Positions 1-64,000 of a stretch of DNA of 64,000 nucleotides are shown piece after piece. Numbering within the stretch: the first letter of the stretch is position 1; each line of letters starts with the position of its first letter. This stretch comes from Okamejei kenojei (taxonomy: Eukaryota): contig CM069160.1 of assembly GCA_035221665.1 (NCBI GenBank), positions 22,382,001-22,446,000 of the forward strand. The letters run 5' to 3'. A program made the position numbers and the translations under genes. A model generated the notes under the pieces. That model saw nothing but the letters and a program-made list of their open reading frames with translations, was not told the origin of the DNA and made no database searches.

Positions 1-1545
1 AGCAGGAGTTAAAACTGGCATGTAACAAAGGTAATGCCACTTTGGTGATGGGAGATTTCAATATGCAGGTAGACTGGGAAAATCAGGTTGGTTCAGGACC
101 CCATGAAAGAGGGTTTGTAGAGTGCCTCCGAGGTGCATTCTTAGAGCAGCTTGTAATGCAGCCGACCAGAGAAAAGATAATTCTGGATTTAGCGTTGCCC
201 AATGAACCAGATATGATAAAGAGAACTTGAGGTAAAGGAACCGCTTGGAGGCAGTGATCATAATATGATTAGTTTTATTCTGCAATTTGAGAAGGAGAAT
301 GTTAAATCGGAAGTGTCAGTGATGCAGTAGAACAAAGGGGACTATGAAGTAGAACAAAGGGGACTATGAAGGCATGAGAGAGGAGCTGGCCGTTAGACTG
401 GAAAGGGATCCTAGCAGGAATGACGGCGGAAAAGCAATGGCATGAATTTCTGGGCATAATCCGGAAGACGCAAGATAATTTCATTCCAAAAAAGGAAGAA
501 AGATTCTCAGGGGAGTAGGAGGCACCCGTGGCTGAAAAGAGAAGTTAGGGACAGAATAAAACTTAAATAAAAGATATATAACACTGCAAAAAGTAGCCGG
601 AAGCCAGAGGATTGGGAAACTTTCATAGGACAATAGAAGGAAACAAAACTGGCAAAACGGGCTGAAAATATTAAGTCCGAAGGGAAGCTGGCCAAAATAT
701 AAAGATGGACAGTAAAAGCTTCTTTAGATATGTTAACGGAAAAATAGTAGCAACGTCAAATGTGGGTCGTTTGAAGGCAGACACCGATGAAATTATTATG
801 GATAACAAAGAAATGGCTGAAGATTTGAACATGTACTTCGGATCTGTCTTCACTAAGGAAGACACAAAAAATCTCCCAGATGTACTGGAGGACAGAGGAT
901 CTAAGAGGCAGAGGAATTGAAATAAATTTTCATTAAGCGAGAATAAGTATTGGATAGGCTAATGGGATGATAAATCCCCTGGGCCTGATGGACTGCATCC
1001 CAAGGTCCTTAGGGAGGTGGCTCTGGAAATAGTGGACGCATTGGTGATCATTTTCCAATGTTCAATAGATTCAGGATCAGTTCCTGTGTATTGGAGGATA
1101 GCTAATGTTATCCCACTTTTCAAGAAAGGAGCGAGAGAGAAAACGGGGAATTGCAGACGGGACCAGTTAGCCTAACTTCAGAGGTGGGAAAGATGCTGGA
1201 GTCAATTATTAAAGACGTAATAATGGAGCATTTGGATCGCAGTAATAGGATTAGTCCAAGCCAACGTGGATTTATGAAAGGGAAATCATGCTTGACTAAT
1301 CTTCTGGAATTTTTTTAGGATGTGACAAGTAAAATGGAAGAAGGGGTGCCAGTGGATATAGTGTATCTAGACTTTCAGAAAGCCTTTGATAAAGTCTGGA
1401 ACGGGAGACTGTTGACTAACATTAGTGCACATGTTATTGAGGGTAGGGTGTTGACATGGATAGAAAATTGGTTGGCAGACCTGAAGCAAAGACTAGGAGT
1501 GAACGGGTCCTTTTCAGACTGGCAGGCAGTGGCGATTGGGTGCCA
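1..1545 (+). mobile_element. CR1-clade LINE ORF2 fragment (endonuclease end to RT), decayed
   Basis: VMGDFN, LDL..N, KSFFRYVN, KSPGPDG-like and VDIVYLDFQKAFDKV motifs with stops and frameshifts. A 22-bp tandem duplication at 328-371. Confidence 0.9.
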
Positions 1546-2273
1546 CGAGGCTCTCCCCAGCCCCCCTTGCAACAAGGGCAGAGTCCCCCCAGTCCTCACC
1601 TTTCACCCCACCAGCCGTCACATACAACAAATCGTCCTCTGTCATTTTCGCCACCTTCAACGTGAAGCCACCACTCGCCACATCTTCCATTCTCCCCCGT
1701 CTGCTTTCCGCAAAGTCCGCTCCCTCCGTAACCTCCTGGGCAATTCATCCCTTCCCTCCCACACCACCCGCTCCACAGGCACTTTCCCTTGCAACCGAAA
1801 AAGATGCTACAGTTGTCGCTTTACCTCCCCCCTCGACTCCATTCAAGGACCCAAGCAGTTGTTCCATGTGCGTCAGAGGTTCACCTGCACCTCCTCCAAC
1901 CTCATCTATTGCATCCGCTGCTCTAGATGTCAGCTGATCTACATCAGTGAGACCAAGCTTAGGTTTGGTGATCGTTTCGCCGAACACCTCTGCTCGGTCC
2001 GCATTAATCAACCTGATCACCCTGTGGCTCAGCACTTCAACTCCCCCTCCCATTCCGAATCCGACCTTTCTGCCCTGGGCCTCCTCCATGGCCAGTGAGC
2101 ACCACCGTAAATTGGAGGAGCAGCACCTCATAATCCGCTTGGGCAGTTTGCATCCTAAAGGCATGAACATTGACCTCGTATTTCCGGTTGCCCTTGCTGT
2201 CTCCTCCCCTTCTCAGCTCTCCCTCAGCCCTCTGGCTCCTCCTCTTCCTTTCTCCTTTCTCCCTCCCGCCCCA

Positions 2274-2305
<32 letters not shown>

Positions 2306-2444
2306 CAACATCATTCCGAAGAAAGGTTTCGGCCCGAAACGTTGCCTATTTCCTTCGCTCCATCGATGATGCCTCACCCGCTGAGTTTCTCCAGCACTTT
2401 TGTCTACCTTCCATTTCCCAGCATCTGCAGTTCCTTCTTAAACA
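1546..2444 (+). mobile_element. Penelope-like element 3' fragment: GIY-YIG endonuclease plus terminal repeat (pLTR)
   Basis: RVPPVLTFHP...TFPCNRKRCYSC...FTCTSSNLIYCIRCSRCQLIYISETK...RFAEH...PVAQHFN, then poly-C and the terminal repeat with a degenerate hammerhead core at 2316-2343. Confidence 0.88.
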
Positions 2445-2449
2445 CCATT

Positions 2450-3342
2450 AACCAAGGGGCAAACTGTTGACCTCATCTCAGTCCTAAATTGCTTATCCCT
2501 CATAGTTAAACTGTGACCCCTAATTCTGGGCTCCCCAACATCGGCAACATCTTCCCTGCATTTAGCTTGTCCAATCCCTTAAGAATATTATGTGCTTCGA
2601 TAAGATCCCTTCAAAATTCTTCTCATCATTCTAAATTCCATTCAATATAAACCCATTCGATCCGTTCTTTCATCATATGTAAGTGCCGCCATCCCGTAAA
2701 TTAACCTGGTGAAGCTACACTGCACTCCCTCAATGGCAAGAATGTCCTTCCTCAAATTAGGAGAACAAAACTGCACACAATACTTCAGGTGTGGTTTCAC
2801 CAGGCCCCTTTACAACTTCAGTAGGAATATAGATATATTCTTTCAGAAATATATATTCTTTCATCACGTCATCACTGATTGCTGGGATATCAGGACTTTC
2901 ATATGAGGAAAGACTGGATAGACTCGGCTTGTACTCGCTATGATTTAGAAGATTGTGGGGGGATCTTATAGAAACGTACAACATTCTTAAGTGGTTGGTC
3001 AGGCTAGATGCAGGAAGATTGTTCCCGATGTTGGGGAAGGCCAGAACAAGTGGTCACAGTTTAAGGATAAGGGATAAGCCTTTTAACACCGAGATGAGAA
3101 AAACATTTTTCACACAGAGAGTGGTGAGTCTCTGGAATTCTCTGCCACAGAAGGTAGTTGAGGCCAGTTAATTTGCTATATTTAAGAGGGAGTTAGATGT
3201 GGCCGTTTTGGCTAAAGTGATCAGGGTGTATGGAGAGAAGACAGGTACAGGATACTGAGTTGAATCATCAGCCATGATCATATTGAATGGCTCGAAGGGC
3301 CGAATGGCCTACTCCTGCCCCTATTTTCTATGTTTCTATGTT
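2450..3342. mobile_element. Two CR1 3' fragments in opposite orientation (about 2450-2825 minus, about 2868-3342 plus)
   Basis: [27 protein letters not shown]-type ORF2 C-terminus on both strands, with a (tttctatg)n tail at about 3325-3342. Confidence 0.85.
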
Positions 3343-4349
3343 CTAATATCATTGACGTGAATTTTTGTTCGTTCTTCCAGCCACTAACATTCCGCGTCCT
3401 GTAAGTTTTTTTTTCTGAATTTTCTCAAACTTCAAGAAATTTGTGAACTTTATAAGTGTCCCCTTAGATATTTCTTGACTTGGGTAAATATAGTTATGAA
3501 AATGGATTACTCGAAGTTGTCTGCTGAATGAACGACAAACAGCATCACTCGCTCTACAGAAAATACTGTCGCAAATTATTCCCAGTTTGCTGAAGAGGAC
3601 AAATTCATACGTTACCCAACTCCACGCGAAGCGATTCGTCTGCCAATGAATAAAAATAAGATTTCAGAAGCTTGTAAATCTTTAATCTAGCACAATCAGA
3701 AGGTGGTCACTCGCCATGCGCCTTGTTAATTGATTAATATGTGAAATACATTAGAGGATAAATTGGTTGTGTCTGATCGTATTATTTCACTGCCATCTGC
3801 ACACTCAATTTATGGGTATTCAATAATATGGGTATTCTTTTTGCGAACTCCCGACTATCCTTTAATGTCTAAATCACAGGTGGATCTCTGCGTGAAGCAG
3901 CCTGCATTCACGCAGTTTATTATCCCTGCAAAGCCGATATATTGAGCCAGGAATCTGGTCATCCAGACAGCAGGATGCAGTCAACGCCAAGGCTCCGTGG
4001 GGGTGGACCATGGTCCCAGGTCCTTCCGCTTCTGGACATTTAGAGTGATGCCTTTTCTGGACATTACCAAACAAGGGATATCACCTCCGGGAGTAAATGA
4101 GTGGCAACTGGCAAGGATATTTTGACTGATGATAGGTGCGAACACGACTGAATGTATGAACATATAGACACTGTGAATGTATGAAGAGTTCCCCCACAAA
4201 TATTGTGTCATATATATTCGTATTTTCAACAATGATTATTTCGGGGTAAAATAATCTCCAAGCGTGCTCCTGAGTCACACCGCAACATGTCAAAATAGTC
4301 ACCCGACATATTTTGTCTTCACTTTCGCTTTCGTTCTGAAATGAAATAA

Positions 4350-4890
4350 ATAATAGACAATAAACAATAGACAATAGATAATAGGTGGAGGAGTAGGCCA
4401 TTCGGCCCATCGAGCTTGCACCGGCATTCACTGTGATCGTGGCAGATCATGCGCATTCAGTAACTCGTTCCTGCCTTCTCCCCATATCCCTTCACTTCGC
4501 TATCCTTAAGACCTCTATTAACTCTCTCCCGAAAGCATCCGGAGAATTGACCTCCACCGCCTTCTGAGGCAGAGAATTCCACATTCATAAACTCTGGCCC
4601 CTGGTTCTGCACCAGGTATGAACTTGCTTTCCTCGAATTACTGTACAAGTCTCTGTCCCGCTCAGTCAGAATCGTTTTTAAAATGCAGCTGTCGACGTTT
4701 GTTGGAATATTCGGTGACATGATGAATCTCTTGCAACCTCTAAGAAAATTAATACATTAGCGCGCCTTTTTTGATGCTATATATGTGCCGAGACTAGAAC
4801 ATAACATCTGATATGTTAACACAAAGAGATCTGAAGCTGTTAACGCTCTCCAGCACGGAGGTACCAATGTAAATTGGCGCGGAGTCCCAC
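4350..4890 (-). mobile_element. CR1 3' end (4350-4610) followed by a decayed Rex1/L2-type RT fragment
   Basis: (aatagac)n tail plus ggagtaggccattcggccc CR1 3' UTR. The downstream part resembles the reverse of 57600-57780. Confidence 0.6.
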
Positions 4891-5399
4891 GACGTCCCCA
4901 TTCCGAACACAATTATTATTTGTGCATGAATAAACTGGTTTACACTAACTGCTGGTGCAAGTCAGGAGGTGAGACAGCATCCCTGAAGCGTATAGATACG
5001 TGATAAGATGACGGCCCCATTTAGACCCATTCTGATAATTTTCAATGATTCAGCGAAAAATGTTCCAAAAGATGTAAATCTGCGTGTGCGCAGTTGAGTT
5101 GAATAATATTAATGCGTTTACCAGGAAGCTACACGCGCCCATGAATGAAATAAGGATTGCATTCATAGGTTTATATGAGGCAATAGGACATCAGTGTGCT
5201 TCACTAACACCGCACGTGTCACTTCGGTCGATTGACCTGCTTCCATACTCTAGATGGAAATTCGCTTGCATGCTCAATATCCGGCAGTGCAGCAGCTTAA
5301 TTATCACCCTGTAAGGCCTTTTGCCGTTGGAATTACGTGACAACGGTAAGCGCTTAGATAAATTAATAAATGAGGAACTGAAGATGCTGATTTACAAAA

Positions 5400-5930
5400 A
5401 AACATCCTTGTGATTGAGGCAGTGCAGCGTAGGTTCACAGGATTGATTCCTGGGATGGCGGGACTGTCATATGAGGAAAGATTGAAAAGACCAGGCTTGT
5501 ATTCACTCTAGTTTAGAATGATGAGGGGGGATCTTATAGAAACATATAAATTATAAAAGGACTGAACGAGTTAGATGCAGGAAAAACGTTCCCAATGTTG
5601 AGCGAGTCCAGAACCAGGGGCCACAGTCTTAGAATAAGGGAGATGCCATTTAAGACTGAGGTGAGAAAAAACGTTTTCACCGAGAGAGTTGTGAATTTGT
5701 GGAATTTCCTGCCATAGAGGGCAGTGGAGGCCAAATCACTGGAAGGATTTAAGAGAGAGTTTGATAGAGCTCTAGGGGCTAGTGGAATCAAGGGATATGG
5801 GGAGAAGGCAGGCACGGGTTATTGATTGGGGACGATCACACATGATCACAATGAATGGAGGTGCTGGCTCGAAGTGCCAAATAGGCTCAACCTGCACCTA
5901 TTACTATATTTCTATGTTTGTATGTTTCAA
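5400..5930 (+). mobile_element. CR1 3' fragment
   Basis: ORF2 C-terminus ([19 protein letters not shown]) and CR1 3' UTR with tail. Confidence 0.85.
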
Positions 5931-7735
5931 TCTATTTGTACCACGCTGACAAGCCCGTGACGTAATGCTGATAGGTCGTGGAATCTATGCCAGTGGATAA
6001 GCCTGCAATTGGCCCAGTCAACCCGTTTGCAACTTCTATCAGTAGCATTCCCAGCACAGAAATGCCAAGGTCAAATTATAGAAAGTGTGTTTCAATTTTA
6101 TATTACATAAAGGAAAGTGCTGCGTTCGCTGCAAACCTCGCGCAAAATATATGCTGGTGTTACATCCAATAACTGACCTTTTTACGATTCCTTTACTCCT
6201 TCTTGGAGCCCTCAAAATCTTTTTTTTTTGGAATCCAAGTGTCGGCGCGCTCTACAGGACACATCAACAAGTGGGTCTTTGCCTCTGTGGCTTCAAGGAG
6301 TTATGTGTTGAACACTCAGACGTCGTAGGCTCTGATCCGTCACCTTCTCGGACGAGGAGATCCCGGACGAGGAGATCGGACACCTTCTCGGACGAGGAGA
6401 TTCCTTGCATACATTTCTCCGTCAAAGGTGATCAAATCCCTGCGCTCTGCCACTTCCTCTTGTCTCTCTCTCTCTTTCTCTCTAAATATAGCCGCATCGT
6501 CCGCTCTATTGCAGTTGGACCTTAGCGCTAGGCTTGACTACCAATGGACAGCGGTCAAATAACGCGAAAACGGTCGCTGTCATGATTTTGACACAAGGTG
6601 CGCCGTTTTGGGAATAAATAGAATTGCACATATGTGCATAAGTGTCAACAAATCGCTTGGGATTTTGTTTCGATACCTTTAAAATACTCCAGTACTCCAG
6701 TGGATATAATTTCTACTGATTACGCTTAAAATTGAAGAACGCTACTTCGAGAAAGTAATAAGTAAGCCTACCTGTGAAGAATTTTCCAAAAATATTGGCA
6801 GTTAATGTCTGAATTCCATTGGGTAAATGATGTTAAAATTTTCGAAATTAATTCAACATTGGAGTTGTTTACTGTGTTAATTTGAGACTTGACAGTAAAA
6901 AAAAATCGACGTGGAAACTGGAATCTTTCCAGCAAGATGATACATTTTAACGGACTTAGAGTGCATCATGAATGTGCTGACTCTGCAGATTTTCTGTTGG
7001 CAGCCCTTTCCTCTCAGACGAATTCTGATTTGTCACAGAATGGCGATGTGATTTATCCAGTTACCATGTCTGTCGAGCGGCCACATTGGAAGAGGAAAAT
7101 GAGCCCCCACTGTCAATCTCCAGTCGCCCCCCCTTTCTTTCAATCGCATTGTCTTACCCATTGTCCATTAGACGTATGTACTAATAACTATTTCTTTTTA
7201 AAAAACACACACAGCAGAAGTATCTAATACGCTCAAATATTAACTACTGCAGAGCAAAACACAAAGAGCCAGAGGAACTCCGTGGATTGGACAACATCTG
7301 GAGAGGGAATAGACGGACATCATTTCAGGTCGAGACCCTTTATTAGATTTTATTAACTATAGGCAATATAGTCAAGGATTAATCAATGTAGAAACGCAGA
7401 TGCTAGTTTACACAAAAGGAAACACATTTCTGTAGTAATTCAGTGGGTCAGGCAGCATCTCTCGATAGTCCCGACCCGAAAAGTCACTTACCCATGTTCT
7501 CCAGAGATGCTGCCTGACCCGCTGAGTTACTTCAGCACTCTGTGACCTTTCATTTAATCGATTACTGTCGGTCTCCTTTAAATCCAACCACTTTGAGATA
7601 GCCGTTCTACTGTTACATAAGCACATTTAATTGCCCATCGTTAATTCATAATTTATAGAGCCCCGTGACGTACTTGCCGATTCTATTCGGTAACCAACAC
7701 CAAACAAGTACAAAAACAAAGATACTGAACAACAT

Positions 7736-8856
7736 AGGGAATTGAGGAATTTAAGAGCATGGAGAGCCTGCTGGCAGGACACCCAACATCCCGCCCAAAT
7801 GACCGTCTACCCAAACACACTGTTGCCACCTGGCGCAGAACTGGTCCGCAGAGAGTGGGTTACACTGAATCGTCTGCGAACTGGTGTTGGGCGTTTCAAT
7901 CATAACATGAAACGTTGGGGACTGCGCCCATCAGCAGCCTGTACTTGTGGACACCCCGACCAGACCGCACACCATGTAATCCACGACTGTCCCACCCTCA
8001 GCCCACCAGATACCACTACCATCGACCTGACCAACCCCAATCCTGACACAGTGAACTGGCTGCGACGCCTGAATCAAACTGTGTAACTGACTCATACGCA
8101 AGAAGAAGAAGAAGAGGAATGCTGTGGAACAGAGGGATCTAGGAATAACTGTGCATAGTTCCCTGAAGGTGGAATCGCATGTAGATAGGGTGGTAAAGAA
8201 AGCCTTTGGTGTGCCTGCCTTTATAAATCAGAGCATTGAATATAGGAGTAGGGAAGTAATGTTAAAATTGTACAAGGCATTGGTAAGACCAATTCTGGAG
8301 TATGGTGTACAATTTTGGTCGCCTAGTTATAGGAAGGATGTCAACAAAATAGAGAGAGTACAGAGGAGATTTATTAGAATGTTGCCAGGGTTCCAGCAAC
8401 TATGTTACAGAGAAAGGTTGAACAAGTTAGGTCTTTATTCTTTGGAGCGAAGAAGGTTAAGGGGGACTTGATTGAGGTCTTTAAAATGATGAAAGGGATA
8501 GACAGAGTTGACGTGGATACGTTTTTCCCATTGAGGGTAGGGAAGATTCAAACAAGAGGGCATGACATGAGAATTAAGGGACAGAGGTTTCGGGGTAACG
8601 TGAGGGGGAACTTCTTTACTCAGAGGGTGGTGGCTGTGTGGAATCAGCTTCCAGCAGAAGTGGTGGAGGCAGGATCGATTTTAACATTTAAGAGTAAAGT
8701 GGATAGGTATATGGACGTGAAGGGAATGGAGCGGTATGGTCTGAGTGCAGGTAGATGGGACTAGGGGAAAACAAATGGTCGGCACGGACTGGAAGGGCCG
8801 AGAGGGCCTGTTTCCGTGCTGTAATTGTTATATGGTTATATGGTTATATGGTTATA
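7736..8856 (+). mobile_element. CR1 3' fragment of the same young subfamily as 41222-45581
   Basis: ORFs 8124-8471 and 8402-8764 are nearly identical to ORFs 41719-42930 and 41306-41692. (tatatggt)n tail. Confidence 0.9.
7751..8113 (+). mobile_element. Vingi/Ingi-like (I-superfamily) LINE 3' fragment inserted in a CR1 copy
   Basis: LPPG..L.RREWVTLNRLRTGVGRF...WG...ACTCG...QTAHHVIHDCP C-terminal zinc knuckle, (GAA)n tail, and a 7-bp duplication GAGGAAT at 7744-7750 and 8114-8120. Confidence 0.7.
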
Positions 8857-8950
8857 AATACCGAGACATGCTCGTGTCAATCAAAGGTAGGCAAAAATGC
8901 TGGAGAAACTCAGCTGGTGAGAGAGCATCTATAGGGCGAACGAAATGGGC

Positions 8951-8978
8951 GACGTTTCGGGTCAAGACCCTTCATCAG
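8951..8978 (-). ncRNA. Minimal type-I hammerhead ribozyme motif in a Penelope-derived terminal repeat
   Basis: Minus strand reads CUGAUGA-A-GGGUC-UU-GACCC-GAAA-CG-UC: conserved core, helix II, palindromic ACGU in place of helix III, GUC triplet. Helix I is weak or absent. Confidence 0.6.
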
Positions 8979-9574
8979 TCAATCGATATCTTCATGTCAA
9001 TCGACATCAGTGGAGAAATGTTTCTCAACATTGATAATCTTGCTGGAACTTCAGCTAAATAAGCACAGATATCAGAATTGATCAAAGTTTAACAAGTCGT
9101 ATTTATCCTACACCGATGTAGGCCTATTGAATATTTAATAATTGTTGTGTTTAAAAAAAATCAAACCTAGCAGCTTCCTTTTTTTTGCTCTCCACGTCAA
9201 TTGTTGTTAACGCTTTCTAATGACGTTCCGTTATTATTGAGAACAAAAGGTTCTACACAACCTCCTCGGCTTCCGTGTCCCATGGTAAAAATTTAACAAA
9301 GAAAGTTAATTGAATTGTCGAAACAAGGAGTTGCAGATGCTGGTTAAAACAGAAAAGGACACAAACTGTTGCAGTAACTCAGCATGTCTTCTTCAGCCTC
9401 GTTGTCGGTGAAGGGGCGGTGGGGGGGGGGGGGGGGGGGGGGGAGCTGGCACAGGAGAGAGGCAGGACAAAGCGTGGCGGTTGACAGGTCGGCATCCTCA
9501 TTTTCATTCTCTTGCATATTCCCCGCAACCCACTGAATTCACAGCAGATCAAAAATCAAAATAATGTTTAACCG

Positions 9575-9775
9575 CGGAGGGTTGAGGTCCCGACCACGGG
9601 GGGAAATGGAGCTGGCCAAATTTTGTGCCTTCCACCACAGTGATGAATGCTGTGGTGGATGTTTATGTTAAATTTTATTGTGTTTTTGTGTGTTCTTTTT
9701 CATTGTACCGCTGCTGGCCAATTCATTTCACTTGCACTTTATGTGCAAGTGACGAATAAAACTGATTGATTGATA
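9575..9775 (+). repeat. Interspersed non-autonomous LINE-tail repeat (also about 17620-18430, 27130-27523/28157-28645, and 34830-35170 on minus)
   Basis: Shared core gccttccaccacagtga...tgtggtggatgtttatgt...aataaa plus a short tandem tail recurs at these positions. Confidence 0.6.
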
Positions 9776-9881
9776 ACCTTAATATATTGAATGATTTTGT
9801 TAAATATATTAATTCAATCTCTGGAGGTACAGCAATAGTTTCGAATGTACCCGAACCTGTACCAATATCAGCCTATTACCT

Positions 9882-10603
9882 AAGACACAAAATGCTGGAG
9901 TATTTCCCTGAGCACATCATCTCAGTCCGCCAAAATATACCTGGTCTCCCGGTTGATAAATATTTTAACTCCCGTTCCCATTCCCACACTGACCTTTCTG
10001 ACCTGGGCCTCCTCCAATGTCAGGCAGGCAGCATCGCTGGACACAAGGAATGTGTGACGTTTCGGGTCTAGAACCTGCTTCAGACTGAGAGGGAGATACA
10101 GAGATAAGAAGTGTAAGGTGTGAAAACGAGATGAAGTGGTATAGAGATCAAGGAAAATGAAGACTAGATCATTGTTAGCTGGGAAAAGGTAACAACAAAG
10201 CACACGAGGACAGTCAAACTAGCCCGAGAACTGGGAACGAGGAGGGATGGAGAGAGCGGGAAGGCAAGAGTTGCTTGGCGTTAGATAAGTCAATATTCAT
10301 ACCGCTAGGGAGTAAGCTGTCCACGAAAAATATGATGTTGTTGTTCCTCCAAGTTGCGCTGGGCCTCACTCTGACATTGGAGGAGGCCCAGGACAGAAAG
10401 GTCAGTGTGGGAATGGGAACGGGAGTTAAAATATTTATCAACCGGGAGACCAGGGATATTTTGGCGCACTGAGATAATGTGCTCAGGGAAACGATCGCCG
10501 AGCCTGCGCTTGGTGTCTCCGATATATAAGAGTCCACACCTGGATCAGCAGATTCTGTATACAAGGTTGGAGTATGTCCCAGTGAACCGCAGCCTCACCT
10601 GAA
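9882..10603 (-). mobile_element. Penelope-like fragment (minus) with an inverted internal copy (9905-10020) and pLTR
   Basis: 10330-10600 encodes GIY-YIG C-terminal sequence on the minus strand. 9905-10022 is the reverse complement of about 10375-10490. pLTR with degenerate hammerhead at about 10056-10083. Confidence 0.8.
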
Positions 10604-13600
10604 AATATTGTCGGGATTGTAATAGCAATTTCAAACTTTTCCAATGTCCAACTTTCCGTTGCCATTACTACACAGGCAAGTCCAAGTGATCGTACGCAGA
10701 CGGTAAAGCTAATCGGATCATCCAGTCGTTATTTCCAGTTTAATTGATTCTTTATTGAGGTTGTTGTACAGACAATAAAGTGAACATACCAGATCCTCTT
10801 TTTTCTTATACAAATTGTAGCTTTCCGTTCTTAATATCTGATCTGGTAAGAACTCCATTCTCTCCCGTGCCTGATCGACTGATCTGCCACACCCTCCCCT
10901 GGTATGATGTATGTAACGCTAATCTACGTATCAAAAGCCCACCCCCAAGCGTTCAAAATAATACTACTAGAAATATCGAGACAAAATAATATAATATACT
11001 AACAGTAAGTAGTCTAAGCATGAATGGCTTCGACACACCGGTCCCTAATTGTTCTACCTATGTAACAAAACAATTACAAATAAACATGAAAAGGACATAT
11101 AAAAGCTCAACATATTATCAAAAACAAAAGGTCTGCACTATGTTTTGGCATTCAAACGTCTTTAGTGATTCTTCAAGCTTCTTCTTTGGTTTCTTGGAGC
11201 AGACATATCTTAGTTATCAGACTTACCAAGATGTCGTTATCAGTCTGAAGTCGTACTGTCCGCACAACACATTTTGCAACTGGTCTGATCTGCAATATTC
11301 TGCCCATTGGCCAGGAGCCTCGTGGTGCAGTTGAATTAACCACAAAACTATGAACCTGGAATAAAGCTTCTTCTTACCTTTGACCATCGTTGTCGTTCTT
11401 GCATTACAGGCAAGTATTCCTGTGTCCACTATTTCCAAAAAAGGGCTGCCATATATTGTACCTGTCTCCATCTGCGTTTCATATACAGATGTCTTCCTTC
11501 ACAAAGAATCCAGGCGGTATTATTGGATTGGTCTTCAACAGGAGAAGATGGTTTGGTATATGCGCTTCCAGGTCCCGTGGATCAGCAGAATTCTTGGTAA
11601 TGGGTCGATCATTCAAAATTGTTTAAACTTCACAAACTAAAGTTTGCAATCCTTCATCGTCCAGAACAGAGCGCAGCACATTATGAACCATGCAAATCAA
11701 TCATTCCCAAACACCACAGTGATGGGATCCTGCTGGGGGATTAAAGTTCCACCTTATCCCTCGCTGAAGCATATAATTTGGGGTCTTGAGTGCTTCTCTC
11801 AATTCTCTTTCCGCTCTGATAAAGTTTTCTGATCTTAAAGATGAAACTTGACCTTCTTTACTGTGTTTGTCACCGCTGCTGGGAAATGAGCTTTGGTTTC
11901 TTCAGCACTCTTCCTTAATGCAAAGTCTGCACAACTTGGTGATGGCACTGCTCCAAAAAGATGTGCCTTTATCCAGCATTCAACAAGGTCTTGCAGTGCA
12001 TCACCTTCAGGTCATCACAGGAACTGAAAATAGTCAATATGCTTTTCTGATACATTGACCAGATGAAGCATTGCTTGATAGCATCCATCAAAGCAAGTGG
12101 GTTTTGTCTGAATCTGATGAGAACTCGTTAAGTGAGTTGGTATGGTCTGGACCCTGCAACAGTTGGCAGTTAAGTAATATTCCTTTGAAGATTGCCCCAC
12201 AGTCAAATAACACCGTTAAGATTCCTTTCTGTGCATGAAACACGCCTTGGTGTGGGATGTACCAGAGATCTCCATCACTTCAATTCAGCTGGTCCACTGG
12301 TACCATTTCTGCATAACCATTATGAATCATTTCTGTAAGGAAAGATGTGTATTCATCATAAAATTTCTTATTCTTGCCATCCAGAGCATTTCAGGCTCTG
12401 GATGCACTGCACAGCAATGCAACAGTTATTCGGCAAAATGACGCTTTATTGTTTGAAAGAAAAATCTAATATACTGTTCATCTATCATCTTTACTGAGTG
12501 ATACATAATATCCAAGGAGTTTACCTCTTCTCTGGACATTTCTTCGGCTTCCTTACTGGTTATTTCACTAAGGTCGTGATTGTATTGCTTGACCAGTAAC
12601 TCCTCTAAGCGTACAGTGGATATTCGATTGACAGTAGCATCAGGGCAGCCATTTTCATCCCTGCTTTCATTGACTCTTCTCTGGGGACCATTTATGGCCC
12701 ATCCGAGAAGGGTCCTCATGGCAAATGGTCCATCCCCTTGGCTGTTGACCAGCTCCCAAGGTTCCAATACCTTTCTTACTTTAAACTAGGGCTTCTGAAG
12801 CTCTATTTCAGGCAGCGGTACTTTCACCAATGACCCGTGGTTTTATCTGACTTCATTGCAGAGCTTGATTAATTGAACCAGCTTAGATTGTACTTCCTTC
12901 ACATTCTCATCTGATTTCATGACGGAAGAAGGCCTTGACCCGAAACGTGGCCTATTTCCTTCACCCAATAGATGCTGCCTCAGTCACCCGCTGGGTTTCT
13001 CTAGCATTTTTGTCTACCCTCGATTTTCCAGCATCCGCAGTTCCTTCTTAAACCTACTGGTAATCAGCTCACTGTTAAACGTGATTCCATGAATCGCACT
13101 TAGAGATAAATACCCATTATCAATGTGTACAGTAAAGTACCTTAGATATATTTACAAAAATATATGTATAAATGTAGAAATGCATGATAGTTTATTTAAA
13201 CAGGAATTAACTCCAAATGCCCCACAAGTAACCTTACTCTATTTACATGATTTTATTGTGAACCAACCAGCCAGCTTTCTCATTCTTTGGTGTGAGGATT
13301 TAAATAATGATGTAAAATAAAAACTACTTCTAGTGGAAAAGTACAACGGACAAGCGAAGTACGGTAGATGTGAATAATCAGAAATTTAAAAAATTGCACT
13401 CAGCGGGTCAGGCAGTTGGTGAAATAACCCAATTAACATTTAAGGGTGCTGATCTTACTTGGGATTGAACATGTGGGTTTACACTAAATAGTGGGGGGAA
13501 GGGAGTGACAATTTGTGAGTTGAAGGGGAAGTGGCTACAGGAAAAATTACAAAAGATTCTCGAATTAATGAGAAGGATAGCTCGAGAAGGGACAACAGAG

Positions 13601-14087
13601 TAAATTCAGGGCCAAAATTTTAAGATGAGCTTTTTTCCTATTATTAAGCCGTAATCAGATTCTTTTGATACACTTTTAATTCCGAGCTACCTTCTGTCAT
13701 TCTGAAAATAATCCATTCTGGCTTTGGTGTCATTTTTATTTTAAACAGTTTTGTGAAGATTTCGAAGATTTCAGTCGAAAACTCTTTTCAATTGTGTTTC
13801 TTGTGCCTCAAGCTCGAGCTCAAGATCAAGCATGGCCTTGGTTGCTGCCAGCAGTCTCTCATTTCCATCGGTCCTTTTGTGCCTCAACCTGTGCTTAACC
13901 TTCAGGATGGCAACCCGTACTAAGCGAGCAGCCTCTTCTGCCTGAGCTTTGTGAGCAGTGGCCTTTGAAGATGCACATGATGAAGAACTAGATTTGTGAT
14001 TTGATCTTCATCTTGAGACATTTTAAATACTGTCTTCGGGTCCAATTTCTGACTCCACAACACTCTATTCTAAGGCATCTTCAACTA

Positions 14088-15724
14088 CAGTGGCTTGCAA
14101 AAGTATTCATACCCCTTGAACTTTTCCACATTTTGTCACGTTACAACCACAAACGTAAATGTATTTTATTGGGTTTTTATGTGATAGACCAACACAAAGT
14201 GGCGCATAATTGTGAAGTGGAAGGAAAATGATACGTGGTTTTCAAATTTTTTTACAAATAAAAAACTGAAAAGTGTGGTGTGCAAAAGTATTCAGCCCCC
14301 TTTACTCTGATATCCCTAAATAAAATCCAGTGCAACCAATTGCTTTCAGAAGTCACCTAATTAGTAAATAGAGTCCACTTGTGCGTAATCTAATCTCAGT
14401 ATAAATACAGCTGTTCATGTGAAGGCCTCAGAGGTTTGTTAGAGAACATTAGTGAAAAAACAATGTTCCTTGGGCATCATGAAGCCCAACGAACAGACCA
14501 GACAGGTCAGGGATAAAGTTGTGGAGAAGTTTAAAGCAGGGTTAGGTTATAAAAAAATATCCCAAGCTTTGAACATCTCACGGAGCACTGTTCAATCCAT
14601 CATCCGAAAATGGAAAAAGTATGGCACAACTGCAAACCTACCAAGACATGGCCGTCCACCTAAACTGACAGGCCGGTCAAGGAGAGCATTGATCAGAGAA
14701 GCAGCCAAGAGCAGCCAAGAGGCTCCCCCAACTCTGGAGGAGCTGCAGAGATCCACAGCTCAGGTGGGAGAATCTGTCCACAGGACAACTATTAGTCGTG
14801 CACTCCACAAATCGGGCCTTTATGGAAGAGTGGCAAAAAGAAAGCCATTGTTGAAACAAAGCCATAAGAAGTCCCATTTGTAGTTTGCACAAGCCATGTG
14901 GGGGACAGAGCAAACATGTGGAGGAAGGTGCTCTGGTCTGAGGAGACCAAAATTGAAGTTTTTGGCCTAAATGCAAAACGCTACGTGTGGCAGAAAACTA
15001 ACACTGCACATCACCCTGAACACACCTTCCCCACTGTGAAACATGGTGGTGGCAGCATCATGCTGTGGGGATGCTTTTCTTCAGCAGGGACAGGGAAGCT
15101 GGTCAGAGTTGATGGGAAGATGGATGGAGCCAAATACAGGGCAATCTTGGAAGAAAACCTGTTAGAGTCTGCAAAAGACTTGAGACTGGGGCAGAGGTTC
15201 ACCTTCCAGCAGGACAACGACCCTAAACATACAGTCAGAGCCACAATGGAATGGTTTAGATCAAAGCATATTCATGAGTTAGAATCGCCCAGTCAAAGTC
15301 CAGACCTAAATCCAATTGAGAATCTCTGGAAAGACTTGAAAATTGCTGTTCACAGATGCTCTCTGTCCAATCGGACTGAGCTTGAGCTATTTTGCAAAGA
15401 AGAATGGGCAAAAATTTCAGTCTCTAGATGTGCAAAGCTGGTCGAGACTTACCGCAAAAGACTTGCAGCTGTAATTGCAGGGAAAGGTGGTTCTACAAAG
15501 TATTGACTCAGGGGTGTGCAATACTTTTGCACACCACACTTTTCAGTTTTTTATTTGTAATACAATTTGGAAACCATGTATCATTTTCCTTCCACTTCAC
15601 AATTATGCACCACTTTGTGTTGGTCTATCACATGAAATCCCAATAAAATACATTTACGTTTGTGGTTGTAACGTGACAAAATGTGGAAAAGCTCAAGGGG
15701 TATGAATACTTTTGCAAGCCACTG
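14088..15724 (+). mobile_element. Tc1/mariner DNA transposon, IR/DR type, copy 1
   Basis: TA duplications at 14086-87 and 15725-26. About 210-bp terminal inverted repeats starting CAGTGGCTTGCAAAAGTATTCATACCCC with an inner direct repeat tgcaaaagtattcagcccc. Confidence 0.97.
14479..15506 (+). pseudogene. Tc1 DD34E transposase, disrupted
   Basis: HTH/GRPPKL, WSEET (catalytic D changed to E), QQDNDPKH, SPDLNPIEN. Stop and frameshift at about 14881-14897. Confidence 0.92.
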
Positions 15725-16291
15725 TATAGAGTGTGTCGTTTGCTGTCCAACTTCAGATAACCATCTCTCCACATCTTGTATAAAACCACTAAAACAATCC
15801 ATTCTTACTTTAAACTAGGGCTTCTGAAGCTCTATTTCAGGCAGCGGTACTTTCACCAATGACCCGTGGTTTTATCTGACTTCATTGCAGAGCTTGATTA
15901 ATTGAACCAGCTTAGATTGTACTTCCTTCACATTCTCATCTGATTTCATGAGTTCCCTCAGCTTTTCAATTAAGTTGTAGCTTCTTTACATACCATGTTA
16001 CTTGACTTCTGACATCTTTGCATGAACAATACCTGGCCTTTGTCGGTGAGTTTAATGGTTCTTTCTTTTCCAGAATCCTGTTCCACATCTCCCTCTTGTG
16101 GCTGAACTGTAGGCATTCTGGCTCACTATCCCTTTAAGATGTGTTGACGTAATGTCGTATGCTTCCAGATTGGAATTCAAAAACAACAGAGCGGGAATTC
16201 AAATCAACAGATACCATCGAGATTCTCAAGATCTGTGTGCCTTTAAGAAAGCTGCCGGAAGCTGTAGATTTGGCGAGCTTCAAGATGAATT

Positions 16292-16780
16292 TAGAAACAT
16301 AGAAACATAGAAACATAGAAAATAGGTGCAGGAGGAGGCCATTCGGCCCTTCGAGCCAGCACCGCCATTCATTGTGATCATGGCTGATCGTCCCCTATCA
16401 ATAACCCGTGCCTACCTTCTCCCCATATACCTTGATTCCACTAGCCCCTAGAGCTCTATCTAACTCTCTCTTAAATCCATTCAGTGATTTGGCCTCCACT
16501 GCCCTCTGTGGCAGGGAATTTCATAAATTCACAACTCTCTGGGTGAAAACGTTTTTTTTCACCTCAGTCTTAAATGACCTCCCCTTTATTCTAAGACTGT
16601 GGCCCCTGGTTCTCGACTCGCCCAACATTGGGTAAAAATTTTCCTGCATCTACCTTTTATAATTTTATATGTTTCTATAAGATCCCCCCTCATCCTTCTA
16701 AACTCCAGTGAATATAAGCCTAGTCTTTTCAATCTTTCCCCATATGACAGTCCCACCATCCCAGGGATCAATCTCGTGAA
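16292..16780 (-). mobile_element. CR1 3' fragment
   Basis: (agaaacat)n tail and ORF2 C-terminus [38 protein letters not shown]. Confidence 0.88.
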
Positions 16781-16784
16781 TTTA

Positions 16785-17505
16785 TTAGAGACAGTGATTA
16801 GTGAATTTATTAGAGACAGATTAGTGTGTGGTCTTATTAACGACAAACTAAGAAGGAAGCTTGTCCATGACCCTGCCATAACTTTGGATAGGGTTGTCGC
16901 TGTCTGCGAAAACTACGAACGGTCTGTTCTTCAAGCCAGAACGCTAACACAAAGCAGAACTTTCCTCCATGTGAGTTGATCGTATCCAGGCTTCGTTTAA
17001 TAGGTGAATGAAGCAAGACATAACAATGCAAGTGCAGTTCAATAAGCCTGGGACAAGATTTATTACAAAGTGCACTAATTGCAATTGCTCTTATTTTGTA
17101 AGGAGGGAGAGTTGTCCCGCTTTTGGCCAAATTTGCCATGGTTGCAAAAGGAGCAAACATTTTTGGAGATTTTGCATATCTGAGCCTTGCAGAGGGATGA
17201 CAACACAATCCGTGAACCTGCTGCAGGCCGAGCCTTTGTCTGATTTATCTGATAGCAGCACCGATGATAAGCCAAAAGTGGATGGCGTGATTCTGCAAAC
17301 ACATTCCATTGCAAGACAAAATATGCAAAATAATGGCCACTGTTAAGGGAAACAACAATGCTATTGAAATGCAGATCGACACTGGAATGAAATGTAAAGT
17401 TTTGTCTCACTGGTTTATCCATGTTGGGAATGCACAGCAATTAAAAACATGATCCTCTCCTCTCGTGGCATATGGTGGTAGCGACCTTAACTCCGTCGGA
17501 CAGCA
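16785..17505 (+). mobile_element. Gypsy/Ty3 (Mag-like) gag-protease relic
   Basis: IRDRLVCGL...LRRKL...TLDRVVAVC, zinc knuckle CPAFGQICHGCKRSKHFWRFC, and protease IEMQIDTG at about 17365-17388. Confidence 0.78.
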
Positions 17506-18745
17506 GGGCTTGAAATTACGGTTCCCCGGGCGCCAATGGCCATCTTAAGTCCCGCCGGGCAACCAAAGCCGTGTCATTTTGCCCTGGCTTGGCAAGCATG
17601 TTCACCTAGCAAGCATAAGTGGAGTATAGCGGTGCCTAACGGCAGCAGCTCGACTGCAGTTCATCTGTCTTTTTTTATTTTTTGTCTCGTTAGATGTATG
17701 TTTTTTGGTTTTAATTTATATTATTGGTTAGCTGTGTATATGTGTGGGTTGGGGGTGGGGGTTGGGGGGATCTGTTTAATCTCTACCCTGCACGGGGAGC
17801 CAACTTTTCCCTGTCGGGTCTCCGGTGTCTTTGGGCAGAACATCGTGGAGCCGGCGGCGGCCTCCAACCGGAACCAACCTGAGGGATCTAGTGGCGAGCC
17901 TGCGGACTCGCCATCGCGGAGCTGGCCGACATCAGAGCTGGGAGAGCTGTGGTGGCGCGCGGCTGCAACCCGACTTCGGAGCTTCGGATGCTCCGACCAC
18001 AGGCCCGATGGACAGGAACATCGGGAGCTCACAGGTCCCTGGTGGGAGACTGCTTTTCGGAGGTCCCGCAATGGCATCTTCTCCCGCCGGAATCGTGGGG
18101 TTTAAATGACTCGGAGCGGGGCATAACATCGCCCGGCGCAGCTTAAACGGCCGCGGGACTTACCATCGCCCGCTGGGAATTTAACATTGTGAGCCCCAGT
18201 CGCCTCGACGCTGCATTTGGACTGCTGGACTGCGGGAGAAGAACAAAGGAAGATATAAGACTTTTGCCATCACAGTGAGGAGGTGTTGGAGATTCACAGT
18301 GATGGATGTTTGTGTAAATTGTGTTAAGTGTGTGTCTTGGTTTTTTTTTGTAATGTCATGACTGCAGGAATGAGATTTTGTTCAAACCTTGTCTGTTTGA
18401 ATGACAATAAAGGCATTCTATTCTATTCCATACTATAAGCCCACCTCGCTGCGTGCAGGATGCTATTACTGTTAAATTCCTGTTACTATGGGGATCATGA
18501 CAGAAGCCTCCTTCCTTGTGGTGATCCCTGGAAGCGACGATGTGATGCACTCTGTGACGCGTTGGGCGTCTTTAAGGTAGACAAAAATGCTGGAGTAACC
18601 AAGCGCGTGAGGCAGCAAGCATCTACGGAGCGAAGGAAATCGGCGACGTTTCGGATCGAGACCCTTCTTCAGACTTTGTTGTTTTTAATGCACGCCTTTA
18701 TTTTGATCATGTATATGTAATATTTGTGAATGTGATTGTTTACTG

Positions 18746-18855
18746 AGTGTGTGTGTGTGTGTTCGTGCATGTGTGCGTGTGTGTGTGTGTGTGTGTGCGT
18801 GTGTGCGTGTGTGTGCGTGTGTGCGTGTGTGTTGTGTGTGTTGTGTGTGTGTGTT
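18746..18855. repeat. (GT)n/(GTGC) microsatellite
   Basis: Directly visible imperfect GT repeat. Confidence 0.95.
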
Positions 18856-20251
18856 TCGTTAATCTGTACTTCTCTGAGGTGGAAACATTAAATATTAGGT
18901 ATTTTTTTATGTTGTATTTTTAATATAATGTATTCATTTAAAAAATAAAGGAATGTTGATGCATGTTATATCCAAGTCAGTTGCATTTATGAGCTCATAC
19001 CATAGTTCAATATATCCTGTAGTGCAAACAGCTGCTGCCAACATTGTATAGGTTATTGTTTTGTTTAGTTGCTAATACACGGCTATACACAACAAAATGG
19101 TCTTATGATTTAGATTTCCTGCAATCTGATGTGTAATCTGAATTGTCACTTACTGTAGTTTTTATTGCCTTTTTCCAAAAACAATTAAAGTTTAATTCCT
19201 GATCAGTTTCCTTACTTTTTTCACATTCTTTTAACAGTTTCAGATTTTGCCTGAATATTTGTCCAAGCAGGAAGGGTCCAATGAATCACTCCTGGTCTGT
19301 CTCAGCATTTTCTTTTCTGCAAGTTTAGTTCAGCAAACAAAACTGTTATTGTTCCGTGCAAAGCAATGGGAGCTGGTCAGGAAACAAAACATTCAGTGAA
19401 ACAAAGTTGACGTCAAACTGTCATTGCAACTCCCATTCTCCCCTCTCCTTAAGTTTTGTCGGGTCTCAACTTTCATTCAAATCATCTGCGAGCCCTTGAT
19501 TCATCTTCTCATTGCCAACCCCCAAGGTACCAACACCATCTTACCTTGGATAGCAATCCTAGACCTAACCCCCAATACCTTTTGTTCGTTTGCTCCCTCT
19601 AGTCCCAGCCTATCTGACACCACATCTTGGCTGCCAACATCATTGTCAAATGGAGTAGTAATTGCCTTACTTGAGGTCCAACTCTTGGTGGGAGATGTTC
19701 CAAAGTCAGGGCAGCCCAAGGGATGAGGCAAAGAAAAGAAATAAACCTTGAGATAAAGAGTGCGAGATGTTTGAAGACACGGACACAAAGACAATAAGTG
19801 CAAAATGAAAAGGTAAAGCAGTTACATGAAGTTGCTAAATGCCTCAATTATGAATGAGGTTTCATATTCCTTTTAAAATGAAGTAAAATGGCTTAATTGA
19901 GGATCTTGTTGGGGAGATTAGGAGAAACGTACCTTCAAGAGGATGCCCTGAAATTGAGATGGACACATTCAGAGGTGCTGGTTGGAAACATTGATTCCAC
20001 AGGTAGGGTATAATAACCCAAAGCATTTCTTCACCAGAACAGTAGTTGAGAATTGATAACGGAAAGAGAAGTGTGTAAATCCAAGGTAGGTTGAGATTTA
20101 TTAGATGGCGAGCAAAATGTTGGTAGGACCCGTGTCTACTCCAGTTCAGTCTGTTTCCTAATGTTTGTCTTTTTCTCAATTTAACATTATCTGTAAATAT
20201 TCCATGCCACATTAGGGTTCTTGTAGCCTAATTAACACCTACTGGTAATCA

Positions 20252-20473
20252 AAAATGCTGGAGACTCTCAGCGGGTGACAAGGCAGCATCCATGGAGCGA
20301 AGGAAATAGGCAGCTTTTCGGGTCGAGACCCTCATTCAGATGTCGGAAGAAGGGCCTTGACCCGAAACGTGGCCTATTTCCTTCACCCAATAGATGCTGC
20401 CTCAGTCACCCGCTGGGTTTCTCTAGCATTTTTGTCTACCCTCGATTTTCCAGCATCCGCAGTTCCTTCTTAA
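20252..20473. mobile_element. ORF-less inverted-pair Penelope pLTR insertion
   Basis: Two pLTR arms in inverted orientation, flanked by the direct repeat acctactggtaatca (20237-20251 and 20474-20488). Confidence 0.8.
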
Positions 20474-20874
20474 ACCTACTGGTAATCAGCTCACTGTTAA
20501 ACGTGATTCCATGAATCGCACTTAGAGATAAATACTCATTATCAATGTGTACAGTAAAGTACCTTAGATATATTTACAAAAATATATGTATAAATGTAGA
20601 AACGCATGATAGTTTATTTAAACAGGAATTAACTCCAAATGCCCCACAAGTAACCTTACTCTATTTACATGAGTAACCAGCCAGCTTTCTCATTCTTTGG
20701 TGTGAGGATTTAAATAATGATGTAAAATAAAAACTACTTCTAGTGGAAAAGTACAACGGACAAGCGAAGTACGGTAGATGTGAATAATCAGAAATTTAAA
20801 AAATTGCACTCAGCGGGTCAGGCAGTTGGTGAAATAACCCAATTAACATTTAAGGGTGCTGATCTTACTTGGGA

Positions 20875-23800
20875 TTGAACATGTGGGTTTACACTAAATA
20901 GTGGGGGGAAGGGAGTGACAATTTGTGAGTTGAAGGGGAAGTGGCTACAGGAAAAATTACAAAAGATTCTCGAATTAATGAGAAGGATAGCTCGAGAAGG
21001 GACAACAGAGTAAATTCAGGGCCAAGTGCGAGGGGGGAAGTGAATACGGAGGTCAAAGTGCTGCATATGAATGCTCAAAGTATAAGGAATAAAGTGGATG
21101 AGCTTGAGGCTCATTTAGAAACTGGCAAGTATGATTTTGTGGGAATTACTGAGACATGGCTGCAATAGGGCCAGGGCTGGGAACTGAATATTCAAGGTTA
21201 TACCTCCTATCGAAAAGACAGACAGGTGGACAGACGGTGTGGGGTTGCTCTGTTAGTGAGGAATTAATTCAGTCCCTTGCAAGCGGCGACATTGAAACAA
21301 GAGATGTGGAGTCAGTATGGATGGAACTAAGGAATTGTAAGGGTAAAAAGACCCTAATGGGACTAACCTACAGGCCCCCAAACAGTAGCCTGGACATAGG
21401 GCGCAAGTTGAATCAGGAATTAAAAATGGCATGTAGCAAAAGTAATGCTTTGGTAGTAATGGGAGATTTCAACATGCAAATAGACTGGGAAGATCAGGTT
21501 GGCACTGGACCCCAAGAAAGTGACTTTGTAGAGTGCCTTTGTGATTGATTCTGTGAACAGCTTGTATTGGAGCCTGCCAGTGAGAAGGCAATTCTGGATT
21601 TAGTGTTATGTAATGAACCGGATTTGATAAAGGACCTCGAGGTTAATGAACCATTAAGACGTAGTGACCATAACATGGTCAGTTTTAATCTACAATTGGA
21701 GAGGGAGAAGGGTAGATTGGAGGTGTCAGTGTTACAGTTGAATAAAGGGAACTATGGGGCCATGAGGGAGCTGGCCAAAGTTGACTGGAAAGATACACTA
21801 GCAGAGATGACAGTGGAACAAAAATGGCAGGTATTTCTAGGAATAATACAGAAGGTGCAGGATTAGTTCATTTCAAGGAGGAAGAAAGAGTCCAAGGGGA
21901 GTAAGGGGCGACTATGGCTGACAAGGAACATCAGGGACAGTATAAAAATTAAAGCGAAGAAGTATAACGTAGCAAAGATGAGTGGGAAGCAAGATGATTG
22001 GGTAATGTTTAAAGAACAACAGAAGATAATTAAAAAGACAATACGGGGAGAAAAGATAAGCTAGCCAAGACTATAAAGCAGGATAGTAAAAGCTTCTTTA
22101 GTTATGTGAAGAGGAAAAAATTAGTTGAGACCAAAGTTGGACCCTTGAAGACCGAAAAAGGTGAATTTATTATGGGAAACAAGGAAATGGCAGATGAGTT
22201 GAACAGGTACTTTGGATCTGTCTTTAATAAGGAGGACACAAAAAATCTTCCTGATATAGTAGTGGCCAGAGATCTGGGGTGACGGAGGAATTGAAGGAAA
22301 TCCACATTAGACAGGAAATGGTGTTGGATAGACTGATGGGACTGAAGGCTGATAAATCCCCAGGGCCTGATGGTCTGCATCCCAGGGTACTTAAGGAAGT
22401 GGCTCTGGAAATCGTGGATGCATTGGTGATACTTTCCAAAGTTCTGTAGACTCAGGATCAGTTCCTGTGGATTGGAGAGTAGTCTAATGTTATCCCACTT
22501 TATAAGAAAGGCAGGAGATAGAAAACAGGGAATTATAGACCAGTTAGCCTGACATCGCTGGTGGGAAAGATGCTGGAGTCAATTATAAATGATGAAATAG
22601 CTACACATTTGGATAGCTGTAACAGGATCGGTCCGAGCCAGCATGGATTTACAAAGGGGAAATCATTTTTGACTAATCTTCTGGAATTTTTTGAAGATGT
22701 AACTAGGAAAATGGACAAGGGAGAGTCAGTGGATGTAATGTACCTGGACTTTCAGAAAGCATTTGATAAGGTCCCACATAGGAGAATAGTGCGCAAAATT
22801 AGGGCACATGGTATTGGGGGTAGAGTGCTGACATGGATAGAGAATTGGTTGGCAGACAGGAAACAAAGAGTAGGCGATTAACGGGTCCCTTTCAGAATGG
22901 CAGGCAATGGCTAGTGGGGTACCGCAAGACTCGGTGCTGGGACCGCAGCTATTTACAATATACATCAATGATTTGGATGAAGGGATTCAAAGTAACATTG
23001 GCAAATTTGCAGATGGGTGGCAGTGTGAACTGTGAGGAGGATGCTATGAGAATGCAGGGTGACTTGGACGTGTTGGAGGAGTGGGCAGATGCATGGCAGA
23101 TGAAGTTTAATGTGGATAAATGTGAGGCTATCCACTTTGGTAGCAAAAACACGTAGGCAGATTACAATCTAAATGGCGTCAAGTTAGGAAAAGGGGAGGT
23201 ACAACGGGATCTGGGGGTCCTTGTTCATCATGTATGAAAGTAAGCATACAGGTACAGCAGGCAGTGAAGAAAGCGAATGGCCAGTTGGCCTTTATAACAA
23301 AAGCAATCGAATATAGGAGCAAAGAGGTCCTTCTGCAGTTGTACAGAGCCCTAGCGAGACCACACCTGGAGATTTGTGTGCAGTTTTAGTCCCCAAATTT
23401 GAGGAAGGACATTCTTGCTATTGAGGGAGTGCAGCGTAGGTTTACAAGGTTAATTCCCGGGATGGTGGGACTGTCATATGCTGAGCGAATGGAGCGGCTG
23501 GGCTTGTACGCTCTGGAGTTTAGAAGGATGAGAGGTGTTTTAATTGAAACATATAAGATTGGTAAGGGTTTGGACACACTAGAGGCAGGAAACATGTTCC
23601 AGATGTTGGGGGAGTTCAGAACCAGGGGCCACAGTTTAAGAATAAGTAGTAAGCCATTTAGAATGGAGACAAGGAAACACTTTTTCTCAAAGAGAGTTGT
23701 GAGTGTGGAATTCTATGCATCAGAGGTGGAGGCAGGTTCTCTGGATGCTTTCAAGAGAGAGCTAGATTGGGCTGTTAAAAATAGCAGTGTCAGGCGATAT

Positions 23801-23912
23801 GGGAAGAAGGCAGGACTGGGGCACTGATTGGGGATGATCAGCCATGATCACATTGAATGGCGGTGCTGGCTCGAAGGGCCGAATGGCCTACTCCTGCACC
23901 TATTGTCTATTG
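20875..23912 (+). mobile_element. CR1 LINE with nearly complete, decayed ORF2 (APE endonuclease plus RT) and 3' UTR
   Basis: MNAQSIRNK, GITETWL, YRPPN, GDFN, SDHN, KSPGPDGLHP, YRPVSLTS, QHGF, YLDFQKAFDKVPH, DKCE, RRMRG motifs in order, then (tattgtc)n tail. Confidence 0.93.
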
Positions 23913-24282
23913 ACTCCAAGAGGAAGATTATATGCATCTCTGCTGAGGCATAGGCACCTGTTTGCAATCAGGAGTAATGCACCTACTCACAATTGGCTGC
24001 TTTCAAACATTGTTTATACTAGTTTTGCACGAGACCCACTCAATGTTGTTTCCAAACTGTTCCCAGGAGTATTGCCACAGTCGGTATATTCTTGTTTGCA
24101 AACATAATTCCAGGAGTACAATCCCTGTTATTGTTACTTCCAACTCCTGGGGTATTGCTAAAAACAATCATAAACATTGACGTTTACAATGCCTTTCCCC
24201 ACTAGTGATTTGATAGACAGGTGTTTTCAAGGCCTCTTCCCAGCAGGAATATGAAATATGAGCATTACTTTGCTTTAAGGCC

Positions 24283-24680
24283 GTCTTAACCAAGGTGATC
24301 TCCCGGTGGCCCAGCACTTGAACTTCCCCTCCCATTCCCAATCTGACCTTTTTGTCCTGGGCCTCCTCCATTGACAGAGTGAGGCCCAGCGCAAATTGGA
24401 GGAACAGCACCTCATATTTTGCATGGGTAGTTTCCACCCCAGCAGGATAAACATTGACTTCCCTAACTTCAGGTCGCACTTGCTCTCTATTTTCATTGCC
24501 CCCCCCCCCACTTCCCAGTGCTCCCAATAGTCCTCCTATCTCCACCTACATTCTTCTTTTGACCTACCCCCTCCCCTGAAATCATTCTGAAGAAGCGTCT
24601 TGACCCGAAACGTCGCCAATTCCTTCTTTCCATAGAAGCTACCTCATGCACTGAGTTTCTCCAGCATTTTGTGTCTACCA
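24283..24680 (+). mobile_element. Penelope-like 3' end plus pLTR with hammerhead core (24587-24614)
   Basis: PVAQHL...LGLLH...KLEEQHLIF C-terminus, then ctgaaga-a-gcgtcttgaccc-gaaa-cg-tc. Confidence 0.82.
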
Positions 24681-24692
24681 GGCATTCAGATA

Positions 24693-26388
24693 CAGTGGCT
24701 TGCAAAAGTATTCATACCCCTTGAACTTTTCCACATATTGTCACGTTACAGTCACAAACGTAAATGTATTTTATTGCGATTTAATGTGATAGACCAACAC
24801 AAAGTGGTGCATAATTTTGAAGTGGAAGGAAAATGATACATGATTTCCAAATTTTATTTCAAATAAAAAACTGAAAAGTGTGGCGTGCAAAAGTATTCAG
24901 CCCCCTGAATCAATACTTTGTAGAACCACCTTTCACTGCAATTACAGCTGCAAGTCTTTTTGGTATGCCTCTACCAGCTTTGCACATCTAGAGACTGACA
25001 TTTTTGCCCATTCTCCTTTGCAAAATAGCTCAAGCTCAGTCAGATTGGATGGAGAGCGTCTGTGAACAACAATTTTCAAGTCTTGCCAGAGATTCGCAAT
25101 TGGATTTAGGTCTGGACTTTGACTGGGCCATTCTAACACATGAATATGCTTTGATCTAAACCATTCCATTGTAGCTCTGGCTCTTGCTGGAAGGTGAACC
25201 TCCGCCCCAGCCTCAAGTCTATTGCAGACTCTAATAGGTTTTCTTCCAAGATTGCCCTGTATTTGGCTCCATCCATCTTCCTATCAACTCTGACCACCTG
25301 CTGAAGAAAAGCATCCCCACAGCATGATGTTGCCACCACCAGGTTTCTCAGTGGGGATGGTGCGTTCAGGGTGATGTGCACTGTTAGTTTTCCGCCACAC
25401 ATAGCGTTTTGCATTTAGGCCAAAAACTTCAATTTTGGTCTCATCAGACCAGAGCACCTTCATCCACATGTTTGCTGTGTCCCCCACATGGCTTGTGGCA
25501 AACTGCAAATGGGACTTCTTATGGCTTTGTTTCAACAATGGCTTTCTTCTTGCCACTCTTCCATAACGGCTCGATTTGTGGAGTGCACGACTAACAGCTG
25601 CAGATTCTCCCACCTGAGCTGTGGATCTCTGTAGCTCCTCCAGAGTGACCATGGGCCTCTTGTCTACTTCTCTGATCAATGCTCTCCTTGTCCGGCCTGT
25701 TAGTTTAGGTGGACGGCCATGTCTTCGTAGGTTTGCAGTTGTGCCATACTCTTTCCATTTTCGGATGATGGATTGAACAGTGCTCTGGGAGATGTTCAAA
25801 GCTTGGGATATTTTTTTAGAACCTAACCTTGCTTTAAACTTCTCCACAACTTTATCCCTGACCTGTCTGGTGTGTTCCTTGGGCTTCATGATGCCCAAGG
25901 AACATTGTTTGTTCACTAATGTTCTCTAATAAACCTCTGAGGCCTTCACAGAACAGCTGTATTTATACTAAGATTAGATTACACACAAGTGGACTCTATT
26001 TACTAATTAGGTGACTTCTAAAGGCAATTGGTTGCACTGGATTTTATTTAGGGGTATCAGAGTGAAGAGGGCTGAATACCTTTGCATGCCACACTTTTGC
26101 GATTTAATGTGATAGACCAACACAAAGTGGTGCATAATTGTGAAGTGGAAGGAAAATTATACATGATTTCCAAATTTTATTTCAAATAAAAAACTGAAAA
26201 GTGTGGCGTGCAAAATTATTGCACGCCACATGTATTATTTTGTATCAAGTATTGCGCGCCACCATGTATCATTTTCCTGCCACTTCACAATTATGTGCCA
26301 CTTTGTGTTGGTCTATCACATAAAATCCTAATAAAATGCATGTAGTACGTTTGTGGTTGTAACGTGACAAAATGTGGAAAAGCCACTG
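24693..26388 (-). mobile_element. Tc1 IR/DR transposon copy 2, with internal deletions and a rearranged TIR
   Basis: TA duplications at 24691-92 and 26389-90. Transposase ORFs 25284-25916 (WSDET) and 24942-25169 (SPDLNPIAN) on minus. Confidence 0.95.
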
Positions 26389-26474
26389 TACATCACAGCT
26401 AATTTAAGAAACCTAATTTTCATTACTTTGCTGAGTCCCCACAGATGTTTACTCCCCCAACTTATCATGAATCA

Positions 26475-26763
26475 TAGAAACATAGAACATAGAAACATAT
26501 AAGACAGGTACAGGAGGAGGCCTTTCGGCCATTCGAGCCGGCACCGCCATTCATTGTGATCATGGCTGATCGTCCGCTCTCAATAACCTGTGCCTGCCTT
26601 CTCCCCATATCCCTCGACTCCACTGGCCACTAGAGCTCTATCCAACTCTCTCTAAAATTCATCCAGTGATTTGGCCTCCACTGCCCTCTGTGGCAGGGAA
26701 TTCCATAACTTCACAACTCTCTGGGTAAAAAGGTTTTTTCTCACCTCAGTCTTAAATGACCTC
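26475..26763 (-). mobile_element. CR1 3' end
   Basis: (agaaacat)n tail plus CR1 3' UTR, similar to 16292-16580. Confidence 0.85.
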
Positions 26764-27523
26764 ACCTGTCCAAGAATCCTTGCAAGGATATAATTGTTGT
26801 ATCTGGGCCACGTGACAATAAACTCTCTTGATTTGACTTGACTTGATCCTTCTTAACCTTAATTTTGATTCCTCTTCTTAACTGTAATATATTTAAGGAT
26901 AACGCCTCCATAGAGGTACAACAACATTTTTCATGTATATTACAGTGAACTTGAATTTGAAATAGAGCAGCGAATTCTGGAGATTCATAATCTTCTGTGG
27001 TAAGAAATTCCACTTCAACATCATATGGGTGGCCATTTATCTGGTATCAAATTGGACAATAGAGAGTCTGAAGAAGGGTCTCGACCCCAAATATCACCCA
27101 TTCCTTCTCTCCAGACAGTTCAGTTACTCCTGCATTTTGTGACACACGTCTGTTTAAACCAGCATGTGCCGCAAAGATCTCGGCGTGGAGCGGGCGAGCC
27201 CTCGCCATGCCTCGCTGGAGGGGAGCGCTCCGTTTCACTGCCTGCGGCAGCCGGCTGCCTGGGGCCGCGGTTTGCAGAGCTCCAGCTGGAGCGGCATCCG
27301 GACACGGCGGGGACTTACTTTTCATCAGGAGCGGGGTCCTTCGCCAGGGATACCTGGAGGGGAGCTCCAGACCACCGGCCCTGCAGTCTGCGGTGTTTCT
27401 GGCTGCGGCGTGAACTTTAAATCTCCGACCGCCGGCCTGCGGCCTACACCAACCTGAAGCCGCGGTCTCCGGTGGAGAGGCACACCGATTCAGGACTTAC
27501 CTGGACTTTCTACCTTGTCTGCA

Positions 27524-28152
27524 TGTGAGGGATAAAGTGATTAAACCCTATAAAAGAAAGGAGTTTTAAAGAGAATTCAAACAGAGAGGGGCTGGAGAGA
27601 GGATTCTGACACAGCAGTGTCTGAAGGTTGCCAGACCCATCCTTGAGTCCTTGAGTAAGAAGAGATGCATTGTATAGCTAGAGAAGGGAGTGATGTAGAG
27701 AGATCCCTATCAGTGGAAAGGAGTGATGGATGGGACCCTTGTCACTATAGCTTAGCTTTAGTACTGATATAGGAAAACTGAGAGGGTTCACTAGGAGGTG
27801 AGTAAAACTGGGCCAGGTCATGAGCAATTGAGCATGCTTAATAGAATAAATGAATATTACAACACACCCCTGGTCAAGAAATTGCTCATTACCATGAACA
27901 TGTTTGAACATGCAATGTATGATATGGGAGGTGCGAGGGGATGTACGGTGGGTTGTACCTACAGATTGTGCACCTCCGACCCTGATTGGAGAAGGATCCG
28001 GAGGGGGGATTGAATGTAAGATTTTGTGTATAAAGGGGGATGATCTCTCTGGCTTCGGTGTGTCTCGAGTTGGAGAGGCACCCGGTCTGCAGACTCTTGC
28101 TTCCAGGATTTAGTCTTTGAGTATTAATTGTGAGCATAAAGGGTATCTCACA
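27524..28152 (+). mobile_element. Solo LTR (ERV- or Gypsy-type), 629 bp
   Basis: Begins TGTGAG and ends CTCACA (inverted termini). 4-bp TSD TGCA at 27520-27523 and 28153-28156. Internal ATTGG 27985-27989 and TATAAA 28029-28034. Confidence 0.8.
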
Positions 28153-28306
28153 TGCACATCTGGACGCCCGCAGCGAAGACTGCAGAGGGTGGATGGCCAG
28201 ACCACGGGGGAAAATGGAGGAGGACTGTCCAATTTTTGTGCCTTCCACCACAGTGATGAATGTTGTGGTGGATGTTTGTGTTAAACTTTTATTGTGTTTT
28301 GTGTGT

Positions 28307-28546
28307 ACACAAAAGGCTGGAAAAACTCAGCGGGTGCAGCAGCATCTGAGGAGCGAAGGAGATAGGCGACGTTTCGGGTCTCGACCCTTCTTCAGACTGG
28401 TCAGGGATCAGACCAGTCTGAAGAAGGGTCGACACCCGAAACGTAGCCTATCTCCTTCGCTCCTCAGATGCTGCTGCACCCGCTGAGTTTCTCCAGCCTT
28501 TTGTGTACCCTCGATTCTCCAGCATCTGCAGTTCCTTCTTTAAAAC
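28307..28546. mobile_element. Palindromic Penelope pLTR insertion with two opposed hammerhead cores
   Basis: About 97-bp near-perfect inverted arms around loop agggatca (28403-28410). Cores at 28368-28395 (minus) and 28418-28445 (plus). 16-bp TSD attgtgt(t/a)ttgtgtgt at 28291-28306 and 28547-28562. Confidence 0.85.
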
Positions 28547-28739
28547 ATTGTGTATTGTGTGTTCTTTATCATTGTACCGCTGCTGGCAAATTCACTTGCA
28601 CTTGCACTTAATGTGCAATGTGACGGATAAAACCTATTGTATTGTTAAGGTCATAGTATCTTTGATGAGCAGTTTCTTCCTGCAGAAAATGTGGTCCGAA
28701 CATGTGGCCGAGTGCTGCAAGAATTTCTTTTCAACCCAT

Positions 28740-28985
28740 ACTGACCTCCCGCCCCCTTTGTCCGCTGTTGATTGGTTCCGGCACCACCAAGACCAGACGG
28801 GGCGGGTCTATAGTGGTGATTGACAGCTCAGCGCCCAATCAGAGCACAGACCGGCCGGGTATCACCCACTCAGCACAGTTGGAGTGAGGAGTGACATGAC
28901 CGTGGTTCAATCGGGACCGTGGGGGGCGGGGAGCGCGCGTGACGTCAGGAGAGAGCGGGGAGACAAGCGGCGCCATTTTCTTTGC
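28740..28985 (+). promoter_or_regulatory. CpG-rich TATA-less promoter of RBM4
   Basis: GC boxes (cccgcccc 28748-28755, ggggcggg 28799-28806, ggggcgggg 28923-28931), CCAAT boxes (gattgg 28770-28775, ccaat 28835-28839), perfect CRE TGACGTCA 28940-28947, YY1-type gcggcgccattttc 28967-28980. CpG-dense, about 150-390 bp upstream of the ATG. Confidence 0.8.
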
Positions 28986-29126
28986 CCTCGAGTCGAGTCG
29001 GAGTCGCCGGGCGTTTGTTGTTTTTTAAACTCGTGTTTTGTTGCTCAGTGGCTCGTATTTCCCTCCCCCCCTCTCCTGCTTTATCTGTTATTCATCTCCT
29101 CCAGACGCTCCGAAAGAACAAAGAAG

Positions 29127-29231
29127 ATGGTGAAGATTTTCGTGGGCAACTTGTCGCGGCCCACAACCGTCGAGGAGATCCGCTCCCTGTTCGAGAAGTA
29201 CGGGCCGGTCAGCGAGTGCGACCTGATCAAG
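29127..29231 (+). CDS. rbm4: RBM4 (RNA-binding motif protein 4 / lark) coding exon 1, N-terminal part of RRM1
   Basis: aagATGg Kozak context. Translates [35 protein letters not shown] (RNP2 IFVGNL), matching the RBM4 N-terminus. Phase-0 donor AAG|GTGGGG at 29232. Confidence 0.92.
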
Positions 29232-29334
29232 GTGGGGACTCGGGGACTCGGGCCGCTGCAGCCCCGGGGCGGCGGGACCCCGAGGGGAAGTTGTGTTGAG
29301 GGAGGGAGTGGAGAGGTGGCGCCTAACTTACAAA

Positions 29335-30372
29335 ATCCTTACAGGGCCTTGGGGAGGCCACACCTGGAGTATTGCGTACAGTTTCGGTCTCCAAATCTGA
29401 GGAAAGACATTCTTGCCGTAGAGGGAGTACAGAGAAGGTTCACCAGACTGATTCCTGGGATGGCAGGACTTTCCTACGAAGAAAGACTGGATAGACTCGG
29501 CTTGTACTCACTAGAATTTAGAAGATTGAGGAGGGATCTTATAGAAATTACAAAATTCTTTTAGTACCGAGATGAGAAATTTTCTTCACACAGACAGTGG
29601 TGAATCTCTGGAATTCTCTGCCAGAGAAAGTAGTTGAGGCCAGTTAATTTGCTGATTGAAAGACTGGATAGAGGGCACACAAAAGGCTGGAGAAACTCAG
29701 CGGGTGCAGCAGCATCTAAGGAGCGAAGGAGATAGGCGACGTTTCGGGTCGAGACCCTACTTCAGACTGGTCTTTCACTGGTCTCGACCCGAAACGTCGC
29801 CTATCTCCTTAAAGACTGGATAGGTTCGGCTTGTACTCGCTAGAATTTAGAAGATTGAGGGGGGGTCTTATGGAAACTTAGAAAAATTCATCAGGGGTTG
29901 GACAGGCTAGATGCAGGAAGATTGTTCCCGATGTTGGGGAAGTCCAGAACAAAGGGTCACAGTTTAAGGATAAGGGGGAAGTCTTTTAGGACCGAGTTGA
30001 GAAAAACATTTTTCACACACGCAGTGGTGAGTCTGTGGGAATTCTCTGCCGCAGAAGGGGAGATAGCCAGAATAGTGGGAACAATAGGCCGGTTAGTCTG
30101 ACTTCAGTGGTTGGTTAGATTTGTCCATTATAAACATTTTCACACAGAGAGTGGTGAGTCTCTGGAATTCTCTGCTACAGAAGGTAGTTGAGGTCACTTC
30201 ATTGGCTATATTGAAGAGGGAGTTAGATGTGGCCCTTATGGCTAAAGGGATCAGGGGGTACGGAGAGAAGGCAGGTACGGCATACCGAGTTGGATGATCA
30301 GCCATGATCATATTGAATGGTGGTGCAGGCTCGAAGGGCTGAATGGCCTACTCCTGCACCCATTTTCTATGT
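29335..30372 (+). mobile_element. CR1 3' fragments (partly tandem-duplicated) in RBM4 intron 1, with a pLTR insertion at 29672-29810
   Basis: [10 protein letters not shown]...[11 protein letters not shown]. The pLTR insertion is flanked by aaagactggatag at 29659-29671 and 29811-29823. Confidence 0.87.
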
Positions 30373-31639
30373 TAACACGAGTGAGAGCTCAGGCGAGGGT
30401 CATCCTGATGGTTCAGTGGCCTTGAAACTTAGAGTATAGTTGATTGGAGAGAGGCTCCTATTGTGAACAGGGCTAGTAAAATGGGGTTTAGTACAGTACA
30501 TTGTTATATGTTTATCTAAATTATCCGTTTGAGAGGTTATTTGAACTAACCAAGCGTAATCAAACTAGTCCCATTTCCTGTGTAAGAAAGAACTGCAGAT
30601 GCTGGTTTAAATGCTTGTACAAAATGCTGGAGTAACACGGCGGGAGAGGCAGCATCTCTAGGGAGAAGGAATGGGCAATGTTTCGGGGTCGAGACCCTTC
30701 TTCAGAACCATTTCTTAATTCTCTAACCCAGAGTTTTACAAATTCCTTACTTTCAGAAACTTGCTATTAAATCTGCTTTCATTTTGACACTTCAACCTAG
30801 CCACTTGCTTTATTTTAAAATATATCCTTGTGTCCCTGTTGTGGTTCGTTTCACTTTGTAAGAGTCACAGTGCTTGCAGTACAGAAGCAGACACTGTGAC
30901 CCTGTCTGTGGACCATCGTGCCAATCTAGCCACTCCCCAGGTGCCAGCCATTACCATCTACGTCCTGCCCTGGTTGAATTTCCCACTTTGCAATTGTCCT
31001 AGTTAAATTCCATATGCCATACCCAATTTCTAAATTGATCTTTCTCCTCTTATACCATTAGACACCTTCACTAATATTCTAACTCAATAATACCTATGAT
31101 AAACAGCTAATTTTGCAGCACCAATCCTGCTGCTCACAAGCCTCTAATCTTAAAAACATCCCACCCTCACCACCAGGACAACCTCCACTCACTGCTTTCC
31201 TTCATTCTTGAGGATAAAATGTCTCTTATACCACTATTTTCTAATATTCAACCTTCCACTTGGCTATAGTTTGTTAAATACCATGAATTTAATCAACGTG
31301 ATCAGACTTATTTCTGCTTATCAAATGCCCGAGGATGTCAACATTCCCCAATCAACTCTGTTACTTCCACAAAAAAAAATCAAGTCAGATGGACACAATT
31401 TGCTTTTAACGTCAGTACTGTCATTTCCTAAATTATCCATGCTTGTTTAAGAGATTGCTAATTCTGATAATAATTTCAAAAAAATGTGCTTTTTATGTGC
31501 ATAAACTCATCTTGAACTCTTGTTTCTGTAGCCGTGTGGACCCACGAGGCTTCTTGTCGAATGTTGCAGGGTACTGGTGAATGAGAAAAACTATTAGTCT
31601 TGAACAAGCTTATAATAGCAGTGCATTTGGAGAGCAGTG

Positions 31640-33137
31640 ACGCGTAGGACTAGTAGTGTCTAGCAAGGTTCGTTGCTGGAACCCCAGTGATTTACAATAT
31701 TGATTAACTATTTAGACAAGGGAATTAAATGTCACCGCGTTTGCGGATGACACAAAGATGGTTAGCAGTGTGAGCTGCGAGGAGGATGCAAAGAGGGTGC
31801 AAGGTAGGTTGGGTGAGTGGGCAGATGCAGGATGATGTGGATAAATATGACGTTATCCACATTTGGGGTAATGACAGGAAGTCAATTTATCTGAATGTTG
31901 CCAGATTAGGAAAAAGGAGGTGCAAGGAGACCTGGGTGTGCTTGCAGAGATGCCAAGTGTCCCGGATTCGCCGTATTTTATCCCGGCGAAATAACCTTTT
32001 TACGGTGTTCCGGCAGCCAAACATGCTGTTACGGAACACCGCCGCGCCGGTGTTCCTCCCGTGGTGAACGCCGGCGCCATGTGCCCCCGGTTTGCCAGCC
32101 CGGCAGCTCGCAGCCACGCCCGGCCCAGAGCCCGGGCGGCGCCGGCCCGCGCGATCAGCGGCACATTCTTGCCGCCAGCCGGCCGCACGCGGCAGCCCCA
32201 TCACCGGGCCTCCCCCCACCCCCACCCAGTGCGCAGGCGCAGACCCGCCGGCAACCTTGCCAAGTGCGCATGTGCCGCACCCGCCCGCCGGCAGCCCGCT
32301 GATCTGCACCAGTGCGCAGGCGCATAGCCGCCGGCAACAACTCCAAGTGAATGTTACGGAGAGAAATGCATTTAACCCCATTTGTTACGGACAAATGGGT
32401 TGAATGTTACTGTGAACTAAATTTAGGGTTGGCATCTATGTGCTTGTACATCAGTCACTGAAAATAAGCAAACAGGTACAGCAGGCAGTGAAGAAAGCTA
32501 ATGGCATGTTGGCCTTCATTGCAGGAGGATGTGAGTTTAGGCGCAAGGAGGTCCTACTGTAGTGGTACAGGGTCCTGGTGAGACCACGCCTGGAGTATTG
32601 TGTGCAATTTTGGTCTCCTAATTTGAGGAAGGACATTATTGCTCTTGAGGGAGTGCAGCGTAGGTTCACCAGGTTAATTCATGGGGTGCCGAGACTGACA
32701 TGTGATGAAAGAGTATGTCGACTGGGTTTGTGTTCACTGGAATTTAGAAGGATGAGGGGGGATCTAAAAGAAACATAAAATTCCTGAAGTATTGGAGAAG
32801 CTAGTTGCCGAAAAATGTTTTCCTTTTGGGGAGTCCAGAATCAGGGGTCACAGTTTAAGAATAAAGGGTAGGCCTTTTAGGACTGATGGGGGAGAACCTT
32901 TTTCAGCTAGAGAGTTATGAATCTGGATTTCTCTGCCACAGAAGGCGCTGGAGGCCTATTCAATGGATGTATTCAAGAGAGAGTTAGATATAACTCTTCG
33001 GGCTAAAGAAATCAAGGGATATGGGGAGAAGGCAGGAACAGGGTACTGATTATGAATGATCAGCCATGATCGTTTTGAATGGCGGTGCTGGCTGGAAGGG
33101 CCGAATGGGCTACACCTGCATCTATTTTCTATGTTTC
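31640..33137 (+). mobile_element. CR1 RT/3' fragment in RBM4 intron 1, interrupted by a MITE
   Basis: FADDTK, RPRLEYCVQFWSPNLRKD, CR1 3' UTR. Confidence 0.85.
31945..32440. mobile_element. GC-rich non-autonomous DNA transposon (hAT-like MITE)
   Basis: TIRs CAGAGATGCCAA / TTGGCATCTATG (11/12 match). Target duplication tgcttg (31939-44 and 32441-46), extendable to tgtgcttg. Removing it restores the CR1 sequence. Confidence 0.78.
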
Positions 33138-33289
33138 TTTTTTTTAATGAATCTTGGTGAGGATTTCCTGGCCTCATAATGTCGTCGTTTTCCCAAGATG
33201 TGAATGTGCAAATGCATGTGCTATTGCTTGTGTATAGGAGGAAAAGATTTAATTTGATTTGTAACCTCTATGTCCTTGTCCTTCAACAG

Positions 33290-33596
33290 AATTATGGCTT
33301 TGTGCACATGAAGGACAGGGAGGCAGCAAAGGAGGCAATTGAGAACCTGCATCACTATAAGCTGCATGGCGTCAGCATCAATGTCGAGGCCAGCAAGGGT
33401 GGGTCCAAGTCGTCCACCAAACTTCACGTGGGTAACCTAGGCAGTGGTTGCACCAGTGAGGAACTGCAGGCCAAATTCGAGGAGTATGGGACGGTCCTGG
33501 AGTGCGATATCGTTAAGGATTATGCCTTTGTGCATTTGGAGAGGAGTGAGGATGCCATGGAAGCCATCAGGGGACTTGATGGCACAGAATTCAAAG
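33290..33596 (+). CDS. rbm4: RBM4 coding exon 2, rest of RRM1 and most of RRM2
   Basis: Acceptor tgtccttgtccttcaacag|. Translates [36 protein letters not shown]...[10 protein letters not shown]...[33 protein letters not shown]. Phase-1 donor AAG|GTGAAA at 33597. Confidence 0.95.
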
Positions 33597-34170
33597 GTGA
33601 AATTCCTGGAAGTGGCTTATTCAAAATGCTTTGTTTTATGGTGATGTACCAATTTGGTGCATATGCATGTACTCTTCACTGCTGCTTAATTCTGTCCAAA
33701 CACCCTGCATAATATCTGTGGCATGTTCTTTTGAGCTCTGCAGTGTCCCCTTTAAGGACTGCAGTGATCTAAAGTGTTGACTAACGCTCAGTCTCTTTGC
33801 TCCCGCATTGAGCAAGAATCTAATTTTCATTGATGTATGAGGGCTTTCAATTTCTGCATTAGGTGCTTATCAAGTGGGAATACTTTCATGGTGAACATAA
33901 ATTTAAATCTGATCTACAGACTGTTGGAATATTTTGAAGTTACTAAGTCACTCTGAAATTTGTTTCAGTAGCATCTAAGTGATTGCATTGCCTTGTTTCA
34001 ATAACATCTAAGTCAGAAAGCATCTTTGTCAGGATGTCCAGTGGGAAACGGGCTACTGCTAGTCATTTAAAAGTATCACGGATCATGAAATGTGACAGCA
34101 ATTTTGCACTGCCGAGCTTTTCGATAAATCTATATGGTATCTCTGGGAAAATATGCATAGTGCATTATTT

Positions 34171-34345
34171 AGAAACATAGAAAAATAGGTGCGGGGGTGG
34201 GCCATTTGGCCCTTCAAGCCAGTACCGCCATTCAATATGATCATGGCTGATCATCTAAAATCTCTACCCCGTTCCTGCTTTTTCCCCATATCACTTGATT
34301 TGTTTAGTCCTGAGAGTGAAATCTAACACTCTTGAAAACATCCAG
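34171..34345 (-). mobile_element. CR1 3' end in RBM4 intron 2
   Basis: agaaacatag tail plus CR1 3' UTR, reverse-complementary to about 32985-33137. Confidence 0.82.
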
Positions 34346-35199
34346 TGATTAGGCCAAATAGTTTCCCCACTGTCTTGCTGGGTTATACCTACTCAACACC
34401 TGCTGCAAGTTTGTTATTTTGTTACTGTAGTGCACGTGCATATTGTGGGCAAGTTAGAGTGTTATTATTTTTCCTTGAGTTGATTGGGCACCAGATATAT
34501 ATCTATATATTCAAATTATGGACTGTCCTTGAATTGAGAAAATTGTACAGCTTTCCACGTCAACGACCCAATAACATAATTTAAGATTATTAAACATCTT
34601 AAGGGGTTATTGTTATGTGTTTTATTCATGCAGCTGAGATGGAAGTAATTGTGTCAGTGAAATCTTTGCAGCTAGCCCACATACTCTTTGTACCCTCCCA
34701 GCTGCCTGGTTGGATGTATGCATATTTGCTGGTTACATTCTACTGGCATTTCATTGGCAAGTTAAATACAGGCACTCTCGACTTGCATAATTGTGTGTAA
34801 TCGGTGACTTGTATAAACTTGCACTGACACAATCGTAATCGTAATTAATTTATTAGCCAAGTATGTCTTGTAACATACAAAGATTTTAGTTTTACCATAG
34901 TCATACCAAAAATAAACAACAAGACACAACTACATGAAAATTGACATAAACATCCACCACAGTGGCTCCACCACATTCCCCAGTGAGGTGGAAGGCAATA
35001 AAGTCTTATCTTCTTTCCTCCTTTTCTCCCGCGGTCGGGGCAGTCAAACCATCTGCAGTCGGGGTGGTCGAAATTCCTGTGGCTTGGAACTCCTGAAGTC
35101 GATCCCTAACCAGGGACCGCGAGCTCCACGATGTTAAGTCCGCAGGCTCCCATGGTTGGTGCTCCCTCGAGGCGAGAGATCGCTCTGGTGTTCACCGTA

Positions 35200-38100
35200 A
35201 CCCGGCAGCAGTCAAGACTAAGAGAGCTGTTGGACTCTTTTGAGTTTGTCGATGCGTGGCAGAATTTCCATCCTGACTCTAGTGCCTTCTCGTACAGGTA
35301 TGAGGGTGGTTGTTCACGTATTGACCACTTGTACGTTTCCGGTGCTGTGTTCGGACCACAGCCTGGTCCGAGTGGACTTTATCCCAGCGCGCACACGAGC
35401 ATGGTCTGCGTATTGGCATTCTTGCGTATTGGCAAGAAGGGAGCATTGAGGGACCAGCTTAGGAGGTCCCGGGGCGATATGTGAGGTCGTGAATCCAGAT
35501 ATTGCGTGATCTGGGCCGCGCCTCCCCCTTTTTCTTCTCTCTGGAGAAGTGGCGAGGAGCCCACAGGCAGCTCGTTGAGTTGCTTGCATATGATGCCTCC
35601 TCTGTCATGGATCCAGTGAGCATCTGTGCCTCGGTTCAATCTTTCTACAGGACTCTGTTCTCCGTGGGTAGATCTAGTGGGGATGCGCTGGGGGTCCTGT
35701 GGGAGGGCTTACCCTTAGTGTGCAAAGAAGTGGCTGAACACCTCGAGGATCCCTTAACTCTGTAGGAGCTGACTGCTACCCTGCATCAGCTCGGGGGGGG
35801 GGGGGGGGGGGGCAAGTCTCCAGGACTGGATGGGCTAGACAGTGGAGTCTCTTAGAGCCTTCTGGGATGTCCTGGGGTGTGACTATATGAAGGTCCTGGA
35901 GAAGAGCCTGGCAACTGGGGGGATGCCCTTCTCGTGGCGCAGGGCAGTCATTGTCCTGCTACCGAAGAAGGGCGATCTCCGCCTTTTGAAGAACTGGTGC
36001 CTGGTCTCTCTCCTCAGCACAGATTACAAAGTCTTTGCATGGGCAATGGAGAACCGCCTGGCCCCCGTGCTGGCCCAAATGATCCACCCGGACCAGTCCT
36101 ACAGTCCCGGGCCGGTCCATCCAGGACAATATCCATCTGATTCGGGACCTGATCCATTTGTCCCATGGGGCTGGAGAATCAGTCGCCTTTCTCTCCCTTG
36201 ACCAGGAGAAGGCGTTTGACAGGGTGGATCATGAGTACCTTCTTGGGACTCTACAGACGTTCGGATTTGGACCGCACTTCGCGGCCCGATTACGCTGCCG
36301 CGGTGTGCCTTGTTAAGGACAACGGCTCTTTGTTGGCCCCCATTCACTTTAGGTGGGGGGTACGTCAGGAATGTCCCATGTCCGGCCAACTGTATTCCAT
36401 CTATGTAGATCCATTCCATTGCCTTCTCCGTAGGTGGTTGACAGGCCTGGCTCTACCTGGGGTGGAGGTGGTTCTTTCGACCTACACCGATTATGTCCTT
36501 TTGATGTTCACAGACCCTGTTGACCTGCGGAGGATACGCGATTGCCAGCAGGTTTTCTCAGCTGCCAGGATCAACTGGGGGAAGTGTTCTGGTCTCTTGG
36601 TGGGTCAGTGGGAGGTGAACTCCCAGCCGGAGGAAATGACATCTTATGCGTGGAGCACCACGCACCTCCTCTACCTGTGGGTCTACCTGAATCCCACTGA
36701 GGGGGGTACACAAAAAGCTGGAGAAACTCAGCGGGTGCAGCAGCATCTAAGGAGCGAAGGAGATAGGCGACGTTTCGGGTCGAGACCCTTCTTCAGACTC
36801 TCTGGGTGAGGATGTGGTTGTAGAGTTGGAGGGAAGGTGGTATCACAGAGGGGGAGCAGTTAGAGAGGAGGTTGTGAAACTGTCTCCGTAGGGAGGAGGA
36901 GAACTTCTTCAAAGTAGGCATACCTTGAGGAGATGTCGCAGTGGAGTAGACAAAGTTTTAAAGAAGGAACTGCAGATGCTGGAGAATCGAGGGTACACAA
37001 AAAGCTGGAGAAACTCAGCGGGTGCAGCAGCATCTAAGGAGCGAAGGAAATGGGCGACGTTTCGGGTCGAGACCCTTCTTCCCACTGAGGGGGCTTGGCC
37101 AGCGATCTGGTAGGAGCTAGAGGCGAAAGTCTTCGGCCGGCCTTCTTGGTGTGCTCTCTTATTGGGGGAGACCATTGGTCACAAACCAGCTGGTGGCCTC
37201 TATATTGTAGTAGCGGCTGGCCACTCTCGTCCCACCCTCTTTATTTGTCACCATGATCCAGAGGAGGTTGGTAAACTCCTTCTGGGGAGGGAAGAATCAT
37301 TGGGTCTCCCGTTGGAGGAGGCCAGTCAGGCACTGGTTTGTGTCCGTACCCAGGTGGCGTCTCACCGTCTGAGAATCCTGCTGTGGTATATGTATTCCGA
37401 GTGTCCTCCTAGATGGCATGCATGGCGATGTACTTTTTCCGCCATGGTCGCAGCCTTCAGGAGGACACACAGTTCCCAGTAGCGGGCACCAGTCGACATG
37501 CTAAGCGGGAGTTACCTGGCTTTTATCGGGATATACTTAAAGCCAGGAATCTGGTCACCTTCAGCCAGGGAGCTGCTTCACAGGGTGAGGAAGGTGTTGT
37601 GGCTGCGAGGGTGGACGATCTTCACCCTGTTATGGTGGGTATCGAGGAGATAGGCATGTGCGTGGAGCGATTCCGGCCGAGCCTACCCCCGCTCCATCGG
37701 AATTGCTCATAGGGCCATACGTCCCGGGCCTTTCAGAGATGCCCAGTGTTCCGTGACGCGGAGAAGTGTGTACTGTACAGGCTGCCCGTGTATACTCTGC
37801 ACTTCCTCGCACTGGTCTTCCGTCCAGATATGCCCTGGCGGTCTGTGGTACCACCTAATGGCAGGAGTGGTCCATAGTGGAGGTCTCTCTATAAGGCAGT
37901 CCTCCCCCATTACAGCGAGGAAGAGATCATGTTCCATTTGTTCATGCAGTGTGAGACTTTGCAGCCCCTGTACGACTATCAGAAGGGGCTGTTCTTCAGG
38001 TTTTGCCTGCATGTTAGCCCCACACTCCTGATATTTGGGCTCCCGGTACAGAGGGGAGAAGGTCGGGGGGGGGGGGGGGGGGCGATCTCCCTGTCCGTCT

Positions 38101-38424
38101 GCTCCTGGGCCTGGCCAAGATGGCCATTCGCGGGTCCAGGCAGCGGGTAGTTGACGGCCGCACCAGGGTTTACTGCCTGCCCCATTTTCGCGCCTACGTC
38201 CGTGCCTGCGTGTCCGTGGAGAGGGAACACGCGGTGTTCACGGGGACTTTGGAAGCCTTCTGTGAAAGCTGGTCGCCGCGGTGAGTTGAGTGTTTTGTTG
38301 ATAAAGTTGGCGTTATATTAATTTGGTGATCGTTTGTTTGTAAAACTCAACAAAGGCCGTCTTTGATTGTGCTAATTGGTATAATATTTTAATTTTTTGA
38401 ATAAATGTATAATTTAAAAAAAAA
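35200..38424 (+). mobile_element. Tx1/L1-clade LINE ORF2 relic with poly(A) end
   Basis: DAWQNFHP..SRIDHLY, SDH, KSPGLDG, WRRAVIVLLPKKGDLRLLKNW, LDQEKAFDRVDH, GVRQECPMSG, HLFMQC. AATAAA then A-run at 38400-38424. Confidence 0.85.
36706..37079 (-). mobile_element. Tandem (direct) double-pLTR Penelope insertion inside the Tx1 relic
   Basis: Two direct pLTR copies (hammerhead GUC sites at 37056-58 and 36769-71) enclosing the start of a putative PLE ORF (MPTLKKFSSSLRRQFHNLLSNCSPSV...). TSD tcccactgaggggg at 36692-36705 and 37080-37093. Confidence 0.8.
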
Positions 38425-38541
38425 CAGTTGGCGCGATCGAGGTCGATCCCCAGCAAGAGGCTGTCAGATCCACAATGTCTACGTCGTGGAAAGAGATAAC
38501 AAAACGTTATTCCAACCCCCCCCCCATATAATACAAAACTA

Positions 38542-40117
38542 CAGTGGCTTGCAAAAGTATTCATACCCCTTGAACTTTTCCACATTGTGTCACGTTACAA
38601 CCACAGACGTAAATGTATTTTATTGGGATTTTATGTGATAGACCAACACAAAGTGGCACATAATTGTGAAGTGGAAGGAAAATGATACATGTTTTTCAAA
38701 TTTTTTTACAAATAAAAAACTGAAAAGTGGCCTTTCCTCTGATACCTCTAAATAAACTCCAGTGGAACCAATTGCCTTCAGAAGTCACCTAGTTAGTAAA
38801 TAGAGTCCACTTGTGTGTAATCTAATCTCAGTATAAATACAGCTGTTCTGTGAAGGCCTCAGAGGTCTGTTAGATAACATTAGTGAACAAACAGCATCAT
38901 GAAGCCCAAGGAACACACCAGACAGGTCAGGGATAAAGTTGTGGAGAGGTTTAAAGCAGGGTTGGGTTATAAAAAAATATCCCAAGCTTTGAACATCTCA
39001 CGGAGCACTGTTCAATCCATCATTTGAAAATGGAAAGAGTATGGCACAACTGCAAATCTACCAAGACATGGCCGTCCACCTAAACTAACAGGCCGGGCAT
39101 GAGAGCATTGATCAGAGAAGCAGCCATGGTAACTCTGGAGGAGCTGCAGAGATCCACAGATCAGGTGGGAGAATCTGTCCACAGGACAACTATTAGTCGT
39201 GCACTCCACAAATCGGGCCTTTATGGAAGAGTGGCAAGAAGAAAGCCATTGTTGAAACAAAACCATAAGAAGTCCAGTTTGACAAAAGCCATGTGGGGGA
39301 CACAGCAAACATGTGGAGGAAGGTGCTCTGGTCTGATGAGACCAAAATTGAAGTTTTTGGCCTAAATGCAAAACGCTATGTGTGGCGGAAAACTAACACT
39401 GCACATCACCCTGAACACACCATTCCCACTGAAACGTGGTGGTGGCAGCATCATGCTGTGGGGATGCTTTTCTTCAGCAGGGACAGGGAAGCTGGTCAGA
39501 GTTGATGGGAAGATAGATGGAGCCAAATACAGGGCAATCTTGGAAGAAAACCTGTTAGAGTCTGCAAAAGACTTGAGACTGGGGCGGAGGTTCACCTTCC
39601 AGCAGTACAACAACCCTAAACATACAGCCAGAGCTACAATGGAATGGTTTAGATCAAAGCATGTTCATTGTTAGAATGGCCCAGTCAAAGTCCAGACATA
39701 AATCCAATTGAGAATCTCTGGCAAGACTTGAAAATTGCTATTCACAGACGCTCTCCATCCAATCTGACTGAGCTTGGGCTATTTTGCAAAGAAGAATGGG
39801 CAAAAATTTCAGTCTCTAGATGTGCAAAGCTGGTAGAGACATACCCCAAAAGACTTGCAGCTGTAATTGCAGCGAAAGGTGGTTCTACAAAGTATTGATT
39901 CAGGGGAGCTGAATACCTTTGCACGCCACACTTTTCAGTTTTTTTATTTGTAATAAAATTAGGAAACCTTGTATCATTTTCCTTCCACTTCACAATTATG
40001 CACCACTTTGTGTTGGTCTATCACATAAAATCCCAATAAAATACATTTACGTTTGTGGTTGTAACATGACAATATGTGGAAAAGTTCAAGGGGTATGAAT
40101 ACTTTTGCAAGCCACTG
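38542..40117 (+). mobile_element. Tc1 IR/DR transposon copy 3 in RBM4 intron 2; transposase 38899-39898 frameshifted
   Basis: TA duplications at 38540-41 and 40118-19, same TIRs as copy 1, and WSDET / QQYNNPKH / SPDINPIEN pieces in several frames. Confidence 0.96.
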
Positions 40118-41305
40118 TAAAGGTACACTAAAACATACATTTAACAACAGACTAAAAACAACATAGAAGAAAACGAAGAGACAGACTGTTGGTAGATTCT
40201 TTAAGCCAATTGGCACCCACATGGTCTCTGTGTTGGGCTCCCACATGATCTCCATATTGGATAGCATATTTACATGTGCACAGTAACACAGTGTTTCCAA
40301 TTAACATAACATGTGATTTGCACAGGGACCGCGGGGCATAACCCTTCAATAAAATTCAGGGAGCAGCTGTATTTAATTATTTTCATTAACCTTCCCTATG
40401 TTTCTTTATCATTTTTTCTGTTAACGGATCATGTATATGAACACTTGAAAATTTTGTAAAGTTTAGGTAACTGGTTGTAATTATGCTCTGGTCATGCCCA
40501 TGGACACTTGGAGAGGTTCTGCCTCCTTAAGATGCCTGTGGAAAACGTAATAGTTTCATCGTAATGAAATAACTAAGATCCAGAAGAATGGGGGTCTCTT
40601 GTGTCGCTAGAGTCCGAGAGTCAACCATGCCTGCTTTATTCTAGTTTACTGAATTGAAAACATTTCATCATGTACCCAAGTGCGATTGGAATGTGCTTTT
40701 GCTTGTCAGAATAGGAAATGGTGCTGCGAAGGAGTGCTGCACTTCCCATTTCAAGTCATTATGAGTGCCAAAGAGCACATGTGAGTAAGTAATGTGAATT
40801 TGCGCAGGAATAAAATGTCTGCCCACTAATGATTCCAAATGAACGGGTTTGACCTGGCACTTTAGAAAGGATACTTTGATGCACGGATGTGGAAATGAAC
40901 AGGCATTTCTCTAGTGGGTGCCTAACCCATACTAATTTTTGTGGCATTGTTCCACACCAGATATATGGCCATCAGAATAATGGTTACGGCTTCTTGAAAT
41001 CAGATTGCAATCATTGAAGAATTAGCATCAGTTGTGAGACCCTCTTGCAAAATGCATGAAGTGTGAGGCACATGTGCATTGTTGCGTCTGGTTGGTTTTT
41101 TGTTTTTTTTTTTGCATTTGTGCTCTTTTCCTTAAAGTTAGCCATAAAAGCCAAGAAAGATGTCTCACAAATATTGCCAGAATTGAGAAGAATTTGGGAT
41201 TCAAATCCAGGATGACCATGTTATAACCATATAACCATATAACAATTACAGCACGGAAACAGGCCCTCTCGGCCCTTCCAGTCCGTGCCGACCATTTGTT
41301 TTCCC

Positions 41306-44165
41306 CTAGTCCCATCTACCTGCACTCAGACCATACCCCTCCATTCCCTTCATGTCCATATACCTATCCACTTTACTCTTAAATGTTAAAATCGATCCTG
41401 CCTCCACCACTTCTGCTGGAAGCTGATTCCACACAGCCACCACCCTCTGAGTAAAGAAGTTCCCCCTCACGTTACCCCAAAACTTCTGTCCCTTAATTCT
41501 CATGTCATGCCCTCTTGTTTGAATCTTCCCTACCCTCAATGGGAAAAACGTATCCACGTCAACTCTGTCTATCCCTTTCATCATTTTAAAGACCTCAATC
41601 AAGTCCCCCCTTAACCTTCTGCGCTCCAAAGAATAAAGACCTAACTTGTTCAACCTTTCTCTGTAACATAGTTGCTGGAACTCTGGCAACATTCTAGTAA
41701 ATCTCCTCTGTACTCTCTCTATTTTGTTGACATCCTTCCTATAACTAGGCGACCAAAATTGTACACCATACTCCAGAATTGGTCTACCAATGCCTTGTAC
41801 AATTTTAACATTACTTCCCTACTCCTATATTCAATGCTCTGATTTATAAAGGCCAGCACACCAAAGGCTTTCTTTACCACCCTATCTACATGCGATTCCA
41901 CCTTCAGGGAACTATGCACAGTTATTCCTAGATCCCTCTGTTCCACAGCATTCCTCAATTCCCTACCATTTACCATGTTCTTCCTATTTTGATTTGTCCT
42001 GCCAAGATGTAGCACTTCACACTTAACAACATTAAACTCCATCTGCCATCTTTCAGCCCACTTTTCCAAATGGCCCAAATCTCTCTGTAGACTTTGAAAG
42101 TCTACTTCATTATCCACAACACCACCTATCTTAGTATCATCTGCATACTTACTTATCCAATTTTCCACCCCATCATCCAGATCATTGATGTACATGACAA
42201 ACAACAGTGGACCCAACACAGATCCCTGAGGCACCCCACTGGTCACCGGCTTCCAACCTGACAAACAGCCATCCACCATTACTCTCTGACATCTCCCATT
42301 CAGCCACAGTTGAATCCATCTTGCTACTCCGCCATTAACACCCAAAGATTGAACCTTCTTAACCAACCTTCCATGGGGAACCTTGTCAAAGGCCTTACTG
42401 AAATCCGCTTCAAAAAATTCAAGAAGGTTTGTCAAACATGACCTTCCAGGCACAAATCCATGTTGACTGTTCCTGATCAGACCCTGTTTATCCAGATGCT
42501 TATATATATTATCTCTAAGTATCCTTTCCATTAATTTGCCCACCACTGACGTCAAACTAATAGGTCTATAATTGCTAGGTTTATTCTTTGAACCCTTTTT
42601 AAACAATGGAACAACATGCGCGGTACGCCAATCCTCCGGCACTATTCCCGTTTCTAATGACATTTGAAATATTTCTGTCATAGCTCCTGCTATTTCTACA
42701 CTAACTTCCCTCAATGTCCTAGGGAATATCCTGTCAGGACCTGGAGACTTATCCACTTTTATATTTTTCAAAAGTGTCAGCACTTCCTCCTCTTTGAATT
42801 TCATAGTTTCCATAGCTACTCTACTTTTTGCCCTTAACTCACAGAGTTCAATATCCTTCTCCTTGGTGAATACCGAAGAAAATAAATTGTTCAATATCTC
42901 CCCCATCTCTTTTGGCTCTTTAGATACCATGGTTCTCTAATGGTCCAATTTTATCCCTCGTTATCCTTTTGCTATTAGTATAGCTGTAGAAACCCTTTGG
43001 GTTTACTTTCACCTTTCTTGCCAAAGCAACCTCATATCTTCTTTTAGCCTTCCTAATTTCTTTCTTAAGATTCTTTTTACATTCTTTGTACTCGTCTAGC
43101 ACCTCATTTACTCCATGCCTCCTATAATTATTGTAGATATCTCTCTTTTTTCGAAACAAGTGTCCAATTTCCCTTGAAAACCATGGCTCTTTCCAATTTT
43201 TACTATTTCCTTTCAACCTAACAGGGACATAAAGATTCTGTACTCTTACAATTTCCCCTTTAAATGTCCTCCATTTCTCTTCTACATCCTTCCCATGAAA
43301 CAATGTGTCCCAATTCACTCCTTTAAAATCCTTATGCATTCCCTCAAAGTTAGCCTTTCTCCAATCAAAAATCTCCACCCTAGGTCCAGTTCTGACTCTC
43401 TCCATAATTATATTGAAACTAATGGTATTGTGATCACTGGTGCCGAAGTGCTCACCAACGCATACCTCCGCATATCTCCGTCACCTGACCTGCCTCATTT
43501 CCTAACAGGAGGTCCAGCACTGCCCCTTCTCTGGTCGATACCTCTATGTACTGCTGCAATAAACTATCCTGCACACATTTTACAAACTCCAAACCATCCA
43601 GCCCATTTACAGAATGTGTTTCCCAGTCTATTTTTGGAGAATTGAAATCTCCCACAATCACTACCTTGTGCTTACTACTAATATCTGCTATCTCCTTACA
43701 CATTTGCTCTTCCAATTCTCGCTCCCCATTTGGCGGTCTATAATACACCCCTAAAAGTGTTGCTACACTATTCCCACTTCTCAGTTCCACGCAAATAGCC
43801 TCCCTAGACGAGCGCTCTAATCTATCCTGCCAAAGCACTGCTGTAATATCTTCTCTGACAAGCAATGCAACACCTCCCCCTCTGGTCCCTCCAATTCTAT
43901 CACACCCGAAGCAACGAAATCCTGGAATATTTAGTTTCCAATCACAGCCCTCCTGCAACCATGTTTCACTGATTGCCACAACATCATATTTCCAGGTGTC
44001 AATCCAGGCTCCAAGTTCATCCACCTTACTTACAATGCTCCTAGCATTAAAATATACACATTTTAGAAACCCACCATCCCTTATTCTCTGTCTATTATCT
44101 TTTTCATCTTTCTCGCCTACATTTTGGATTCCGAGTGCTTCCCTTCTCTGCCTCTTGCCCCACAC
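41306..44165 (-). pseudogene. CR1 ORF2 (APE endonuclease plus reverse transcriptase), disrupted
   Basis: NARSI, AISETWL, YYRPPN, GDFN, KSPGPD, NYRPISLTS, QHGF, DFSKAFDKVPH, GVPQGSVLGP, KYADDTK. Confidence 0.93.
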
Positions 44166-44210
44166 CCTGACCCCTAGCCCCCTCTACCCGAGTCCCTCCC
44201 CCCAGCCTTT

Positions 44211-45141
44211 CTAGTTTAAAGTCTCCCCAGTAGCATTTGCAAATCTCCCTGCCAGGATATTGGTCCCCCTCGGGTTCAAGTGCAACCCGTCCTTTGTGTA
44301 CAGATCATGCCTTCCCCAAAAGAGGTCCCAGTGATCAAGAAACTTGAATCCCTGCCCATTGCACCAGTCCCTCAGCCACGCAATTATCCTCCACCTCATT
44401 TCATTCCTACTATCACTGTCACGTGGCACAGGCAGTAATCCTGAAATCGTTACCCTTTTGGTCCTTCTCCTTAACTTTCCCCCCGACTCCCTAAATTCTC
44501 CCTTCAGGACCTCGTCACTTTTTCTGCCTATGTCATTGGTACCTATGTGTACCACAACATCAGGCTCCTCTCCCTCCCTTATCAGAATCTTTTGGACACG
44601 TTCTGACACATGCGAGACCCTGGCACCAGGGAGGCAAACTATCATCCGGGTCTACCGACTGCGTCCACAGAATCGCCTATCCGACCCCCTAACTATAGAG
44701 TCCCCTATTACAATTGCCCTCCTCTTTTTGCAACCCTTTTGAGCATCAGGGCCGGTCTCTGTGCCGGAGGCCCGGCCGCTGTTGCTGCCCCCAGCTAGGC
44801 TGTCCCCTCCAATCGTACTCAAACCCGAGTACCTATTTTCCAGGTGTACGGTCACGGGTACTCTCTAGCCCCTGCCTCTGCCCCTTGCCCTTCCTAACCG
44901 TGACCCACTTGTCTGCCTCCTGTGGTTTGGGAGTGACTACCTCCCTGTAGCTCCTCTCTATTACCTCCTCACTCTCCCTGACCAGATGGAGGTCATCGAG
45001 CTGCTGCTCCAGGTTCCTAACACAGTCCTTTAGGAGCCCCATCTCGACACACCTGGCGCAGATGTGGACGTCTGGAGGGCTATCAGATTCCCTGACCTCC
45101 CACATCTGACATCCAGAACAGTACACTGCCCTGGCCTTCAT
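44211..45141 (-). pseudogene. CR1 ORF1: N-terminal zinc finger/coiled coil plus SGNH-type esterase, frameshifted
   Basis: CSGC...HICARC, then AIVIGDSIVR, CLPGA, HIGTND, DGLHLN (SGNH blocks I, II, III, V) split over ORFs 44833-45141, 44652-44855 and 44211-44645. Confidence 0.85.
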
Positions 45142-45345
45142 ACTCCCCCCTTACACAGGATACAATATCAACACAATACAAAGTACACAACAAACTGCTG
45201 GAATCTGACTGCCAATCGGCTGCTTACCCTAGTCCACTTCCCACCAATCAGCTGCTTACCCTAGTCCACTTCCCACCAATCAGAGGCTTCCTAAAAAAAA
45301 CCCACTTCTCCAAATGGAATGTTATGGATTTCGGTTGATTTTTAA

Positions 45346-45581
45346 CGGTCGGGTGTCGCTCCTCCCCCTCCTTCTCTTCCAACGGCTCCTGTGGGCTTCT
45401 GAAAAAACAAGCCCCGCGCTGGATTTTAAACCTTACCGGTCGGGTGTCGCTCCTCCCCCTCCTTCTCTTCCAACGGCTCCTGTGGGCCTCTGAAAAAACA
45501 AGCCCCGCGCTGGATTTTAAACCTTACCGGTCGGGTGTCGCTCCTCCCCCTCCTTCTCTTCCAACGGCTCCTGTGGGCCTC
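45346..45581 (-). repeat. 91-bp tandem monomers (about 2.6 copies) at the CR1 5' end
   Basis: Units start at 45346, 45437 and 45528 (cggtcgggtgtcgctcctccccctcc...). A 32-bp CCAAT-containing duplication lies at 45212-45283. Confidence 0.9.
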
Positions 45582-45782
45582 ACCAAGCAGAAAGGGATGA
45601 GAAGAGTCCCCTGGATTCCTGCGGTAATTTTGCCTGGGTCCATCAAAAAATAAACTGTCGGAAGAACTCTGCGTGTTAGGCAGCACCAGGAAACAAAATT
45701 GCTCCGCAACTTTTTCCCGTCTTCCAACAGCTTCAACTATGCACGTGTGTACAAAATGCACACCCATGTACTAATTAAATGT

Positions 45783-45984
45783 TTAAGAAGGAACTGCAGA
45801 TGCTGGAAAATTGAAGGTAGACAAAAATGCTGGAGAAACTCAGTGGGTGCAGCAGCATCTATGGAGCGAAGGAAATTGGCAACGTTTCGGGCCGAAACCT
45901 TTCTTCAGCCTGAAACGTTGCCAATTTCCTTTGCTCCATAGATGCTGCTGCACTCGCTGAGTTTCTCCAGCATTTTTATCTACC
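45783..45984. mobile_element. Palindromic Penelope pLTR insertion
   Basis: Inverted arms flanked by tactaattaaatgt at 45769-45782 and 45985-45998. Confidence 0.85.
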
Positions 45985-47668
45985 TACTAATTAAATGTGC
46001 CCTGTTTTTTGTGTGGACAATGAGCTCCAGCTCATACTAACATCTGGGTGAAGATATTTTTTTCTCATGTCAATTTCTTCTGATTTTAAATCTGTGTCCC
46101 AAAATGGATTTTGAGTAATGGTTTCTACTTATTTCCTTTATCCGCATTCCACATAACTTTATGTATTCAAAGTCGATATCTGCCCACTCTGCTCCGTCCT
46201 AACAATAAAAAAAACACATCCTTCATACCATTCATCGATAGACACAAAATGCTGGAGTAAATCAGCATGGCAGGCAGCCTCTCCAGAGAGAAGTTTCGGG
46301 TTGAGACCTTTCTTCAGACTCTTTACCATTCTTTTAGCTAAAATATCCAGCGCAAGCAAAGTCTTAGTAAATCTTAGTAGGTCATTTGTGGAAAGAGACA
46401 AACTTTCATTTTGGAAAGCCAATGTCAGAAACTCTGATAAAGTGTCTCAGAAAAGAAAAAATCTGTTTTGTTCCACAGTTGCTGTCTGGCAAACTGACTG
46501 TTTCTACCACTGTTTACATTTAAAATTCCAGTATCTGCCGTTTTCAAGATTTTCCATTCTTTTAAATTTGCATTGTACAGTCTTGAAACAATTGTATCTC
46601 ATCATGTTGTGCCCAGCTGTGCTATAATAATGGTGCACATATTTCCAACCCCAAAGCTTCCTGCCACTGCATGTCATAGCATGGCTAAATAGAGGAAAGC
46701 ATCTGGTGTGCCCTTTTAACCACCGTTATTTACCCTGCCCTACAACTTTTTAAAGATCTGTGGACATGCACACACCAATATCCATTTATCTCTGATTCAG
46801 TAATTGTATATCCCCTTGGAAATCAAAGGTTTTCATTTTCTCAAATCTGGGTCACCATTACCTCCTTTAGTGAGACTCTTAATTTGGTGAATGTTGTTTA
46901 GTCTGATAACAGTATCTCACATGGGCCGAATTGTAATTCATCTGCAATGTCCGTGTTGAGGCTAAAATTGAAAGTAGAACAATTACCATGCATTTTAAAA
47001 TAAAACCTTTGTGAAACAATTACATCTGTTATATTTATAAATCCTTGTGTTTCACTGCCTCTTGAACTAGAGCATTGTCCTTGATCTCAATTGATGCTTC
47101 ATGTTATGTTTGTGTCTTTGTTTTTATTCTAATATAAGGGTCTTTTATTGCCCCAGTATTATAACTTTCTGTTGTTTGTAAGCTGTGTGTAGTTTGCCAA
47201 TATTATTGTGTCAGCGCTATCTCCAAGTCATTATTTGTGTTTGAATTTTTCTTTTGTGATTAGAGTTACAAAATCTTGCATTTGTGCATTGTTTTCACCC
47301 TATTAACAGCTCTTCAAGATCAAGTGGAAGTACTATCCAAATCTTTCTTAACCCGAGCTCAACCCTATGCTCAAGTTGATGATATTTCTGATTCTTTGGA
47401 TGGTAATAATTTTGGGGTTCCTTGGCACAATAAGGAATTGTTCATGCATTTGGAAGCCTTTGCCCCAAAGACCCTGGGGATCATTGCCTGAGGATGGTCT
47501 TGATATGGTCCTGATTCATAAATAGAGCTATTGATTTTAGAAGGACTGTCATTCAGATGTTTCTCATGACTTCAGGATATCCCAATATACCCTGCAAGCA
47601 ATTTGAAGAGTATTGTAGGAAGTGGGGAGCAAATTTCCACACAGTAAACTTGAAAAGCAGTAGTGGTA

Positions 47669-48650
47669 TAATAGACAATAGGTGCAGGAGTAGGCTCTCC
47701 GGCCCTTCGAGCCAGCACCGCCATTCATTGTGACCATGGCTGATCATCCACAGTCAGTACCCTGTTCCTACCTTCTCCCCATATCCCCTGACTCTGTTAT
47801 CTTTAAGAGCCCTATCAAGCTCTCTCTTTAAAGTATCCAGAGAACCGGCCTCCACCGCCCTCTGAGGCAAAAAATTCCACAGACGCGCCACTCTGTGTGA
47901 AAAAATGTTTCCTCGTCTATGTTCTAAATGCCTTGCCCCTTATTCTGAAACTGTGGCCCCTGGTTCTGGACTCCCCCAACATCGGGAACATGTTTCCTGC
48001 CTCAAGTGTGTCCAAACCGTTAATCTTATGTTCAATATCTCCTCTCATCCTTCTAAATTCCAGAGTATACAAGCCCAGCAGCTCCATTCTCGCAGCATAT
48101 GACATTTCCACCATCCCAGGAGTTAACCTTGTGAACCTACGCTGCACACCCTCAGTAGCAAGAATTTGATGAAGATTTGTATGAAGATTGACTAATCTGG
48201 CCAAGATTTACAGAAGGAAGCCTAGGTGCATCATCCTCAACCCGAAATTTCACCCATTCCTTCTCTCCAGAGATGCTGCCTGTCCCGCTGAGTTATTCCC
48301 GCATGTTGTGTCGATCTTCAGTGTAAACCGGCATATGCAGTTCCTTTCTGACTTTTTTTAATTTTGCCTTTAACACGGGGTCAGAGCCGTACATCTGGCT
48401 AGGTTAGGAATAGGTGCAGGAGTAGGCTCTTCGGCCCTTCGAGCCAGCATCGCCATTCATTGTGACCATGGCTGATCATCCACAATCAGTACCCCGTTCC
48501 TGCCTTCTCCCCATATCCCCTGACTCCGCTATCTTTAAGAGCCCTATCAAGCTCTCTCTTTAAAGTATCCAGAGAACCGGCCTCCACCACCCTCTGAGGC
48601 AGAGAATTTCACAGACTCACCACTCTCTGTGTGAAAAAATGTTTCCTCAT
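47669..48650 (-). mobile_element. Two similar CR1 3' ends (about 47669-48165 and 48408-48650) separated by a degenerate pLTR
   Basis: Repeated aataggtgcaggagtaggctct..cggcccttcgagccagc CR1 3' UTR. Confidence 0.85.
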
Positions 48651-48654
48651 CTGC

Positions 48655-49610
48655 AGATGCTACCCAAACAAAATATGAGGTGCTGTTCCTCCAATTTGCG
48701 CTGCGCCTCACTCTGACGATGGAAGAGGCCCAGGTCAGATTGGGAATGGGAGGGGAAGTTAAAGTGCTAAGCAACCAGATCAGGTAGGTTAAGGCTGATT
48801 GAGCGGAGGTGTTCAGCGAAATGATTGCCGAGTCTGCATTTGGTCTTGCCGATGTACAGACGTTGACGCCAGGAACAGTGGATACAGTAGATGAGGTTGG
48901 AGGAGGTGCAAGTGAACCTCTGCCTCACATGAAAAGGACTGTCTGGGTCCTTGGATGGGGTCAACGCGGGAGGTAAAGGGCCACGTGTTGCATCTCCTGC
49001 GGTTGCAGGGCAAAGTACCTGGGGAGGGGGTGGTTGGGGTGGGAAGGGACGAGTTGAGAGAGTTGCAGAGTGTACAGTCTCTGCTGAAAACAGAAAGGGG
49101 TGAAGATGGGGAGATGTGGCCAGTAGTTGGATTCCGTTGGAGTTGTTGAAAGTGTTGGAGGATTATAGGCTGTACGCGACGGCTGATGGGGTGGAAGGTG
49201 AGGACAAGGGGGACTCTGCCCTTGTTGCGAATTGGGGGGGGGGGGGGGAAAGCAAGAGCCAAGCTATGGGATCCTCGATATCCCAATCTGACCTTTCTGT
49301 ACTGGGCCTCCTTCATTGTCTTGAGTGAGGCCCAGCGCAAATTGGCGGAGCAGCACCTCATATTTCGCATGAGTAGCTTACACCCCAGCGGTATGAACAT
49401 TGACTTCTCTAACTTCAAACAGTCCTTGCTCTCCATCCCCTCCCGCTTTCCAGTTCTCCAACCAGTCTTAATGTCGCCGATTACATTCTATCTCTGTCCC
49501 GGCCACTCCCCTGACATCAGTCTGAAGAAGGGTCTCGACCCGAAACATCACCCATTCCTTCAGACAGTTGCTGCCTGTCCTGCTGAGTTACTCCAGCATT
49601 TTGTCTATAT
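48655..49610. mobile_element. Penelope-like GIY-YIG fragment (minus, 48655-49235) and inverted 3' copy with pLTR (plus, 49278-49610)
   Basis: NKGRVPLVLTFHP...CNRRRCNT...FTCTSSNLIYCIHC..LYIGKT...FAEH on minus. Hammerhead-like core ctgaaga-a-gggtctcgaccc-gaaa-ca-tc at 49522-49549. Confidence 0.87.
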
Positions 49611-51450
49611 CGGGTGACGGATAAGCCTGGAGTCACCTCCCTGTTAACTGTTTCATTGTCCTCAATTCATGACTGAATGTGGATGATAGTGGACCTTTGG
49701 ACTGATCTCTTGATCTTCTGAGATTACTTTGATGTATTTTTGAGATGAGGAAAATAAAGGTTGTTGATAGCAGGGAATTAATTGGTCTGGGGATATCTGG
49801 GGGGTTTTTCAGCGGATAAACCCTCTGATGTACATTATGAGGTGGCCATGTAGTAGGTAAACTTAGTGGATTGGCAGTGGAACAGAGAACATTCTGAAGC
49901 TAGACGTTGATGTTGGGTGAGGGAAATGGCCTGGTATATTCTCTCCTAATGTAACCCTTCCAATTTCATCCACCATGCATGCTCAGTGTTCAAATTATAT
50001 TTGGGTGTAGATCCTATTTGGAACAATAGAGGCCAGAATTCTGTTTGCTGATGCTTTCGTATCTAAATCGATATGCTATATTTAAAAAAAAAATCTAGTT
50101 TCTATGTTTGATGGACGACTGGAATAGGATCAGATGTGCCACCCGGATATTGCTAGAACAGTTCATATAGCGGCTTGCATCTCTCTACAACCACCTTAAA
50201 ACATTCACCATCTGTGCTCTGTCATATTGTTTGCTGTATTCATCTTCCTTGCCGAATCACTTGTTTTTGTGGGGAATACTATTGAGTACATGGGTTTTGT
50301 ACCATTAATTTGGGTTGCCTATGTGGGTTGAGCAATATGATTAGTGTTAGAACTATGAGCAACCTAACTCTTCCTTAGTTCTATTGCCAATATTACCAGT
50401 GGTTCTCCTGGAAGGTTTTATTTAGTTCATGACACACAGGCTACCGCTATTTGTTCAACGTTGAGTTTATGAAGTCATGTAGCTCAGAAATGGGACCTTT
50501 GACCCACTGAGTCCATGGCAACCATCAACCACCCAGTTACAGTAATCCTAGATTAATGACTATTTTTACTATTGCTCACCTACTCTCTATGGGTAATTTA
50601 CTGTAGCCAATCTACCTACCAACCATTCTTGGGGATGTGGGTGGAAGCCTGAGAAATCCGAGAAAACCCAGGCAGACACAAGGAGAATGCATCTTCCCCC
50701 ACCAACAGCATCTGAAGTTGGGATTCAACCTGCTTTTGTAGCATTAGGAGGCGGCAGCTCCACGAACTGTGCCACAGCTACCTCTAATTCATATTAAATA
50801 GCCAAAATGCTGTGAAATTGATTAAAACTGCCAACAATATTCTATTGGGTTACCTTCTAATCCACAATAATTATTTAAAGAACAATGAAGCTAGGGCAGA
50901 ACGTTTCCTTACTTGGTAATAAACTTTATTGTGGTTAACAAAAAAACAGTGAGCTACATTAAATCCAACTAACACTCTATAATTGCATTACTGAAACTGA
51001 TTTCATATTCTGTTTCTTTTGTGACAAGCATTGGGTTACTTTTTATTTGTGCATGACTGTTTTGCAAAAAGTTAACTCGGCACCCATTGTTCATTGACAA
51101 CTGAATTGTATTTGGATCAAATATTCCAACGTTTTATTTCCCAATGAGCAAGTGTATGTTTTTCACACATTAATTATGATTTTTGCATTCCATCGCTCGG
51201 AGCTATCAAGCCAGTAATCTTGTGTAACAGCTGTGGCTTAAAAAAAAGCAAAGTCATCACTGCTCAAGAAATGAGCTTTGCACTTCCAGGCCTGGTTCAG
51301 ATATACAGTGAATATGTGCTGTGTTAGTTAATGTGATGTCTTTATATTGTTTGACAAGCGAAGCAAAGATCCTTATTGATGCTGATGTGTCAGCCAGTGC
51401 ATCTGGTTATTGTTCTTCATACTGATATTGTATTGCATCTCCTTTTAAAG

Positions 51451-52163
51451 GCAAACGGCTGCAAGTTGAACTGTCCAAGAGTCGGCTGCGGATGCAACCT
51501 GGGATGGGTGAAAAAAACGGCTGTTTCCGGTGTGGTAAAGAAGGCCACTGGTCTAAAGAGTGTCCCAAAGATCAAGGTGGTCTCGAAAGCAGTTTTGATG
51601 GCAACTTCTCACGCGATTACCTAGATCCTTTTTCGATGACCGCGCGCCCCATAGCTGGGTATGGAGACCGCCCTCTATACGATGAGCGATACGGGGCTGC
51701 TGACTACTACGAAAAGTATCGGGCAGGATCATATGGAGCAGTCGGAGATCCTTATGGACAAACAGCACAATATGCGGCAGTTGGCTCTTCCATGCGAGAT
51801 CGTATCCCCGGTGCGGTAAACCTATACGAGCGGCGGCCATTGTCGACTCCCCCTGCATATTACGGTCGCGACAGGAGCCCTATACGACGGCAAGCGCCCA
51901 TGTCTGCTGTGGGCAGTGGATATGGGTTCGATCGCGGTGGGCTTTCTCCATCTGCGTATGACCATACCAATACTGACGCGAGGGATGCGTACGCTCCCGC
52001 TCAGTACTCTGCAGCTCCGTACTCAGCAGCTCAGTATACTGCCGCGCAGTATTCTGCTGCCCAATACTCTGCTGCCCAGTACTCAGCTGCTCAGTACTCT
52101 GCCGCGCAGTACTCTGCTGCTGCCGCCGCCCAGTATCCTCGTGCTCAGTACCCCACATACTAA
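51451..52163 (+). CDS. rbm4: RBM4 coding exon 3: end of RRM2, CCHC zinc knuckle, RDRSP motif, Ala/Tyr-rich C-terminus, stop
   Basis: Acceptor ctccttttaaag|. Phase 1 continues as GKRLQVELSKSRLRMQPGMG..GCFRCGKEGHWSKECP, later YYGRDRSPIRR. TAA at 52161-52163 followed by donor AAG|GTGAGG at 52170. Spliced CDS 105+307+713=1125 nt = 374 aa plus stop. Confidence 0.95.
51996..52154 (+). repeat. Coding 15-bp tandem repeat, (A/P/R)AQY(S/T/P) x10, in the RBM4 C-terminus
   Basis: PAQYS AAPYS AAQYT (AAQYS)x5 AAA AAQYP RAQYP read directly from the sequence. Confidence 0.95.
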
Positions 52164-52224
52164 CTTAAGGTGAGGATTGTTTAACATTGGTAATGTGTTT
52201 TTATTGTCATTGGCTGGTTTTGGG

Positions 52225-52693
52225 ATGGGTCCAGAGGAGGTTTACGAGAATGATGCTGGGGATGAATGCATTTATGTATGATGAGCGTTTGGTGGCTCTG
52301 AGCCTGTACTTGCTAGAGTTCAGCGGATGAGAGGGGATGGCATCGAAAACTACCGAATAATGAAAGGCCTGGATAGAGTGGATGCAGTAAGGATGTTTCC
52401 GTTAGTGAAAGATTCTTGGACCAGCGAGCACAGCCTTAAACTAAAAGGACGTACCTTTAGAAAGATTGGGTGGGATTTCTTAGCCTGTCGGTGGTGAATC
52501 TTGGAATTCATTGCCAATGATGGCTGTGGAGGCCAGGTCTTTTAATGACTTTTAAAGTGGAGATTGATAGGTTCTTGATTAGTTTGTGCCAAAGGTTACA
52601 GCAAGAAAAAAAGTGAGAGGGAAAGGGGTTCGCCATGATTGAATGGTGGCGTAGACGTGATAAGCTGAATGGCCCAATTCTGCTCCTATGTTT
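52225..52693 (+). mobile_element. Old CR1 3' fragment in RBM4 intron 3
   Basis: Degenerate VQRRFTRM...LYLLEF.RMRG...SLKLKG motifs and 3' UTR. Confidence 0.7.
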
Positions 52694-55225
52694 TATAAAG
52701 CTCTGGAACGCCAGCCTCCTATGGTACTCTATGAACATGAATTACAAAGCATCTGTTGGACACCATGCTGTGTGCCACGGTTTGCATATTATGACCCATG
52801 CAAAGGCTGCCATCATTGTGCATGGACTGTTGACAAGTCTGCACGGTTATGGTTTTGGCTGGCCTGGTGTGGAATCCTCACTTTCTTTTCCTACGAAGGA
52901 CAGAGCCTTGAGTTCCCATATGCCCACAGAAATGTTGCTGGGCCTTAATTTGCTGTAATATGGATTACCATATTATTGTCTTCCGACTGTTGGCCTGTGA
53001 TTCTGCATTTAAAAGTGCAGATCTGTTTCGTTACACTTGACACTGGTAAGCACTACATGCATTAACAGATATTTGATGCCAAATACATTCTGGAAGGCTA
53101 GTGATCCATACAGCCAGTGTTTTTTTTTTTTTTTTTTTGTCCCGTCCCCAGTCCAAGTTTTAATTTTTTTATCTTGACAAGAAAAATATAAGCACATTGC
53201 CTCATCGTGTAGGATGCTATTAGGTTAGAACATGTAAGAGTATGTGACAAAATTCTGGTAGTGGTAGACTGATGGGGTGAGGTCTGTTTTAGAACTGAAC
53301 TGTGGGAGAGAAGGGATTGACAGGAGGAAAGGATCTACCCTGATATAAACCGAGTAAAAGTTGGAGAGTGCACAAGACAAGAAGGAGCGGGGAGGCCAAA
53401 CAGAAGCTAGGGTCTGAGAATAGGAGCAGAGCATTATGCTCGTCTTCGGCAAAGCCCATTGAGCTTTAATTAAACAGTGCTCTGTGTCACTAATCTAGAT
53501 CAGTGCAATTTGCGGAACCGTTTGTGACTCCAGTGATGGATTGCACAAGAAAACCAATTAATATATTATATCTTTATCGCAACTGAAACTCTCATTCCAA
53601 TGATACGGGAATATGATTGGGTGTATTTAATTATTTGTCTTCCATCACTAGCAGAGATGTTCCAAGCTCAGTTATCATGCCTGATTTTCCTCGGGGTGAG
53701 GTTAATTCGCAGCATGGAATCTGACCCTTCCCATATCTCTCCATTTCCATGCTGCAATAAACTAGTTGGTCAGTCGTGAGAATATTTAAGAGAGAAGCAA
53801 AGGAAACCTTTGGTGCGGGTTGGGTAAGGTAATGAAGTATATGCCAACTGTTTTCCCAGGCAGTTTCTTGCAGTGAAACACAAGGACAGATAACTGCACC
53901 TCAATGAAGCAAAAGAATCTTACTAAATTTCAACAAATTGTGTGCATCACAATCATTAGGACTAGAGTTAATAAAGATCAAGACACAAACACAGTTTTCT
54001 GGAAAGTTGAAATGGGATTTGTAATTTTTGTGATTTTTTTTTGTGGTGGTCGATTCTATCTAGTCATAATGTAAATACCCTTCTGAGAAAGGTGACACCT
54101 TTGTACCACCATTTCAATCTAGCGTTTCCTATTAAGTTTTATTCATTATAGAGAGGCAGTTGGATGCATGCTGTAGTCACATTTTGTATGGACATATACT
54201 TTTAGACTTGTATGAGAAACTGATCAGGAAATCAATAGTCAATTCGCATTCATTGAGCTACATATGGGATACACACTGTAAAATGTCGTCCCAGTTTGTT
54301 ACCTAGTACAAAGATGGTGATGGCATCAAAGAATAAGCCCTGGAAGGTGTATCTGACAGACGTTGCTGCTGTTCAATCCATTCAGCATATTGTTAGTACT
54401 TCCATTCTTTGTATTTGGGGGCTAATTGTTTGGCTAAGAGTCTGTAAGCTTGGACAAGAAATGTATCCCAGAGGCCACTTGTACCAGGTAACAGAATAAG
54501 TGTTCACTTTTTTCCATACAGTACTGTGAGGTTTCGGGTACCCTCTCTGCTGATTAAGTGGACTTTAATTCCACAAATCAGTTGATGATGTTAGAGTTAC
54601 TCCAAATTTGATTGCGTAGAAGTAGTGTCACTTCAGTAGTGCAAAAAAATTGAAGTGCCTCTGGTACCTCCAAAAATCTGCTAAATCTACACCGATCGAG
54701 CCTCTACCTTTGTTGTGAAGTCAGCTTTATTTGCTAGATAAATGAATCCTGCTAGAGTGGCTGCATTTTTTTTTTTTTTTTGGGTAGCTGATGTACTTGT
54801 ATCCAGTTTTTAATAACCTTGAATTGGGAGATTCAATATTATCTTTCGTTGTACAGACATATGACAATGCACCAACCAGCCTCGGTTAAGTTTTGTAAAA
54901 AAAAAAGTATATTTGTTGTCAATTACCTTTTTTTTGCTATTTACTGAACCGTGAAGTCAAAGATCCAAATAGTGAGGCGTGTTGCTCTATTAACAGCAAG
55001 AGGTCCCTTTTCCAGACACTGGGAGGGGTGGTCGTTGATATGCTACGCAGGTTTTGAGTCTTGGATAGCAGGTATTCGGACTGCTTCCTGGCCATGTGTA
55101 CGGTGCAACTGATCGAATGTCACTAACGTAAATCAAGATGTGGTTGTGTCCCACTTGCAGTCGCTGCTTGGGTACCACAAGGTTCAGACTAGACTTGTTG
55201 GCAGGTCGAGATCAGGATTATTGAT

Positions 55226-56358
55226 AAGCATTTGATAAGGTCCCACATAGGGGATTAGTGGAAAAATTAGGGCACATGGTAATGGGGGTATAGTGCTGAC
55301 AGGGATAGAAAATTGGTTGGCAGACAGGAAACAAAGAGTAGGGGATAACAGGTCCCTTTCAGAATGACAGGCAAGTAACTAGTGGGGTACTGCAAGGCTC
55401 GGTGCTGGGACTGTAGCCATTTACAATATGTATTATGATTTAGATGAAGGAATTACAAGTAACATTAGCAAATTTGCAGATAACACAAAGCTGGGTGGCA
55501 GTGCGAACTGTGAGGAGGATGCTATGAGAATCTCGGTTGACTTGGACAGGTTGGGTGAGTGGGCAGATGCAGTTTCATATGGATAAATGTGAGGTTATCC
55601 ACTTCGGTTGCAAAAACAGGAAGGCAGATTATCTAAATGGTGTCAAATTGGGAAAAGGGGAAGTACACGGGATTTGGGGGTCCTTGTTCATCAGTCAATG
55701 AAAGTAAGCATGCAGGTACACCAGGCAGTGAGAAACCGAATGGCATGTTGGCCTTTATAACAAGAGGAGTTGAGTATAGGAGCAATGTGGTCCTACTGCA
55801 GTGCATAGGGCCCTAGTGAAACCACACCAGCAGTATTGTGTGCAGTTTTGGTCCCCTAATTTGAGGAAGGACATTCTTGCAATTGAGGGAGTGCAGCATA
55901 GATTTACAAGGTTAATTCCCGGGATGGCGGTACTGTCATATGGTGAGAGAATGGAGAGGCTGCGCTTGTATGCTCTGGAGTTTAGAGGGATGAGAGGGGA
56001 TTTTATTGAAACGTATAAGATTATTAAGGGTTTGGACACGCTGGAGGCAGGAAACATGATCACGATGTTGGGGGAGTCCAGAACCAGGGGCCGCAGTTTA
56101 AGAGTAAGGGGTAAGCGATTTAGAACGAAGACGAGGAAATACTTTCGTCACAGAGAGTTGTGAGTCTGAGGAATTCTCTGCCTCAGAGGCCGTTTCACTG
56201 GATACATTCAAGAGAGCTAGATAGGGCTCTTAAAGTCGGGGGATATGGGGAGAAGGCAGGAACGGGGTACTGATTGGGGATGATCAGCCATGATCACATT
56301 AAATGGCGGTGCTGGCTCGAAGGGCCGAATGGCCTACTCCTGCACCTATTGTCTATTA
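55226..56358 (+). mobile_element. CR1 RT/3' fragment in RBM4 intron 3
   Basis: AFDKVPH...KFADNTKLGG...YCVQFWSPNLRKD and a (tattgtc) tail. Similar to 22760-23912. Confidence 0.9.
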
Positions 56359-56460
56359 TAGAGTCCTCTTCTTAGTAACATATTATGAGTGGTATGCACC
56401 TGTGTGGCGGAGAGTTCAAGGCTTGTTTTTAATCAATCTGCACTGTCCCTTCTTTCGCAG

Positions 56461-56785
56461 GTTTGCTTTGCATCGTGACGAGAGCCGCGGGTCCCCTTGG
56501 TACGTGCAGAAACTCGGGTCATATCTTTTGCTTGTTGGTTTTAGCGTGGACAAATGTTAGTGCAACACTAACTCTTAAAATATCGGTGTTAATTAGCTGC
56601 TGACTCATCTACTCACCAAATTGTGAGCGTTATTTTAAAAAATCTTTTTGGTTTTAATTTTTCTCTCTGGGTTTCATTTTGTGTTCAGCAGAAATGACTC
56701 GCGTAATTGTGAAGAATTTAAATCTGAAGCATTTGGATTTTCTGTAATGCGATTTACAATAAACAATCAGTATTCAGCCTGAGCG
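56461..56785 (+). other. rbm4: Probable non-coding terminal (3' UTR) exon of RBM4
   Basis: Strong acceptor ctgtcccttctttcgcag|G, non-repeat sequence, AATAAA at 56758-56763 followed by GT-rich sequence. Fits the donor 6 nt after the stop codon and the known RBM4 layout with a separate UTR exon. Confidence 0.65.
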
Positions 56786-57079
56786 TGTTGCGTCCGAGTT
56801 AATCTTTAAAACTGACCTGTAAAGGTATTCAGTGGTATCTTTGTCAGATTTATTAATGCACAGTCTCACCTGGTGGTATGTACGTTGGGGCTTACCATCT
56901 ATGCAGGGGTTTGCGATCAACTTCTATGGTGGCGTGCTGTCGACTTAGATTTTTCGAAGTAAAGACGAGGACGAAGTATGTTATAGTTAATTCTGCCGCT
57001 TGCTGCACCTTTCCAGCAACATGAACTCGTTGAACTGTTGTCTGCTCTAACAAATTTCAGAATAATTTGCTGTGGTTCC

Positions 57080-57985
57080 TAGTCAAAGTCAAGTCAAAGT
57101 TTATTGTCATGTGTCCCTGACAGGACAATGAAATTCTTCCTTTGCTTAGCACAACAAAACATAGTAGGCATTGACTACAAAACAGATCCGTGTGTCCATA
57201 TACCATTATATACGTAAATACACACATGAATAGATAAATTGATCAAGTGCAAATAACAGATAAAGGGGTATTAATGTTCAGAGTTTTGTCCAAGACAAGT
57301 TTAATAGCCTGATGGCTGTGGGGAAGTAGCTATTCCTGAACCTGGTCATTGCAGTCTTCAACCTCCTGTACCTTCTACCTGAAGGTAGCAAGAGGATGTG
57401 TGTGTGGCCAGGATGGTGTGGGTCCTTGATGATGATGCCAGCCTTTTTGAGGCAGCGACTGAGATAGATCCCCTCGATGGAAGCGAGGTCAGAGTCGATG
57501 ATGGATTGGGCAGTGTTTACTACTTTTTGTAGGCTTTTCCTCTCCAGGGCGCTCAAGTTGCCGAACCAAGCCACGATGCAACCGGTCAGCATGCTCTCTA
57601 CTGTGCACCTGTAGAAGTTAGAGAGAATCCTCCTTGACAAACCGACTCTCCGTAATCTCAGGAAGTAGAGGCGCTGATGAGCTTTCTTAATAATTGCATC
57701 GGTGTTCTCGGACCAGGAAAGATCTTCAGAGATGTGCACGCCTAGGAATTTGAAGCTCTTGACCCTTTCAACCATCGAACCATTGATATAAACAGGACTA
57801 CTTCCAAAGTCAACAATCAGTTCCTTGGTTTTGCTGGTGTTGAGGGCCAGGTTATTGTGCTGGCACCATATGGACAGTTGCTCAATCTCTCTTCTATACT
57901 CTGACTCATCCCTATCAGTGATACGTCCCACAACAGTAGTGTCGTCGGCGAACTTGATGATGGATTTCGCACTGAGACCGGCACG
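57080..57985 (-). mobile_element. Rex1/Babar-clade LINE 3' fragment
   Basis: KFADD, WCQHNNLALNTSKTKELIVDF, FKFLGVHISEDLSW, KKAHQRLYFLR, LLPSGRRYR, RFRNSYFPTAIRLLN, with (tgact)n tail. Confidence 0.87.
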
Positions 57986-60132
57986 GTAGAATAGCCTTTG
58001 ACCGGCTACTCATCATTAGGCTGCAAGCTAGAGTGTGTGTATGTGTGTGAGACTGTTTTCCTCATGAAGAATGGTTGGTCAGGTATGCGAGATGGACTCC
58101 AGCTTAGAAAATGAGGAGAGGACAGTGCAATTTTATTTCTGCTCATTTTTAGTGTGGGTGGTCATCACTGACACAATAGGGCAATTCACTGGGTTATTCC
58201 TGAGATTACAATCAAGGCTTAAGGTTGTTAAAAGCAAAATATGACAGATTATATAAATCTGAAATAAAAACAAGACTGCTCAACCGAATTAGGCAGGGAG
58301 ATCACATTTGACAGATATCAAATGTGCAAAGTCCAAAGACTTTCAGTGCTCAATGGGAGGAATTGGCAGTTTTCGTTTTCCATTGTGTGGATTAATCTTT
58401 TCAAAGTGAATTTTTATTTCTATGTTTCCTGATAATTAGTTAGTTTGGTAAGTTAAGTGCATACCTGCAAATTAGGGCCGCACAGTGGTGGAATTGCGGC
58501 CTTACAGCGCCAGAGACCCTTGTTCGATCCTGACTATGGGTGCCGACTGTACGGAGTTTCGTATGTTCTCCCTGTGCTAAAATTGGAGAATTGAATGTTT
58601 GTACCGTTGGGTTCTAAGCTACCCAAGTAGAATATGAGGTGCTGTACCTCCAGCTTGCTTGTAGCCTCACTGGAAATGGAAGCGGCCCAGTAGAGAGAGA
58701 GGTCTGTATGGAAGGCGAGTTAAAATGGTAGAAACAGGAAGGTCCAACAGGTGTGCTAACTTAATTTTAGGCTCTATAAGTGGTATCAGCCTTGACTAAA
58801 ATATGGACTGTACTGTGTTCATGCTCAAAGCTTGACAGATGGCTGAGTAGAGCTTTCAGTGAAATATCAATTTCGGAGTTATAATGGAACTTATGGCTAT
58901 TTTCGCAGCAGAGAAGCATGGGTGATGTTCTGGATGTCGTACTTAAAACCAAAGTAAATAATGTCTGGTGATGTTCCAGATATCATACTTAAAAGCACAG
59001 TAAATTAATTAAAATCATAGTCATACAGCATGGAAACATACCCTTTGACCCAACTTGCTCTTGCCGACCAAGATGCTCCATCTACACTAGTCCCAGCTGT
59101 CCCAGTTTGGCCTATTTCCCGCTAAACCTTACCTGTCCATGGACTGGTTAACAAACAACACAATAACAATAAAATAAACACCTGTCCAAATGTGTTTTTG
59201 TTTCTTTTTGATAATTATTCTCCTGAAAATGATTTGACAGGTGCTTTATAATGATGTTTTTGGATATCGGGCAAAGCCGCATACATCACCTCCACCTAAT
59301 TTCTGCTGAAAGTGAAGGAGGCTAAACACATATTTGATCTGCTAAAATCTACGGGTGAAAGTGGAGACACGAGGAGCTGCAGATGCTGGTTTACAAAAAA
59401 AAGACACAAGGTGCCGGCGTAACTCCGCGGGTTAGGCAGCACCTCTGGAGCACAAGGATAAGTGATGTTTTCAGCTCGGGACTCTTCGTCAGACTGCTCT
59501 GAAAGTGCTCTTGCAACGTTGCTGAAACTTTATTGTTGTTGTCTGTTTGCGTTGTTAAAAGCAAAGCTTAAACTTCATGTCCAATCCTAGATTCTCTGAG
59601 TAGGTTGTGGATCTTCTGTTTGATTTTTCGGGAAGATTTAGGAGTCAACCACGTTGCGTCACCGGAATCAATCTAGCCTAAGATGGGTAAGGACGGTGTT
59701 TTTACTTATCTCAATGGTGCAGTTTGTTTTGATTGAAAGGCTGCTGTAGTGATAACTCATTTCCCGGCTTTGATTTGAGTAATTTCACCATCAGTCAATC
59801 TAGTGACTGAACTGTTCCAACCAAACCGAGTCCCATTGTTACACATTATACATGCGTCTACCACTCACAATCGGTTTCAGGGGAAATTAGTTTGCTCTAT
59901 GTGAAGCAAAAACTTTTGTCATGGATTCAGTGTCCTTCACACATCATGGGCTTGCTTTCTGAGTAAATTGCCTGCTTATTGAGGATACTTTTAGGTTTCT
60001 GTCTTGCCACTGTATCATTGGTTGATGCAGTGTTGTCAGCAAGGTTCCTTTCTGAAAGTCCAACACTTTGCTTGACACTTTGTCAGTGATTATTTATAGA
60101 TTCTCTCATATAATAAACTAATAAACCAAGTA

Positions 60133-60430
60133 AGGGGCGGCACGGTGGCACAGCGGTAGAGTTGCTTCCTTGCAGCGCCAGGGAGCCGAGTATGATCCCG
60201 ATGACAGTTGCTGTGTGTATGGAGTTTGTGTGTTCTCCCTGTAACCGCATTGGTTTTCTCCGGGATCTTCGGTTTCCTCCCACGCTCCAAAGATTTACAG
60301 GCTAGTAGGTTAATTGGCTTTAGTTGTATACTTGGTATAAGTGTAAATTATCCCTAGTGTGTGTGTGGGATTGTGCTAATATGCGGGAATCACTGGTCGG
60401 CACGGACTCGGGTCCGCTCTGTATCTAAAA
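60133..60430 (+). mobile_element. tRNA-derived SINE (HE1-like); related copies at 63055-63330 (minus), 58475-58580 and 50470-50780 (minus)
   Basis: A-box tggcacagcgg, degenerate B-box, central tggagtttg..gttctccctgt..ccggtttcctccca core, and a 3' tail ggtcggcacggactcgg shared with the CR1 3' end. Confidence 0.8.
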
Positions 60431-61593
60431 TCTTAAAAAAACACTAAACTCAGTTAGTTCACAAAGTGACATCTAAACTTGCTTTCTTCTAGCTACAGTT
60501 ACTACATAAACTTTTATGCAGCTGTGAGAAAGCAAATTGAAAAGTTGTTCCAAGTCAGAGTGGCAATAACAAGGAGATGAATGTGGACATGGAGGGCATT
60601 GGCTCCCTTGTCCTTCCATATGGTTTGGAAGGTCCTGTGAATGAAATGTCAGTTAATCCTGTTATGTCAGTTAATCCTGTCGATATGCTGCAGACATGCT
60701 GTACAGTGAGAGATGGGTGAATAGTTAAGCTACTGGACTGCATACAAGTGAGACAAACCATGATATCCTGGGATGACACGAGCCACACGTGTTTCTGTGG
60801 ACATTAAATAAGTGGAGACTATTCCATCACAAAGCTAACTTGCAGCTGGGTTTTGGTGAAGTAAACAATTTCAATATATTTTAATCTCAAAGCCGTTAAT
60901 AGCTCTTGTAACTTGATGTAGGCATCTCTGCAAAAGATGCTTGGCTTGCATGAAACAGCCATGCAGAAATAGTTTTCTCACACGTCTAAGAAGTCTAAAC
61001 ATAAGATATAATAAAATCAAAAGATATCTTTGCATTAAATAATCATAGTGTAGCTCCTTTAGATTTTAGTGTTTTTTTTTTTTTCTTTGTTTTTTCAAGA
61101 AATCAAGCAAGCAACCTGGAATGTTGGGACAGCGAAAAATGCCGGCTGGCCTAAGTGATCAATATTAATTATGGCTAACTTTGATTTGTTATCTCTTTCA
61201 AGGTTGTCATCCGGCTTCTTTCTTGCTGGTCCCAGCACACACAGAGTTAAAATTGGTTTCTGCTGCCAGTTCTTGCAAGCTGAGGAATATGCATTATTTT
61301 CTGGTAAGCAAGATATCTGCTTTACATCTGACATTTGCTGTTCACTGGTGGTAAAAGGGAGTTTAATATGCAATTGTTTAATTTGGAGCAATTGAGGATT
61401 CATTATCAACTTGCACCGTTAATAGTCAACTGCACTGACGTAATAACCAGGTACCTCAAATTAAGCATGGATGAGAAATTCATCCTTTTCAGAGTATTGG
61501 AAGAACTAATTTCTTCCAATCCCTTTTCAGTTACATGCATTATACTGGGCTGTTAATAAATCACTTTGGCTTAACTTGGGTGTTGGTCTAAAT

Positions 61594-62340
61594 CAGGGGT
61601 CGGCAACCTATGACCCGCGGGCCAGATCTGGCCCGTAATCCGAGATCATCCGGCCTGCAGGGAAGAGGGAGAGGGAGGGGGGTAGAGGGATGGGGAATAG
61701 AGGGGGGGGGGGGAGAGAGGGGACGGGGGGGGAGGGAGGGGATGAGGGGGAGGGAGGTAGAGACCCCACCGCTTCTCCTCGTTTCCCTCCTACACCTCCC
61801 CTCATCCCGTTCCCTGCCCCCGGACCTACGCAGGTGATAGAGAAGCTCTCGGGCGTGGACAGCTTGGGAGCCCATTGTGATTGGTGCACTGTGAGAGGCA
61901 CCCTGCTTGAGAGCCCATTGTTACGGTTGGCAACGGTCATTGTGGCAGTCGGCAGGCAGCTTGAGAGCCCATTCAGATCAATGTCCCATTCTGAGAGCCC
62001 AACGGTACATTGTGAGGCATTGTGACATCATCACTGGACGCTCTCTGAGAAAGCGGTTTTGCCTTTTTTTGAAACTTTAAATCATGAAATATAAGTCGGA
62101 ATGCGACGGGAAGATGTTTATCGCTTCGGCAGGAAACATGAGTAGAATATGTGAAAATGGGCAGGCTGGGGCGTAGCGTTTGGAAGAAGATAGGAAAAAG
62201 CAGAGCATAGTGACATTGCCAGCACAAACAAAGAGTTTCAGTAATATAGATGACGATAGATGTAGCCCTCCATCCGCTCACAGCATGGGTCCTGGCCCGT
62301 ATGCAGAACAAGGGGTCCTGGCCCATATGCAGAACCCCTG
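61594..62340. mobile_element. hAT-Charlie-type MITE
   Basis: Ends CAGGGGTCGGCAA ... GCAGAACCCCTG. 8-bp TSD gtctaaat (61586-93) / ctctaaat (62341-48), fitting the Charlie NTCTARAN target preference. Confidence 0.82.
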
Positions 62341-62519
62341 CTCTAAATCCTGTGGCTACATCTTGCCCCTTACTACCATGAACACCCTCTTGAATGATTG
62401 TTTTGAAGAATAGGTGTATTTGAATAGATCAAGGGGGGAAATAGCTTGCTTCACGATTTCAAGAAGTGGAAAACGACAAGGTTGCTGTGAAAATTGTTTA
62501 TTGGATCGGCTCATTGTTG

Positions 62520-62795
62520 GAGTGTAGAACAGTCCAGCTCAGGAATGGGCTGTTTGGCCACATTTGTGCTGAACATGATGCCAAGTTAAACTAATCTCAT
62601 CTGCCTGTGCATGATCCGTATCCCTATATTCCCTGCAGTTCCATGTGCCTATCTAAAAGTCTCTTAAACACCACTATTGTATCTGTCTCCACCATCACCC
62701 CTGATTATGTATTCCAGGCCTTTACACTCTGTAGTGTAAAAAAGATTGTCCTGCACATCTCCATTAAACTTTTTCTTCTCTCACCTTATAGCTAT
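62520..62795 (-). mobile_element. Old CR1-type 3' end
   Basis: Degenerate ...ccatatccc...atgtgcctatctaaaagtctcttaaa...gcctccacc 3' UTR. Confidence 0.6.
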
Positions 62796-64000
62796 TATCG
62801 TATCTTAATTCCCTTTTATAATCTGAGCCTTAGTTTCAGCATTACAGGTAAGTATGCTCGTTAGAAATAGGGAAATGCGTGCTAATTTACAATATCTTGT
62901 GTTTCACTAGATATTTGGCAGGTGCGGCCTAATTCTTGTTCCTTTGAGAATAATGAAATGCAGTGCTATTTGACCGTAACATCAGCATGTCCAATTAAGC
63001 ACTCCAGGGTCTGTGACACTGCAGTCTTGCACACTTCCAGCCACTTTTACTTTAGTTCCGAGGTACAGCATGGAAACAGGCCCTTTGGCCCACCGAGTCT
63101 GCACTGATCCGCGATTGCCGCACGTTAACACTACCCTGCGCACACACTAGGAACAATTTTACATTTACACCAAGCCATTTAACCAGCAAACCAGTATGGC
63201 TTTGGAGTGTGGGAGGAAACCGAAAATCTCGGAGAAAATCCACACGGGTCACCGGGAGAACGTACAAACTCTGTACACGTAAACACTCGTAGTCAGGGTC
63301 AAACCCGGAAGTGCTCCTCTGTGCCGCCACTTGGTAAGCATTTTTTCATTGCTTCATGAGGTATTTGCTTGATGCAATTTTTTTTTTTTTCATTTCTTGC
63401 AGGATATGGTAATCACTGGCAAGGCCAGCATTTAAAACTCTTCTCTAACTGTTCTGGAGGAAATGGTGGTGAACATCTGCTGGCAGTTGCAGCAGTCCTT
63501 TAGATGAAGATTCTCCTAGTATGCTATTAGGTAAGGAATGTCATGGCTTTGACCAAGCGATGACTAAAGAATGTCAATGCTAAGTTACTTCATCATTTTG
63601 TGTCTTATCTGCAGCACCACTTGCTTGCTGCGTTCCTTAATGCTTGACTGCACACTATACATGCCAACCCTGTGGTTAATGCATACACAGGAATTAAAAT
63701 ATTCTGTTCAGCTAAATACCCAGATGCTGAAATGAGAGACCCTAGCCCAAATTTCTTCACTTTTTTGTTAACATTCAGCAATTAATCTTCCATACAACAA
63801 ACAAATTAATCTTCCATACGATAGAGAAATAAGTGTTTTTAATTGACAAAAGCACAGAGCAATTTTAGCAAATTGGTAATCGCTTTTCATGCTTTGTGCA
63901 TGACAGATATACACTTCTGATAAGCCACATTGAACATTAATCAGATCGATAAGAATTAAGTAATATTGGGCATTCATCCGACGCTCAGCTTTGAACACTA

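What the first reader, a model, noticed from the sequence alone, without database searches (positions are those of the whole stretch)
2316..59495. Dispersed family of Penelope terminal repeats each carrying a minimal, dimer-type hammerhead ribozyme core
Seen: a repeat of about 110-130 bp occurs more than 15 times (e.g. 2316, 8951, 10056, 12923, 18645, 20310/20344, 24587, 27068, 28368/28418, 29738, 30677, 36769/37056, 45881, 46290, 49522, 59463). Its conserved centre reads CUGA(A/U)GA-A-[GGGUC-NN-GACCC]-GAAA-CG-U(C/U/A). It sits directly downstream of GIY-YIG ORF ends (1546-2444, 24283-24680, 49278-49610), so it is the Penelope pLTR. Known: this is the hammerhead catalytic core (CUGANGA...GAAA...UH). 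Penelope-like elements are known to carry minimal type-I hammerheads whose helix III is replaced by a palindrome (here ACGU) and which cleave as dimers. An extra A between A9 and G10.1 is tolerated in some natural hammerheads. Inference: this lineage carries very many ribozyme-bearing repeats, several inside RBM4 introns. Helix I here is only 2-3 bp, so many copies may be inactive.
Basis: partly seen in the sequence, partly recalled or inferred. Interest (0 to 1): 0.72.

Follow-up and report, generated by a model that had tools for sequence, protein, structure and literature searches.

The report
Penelope stubs starting at their hammerhead
These repeats are the short end-pieces of a known kind of jumping gene that carries a known stripped-down self-cutting RNA motif; roughly a million mostly decayed pieces are estimated to litter this fish genome, and their ends suggest they were likely copied from uncut, capped RNA that begins right at the motif, so they are unlikely to cut host transcripts.

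Summary
Confirmed and largely known. The window holds 27 pieces of the repeat (0 in the reversed control); 10 keep the catalytic core, 4 the whole motif. It is the pseudo-LTR of a Neptune/Nematis-type Penelope-like element (RT plus GIY-YIG; 64-70% identical to named shark proteins), with the minimal hammerhead described in 2014. Distant relatives keep the core and covary in helices I and II, so the RNA fold is real; helix I here has only 2 bp. About 1.1 million pieces are estimated genome-wide; their cores decay like their flanks. Most are by-products: copying likely starts at +97 or +133 and runs to a fixed 5' end three bases before the core. At element-to-element joints an untemplated G precedes that end (78 versus 11 A/T), a TATA-like motif lies at -29, and ends show no peak at the cut site: templates were likely capped and uncut. 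Close pairs are mostly head-to-head inverted (85 versus 15 direct), not dimer-ready. No intact motif lies on the sense strand of the RBM4-like introns examined. Cleavage is untested. The scan reported this family and reading before, in this and other genomes.

The parts
1546..2310 (+). 5'-truncated, broken PLE remnant: RT-EN linker with C-x4-C-x2-C, GIY-YIG/CCHH endonuclease region, pyrimidine-rich 3' UTR
   Evidence: translation; 78-88% identical matches across the genome
2311..2455 (+). pLTR with tail; core broken (CCGAAGA)
8884..8980 (-). solo stub; core kept, helix I lost
18574..18676 (-). solo stub; whole descriptor met
20244..20475 (.). head-to-head inverted pair, one insertion with 14-bp target duplication; both cores broken
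24283..24680 (+). C-terminal endonuclease fragment, 3' UTR and pLTR; core kept, helix II mismatched
28305..28546 (.). head-to-head inverted pair (28395-, 28418+), both meet the descriptor; 8-bp target duplication; folds as one long hairpin; upstream of the RBM4-like promoter region
29133..52163 (+). RBM4-like host gene, coding exons at about 29128-29231, 33290-33560 and 51452-52163; a donor site follows at 52170, last exon not located
29673..29810 (.). inverted pair in intron 1; antisense copy has A9 changed, sense piece lacks CUGA; 13-bp target duplication
30589..30709 (-). intronic antisense copy; core kept, palindrome broken
36700..36800 (-). young stub, 100% identical to dozens of loci; A(+1)=36799 preceded by an extra G; C3=36796; predicted cut between 36769 and 36768; whole descriptor met; antisense to RBM4-like gene
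36801..37086 (-). upstream part of the same insertion: pLTR lacking CUGA, tail, 5' UTR and ORF start; 14-bp target duplication flanks 36700-37086
45780..45991 (.). inverted pair with 14-bp target duplication; antisense copy keeps core but no helix I; sense piece lacks core
49278..49610 (+). endonuclease C-terminal fragment plus pLTR; only sense-strand intronic copy with a core, palindrome broken (ACAU)
59368..59496 (-). old copy; core kept, helix II 2 of 4 pairs

Best explanation
The repeat is the pseudo-LTR of a Neptune/Nematis-type Penelope-like retrotransposon and carries the known minimal hammerhead motif; the element's RNA likely starts, capped, three bases before the core, and the roughly 100- and 135-base stubs likely arise when its reverse transcriptase starts inside uncut RNA and runs off that capped end. 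Steps: (1, shown) the motif follows the RT-endonuclease ORF and also opens full-length units about 170 bases before their ATG. (2, shown) 3' ends sit at about +97 or +133, 5' ends pile up at -4..+4, and insertions have target duplications. (3, inferred) +1 is a polymerase II start: TATA-like motif at -29, initiator-like CAGT, untemplated G read from the cap. (4, inferred) templates were uncut, since cutting after +31 would remove +1..+31 and, at the downstream pLTR, the copying start. (5, inferred from published work) the ribozyme is kept by selection only in active source elements, where it would cut slowly, as a dimer and with the element's protein, decapping or releasing the RNA; dispersed copies are neutral and mostly dead.
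For: ORF of 974 open codons with RVT_1 and weak GIY-YIG hits, motif 340 bases after its stop. Full-length units begin at the motif (L085, L094) and lead into an ORF starting MPTLKK. Of 30 young copies picked only on +38..+97: 13 end at -4..+4, 11 run on into the 3' UTR, 6 end further in, 1 of these at +32. 3' ends: 50 short, 32 tail, 1 continuing, of 83 scored among 105 loci. At short head-to-tail joints the base before +1 is G 78 times, A/T 11 times, where the element has C and G is 29% of non-C bases in the window. TATA-like motif starts at -29/-28 in 12 and 9 counts among 42 upstream-bearing copies. Breaks at the cut site 299 versus 180 and 278 at two neighbouring positions; 10 of 30 inspected are point changes and 9 inverted joints. 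Core decays like flank. Relatives at 45-55% protein identity: core downstream of the ORF at 95-141 bases in 11 of 30 loci with enough sequence; 88% of cells paired, covariation 0.67 versus 0.20 shuffled and at most 0.18 slid. Published: uncut RNA is the dominant template, two internal starts define the tail, cleavage needs the protein (PMC11167929); untemplated G as likely cap copy in L1 and SVA (PMC4859970).
Against: Genome-wide the base before +1 is C 19,669, G 1,271, A/T 2,309: G is only 36% of non-C, a weak excess; the A/T class is partly inflated by duplicated loci (8 of 15 inspected fall into 3 groups with the same flank). 5' ends are spread over -4..+4, not one base. The poly-C subfamily lacks the TATA-like motif. 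No raw RNA reads were available, so start, cap and cut are unobserved. 19 of 30 relatives show no core at the expected place (one further match at 449 looks like chance). The alignment for one search was chosen with a descriptor that demands pairing, so it leans to the structure, and several rows are related. Lower change in the motif than in the flank between subfamilies is not significant (3 of 28 versus 16 of 59 columns, p=0.10).
Confidence: 0.72

Rival explanations
1. The fixed 5' end marks a place where the reverse transcriptase stalls or falls off after unfolding the hammerhead (or where upstream pyrimidine-rich RNA blocks it), and the extra G comes from terminal addition of C, not from a cap; the real start lies further upstream.
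For: 5' ends are spread over several bases; genome-wide G excess is weak; 11 of 30 young copies and 19 of 30 C-class copies run straight through the site.
Against: TATA-like motif at the canonical distance; G 78 versus A/T 11 at element joints; full-length units also begin there. Run-through copies are expected from the downstream pLTR of a transcript.
Confidence: 0.15
2. The dispersed copies are active dimeric ribozymes that cut host pre-mRNAs such as that of RBM4.
For: About 9x10^4 copies keep all motif features (43 of 296 covering pieces in 1.3 Mb); one piece per 2.5 kb gives potential partners; 514 short direct duplications exist; published dimers cleave weakly in vitro (PMC4209133).
Against: Helix I is 2 bp; the double-hammerhead fold is 13 kcal/mol above the best dimer fold and the monomer does not fold into it; no selection on copies; no intact sense copy in the RBM4-like introns examined; inverted pairs bury the core.
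Confidence: 0.07
3. The CAG just before the core is a 3' splice site, as in Drosophila virilis Penelope where the intron ends at helix I, and stubs are copies of spliced RNAs.
For: A pyrimidine tract and CAG precede the core; the D. virilis precedent (PMC4209133); the genome-wide A > G > T order at -1 is compatible with exon ends.
Against: Target duplications end within 14 bases of +1 in 12 of 30 G-class and 6 of 15 A/T-class loci, leaving no room for a captured exon; G dominates at element joints; no shared upstream exon was seen.
Confidence: 0.04
4. The stub is a separate SINE- or retrozyme-like element that amplifies from its own transcripts or circles.
For: The stub segment is about 1000-fold deeper than the ORF start in laid contigs; non-LTR retrozymes derive from pLTRs (10.64898/2026.07.22.740005).
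Against: Stubs are identical to pLTRs of ORF-bearing copies, lack the upstream TATA-like motif, do not start at the cut site and are not tandem arrays as a rule.
Confidence: 0.05

Closest known systems
Minimal hammerheads (min-HHR) in pLTRs of metazoan Penelope-like elements (Cervera and de la Pena 2014, PMC4209133; parts 1-2 of 4 of the text read, supplements not seen)
   Same: Type I core without helix III, extra base between 9 and 10.1, G10.1-C11.1, palindromic 15.2-16.2, location in pLTR, reported in Xena, Poseidon and Neptune elements of fishes, mostly as single motifs of truncated elements, some as close opposite-strand pairs.
   Different: Helix I 2 bp (4-5 bp in Schistosoma; 2 bp also in D. 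virilis); helix II 4 bp; copy number far above the 4,000-9,000 given for coelacanth and Xenopus (different search methods); cartilaginous fishes not named in the parts read.
Poseidon element PAc of Anolis carolinensis (Frangieh et al. 2024, PMC11167929; parts 1-2 of 4 read)
   Same: Two internal reverse-transcription starts that define a 30-40 bp tail; both target strands extended; uncut RNA as main template; no reads ending at the cut site.
   Different: PAc is Penelope/Poseidon clade and its ORF starts inside the ribozyme; here the ATG is about 170 bases downstream and the linker zinc finger is present. A capped start at the ribozyme edge is not described in the parts read.
Drosophila virilis Penelope promoter (Schostak et al. 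2008, PMC2377424; passages read)
   Same: Promoter and start site in the pLTR with an initiator.
   Different: TATA-less, with a 75-bp intron 46 bp after the start that ends at helix I; here a TATA-like motif at -29 and no intron evidence before the motif.
Animal non-LTR retrozymes (Li, Clavereau and Pollet 2026, 10.64898/2026.07.22.740005; parts 1-2 of 5 read)
   Same: Type I hammerhead, pLTR origin, present in one chondrichthyan.
   Different: Retrozymes are tandem arrays; these are solo stubs and inverted pairs still identical to ORF-linked pLTRs.

Membership tests
EN+ Penelope-like elements | Single ORF with RT and C-terminal GIY-YIG endonuclease | tested here: met
   L063 ORF: RVT_1 E 4e-6 and GIY-YIG E 0.003, both under Pfam cut-offs; YIDD motif and EN motifs align with 15 relatives
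EN+ Penelope-like elements | pLTR formed by partial tandem or inverted copies | tested here: met
   L087, L092, L096 partial tandems; 85 head-to-head pairs
EN+ Penelope-like elements | Optional 30-40 bp tail; target-site duplications | tested here: met
   ends at about +97 and +133; duplications of 8-14 bp in the window, up to 25 bp elsewhere
Neptune or Nematis clade | CX2-5CxxC zinc-finger linker between RT and EN (PMC8557442 passages) | tested here: met
   C-x4-C-x2-C in L063 and the window remnant
Neptune clade as against Nematis | Placement in an RT tree with named references | not tested
   no named reference elements were at hand
Minimal hammerhead of PLEs | Core CUGANGA, GAAA, UH; extra base after A9; G10.1-C11.1; palindrome in place of helix III | tested here: met
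   39 descriptor hits in 1.3 Mb, all of this family, 0 in 3 shuffles; invariant columns in 13 sequences
Minimal hammerhead of PLEs | Helices I and II supported by covariation | tested here: met
   across relatives (with selection caveat); within this genome only one-sided changes (U-A/U-G)
Minimal hammerhead of PLEs | Self-cleavage after H17 as a dimer | not testable with these tools
   needs an assay; no genomic peak at the cut site
Rfam hammerhead families | Match to a curated model | tested here: not met
   no hammerhead hit at E<=5; expected for a form without helix III
Non-LTR retrozymes | Tandem arrays with a hammerhead in each unit | tested here: not met
   15 direct pairs within 50 nt among 523 pieces; a few short arrays exist

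The most novel reading that the evidence does not exclude
In these elements the hammerhead is the first 34 bases of a capped mRNA and works as a protein-gated decapping switch and dimer contact: two RNAs pair through the ACGU palindrome inside a dimeric RT-endonuclease particle, uncut RNA is copied to the cap, and the enzyme then hops back to the 3' edge of the ribozyme fold (+33 to +38), which would explain twin-primed inverted pairs, short duplications and a million stubs, and give the long-unexplained ribozyme a role.
Probability: 0.2. Interest if true: 0.7.

Novelty: new member of a known kind. Interest (0 to 1): 0.33.

Why it matters
The ribozyme itself is a known feature. What adds value is the record in the junctions: what Penelope hammerheads do is stated to be unclear (PMC8557442), and this genome offers over 23,000 exact copies of one 34-base variant whose ends point to a capped start at the ribozyme edge and to uncut templates, in line with the one in vitro study. 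That makes the start-site and decapping ideas testable with one CAGE or RACE experiment. It also says that the estimated 3.6% of this genome made of these pieces is unlikely to be a large pool of active ribozymes in host introns.

Tried and rejected
Rfam scan: no hammerhead hit; miRNA hits at 45873-45927 only reflect an inverted pair. Genome-wide cap-G test gave only a weak excess; the joint-restricted test was decisive. One DNA search returned nothing because the words are too common. Short duplications ending at the cut site (ligation or jump onto the 5' product): only 2 of 78 end at +31; a by-eye tally peaks at +37/+38, with none at +40..+43. First structure count was misregistered by one column in helix I and redone; the first dimer energy evaluation failed and was redone. 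Sequencing runs were contigs only, with RNA status guessed, so they show neither start, cut nor expression. A polymerase III B-box reading of helix II was considered by eye and dropped (two mismatches to the recalled consensus). Orientation bias in introns was not tested: too few copies. Lunse et al. (PMC5785218) is not held; seen only as cited in PMC6765202. No structure prediction or complex job was run.
Full report
Numbering: +1 is the A of the CAGT just before the core; C3 is +4, residue 17 is +31, the predicted cut lies after +31.

1. Observation. The repeat is real. A profile from 11 window copies finds 27 pieces, none in the reversed window; the bare core pattern gives 11 matches against 3.97 expected. 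Of the 27, 10 keep the catalytic core and 4 meet a full descriptor (core, 4-bp helix II, palindrome, helix I of at least 2 bp). Composite insertions are single events flanked by 8-14 bp target duplications. Rfam has no matching hammerhead model.

2. The parent element. The window is part of a 2.76-Gb genome. The endonuclease remnant at 1562-2095 has 118,972 first-look candidates. Locus L063 holds 974 open codons with RT and GIY-YIG matches, a C-x4-C-x2-C linker and the repeat 340 bases after the stop; 43 places were listed for the 101-base window copy at 36700-36800, 40 of them 100% identical over 99-101 bases. The most similar named proteins are from Chiloscyllium punctatum (70%) and Stegostoma tigrinum (64%), so the host is likely a cartilaginous fish. 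Of 14 loci fetched with the ORF's 5' part, two begin at the motif, two just inside it, three are partial tandems, and all these lead into an ORF whose ATG lies about 170 bases after +1. This is the published anatomy of an EN+ Penelope-like element; the linker places it in Neptune or Nematis (PMC8557442, passages); no tree was built.

3. Abundance and decay. In 130 evenly spaced stretches (1.299 Mb) there are 523 pieces, 0 in the reversed control: about 1.1 million genome-wide, 3.6% of bases. 296 pieces cover the motif; 122 keep the core and 43 all features, about 9x10^4 genome-wide. One 34-base variant occurs 23,249 times exactly. Against their subfamily majority, core positions differ at 6.1% and invariant flank positions at 6.8% (p=0.30; 203 of 238 spanning copies fell in clusters of 6 or more), so inserted copies are neutral. 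The three large subfamilies share the core; a fourth cluster of 6 shows CpG decay at G12; 3 of 28 motif columns versus 16 of 59 flank columns differ (p=0.10).

4. Is it a hammerhead fold? In 80 metagenome loci encoding relatives a descriptor finds 18 hits in 276 kb, 15 on the sense strand, against 0-1 in each of 20 shuffles. Of 34 loci whose match reaches the protein's end, 30 have at least 200 bases downstream; 11 show the core 95-141 bases after the match, one a likely chance match, 18 none. In an alignment of 2 window copies and 11 relatives the core, the extra A and G16.2-U16.1 are invariant and helices I and II covary: 88% of cells paired, 28 cells with double changes, 0 of 500 shuffles as high, slid controls far lower. 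The rows were chosen with a pairing descriptor and some are related, so this is support, not proof. Relatives have 3-6 bp in helix I; this family has 2. The monomer does not fold into the hammerhead shape, and the double-hammerhead fold lies 13 kcal/mol above the best dimer fold (5-15 in six relatives). All motif features are those described by Cervera and de la Pena (PMC4209133), who found no monomer activity and low dimer activity for a Schistosoma motif.

5. How the stubs arise. 3' ends fall at about +97 (50) or +133 (32), 1 continuing, among 83 scored of 105 loci, matching the two internal reverse-transcription starts that define the tail in the Anolis element (PMC11167929). Among 30 young copies chosen only on +38..+97, 13 end at -4..+4, 11 continue into the 3' UTR and 6 end at +7 to +32; in the even sample 248 of 476 3'-intact pieces reach the first four model positions used and only 6 start at the four positions around the cut. 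Three signs point to a capped start at +1. A TATA-like motif starts at -29 in the young subfamily and at -29/-28 in about half of 42 upstream-bearing copies, though not in the poly-C subfamily. Full-length units begin there. At short head-to-tail duplications (514 genome-wide), where no host DNA is involved, the base before +1 is G in 78 and A or T in 11 cases (C, the element's own base, was not counted in these two searches); untemplated G is read as a likely copy of the cap in L1 and SVA (PMC4859970, passages). Against: over all junctions G is 1,271 versus A/T 2,309, only slightly above base composition, although the A/T class includes duplicated loci. Target duplications end close to +1, which argues against a spliced-on exon.

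6. Uncut templates. Any copy that joins +31 to +32 came from uncut RNA. Breaks exactly at the cut site number 299, against 180 and 278 at neighbouring positions, and of 30 inspected 10 are point changes and 9 inverted joints. This agrees with the in vitro result that uncut RNA is the main template and that cleavage needs the protein (PMC11167929). The upstream piece of short duplications ends mostly at +33..+38 (by-eye tally: about 64 of 78; 2 at +31), just past helix I; I have no tested explanation.

7. Dimers and RBM4. Neighbouring pieces within 50 bases are head-to-head in 85 cases, direct in 15, tail-to-tail in 6; the window's pair at 28300-28515 folds as one hairpin of -198 kcal/mol. The RBM4-like gene is on the + strand. 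Of 10 pieces between 28970 and 52170, four keep a core; the only sense one (49522) has a broken palindrome, and the only intact one (36796) is antisense. The numbers are too small to infer selection.

8. Novelty. Motif, location and dimer requirement are in print (PMC4209133; review PMC6765202, passages). A capped start at the ribozyme edge was not found in my searches (listings only, plus the papers named), but the library lacks most subscription papers, one key paper could not be opened, and supplements were not read. I reached this reading before opening the scan's notes; they show that the scan made the same reading several times in this and other genomes, which is not independent support. 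Verdict: new member of a known kind, with a useful but unproven mechanistic footnote; interest 0.33.

Noticed in passing
window 12931-13400 and 20353-20810: About 450 bases, including the same decayed pLTR and its downstream flank, occur twice: a local duplication, so these two pieces are one insertion.
   Followed up: partly
window 51990-52160: The RBM4-like protein ends in a run of short Ala/Gln/Tyr/Ser repeats (weak Pfam Decapeptide hit), with a splice donor just after the stop codon.
   Followed up: no
window 29128-29231 and 33290: An intron splits the first RRM of the RBM4-like gene; from recall the mammalian gene has both RRMs in one exon.
   Followed up: no
window 41306-44651, minus strand: A fairly complete LINE with a GDSL-esterase ORF1 region, apurinic endonuclease and RT inside the RBM4-like intron.
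   Followed up: no
window 14868-15506 and 25284-25925: Tc1/mariner transposase fragments (DDE_3; HTH_Tnp_Tc3_2, HTH_SB).
   Followed up: no
G000 C2:52296732-52296977 and C3:86332031-86332339: Short tandem arrays (49- and 44-base period, 5-7 joints) made of little more than the hammerhead: the best natural candidates for direct dimers or incipient retrozymes.
   Followed up: no
genome-wide short duplications: The upstream piece ends mostly at +33..+38 with a sharp drop after +39, the 3' edge of the ribozyme fold; unexplained.
   Followed up: partly
L063:8847-10001: An ORF that resembles a retroviral envelope gene by a recalled motif; only seen, not tested.
   Followed up: no
L087/L092 about +54 to +230: An upstream ATG in the pLTR opens a short frame that overlaps the main ORF start out of frame; it could dampen translation.
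   Followed up: no
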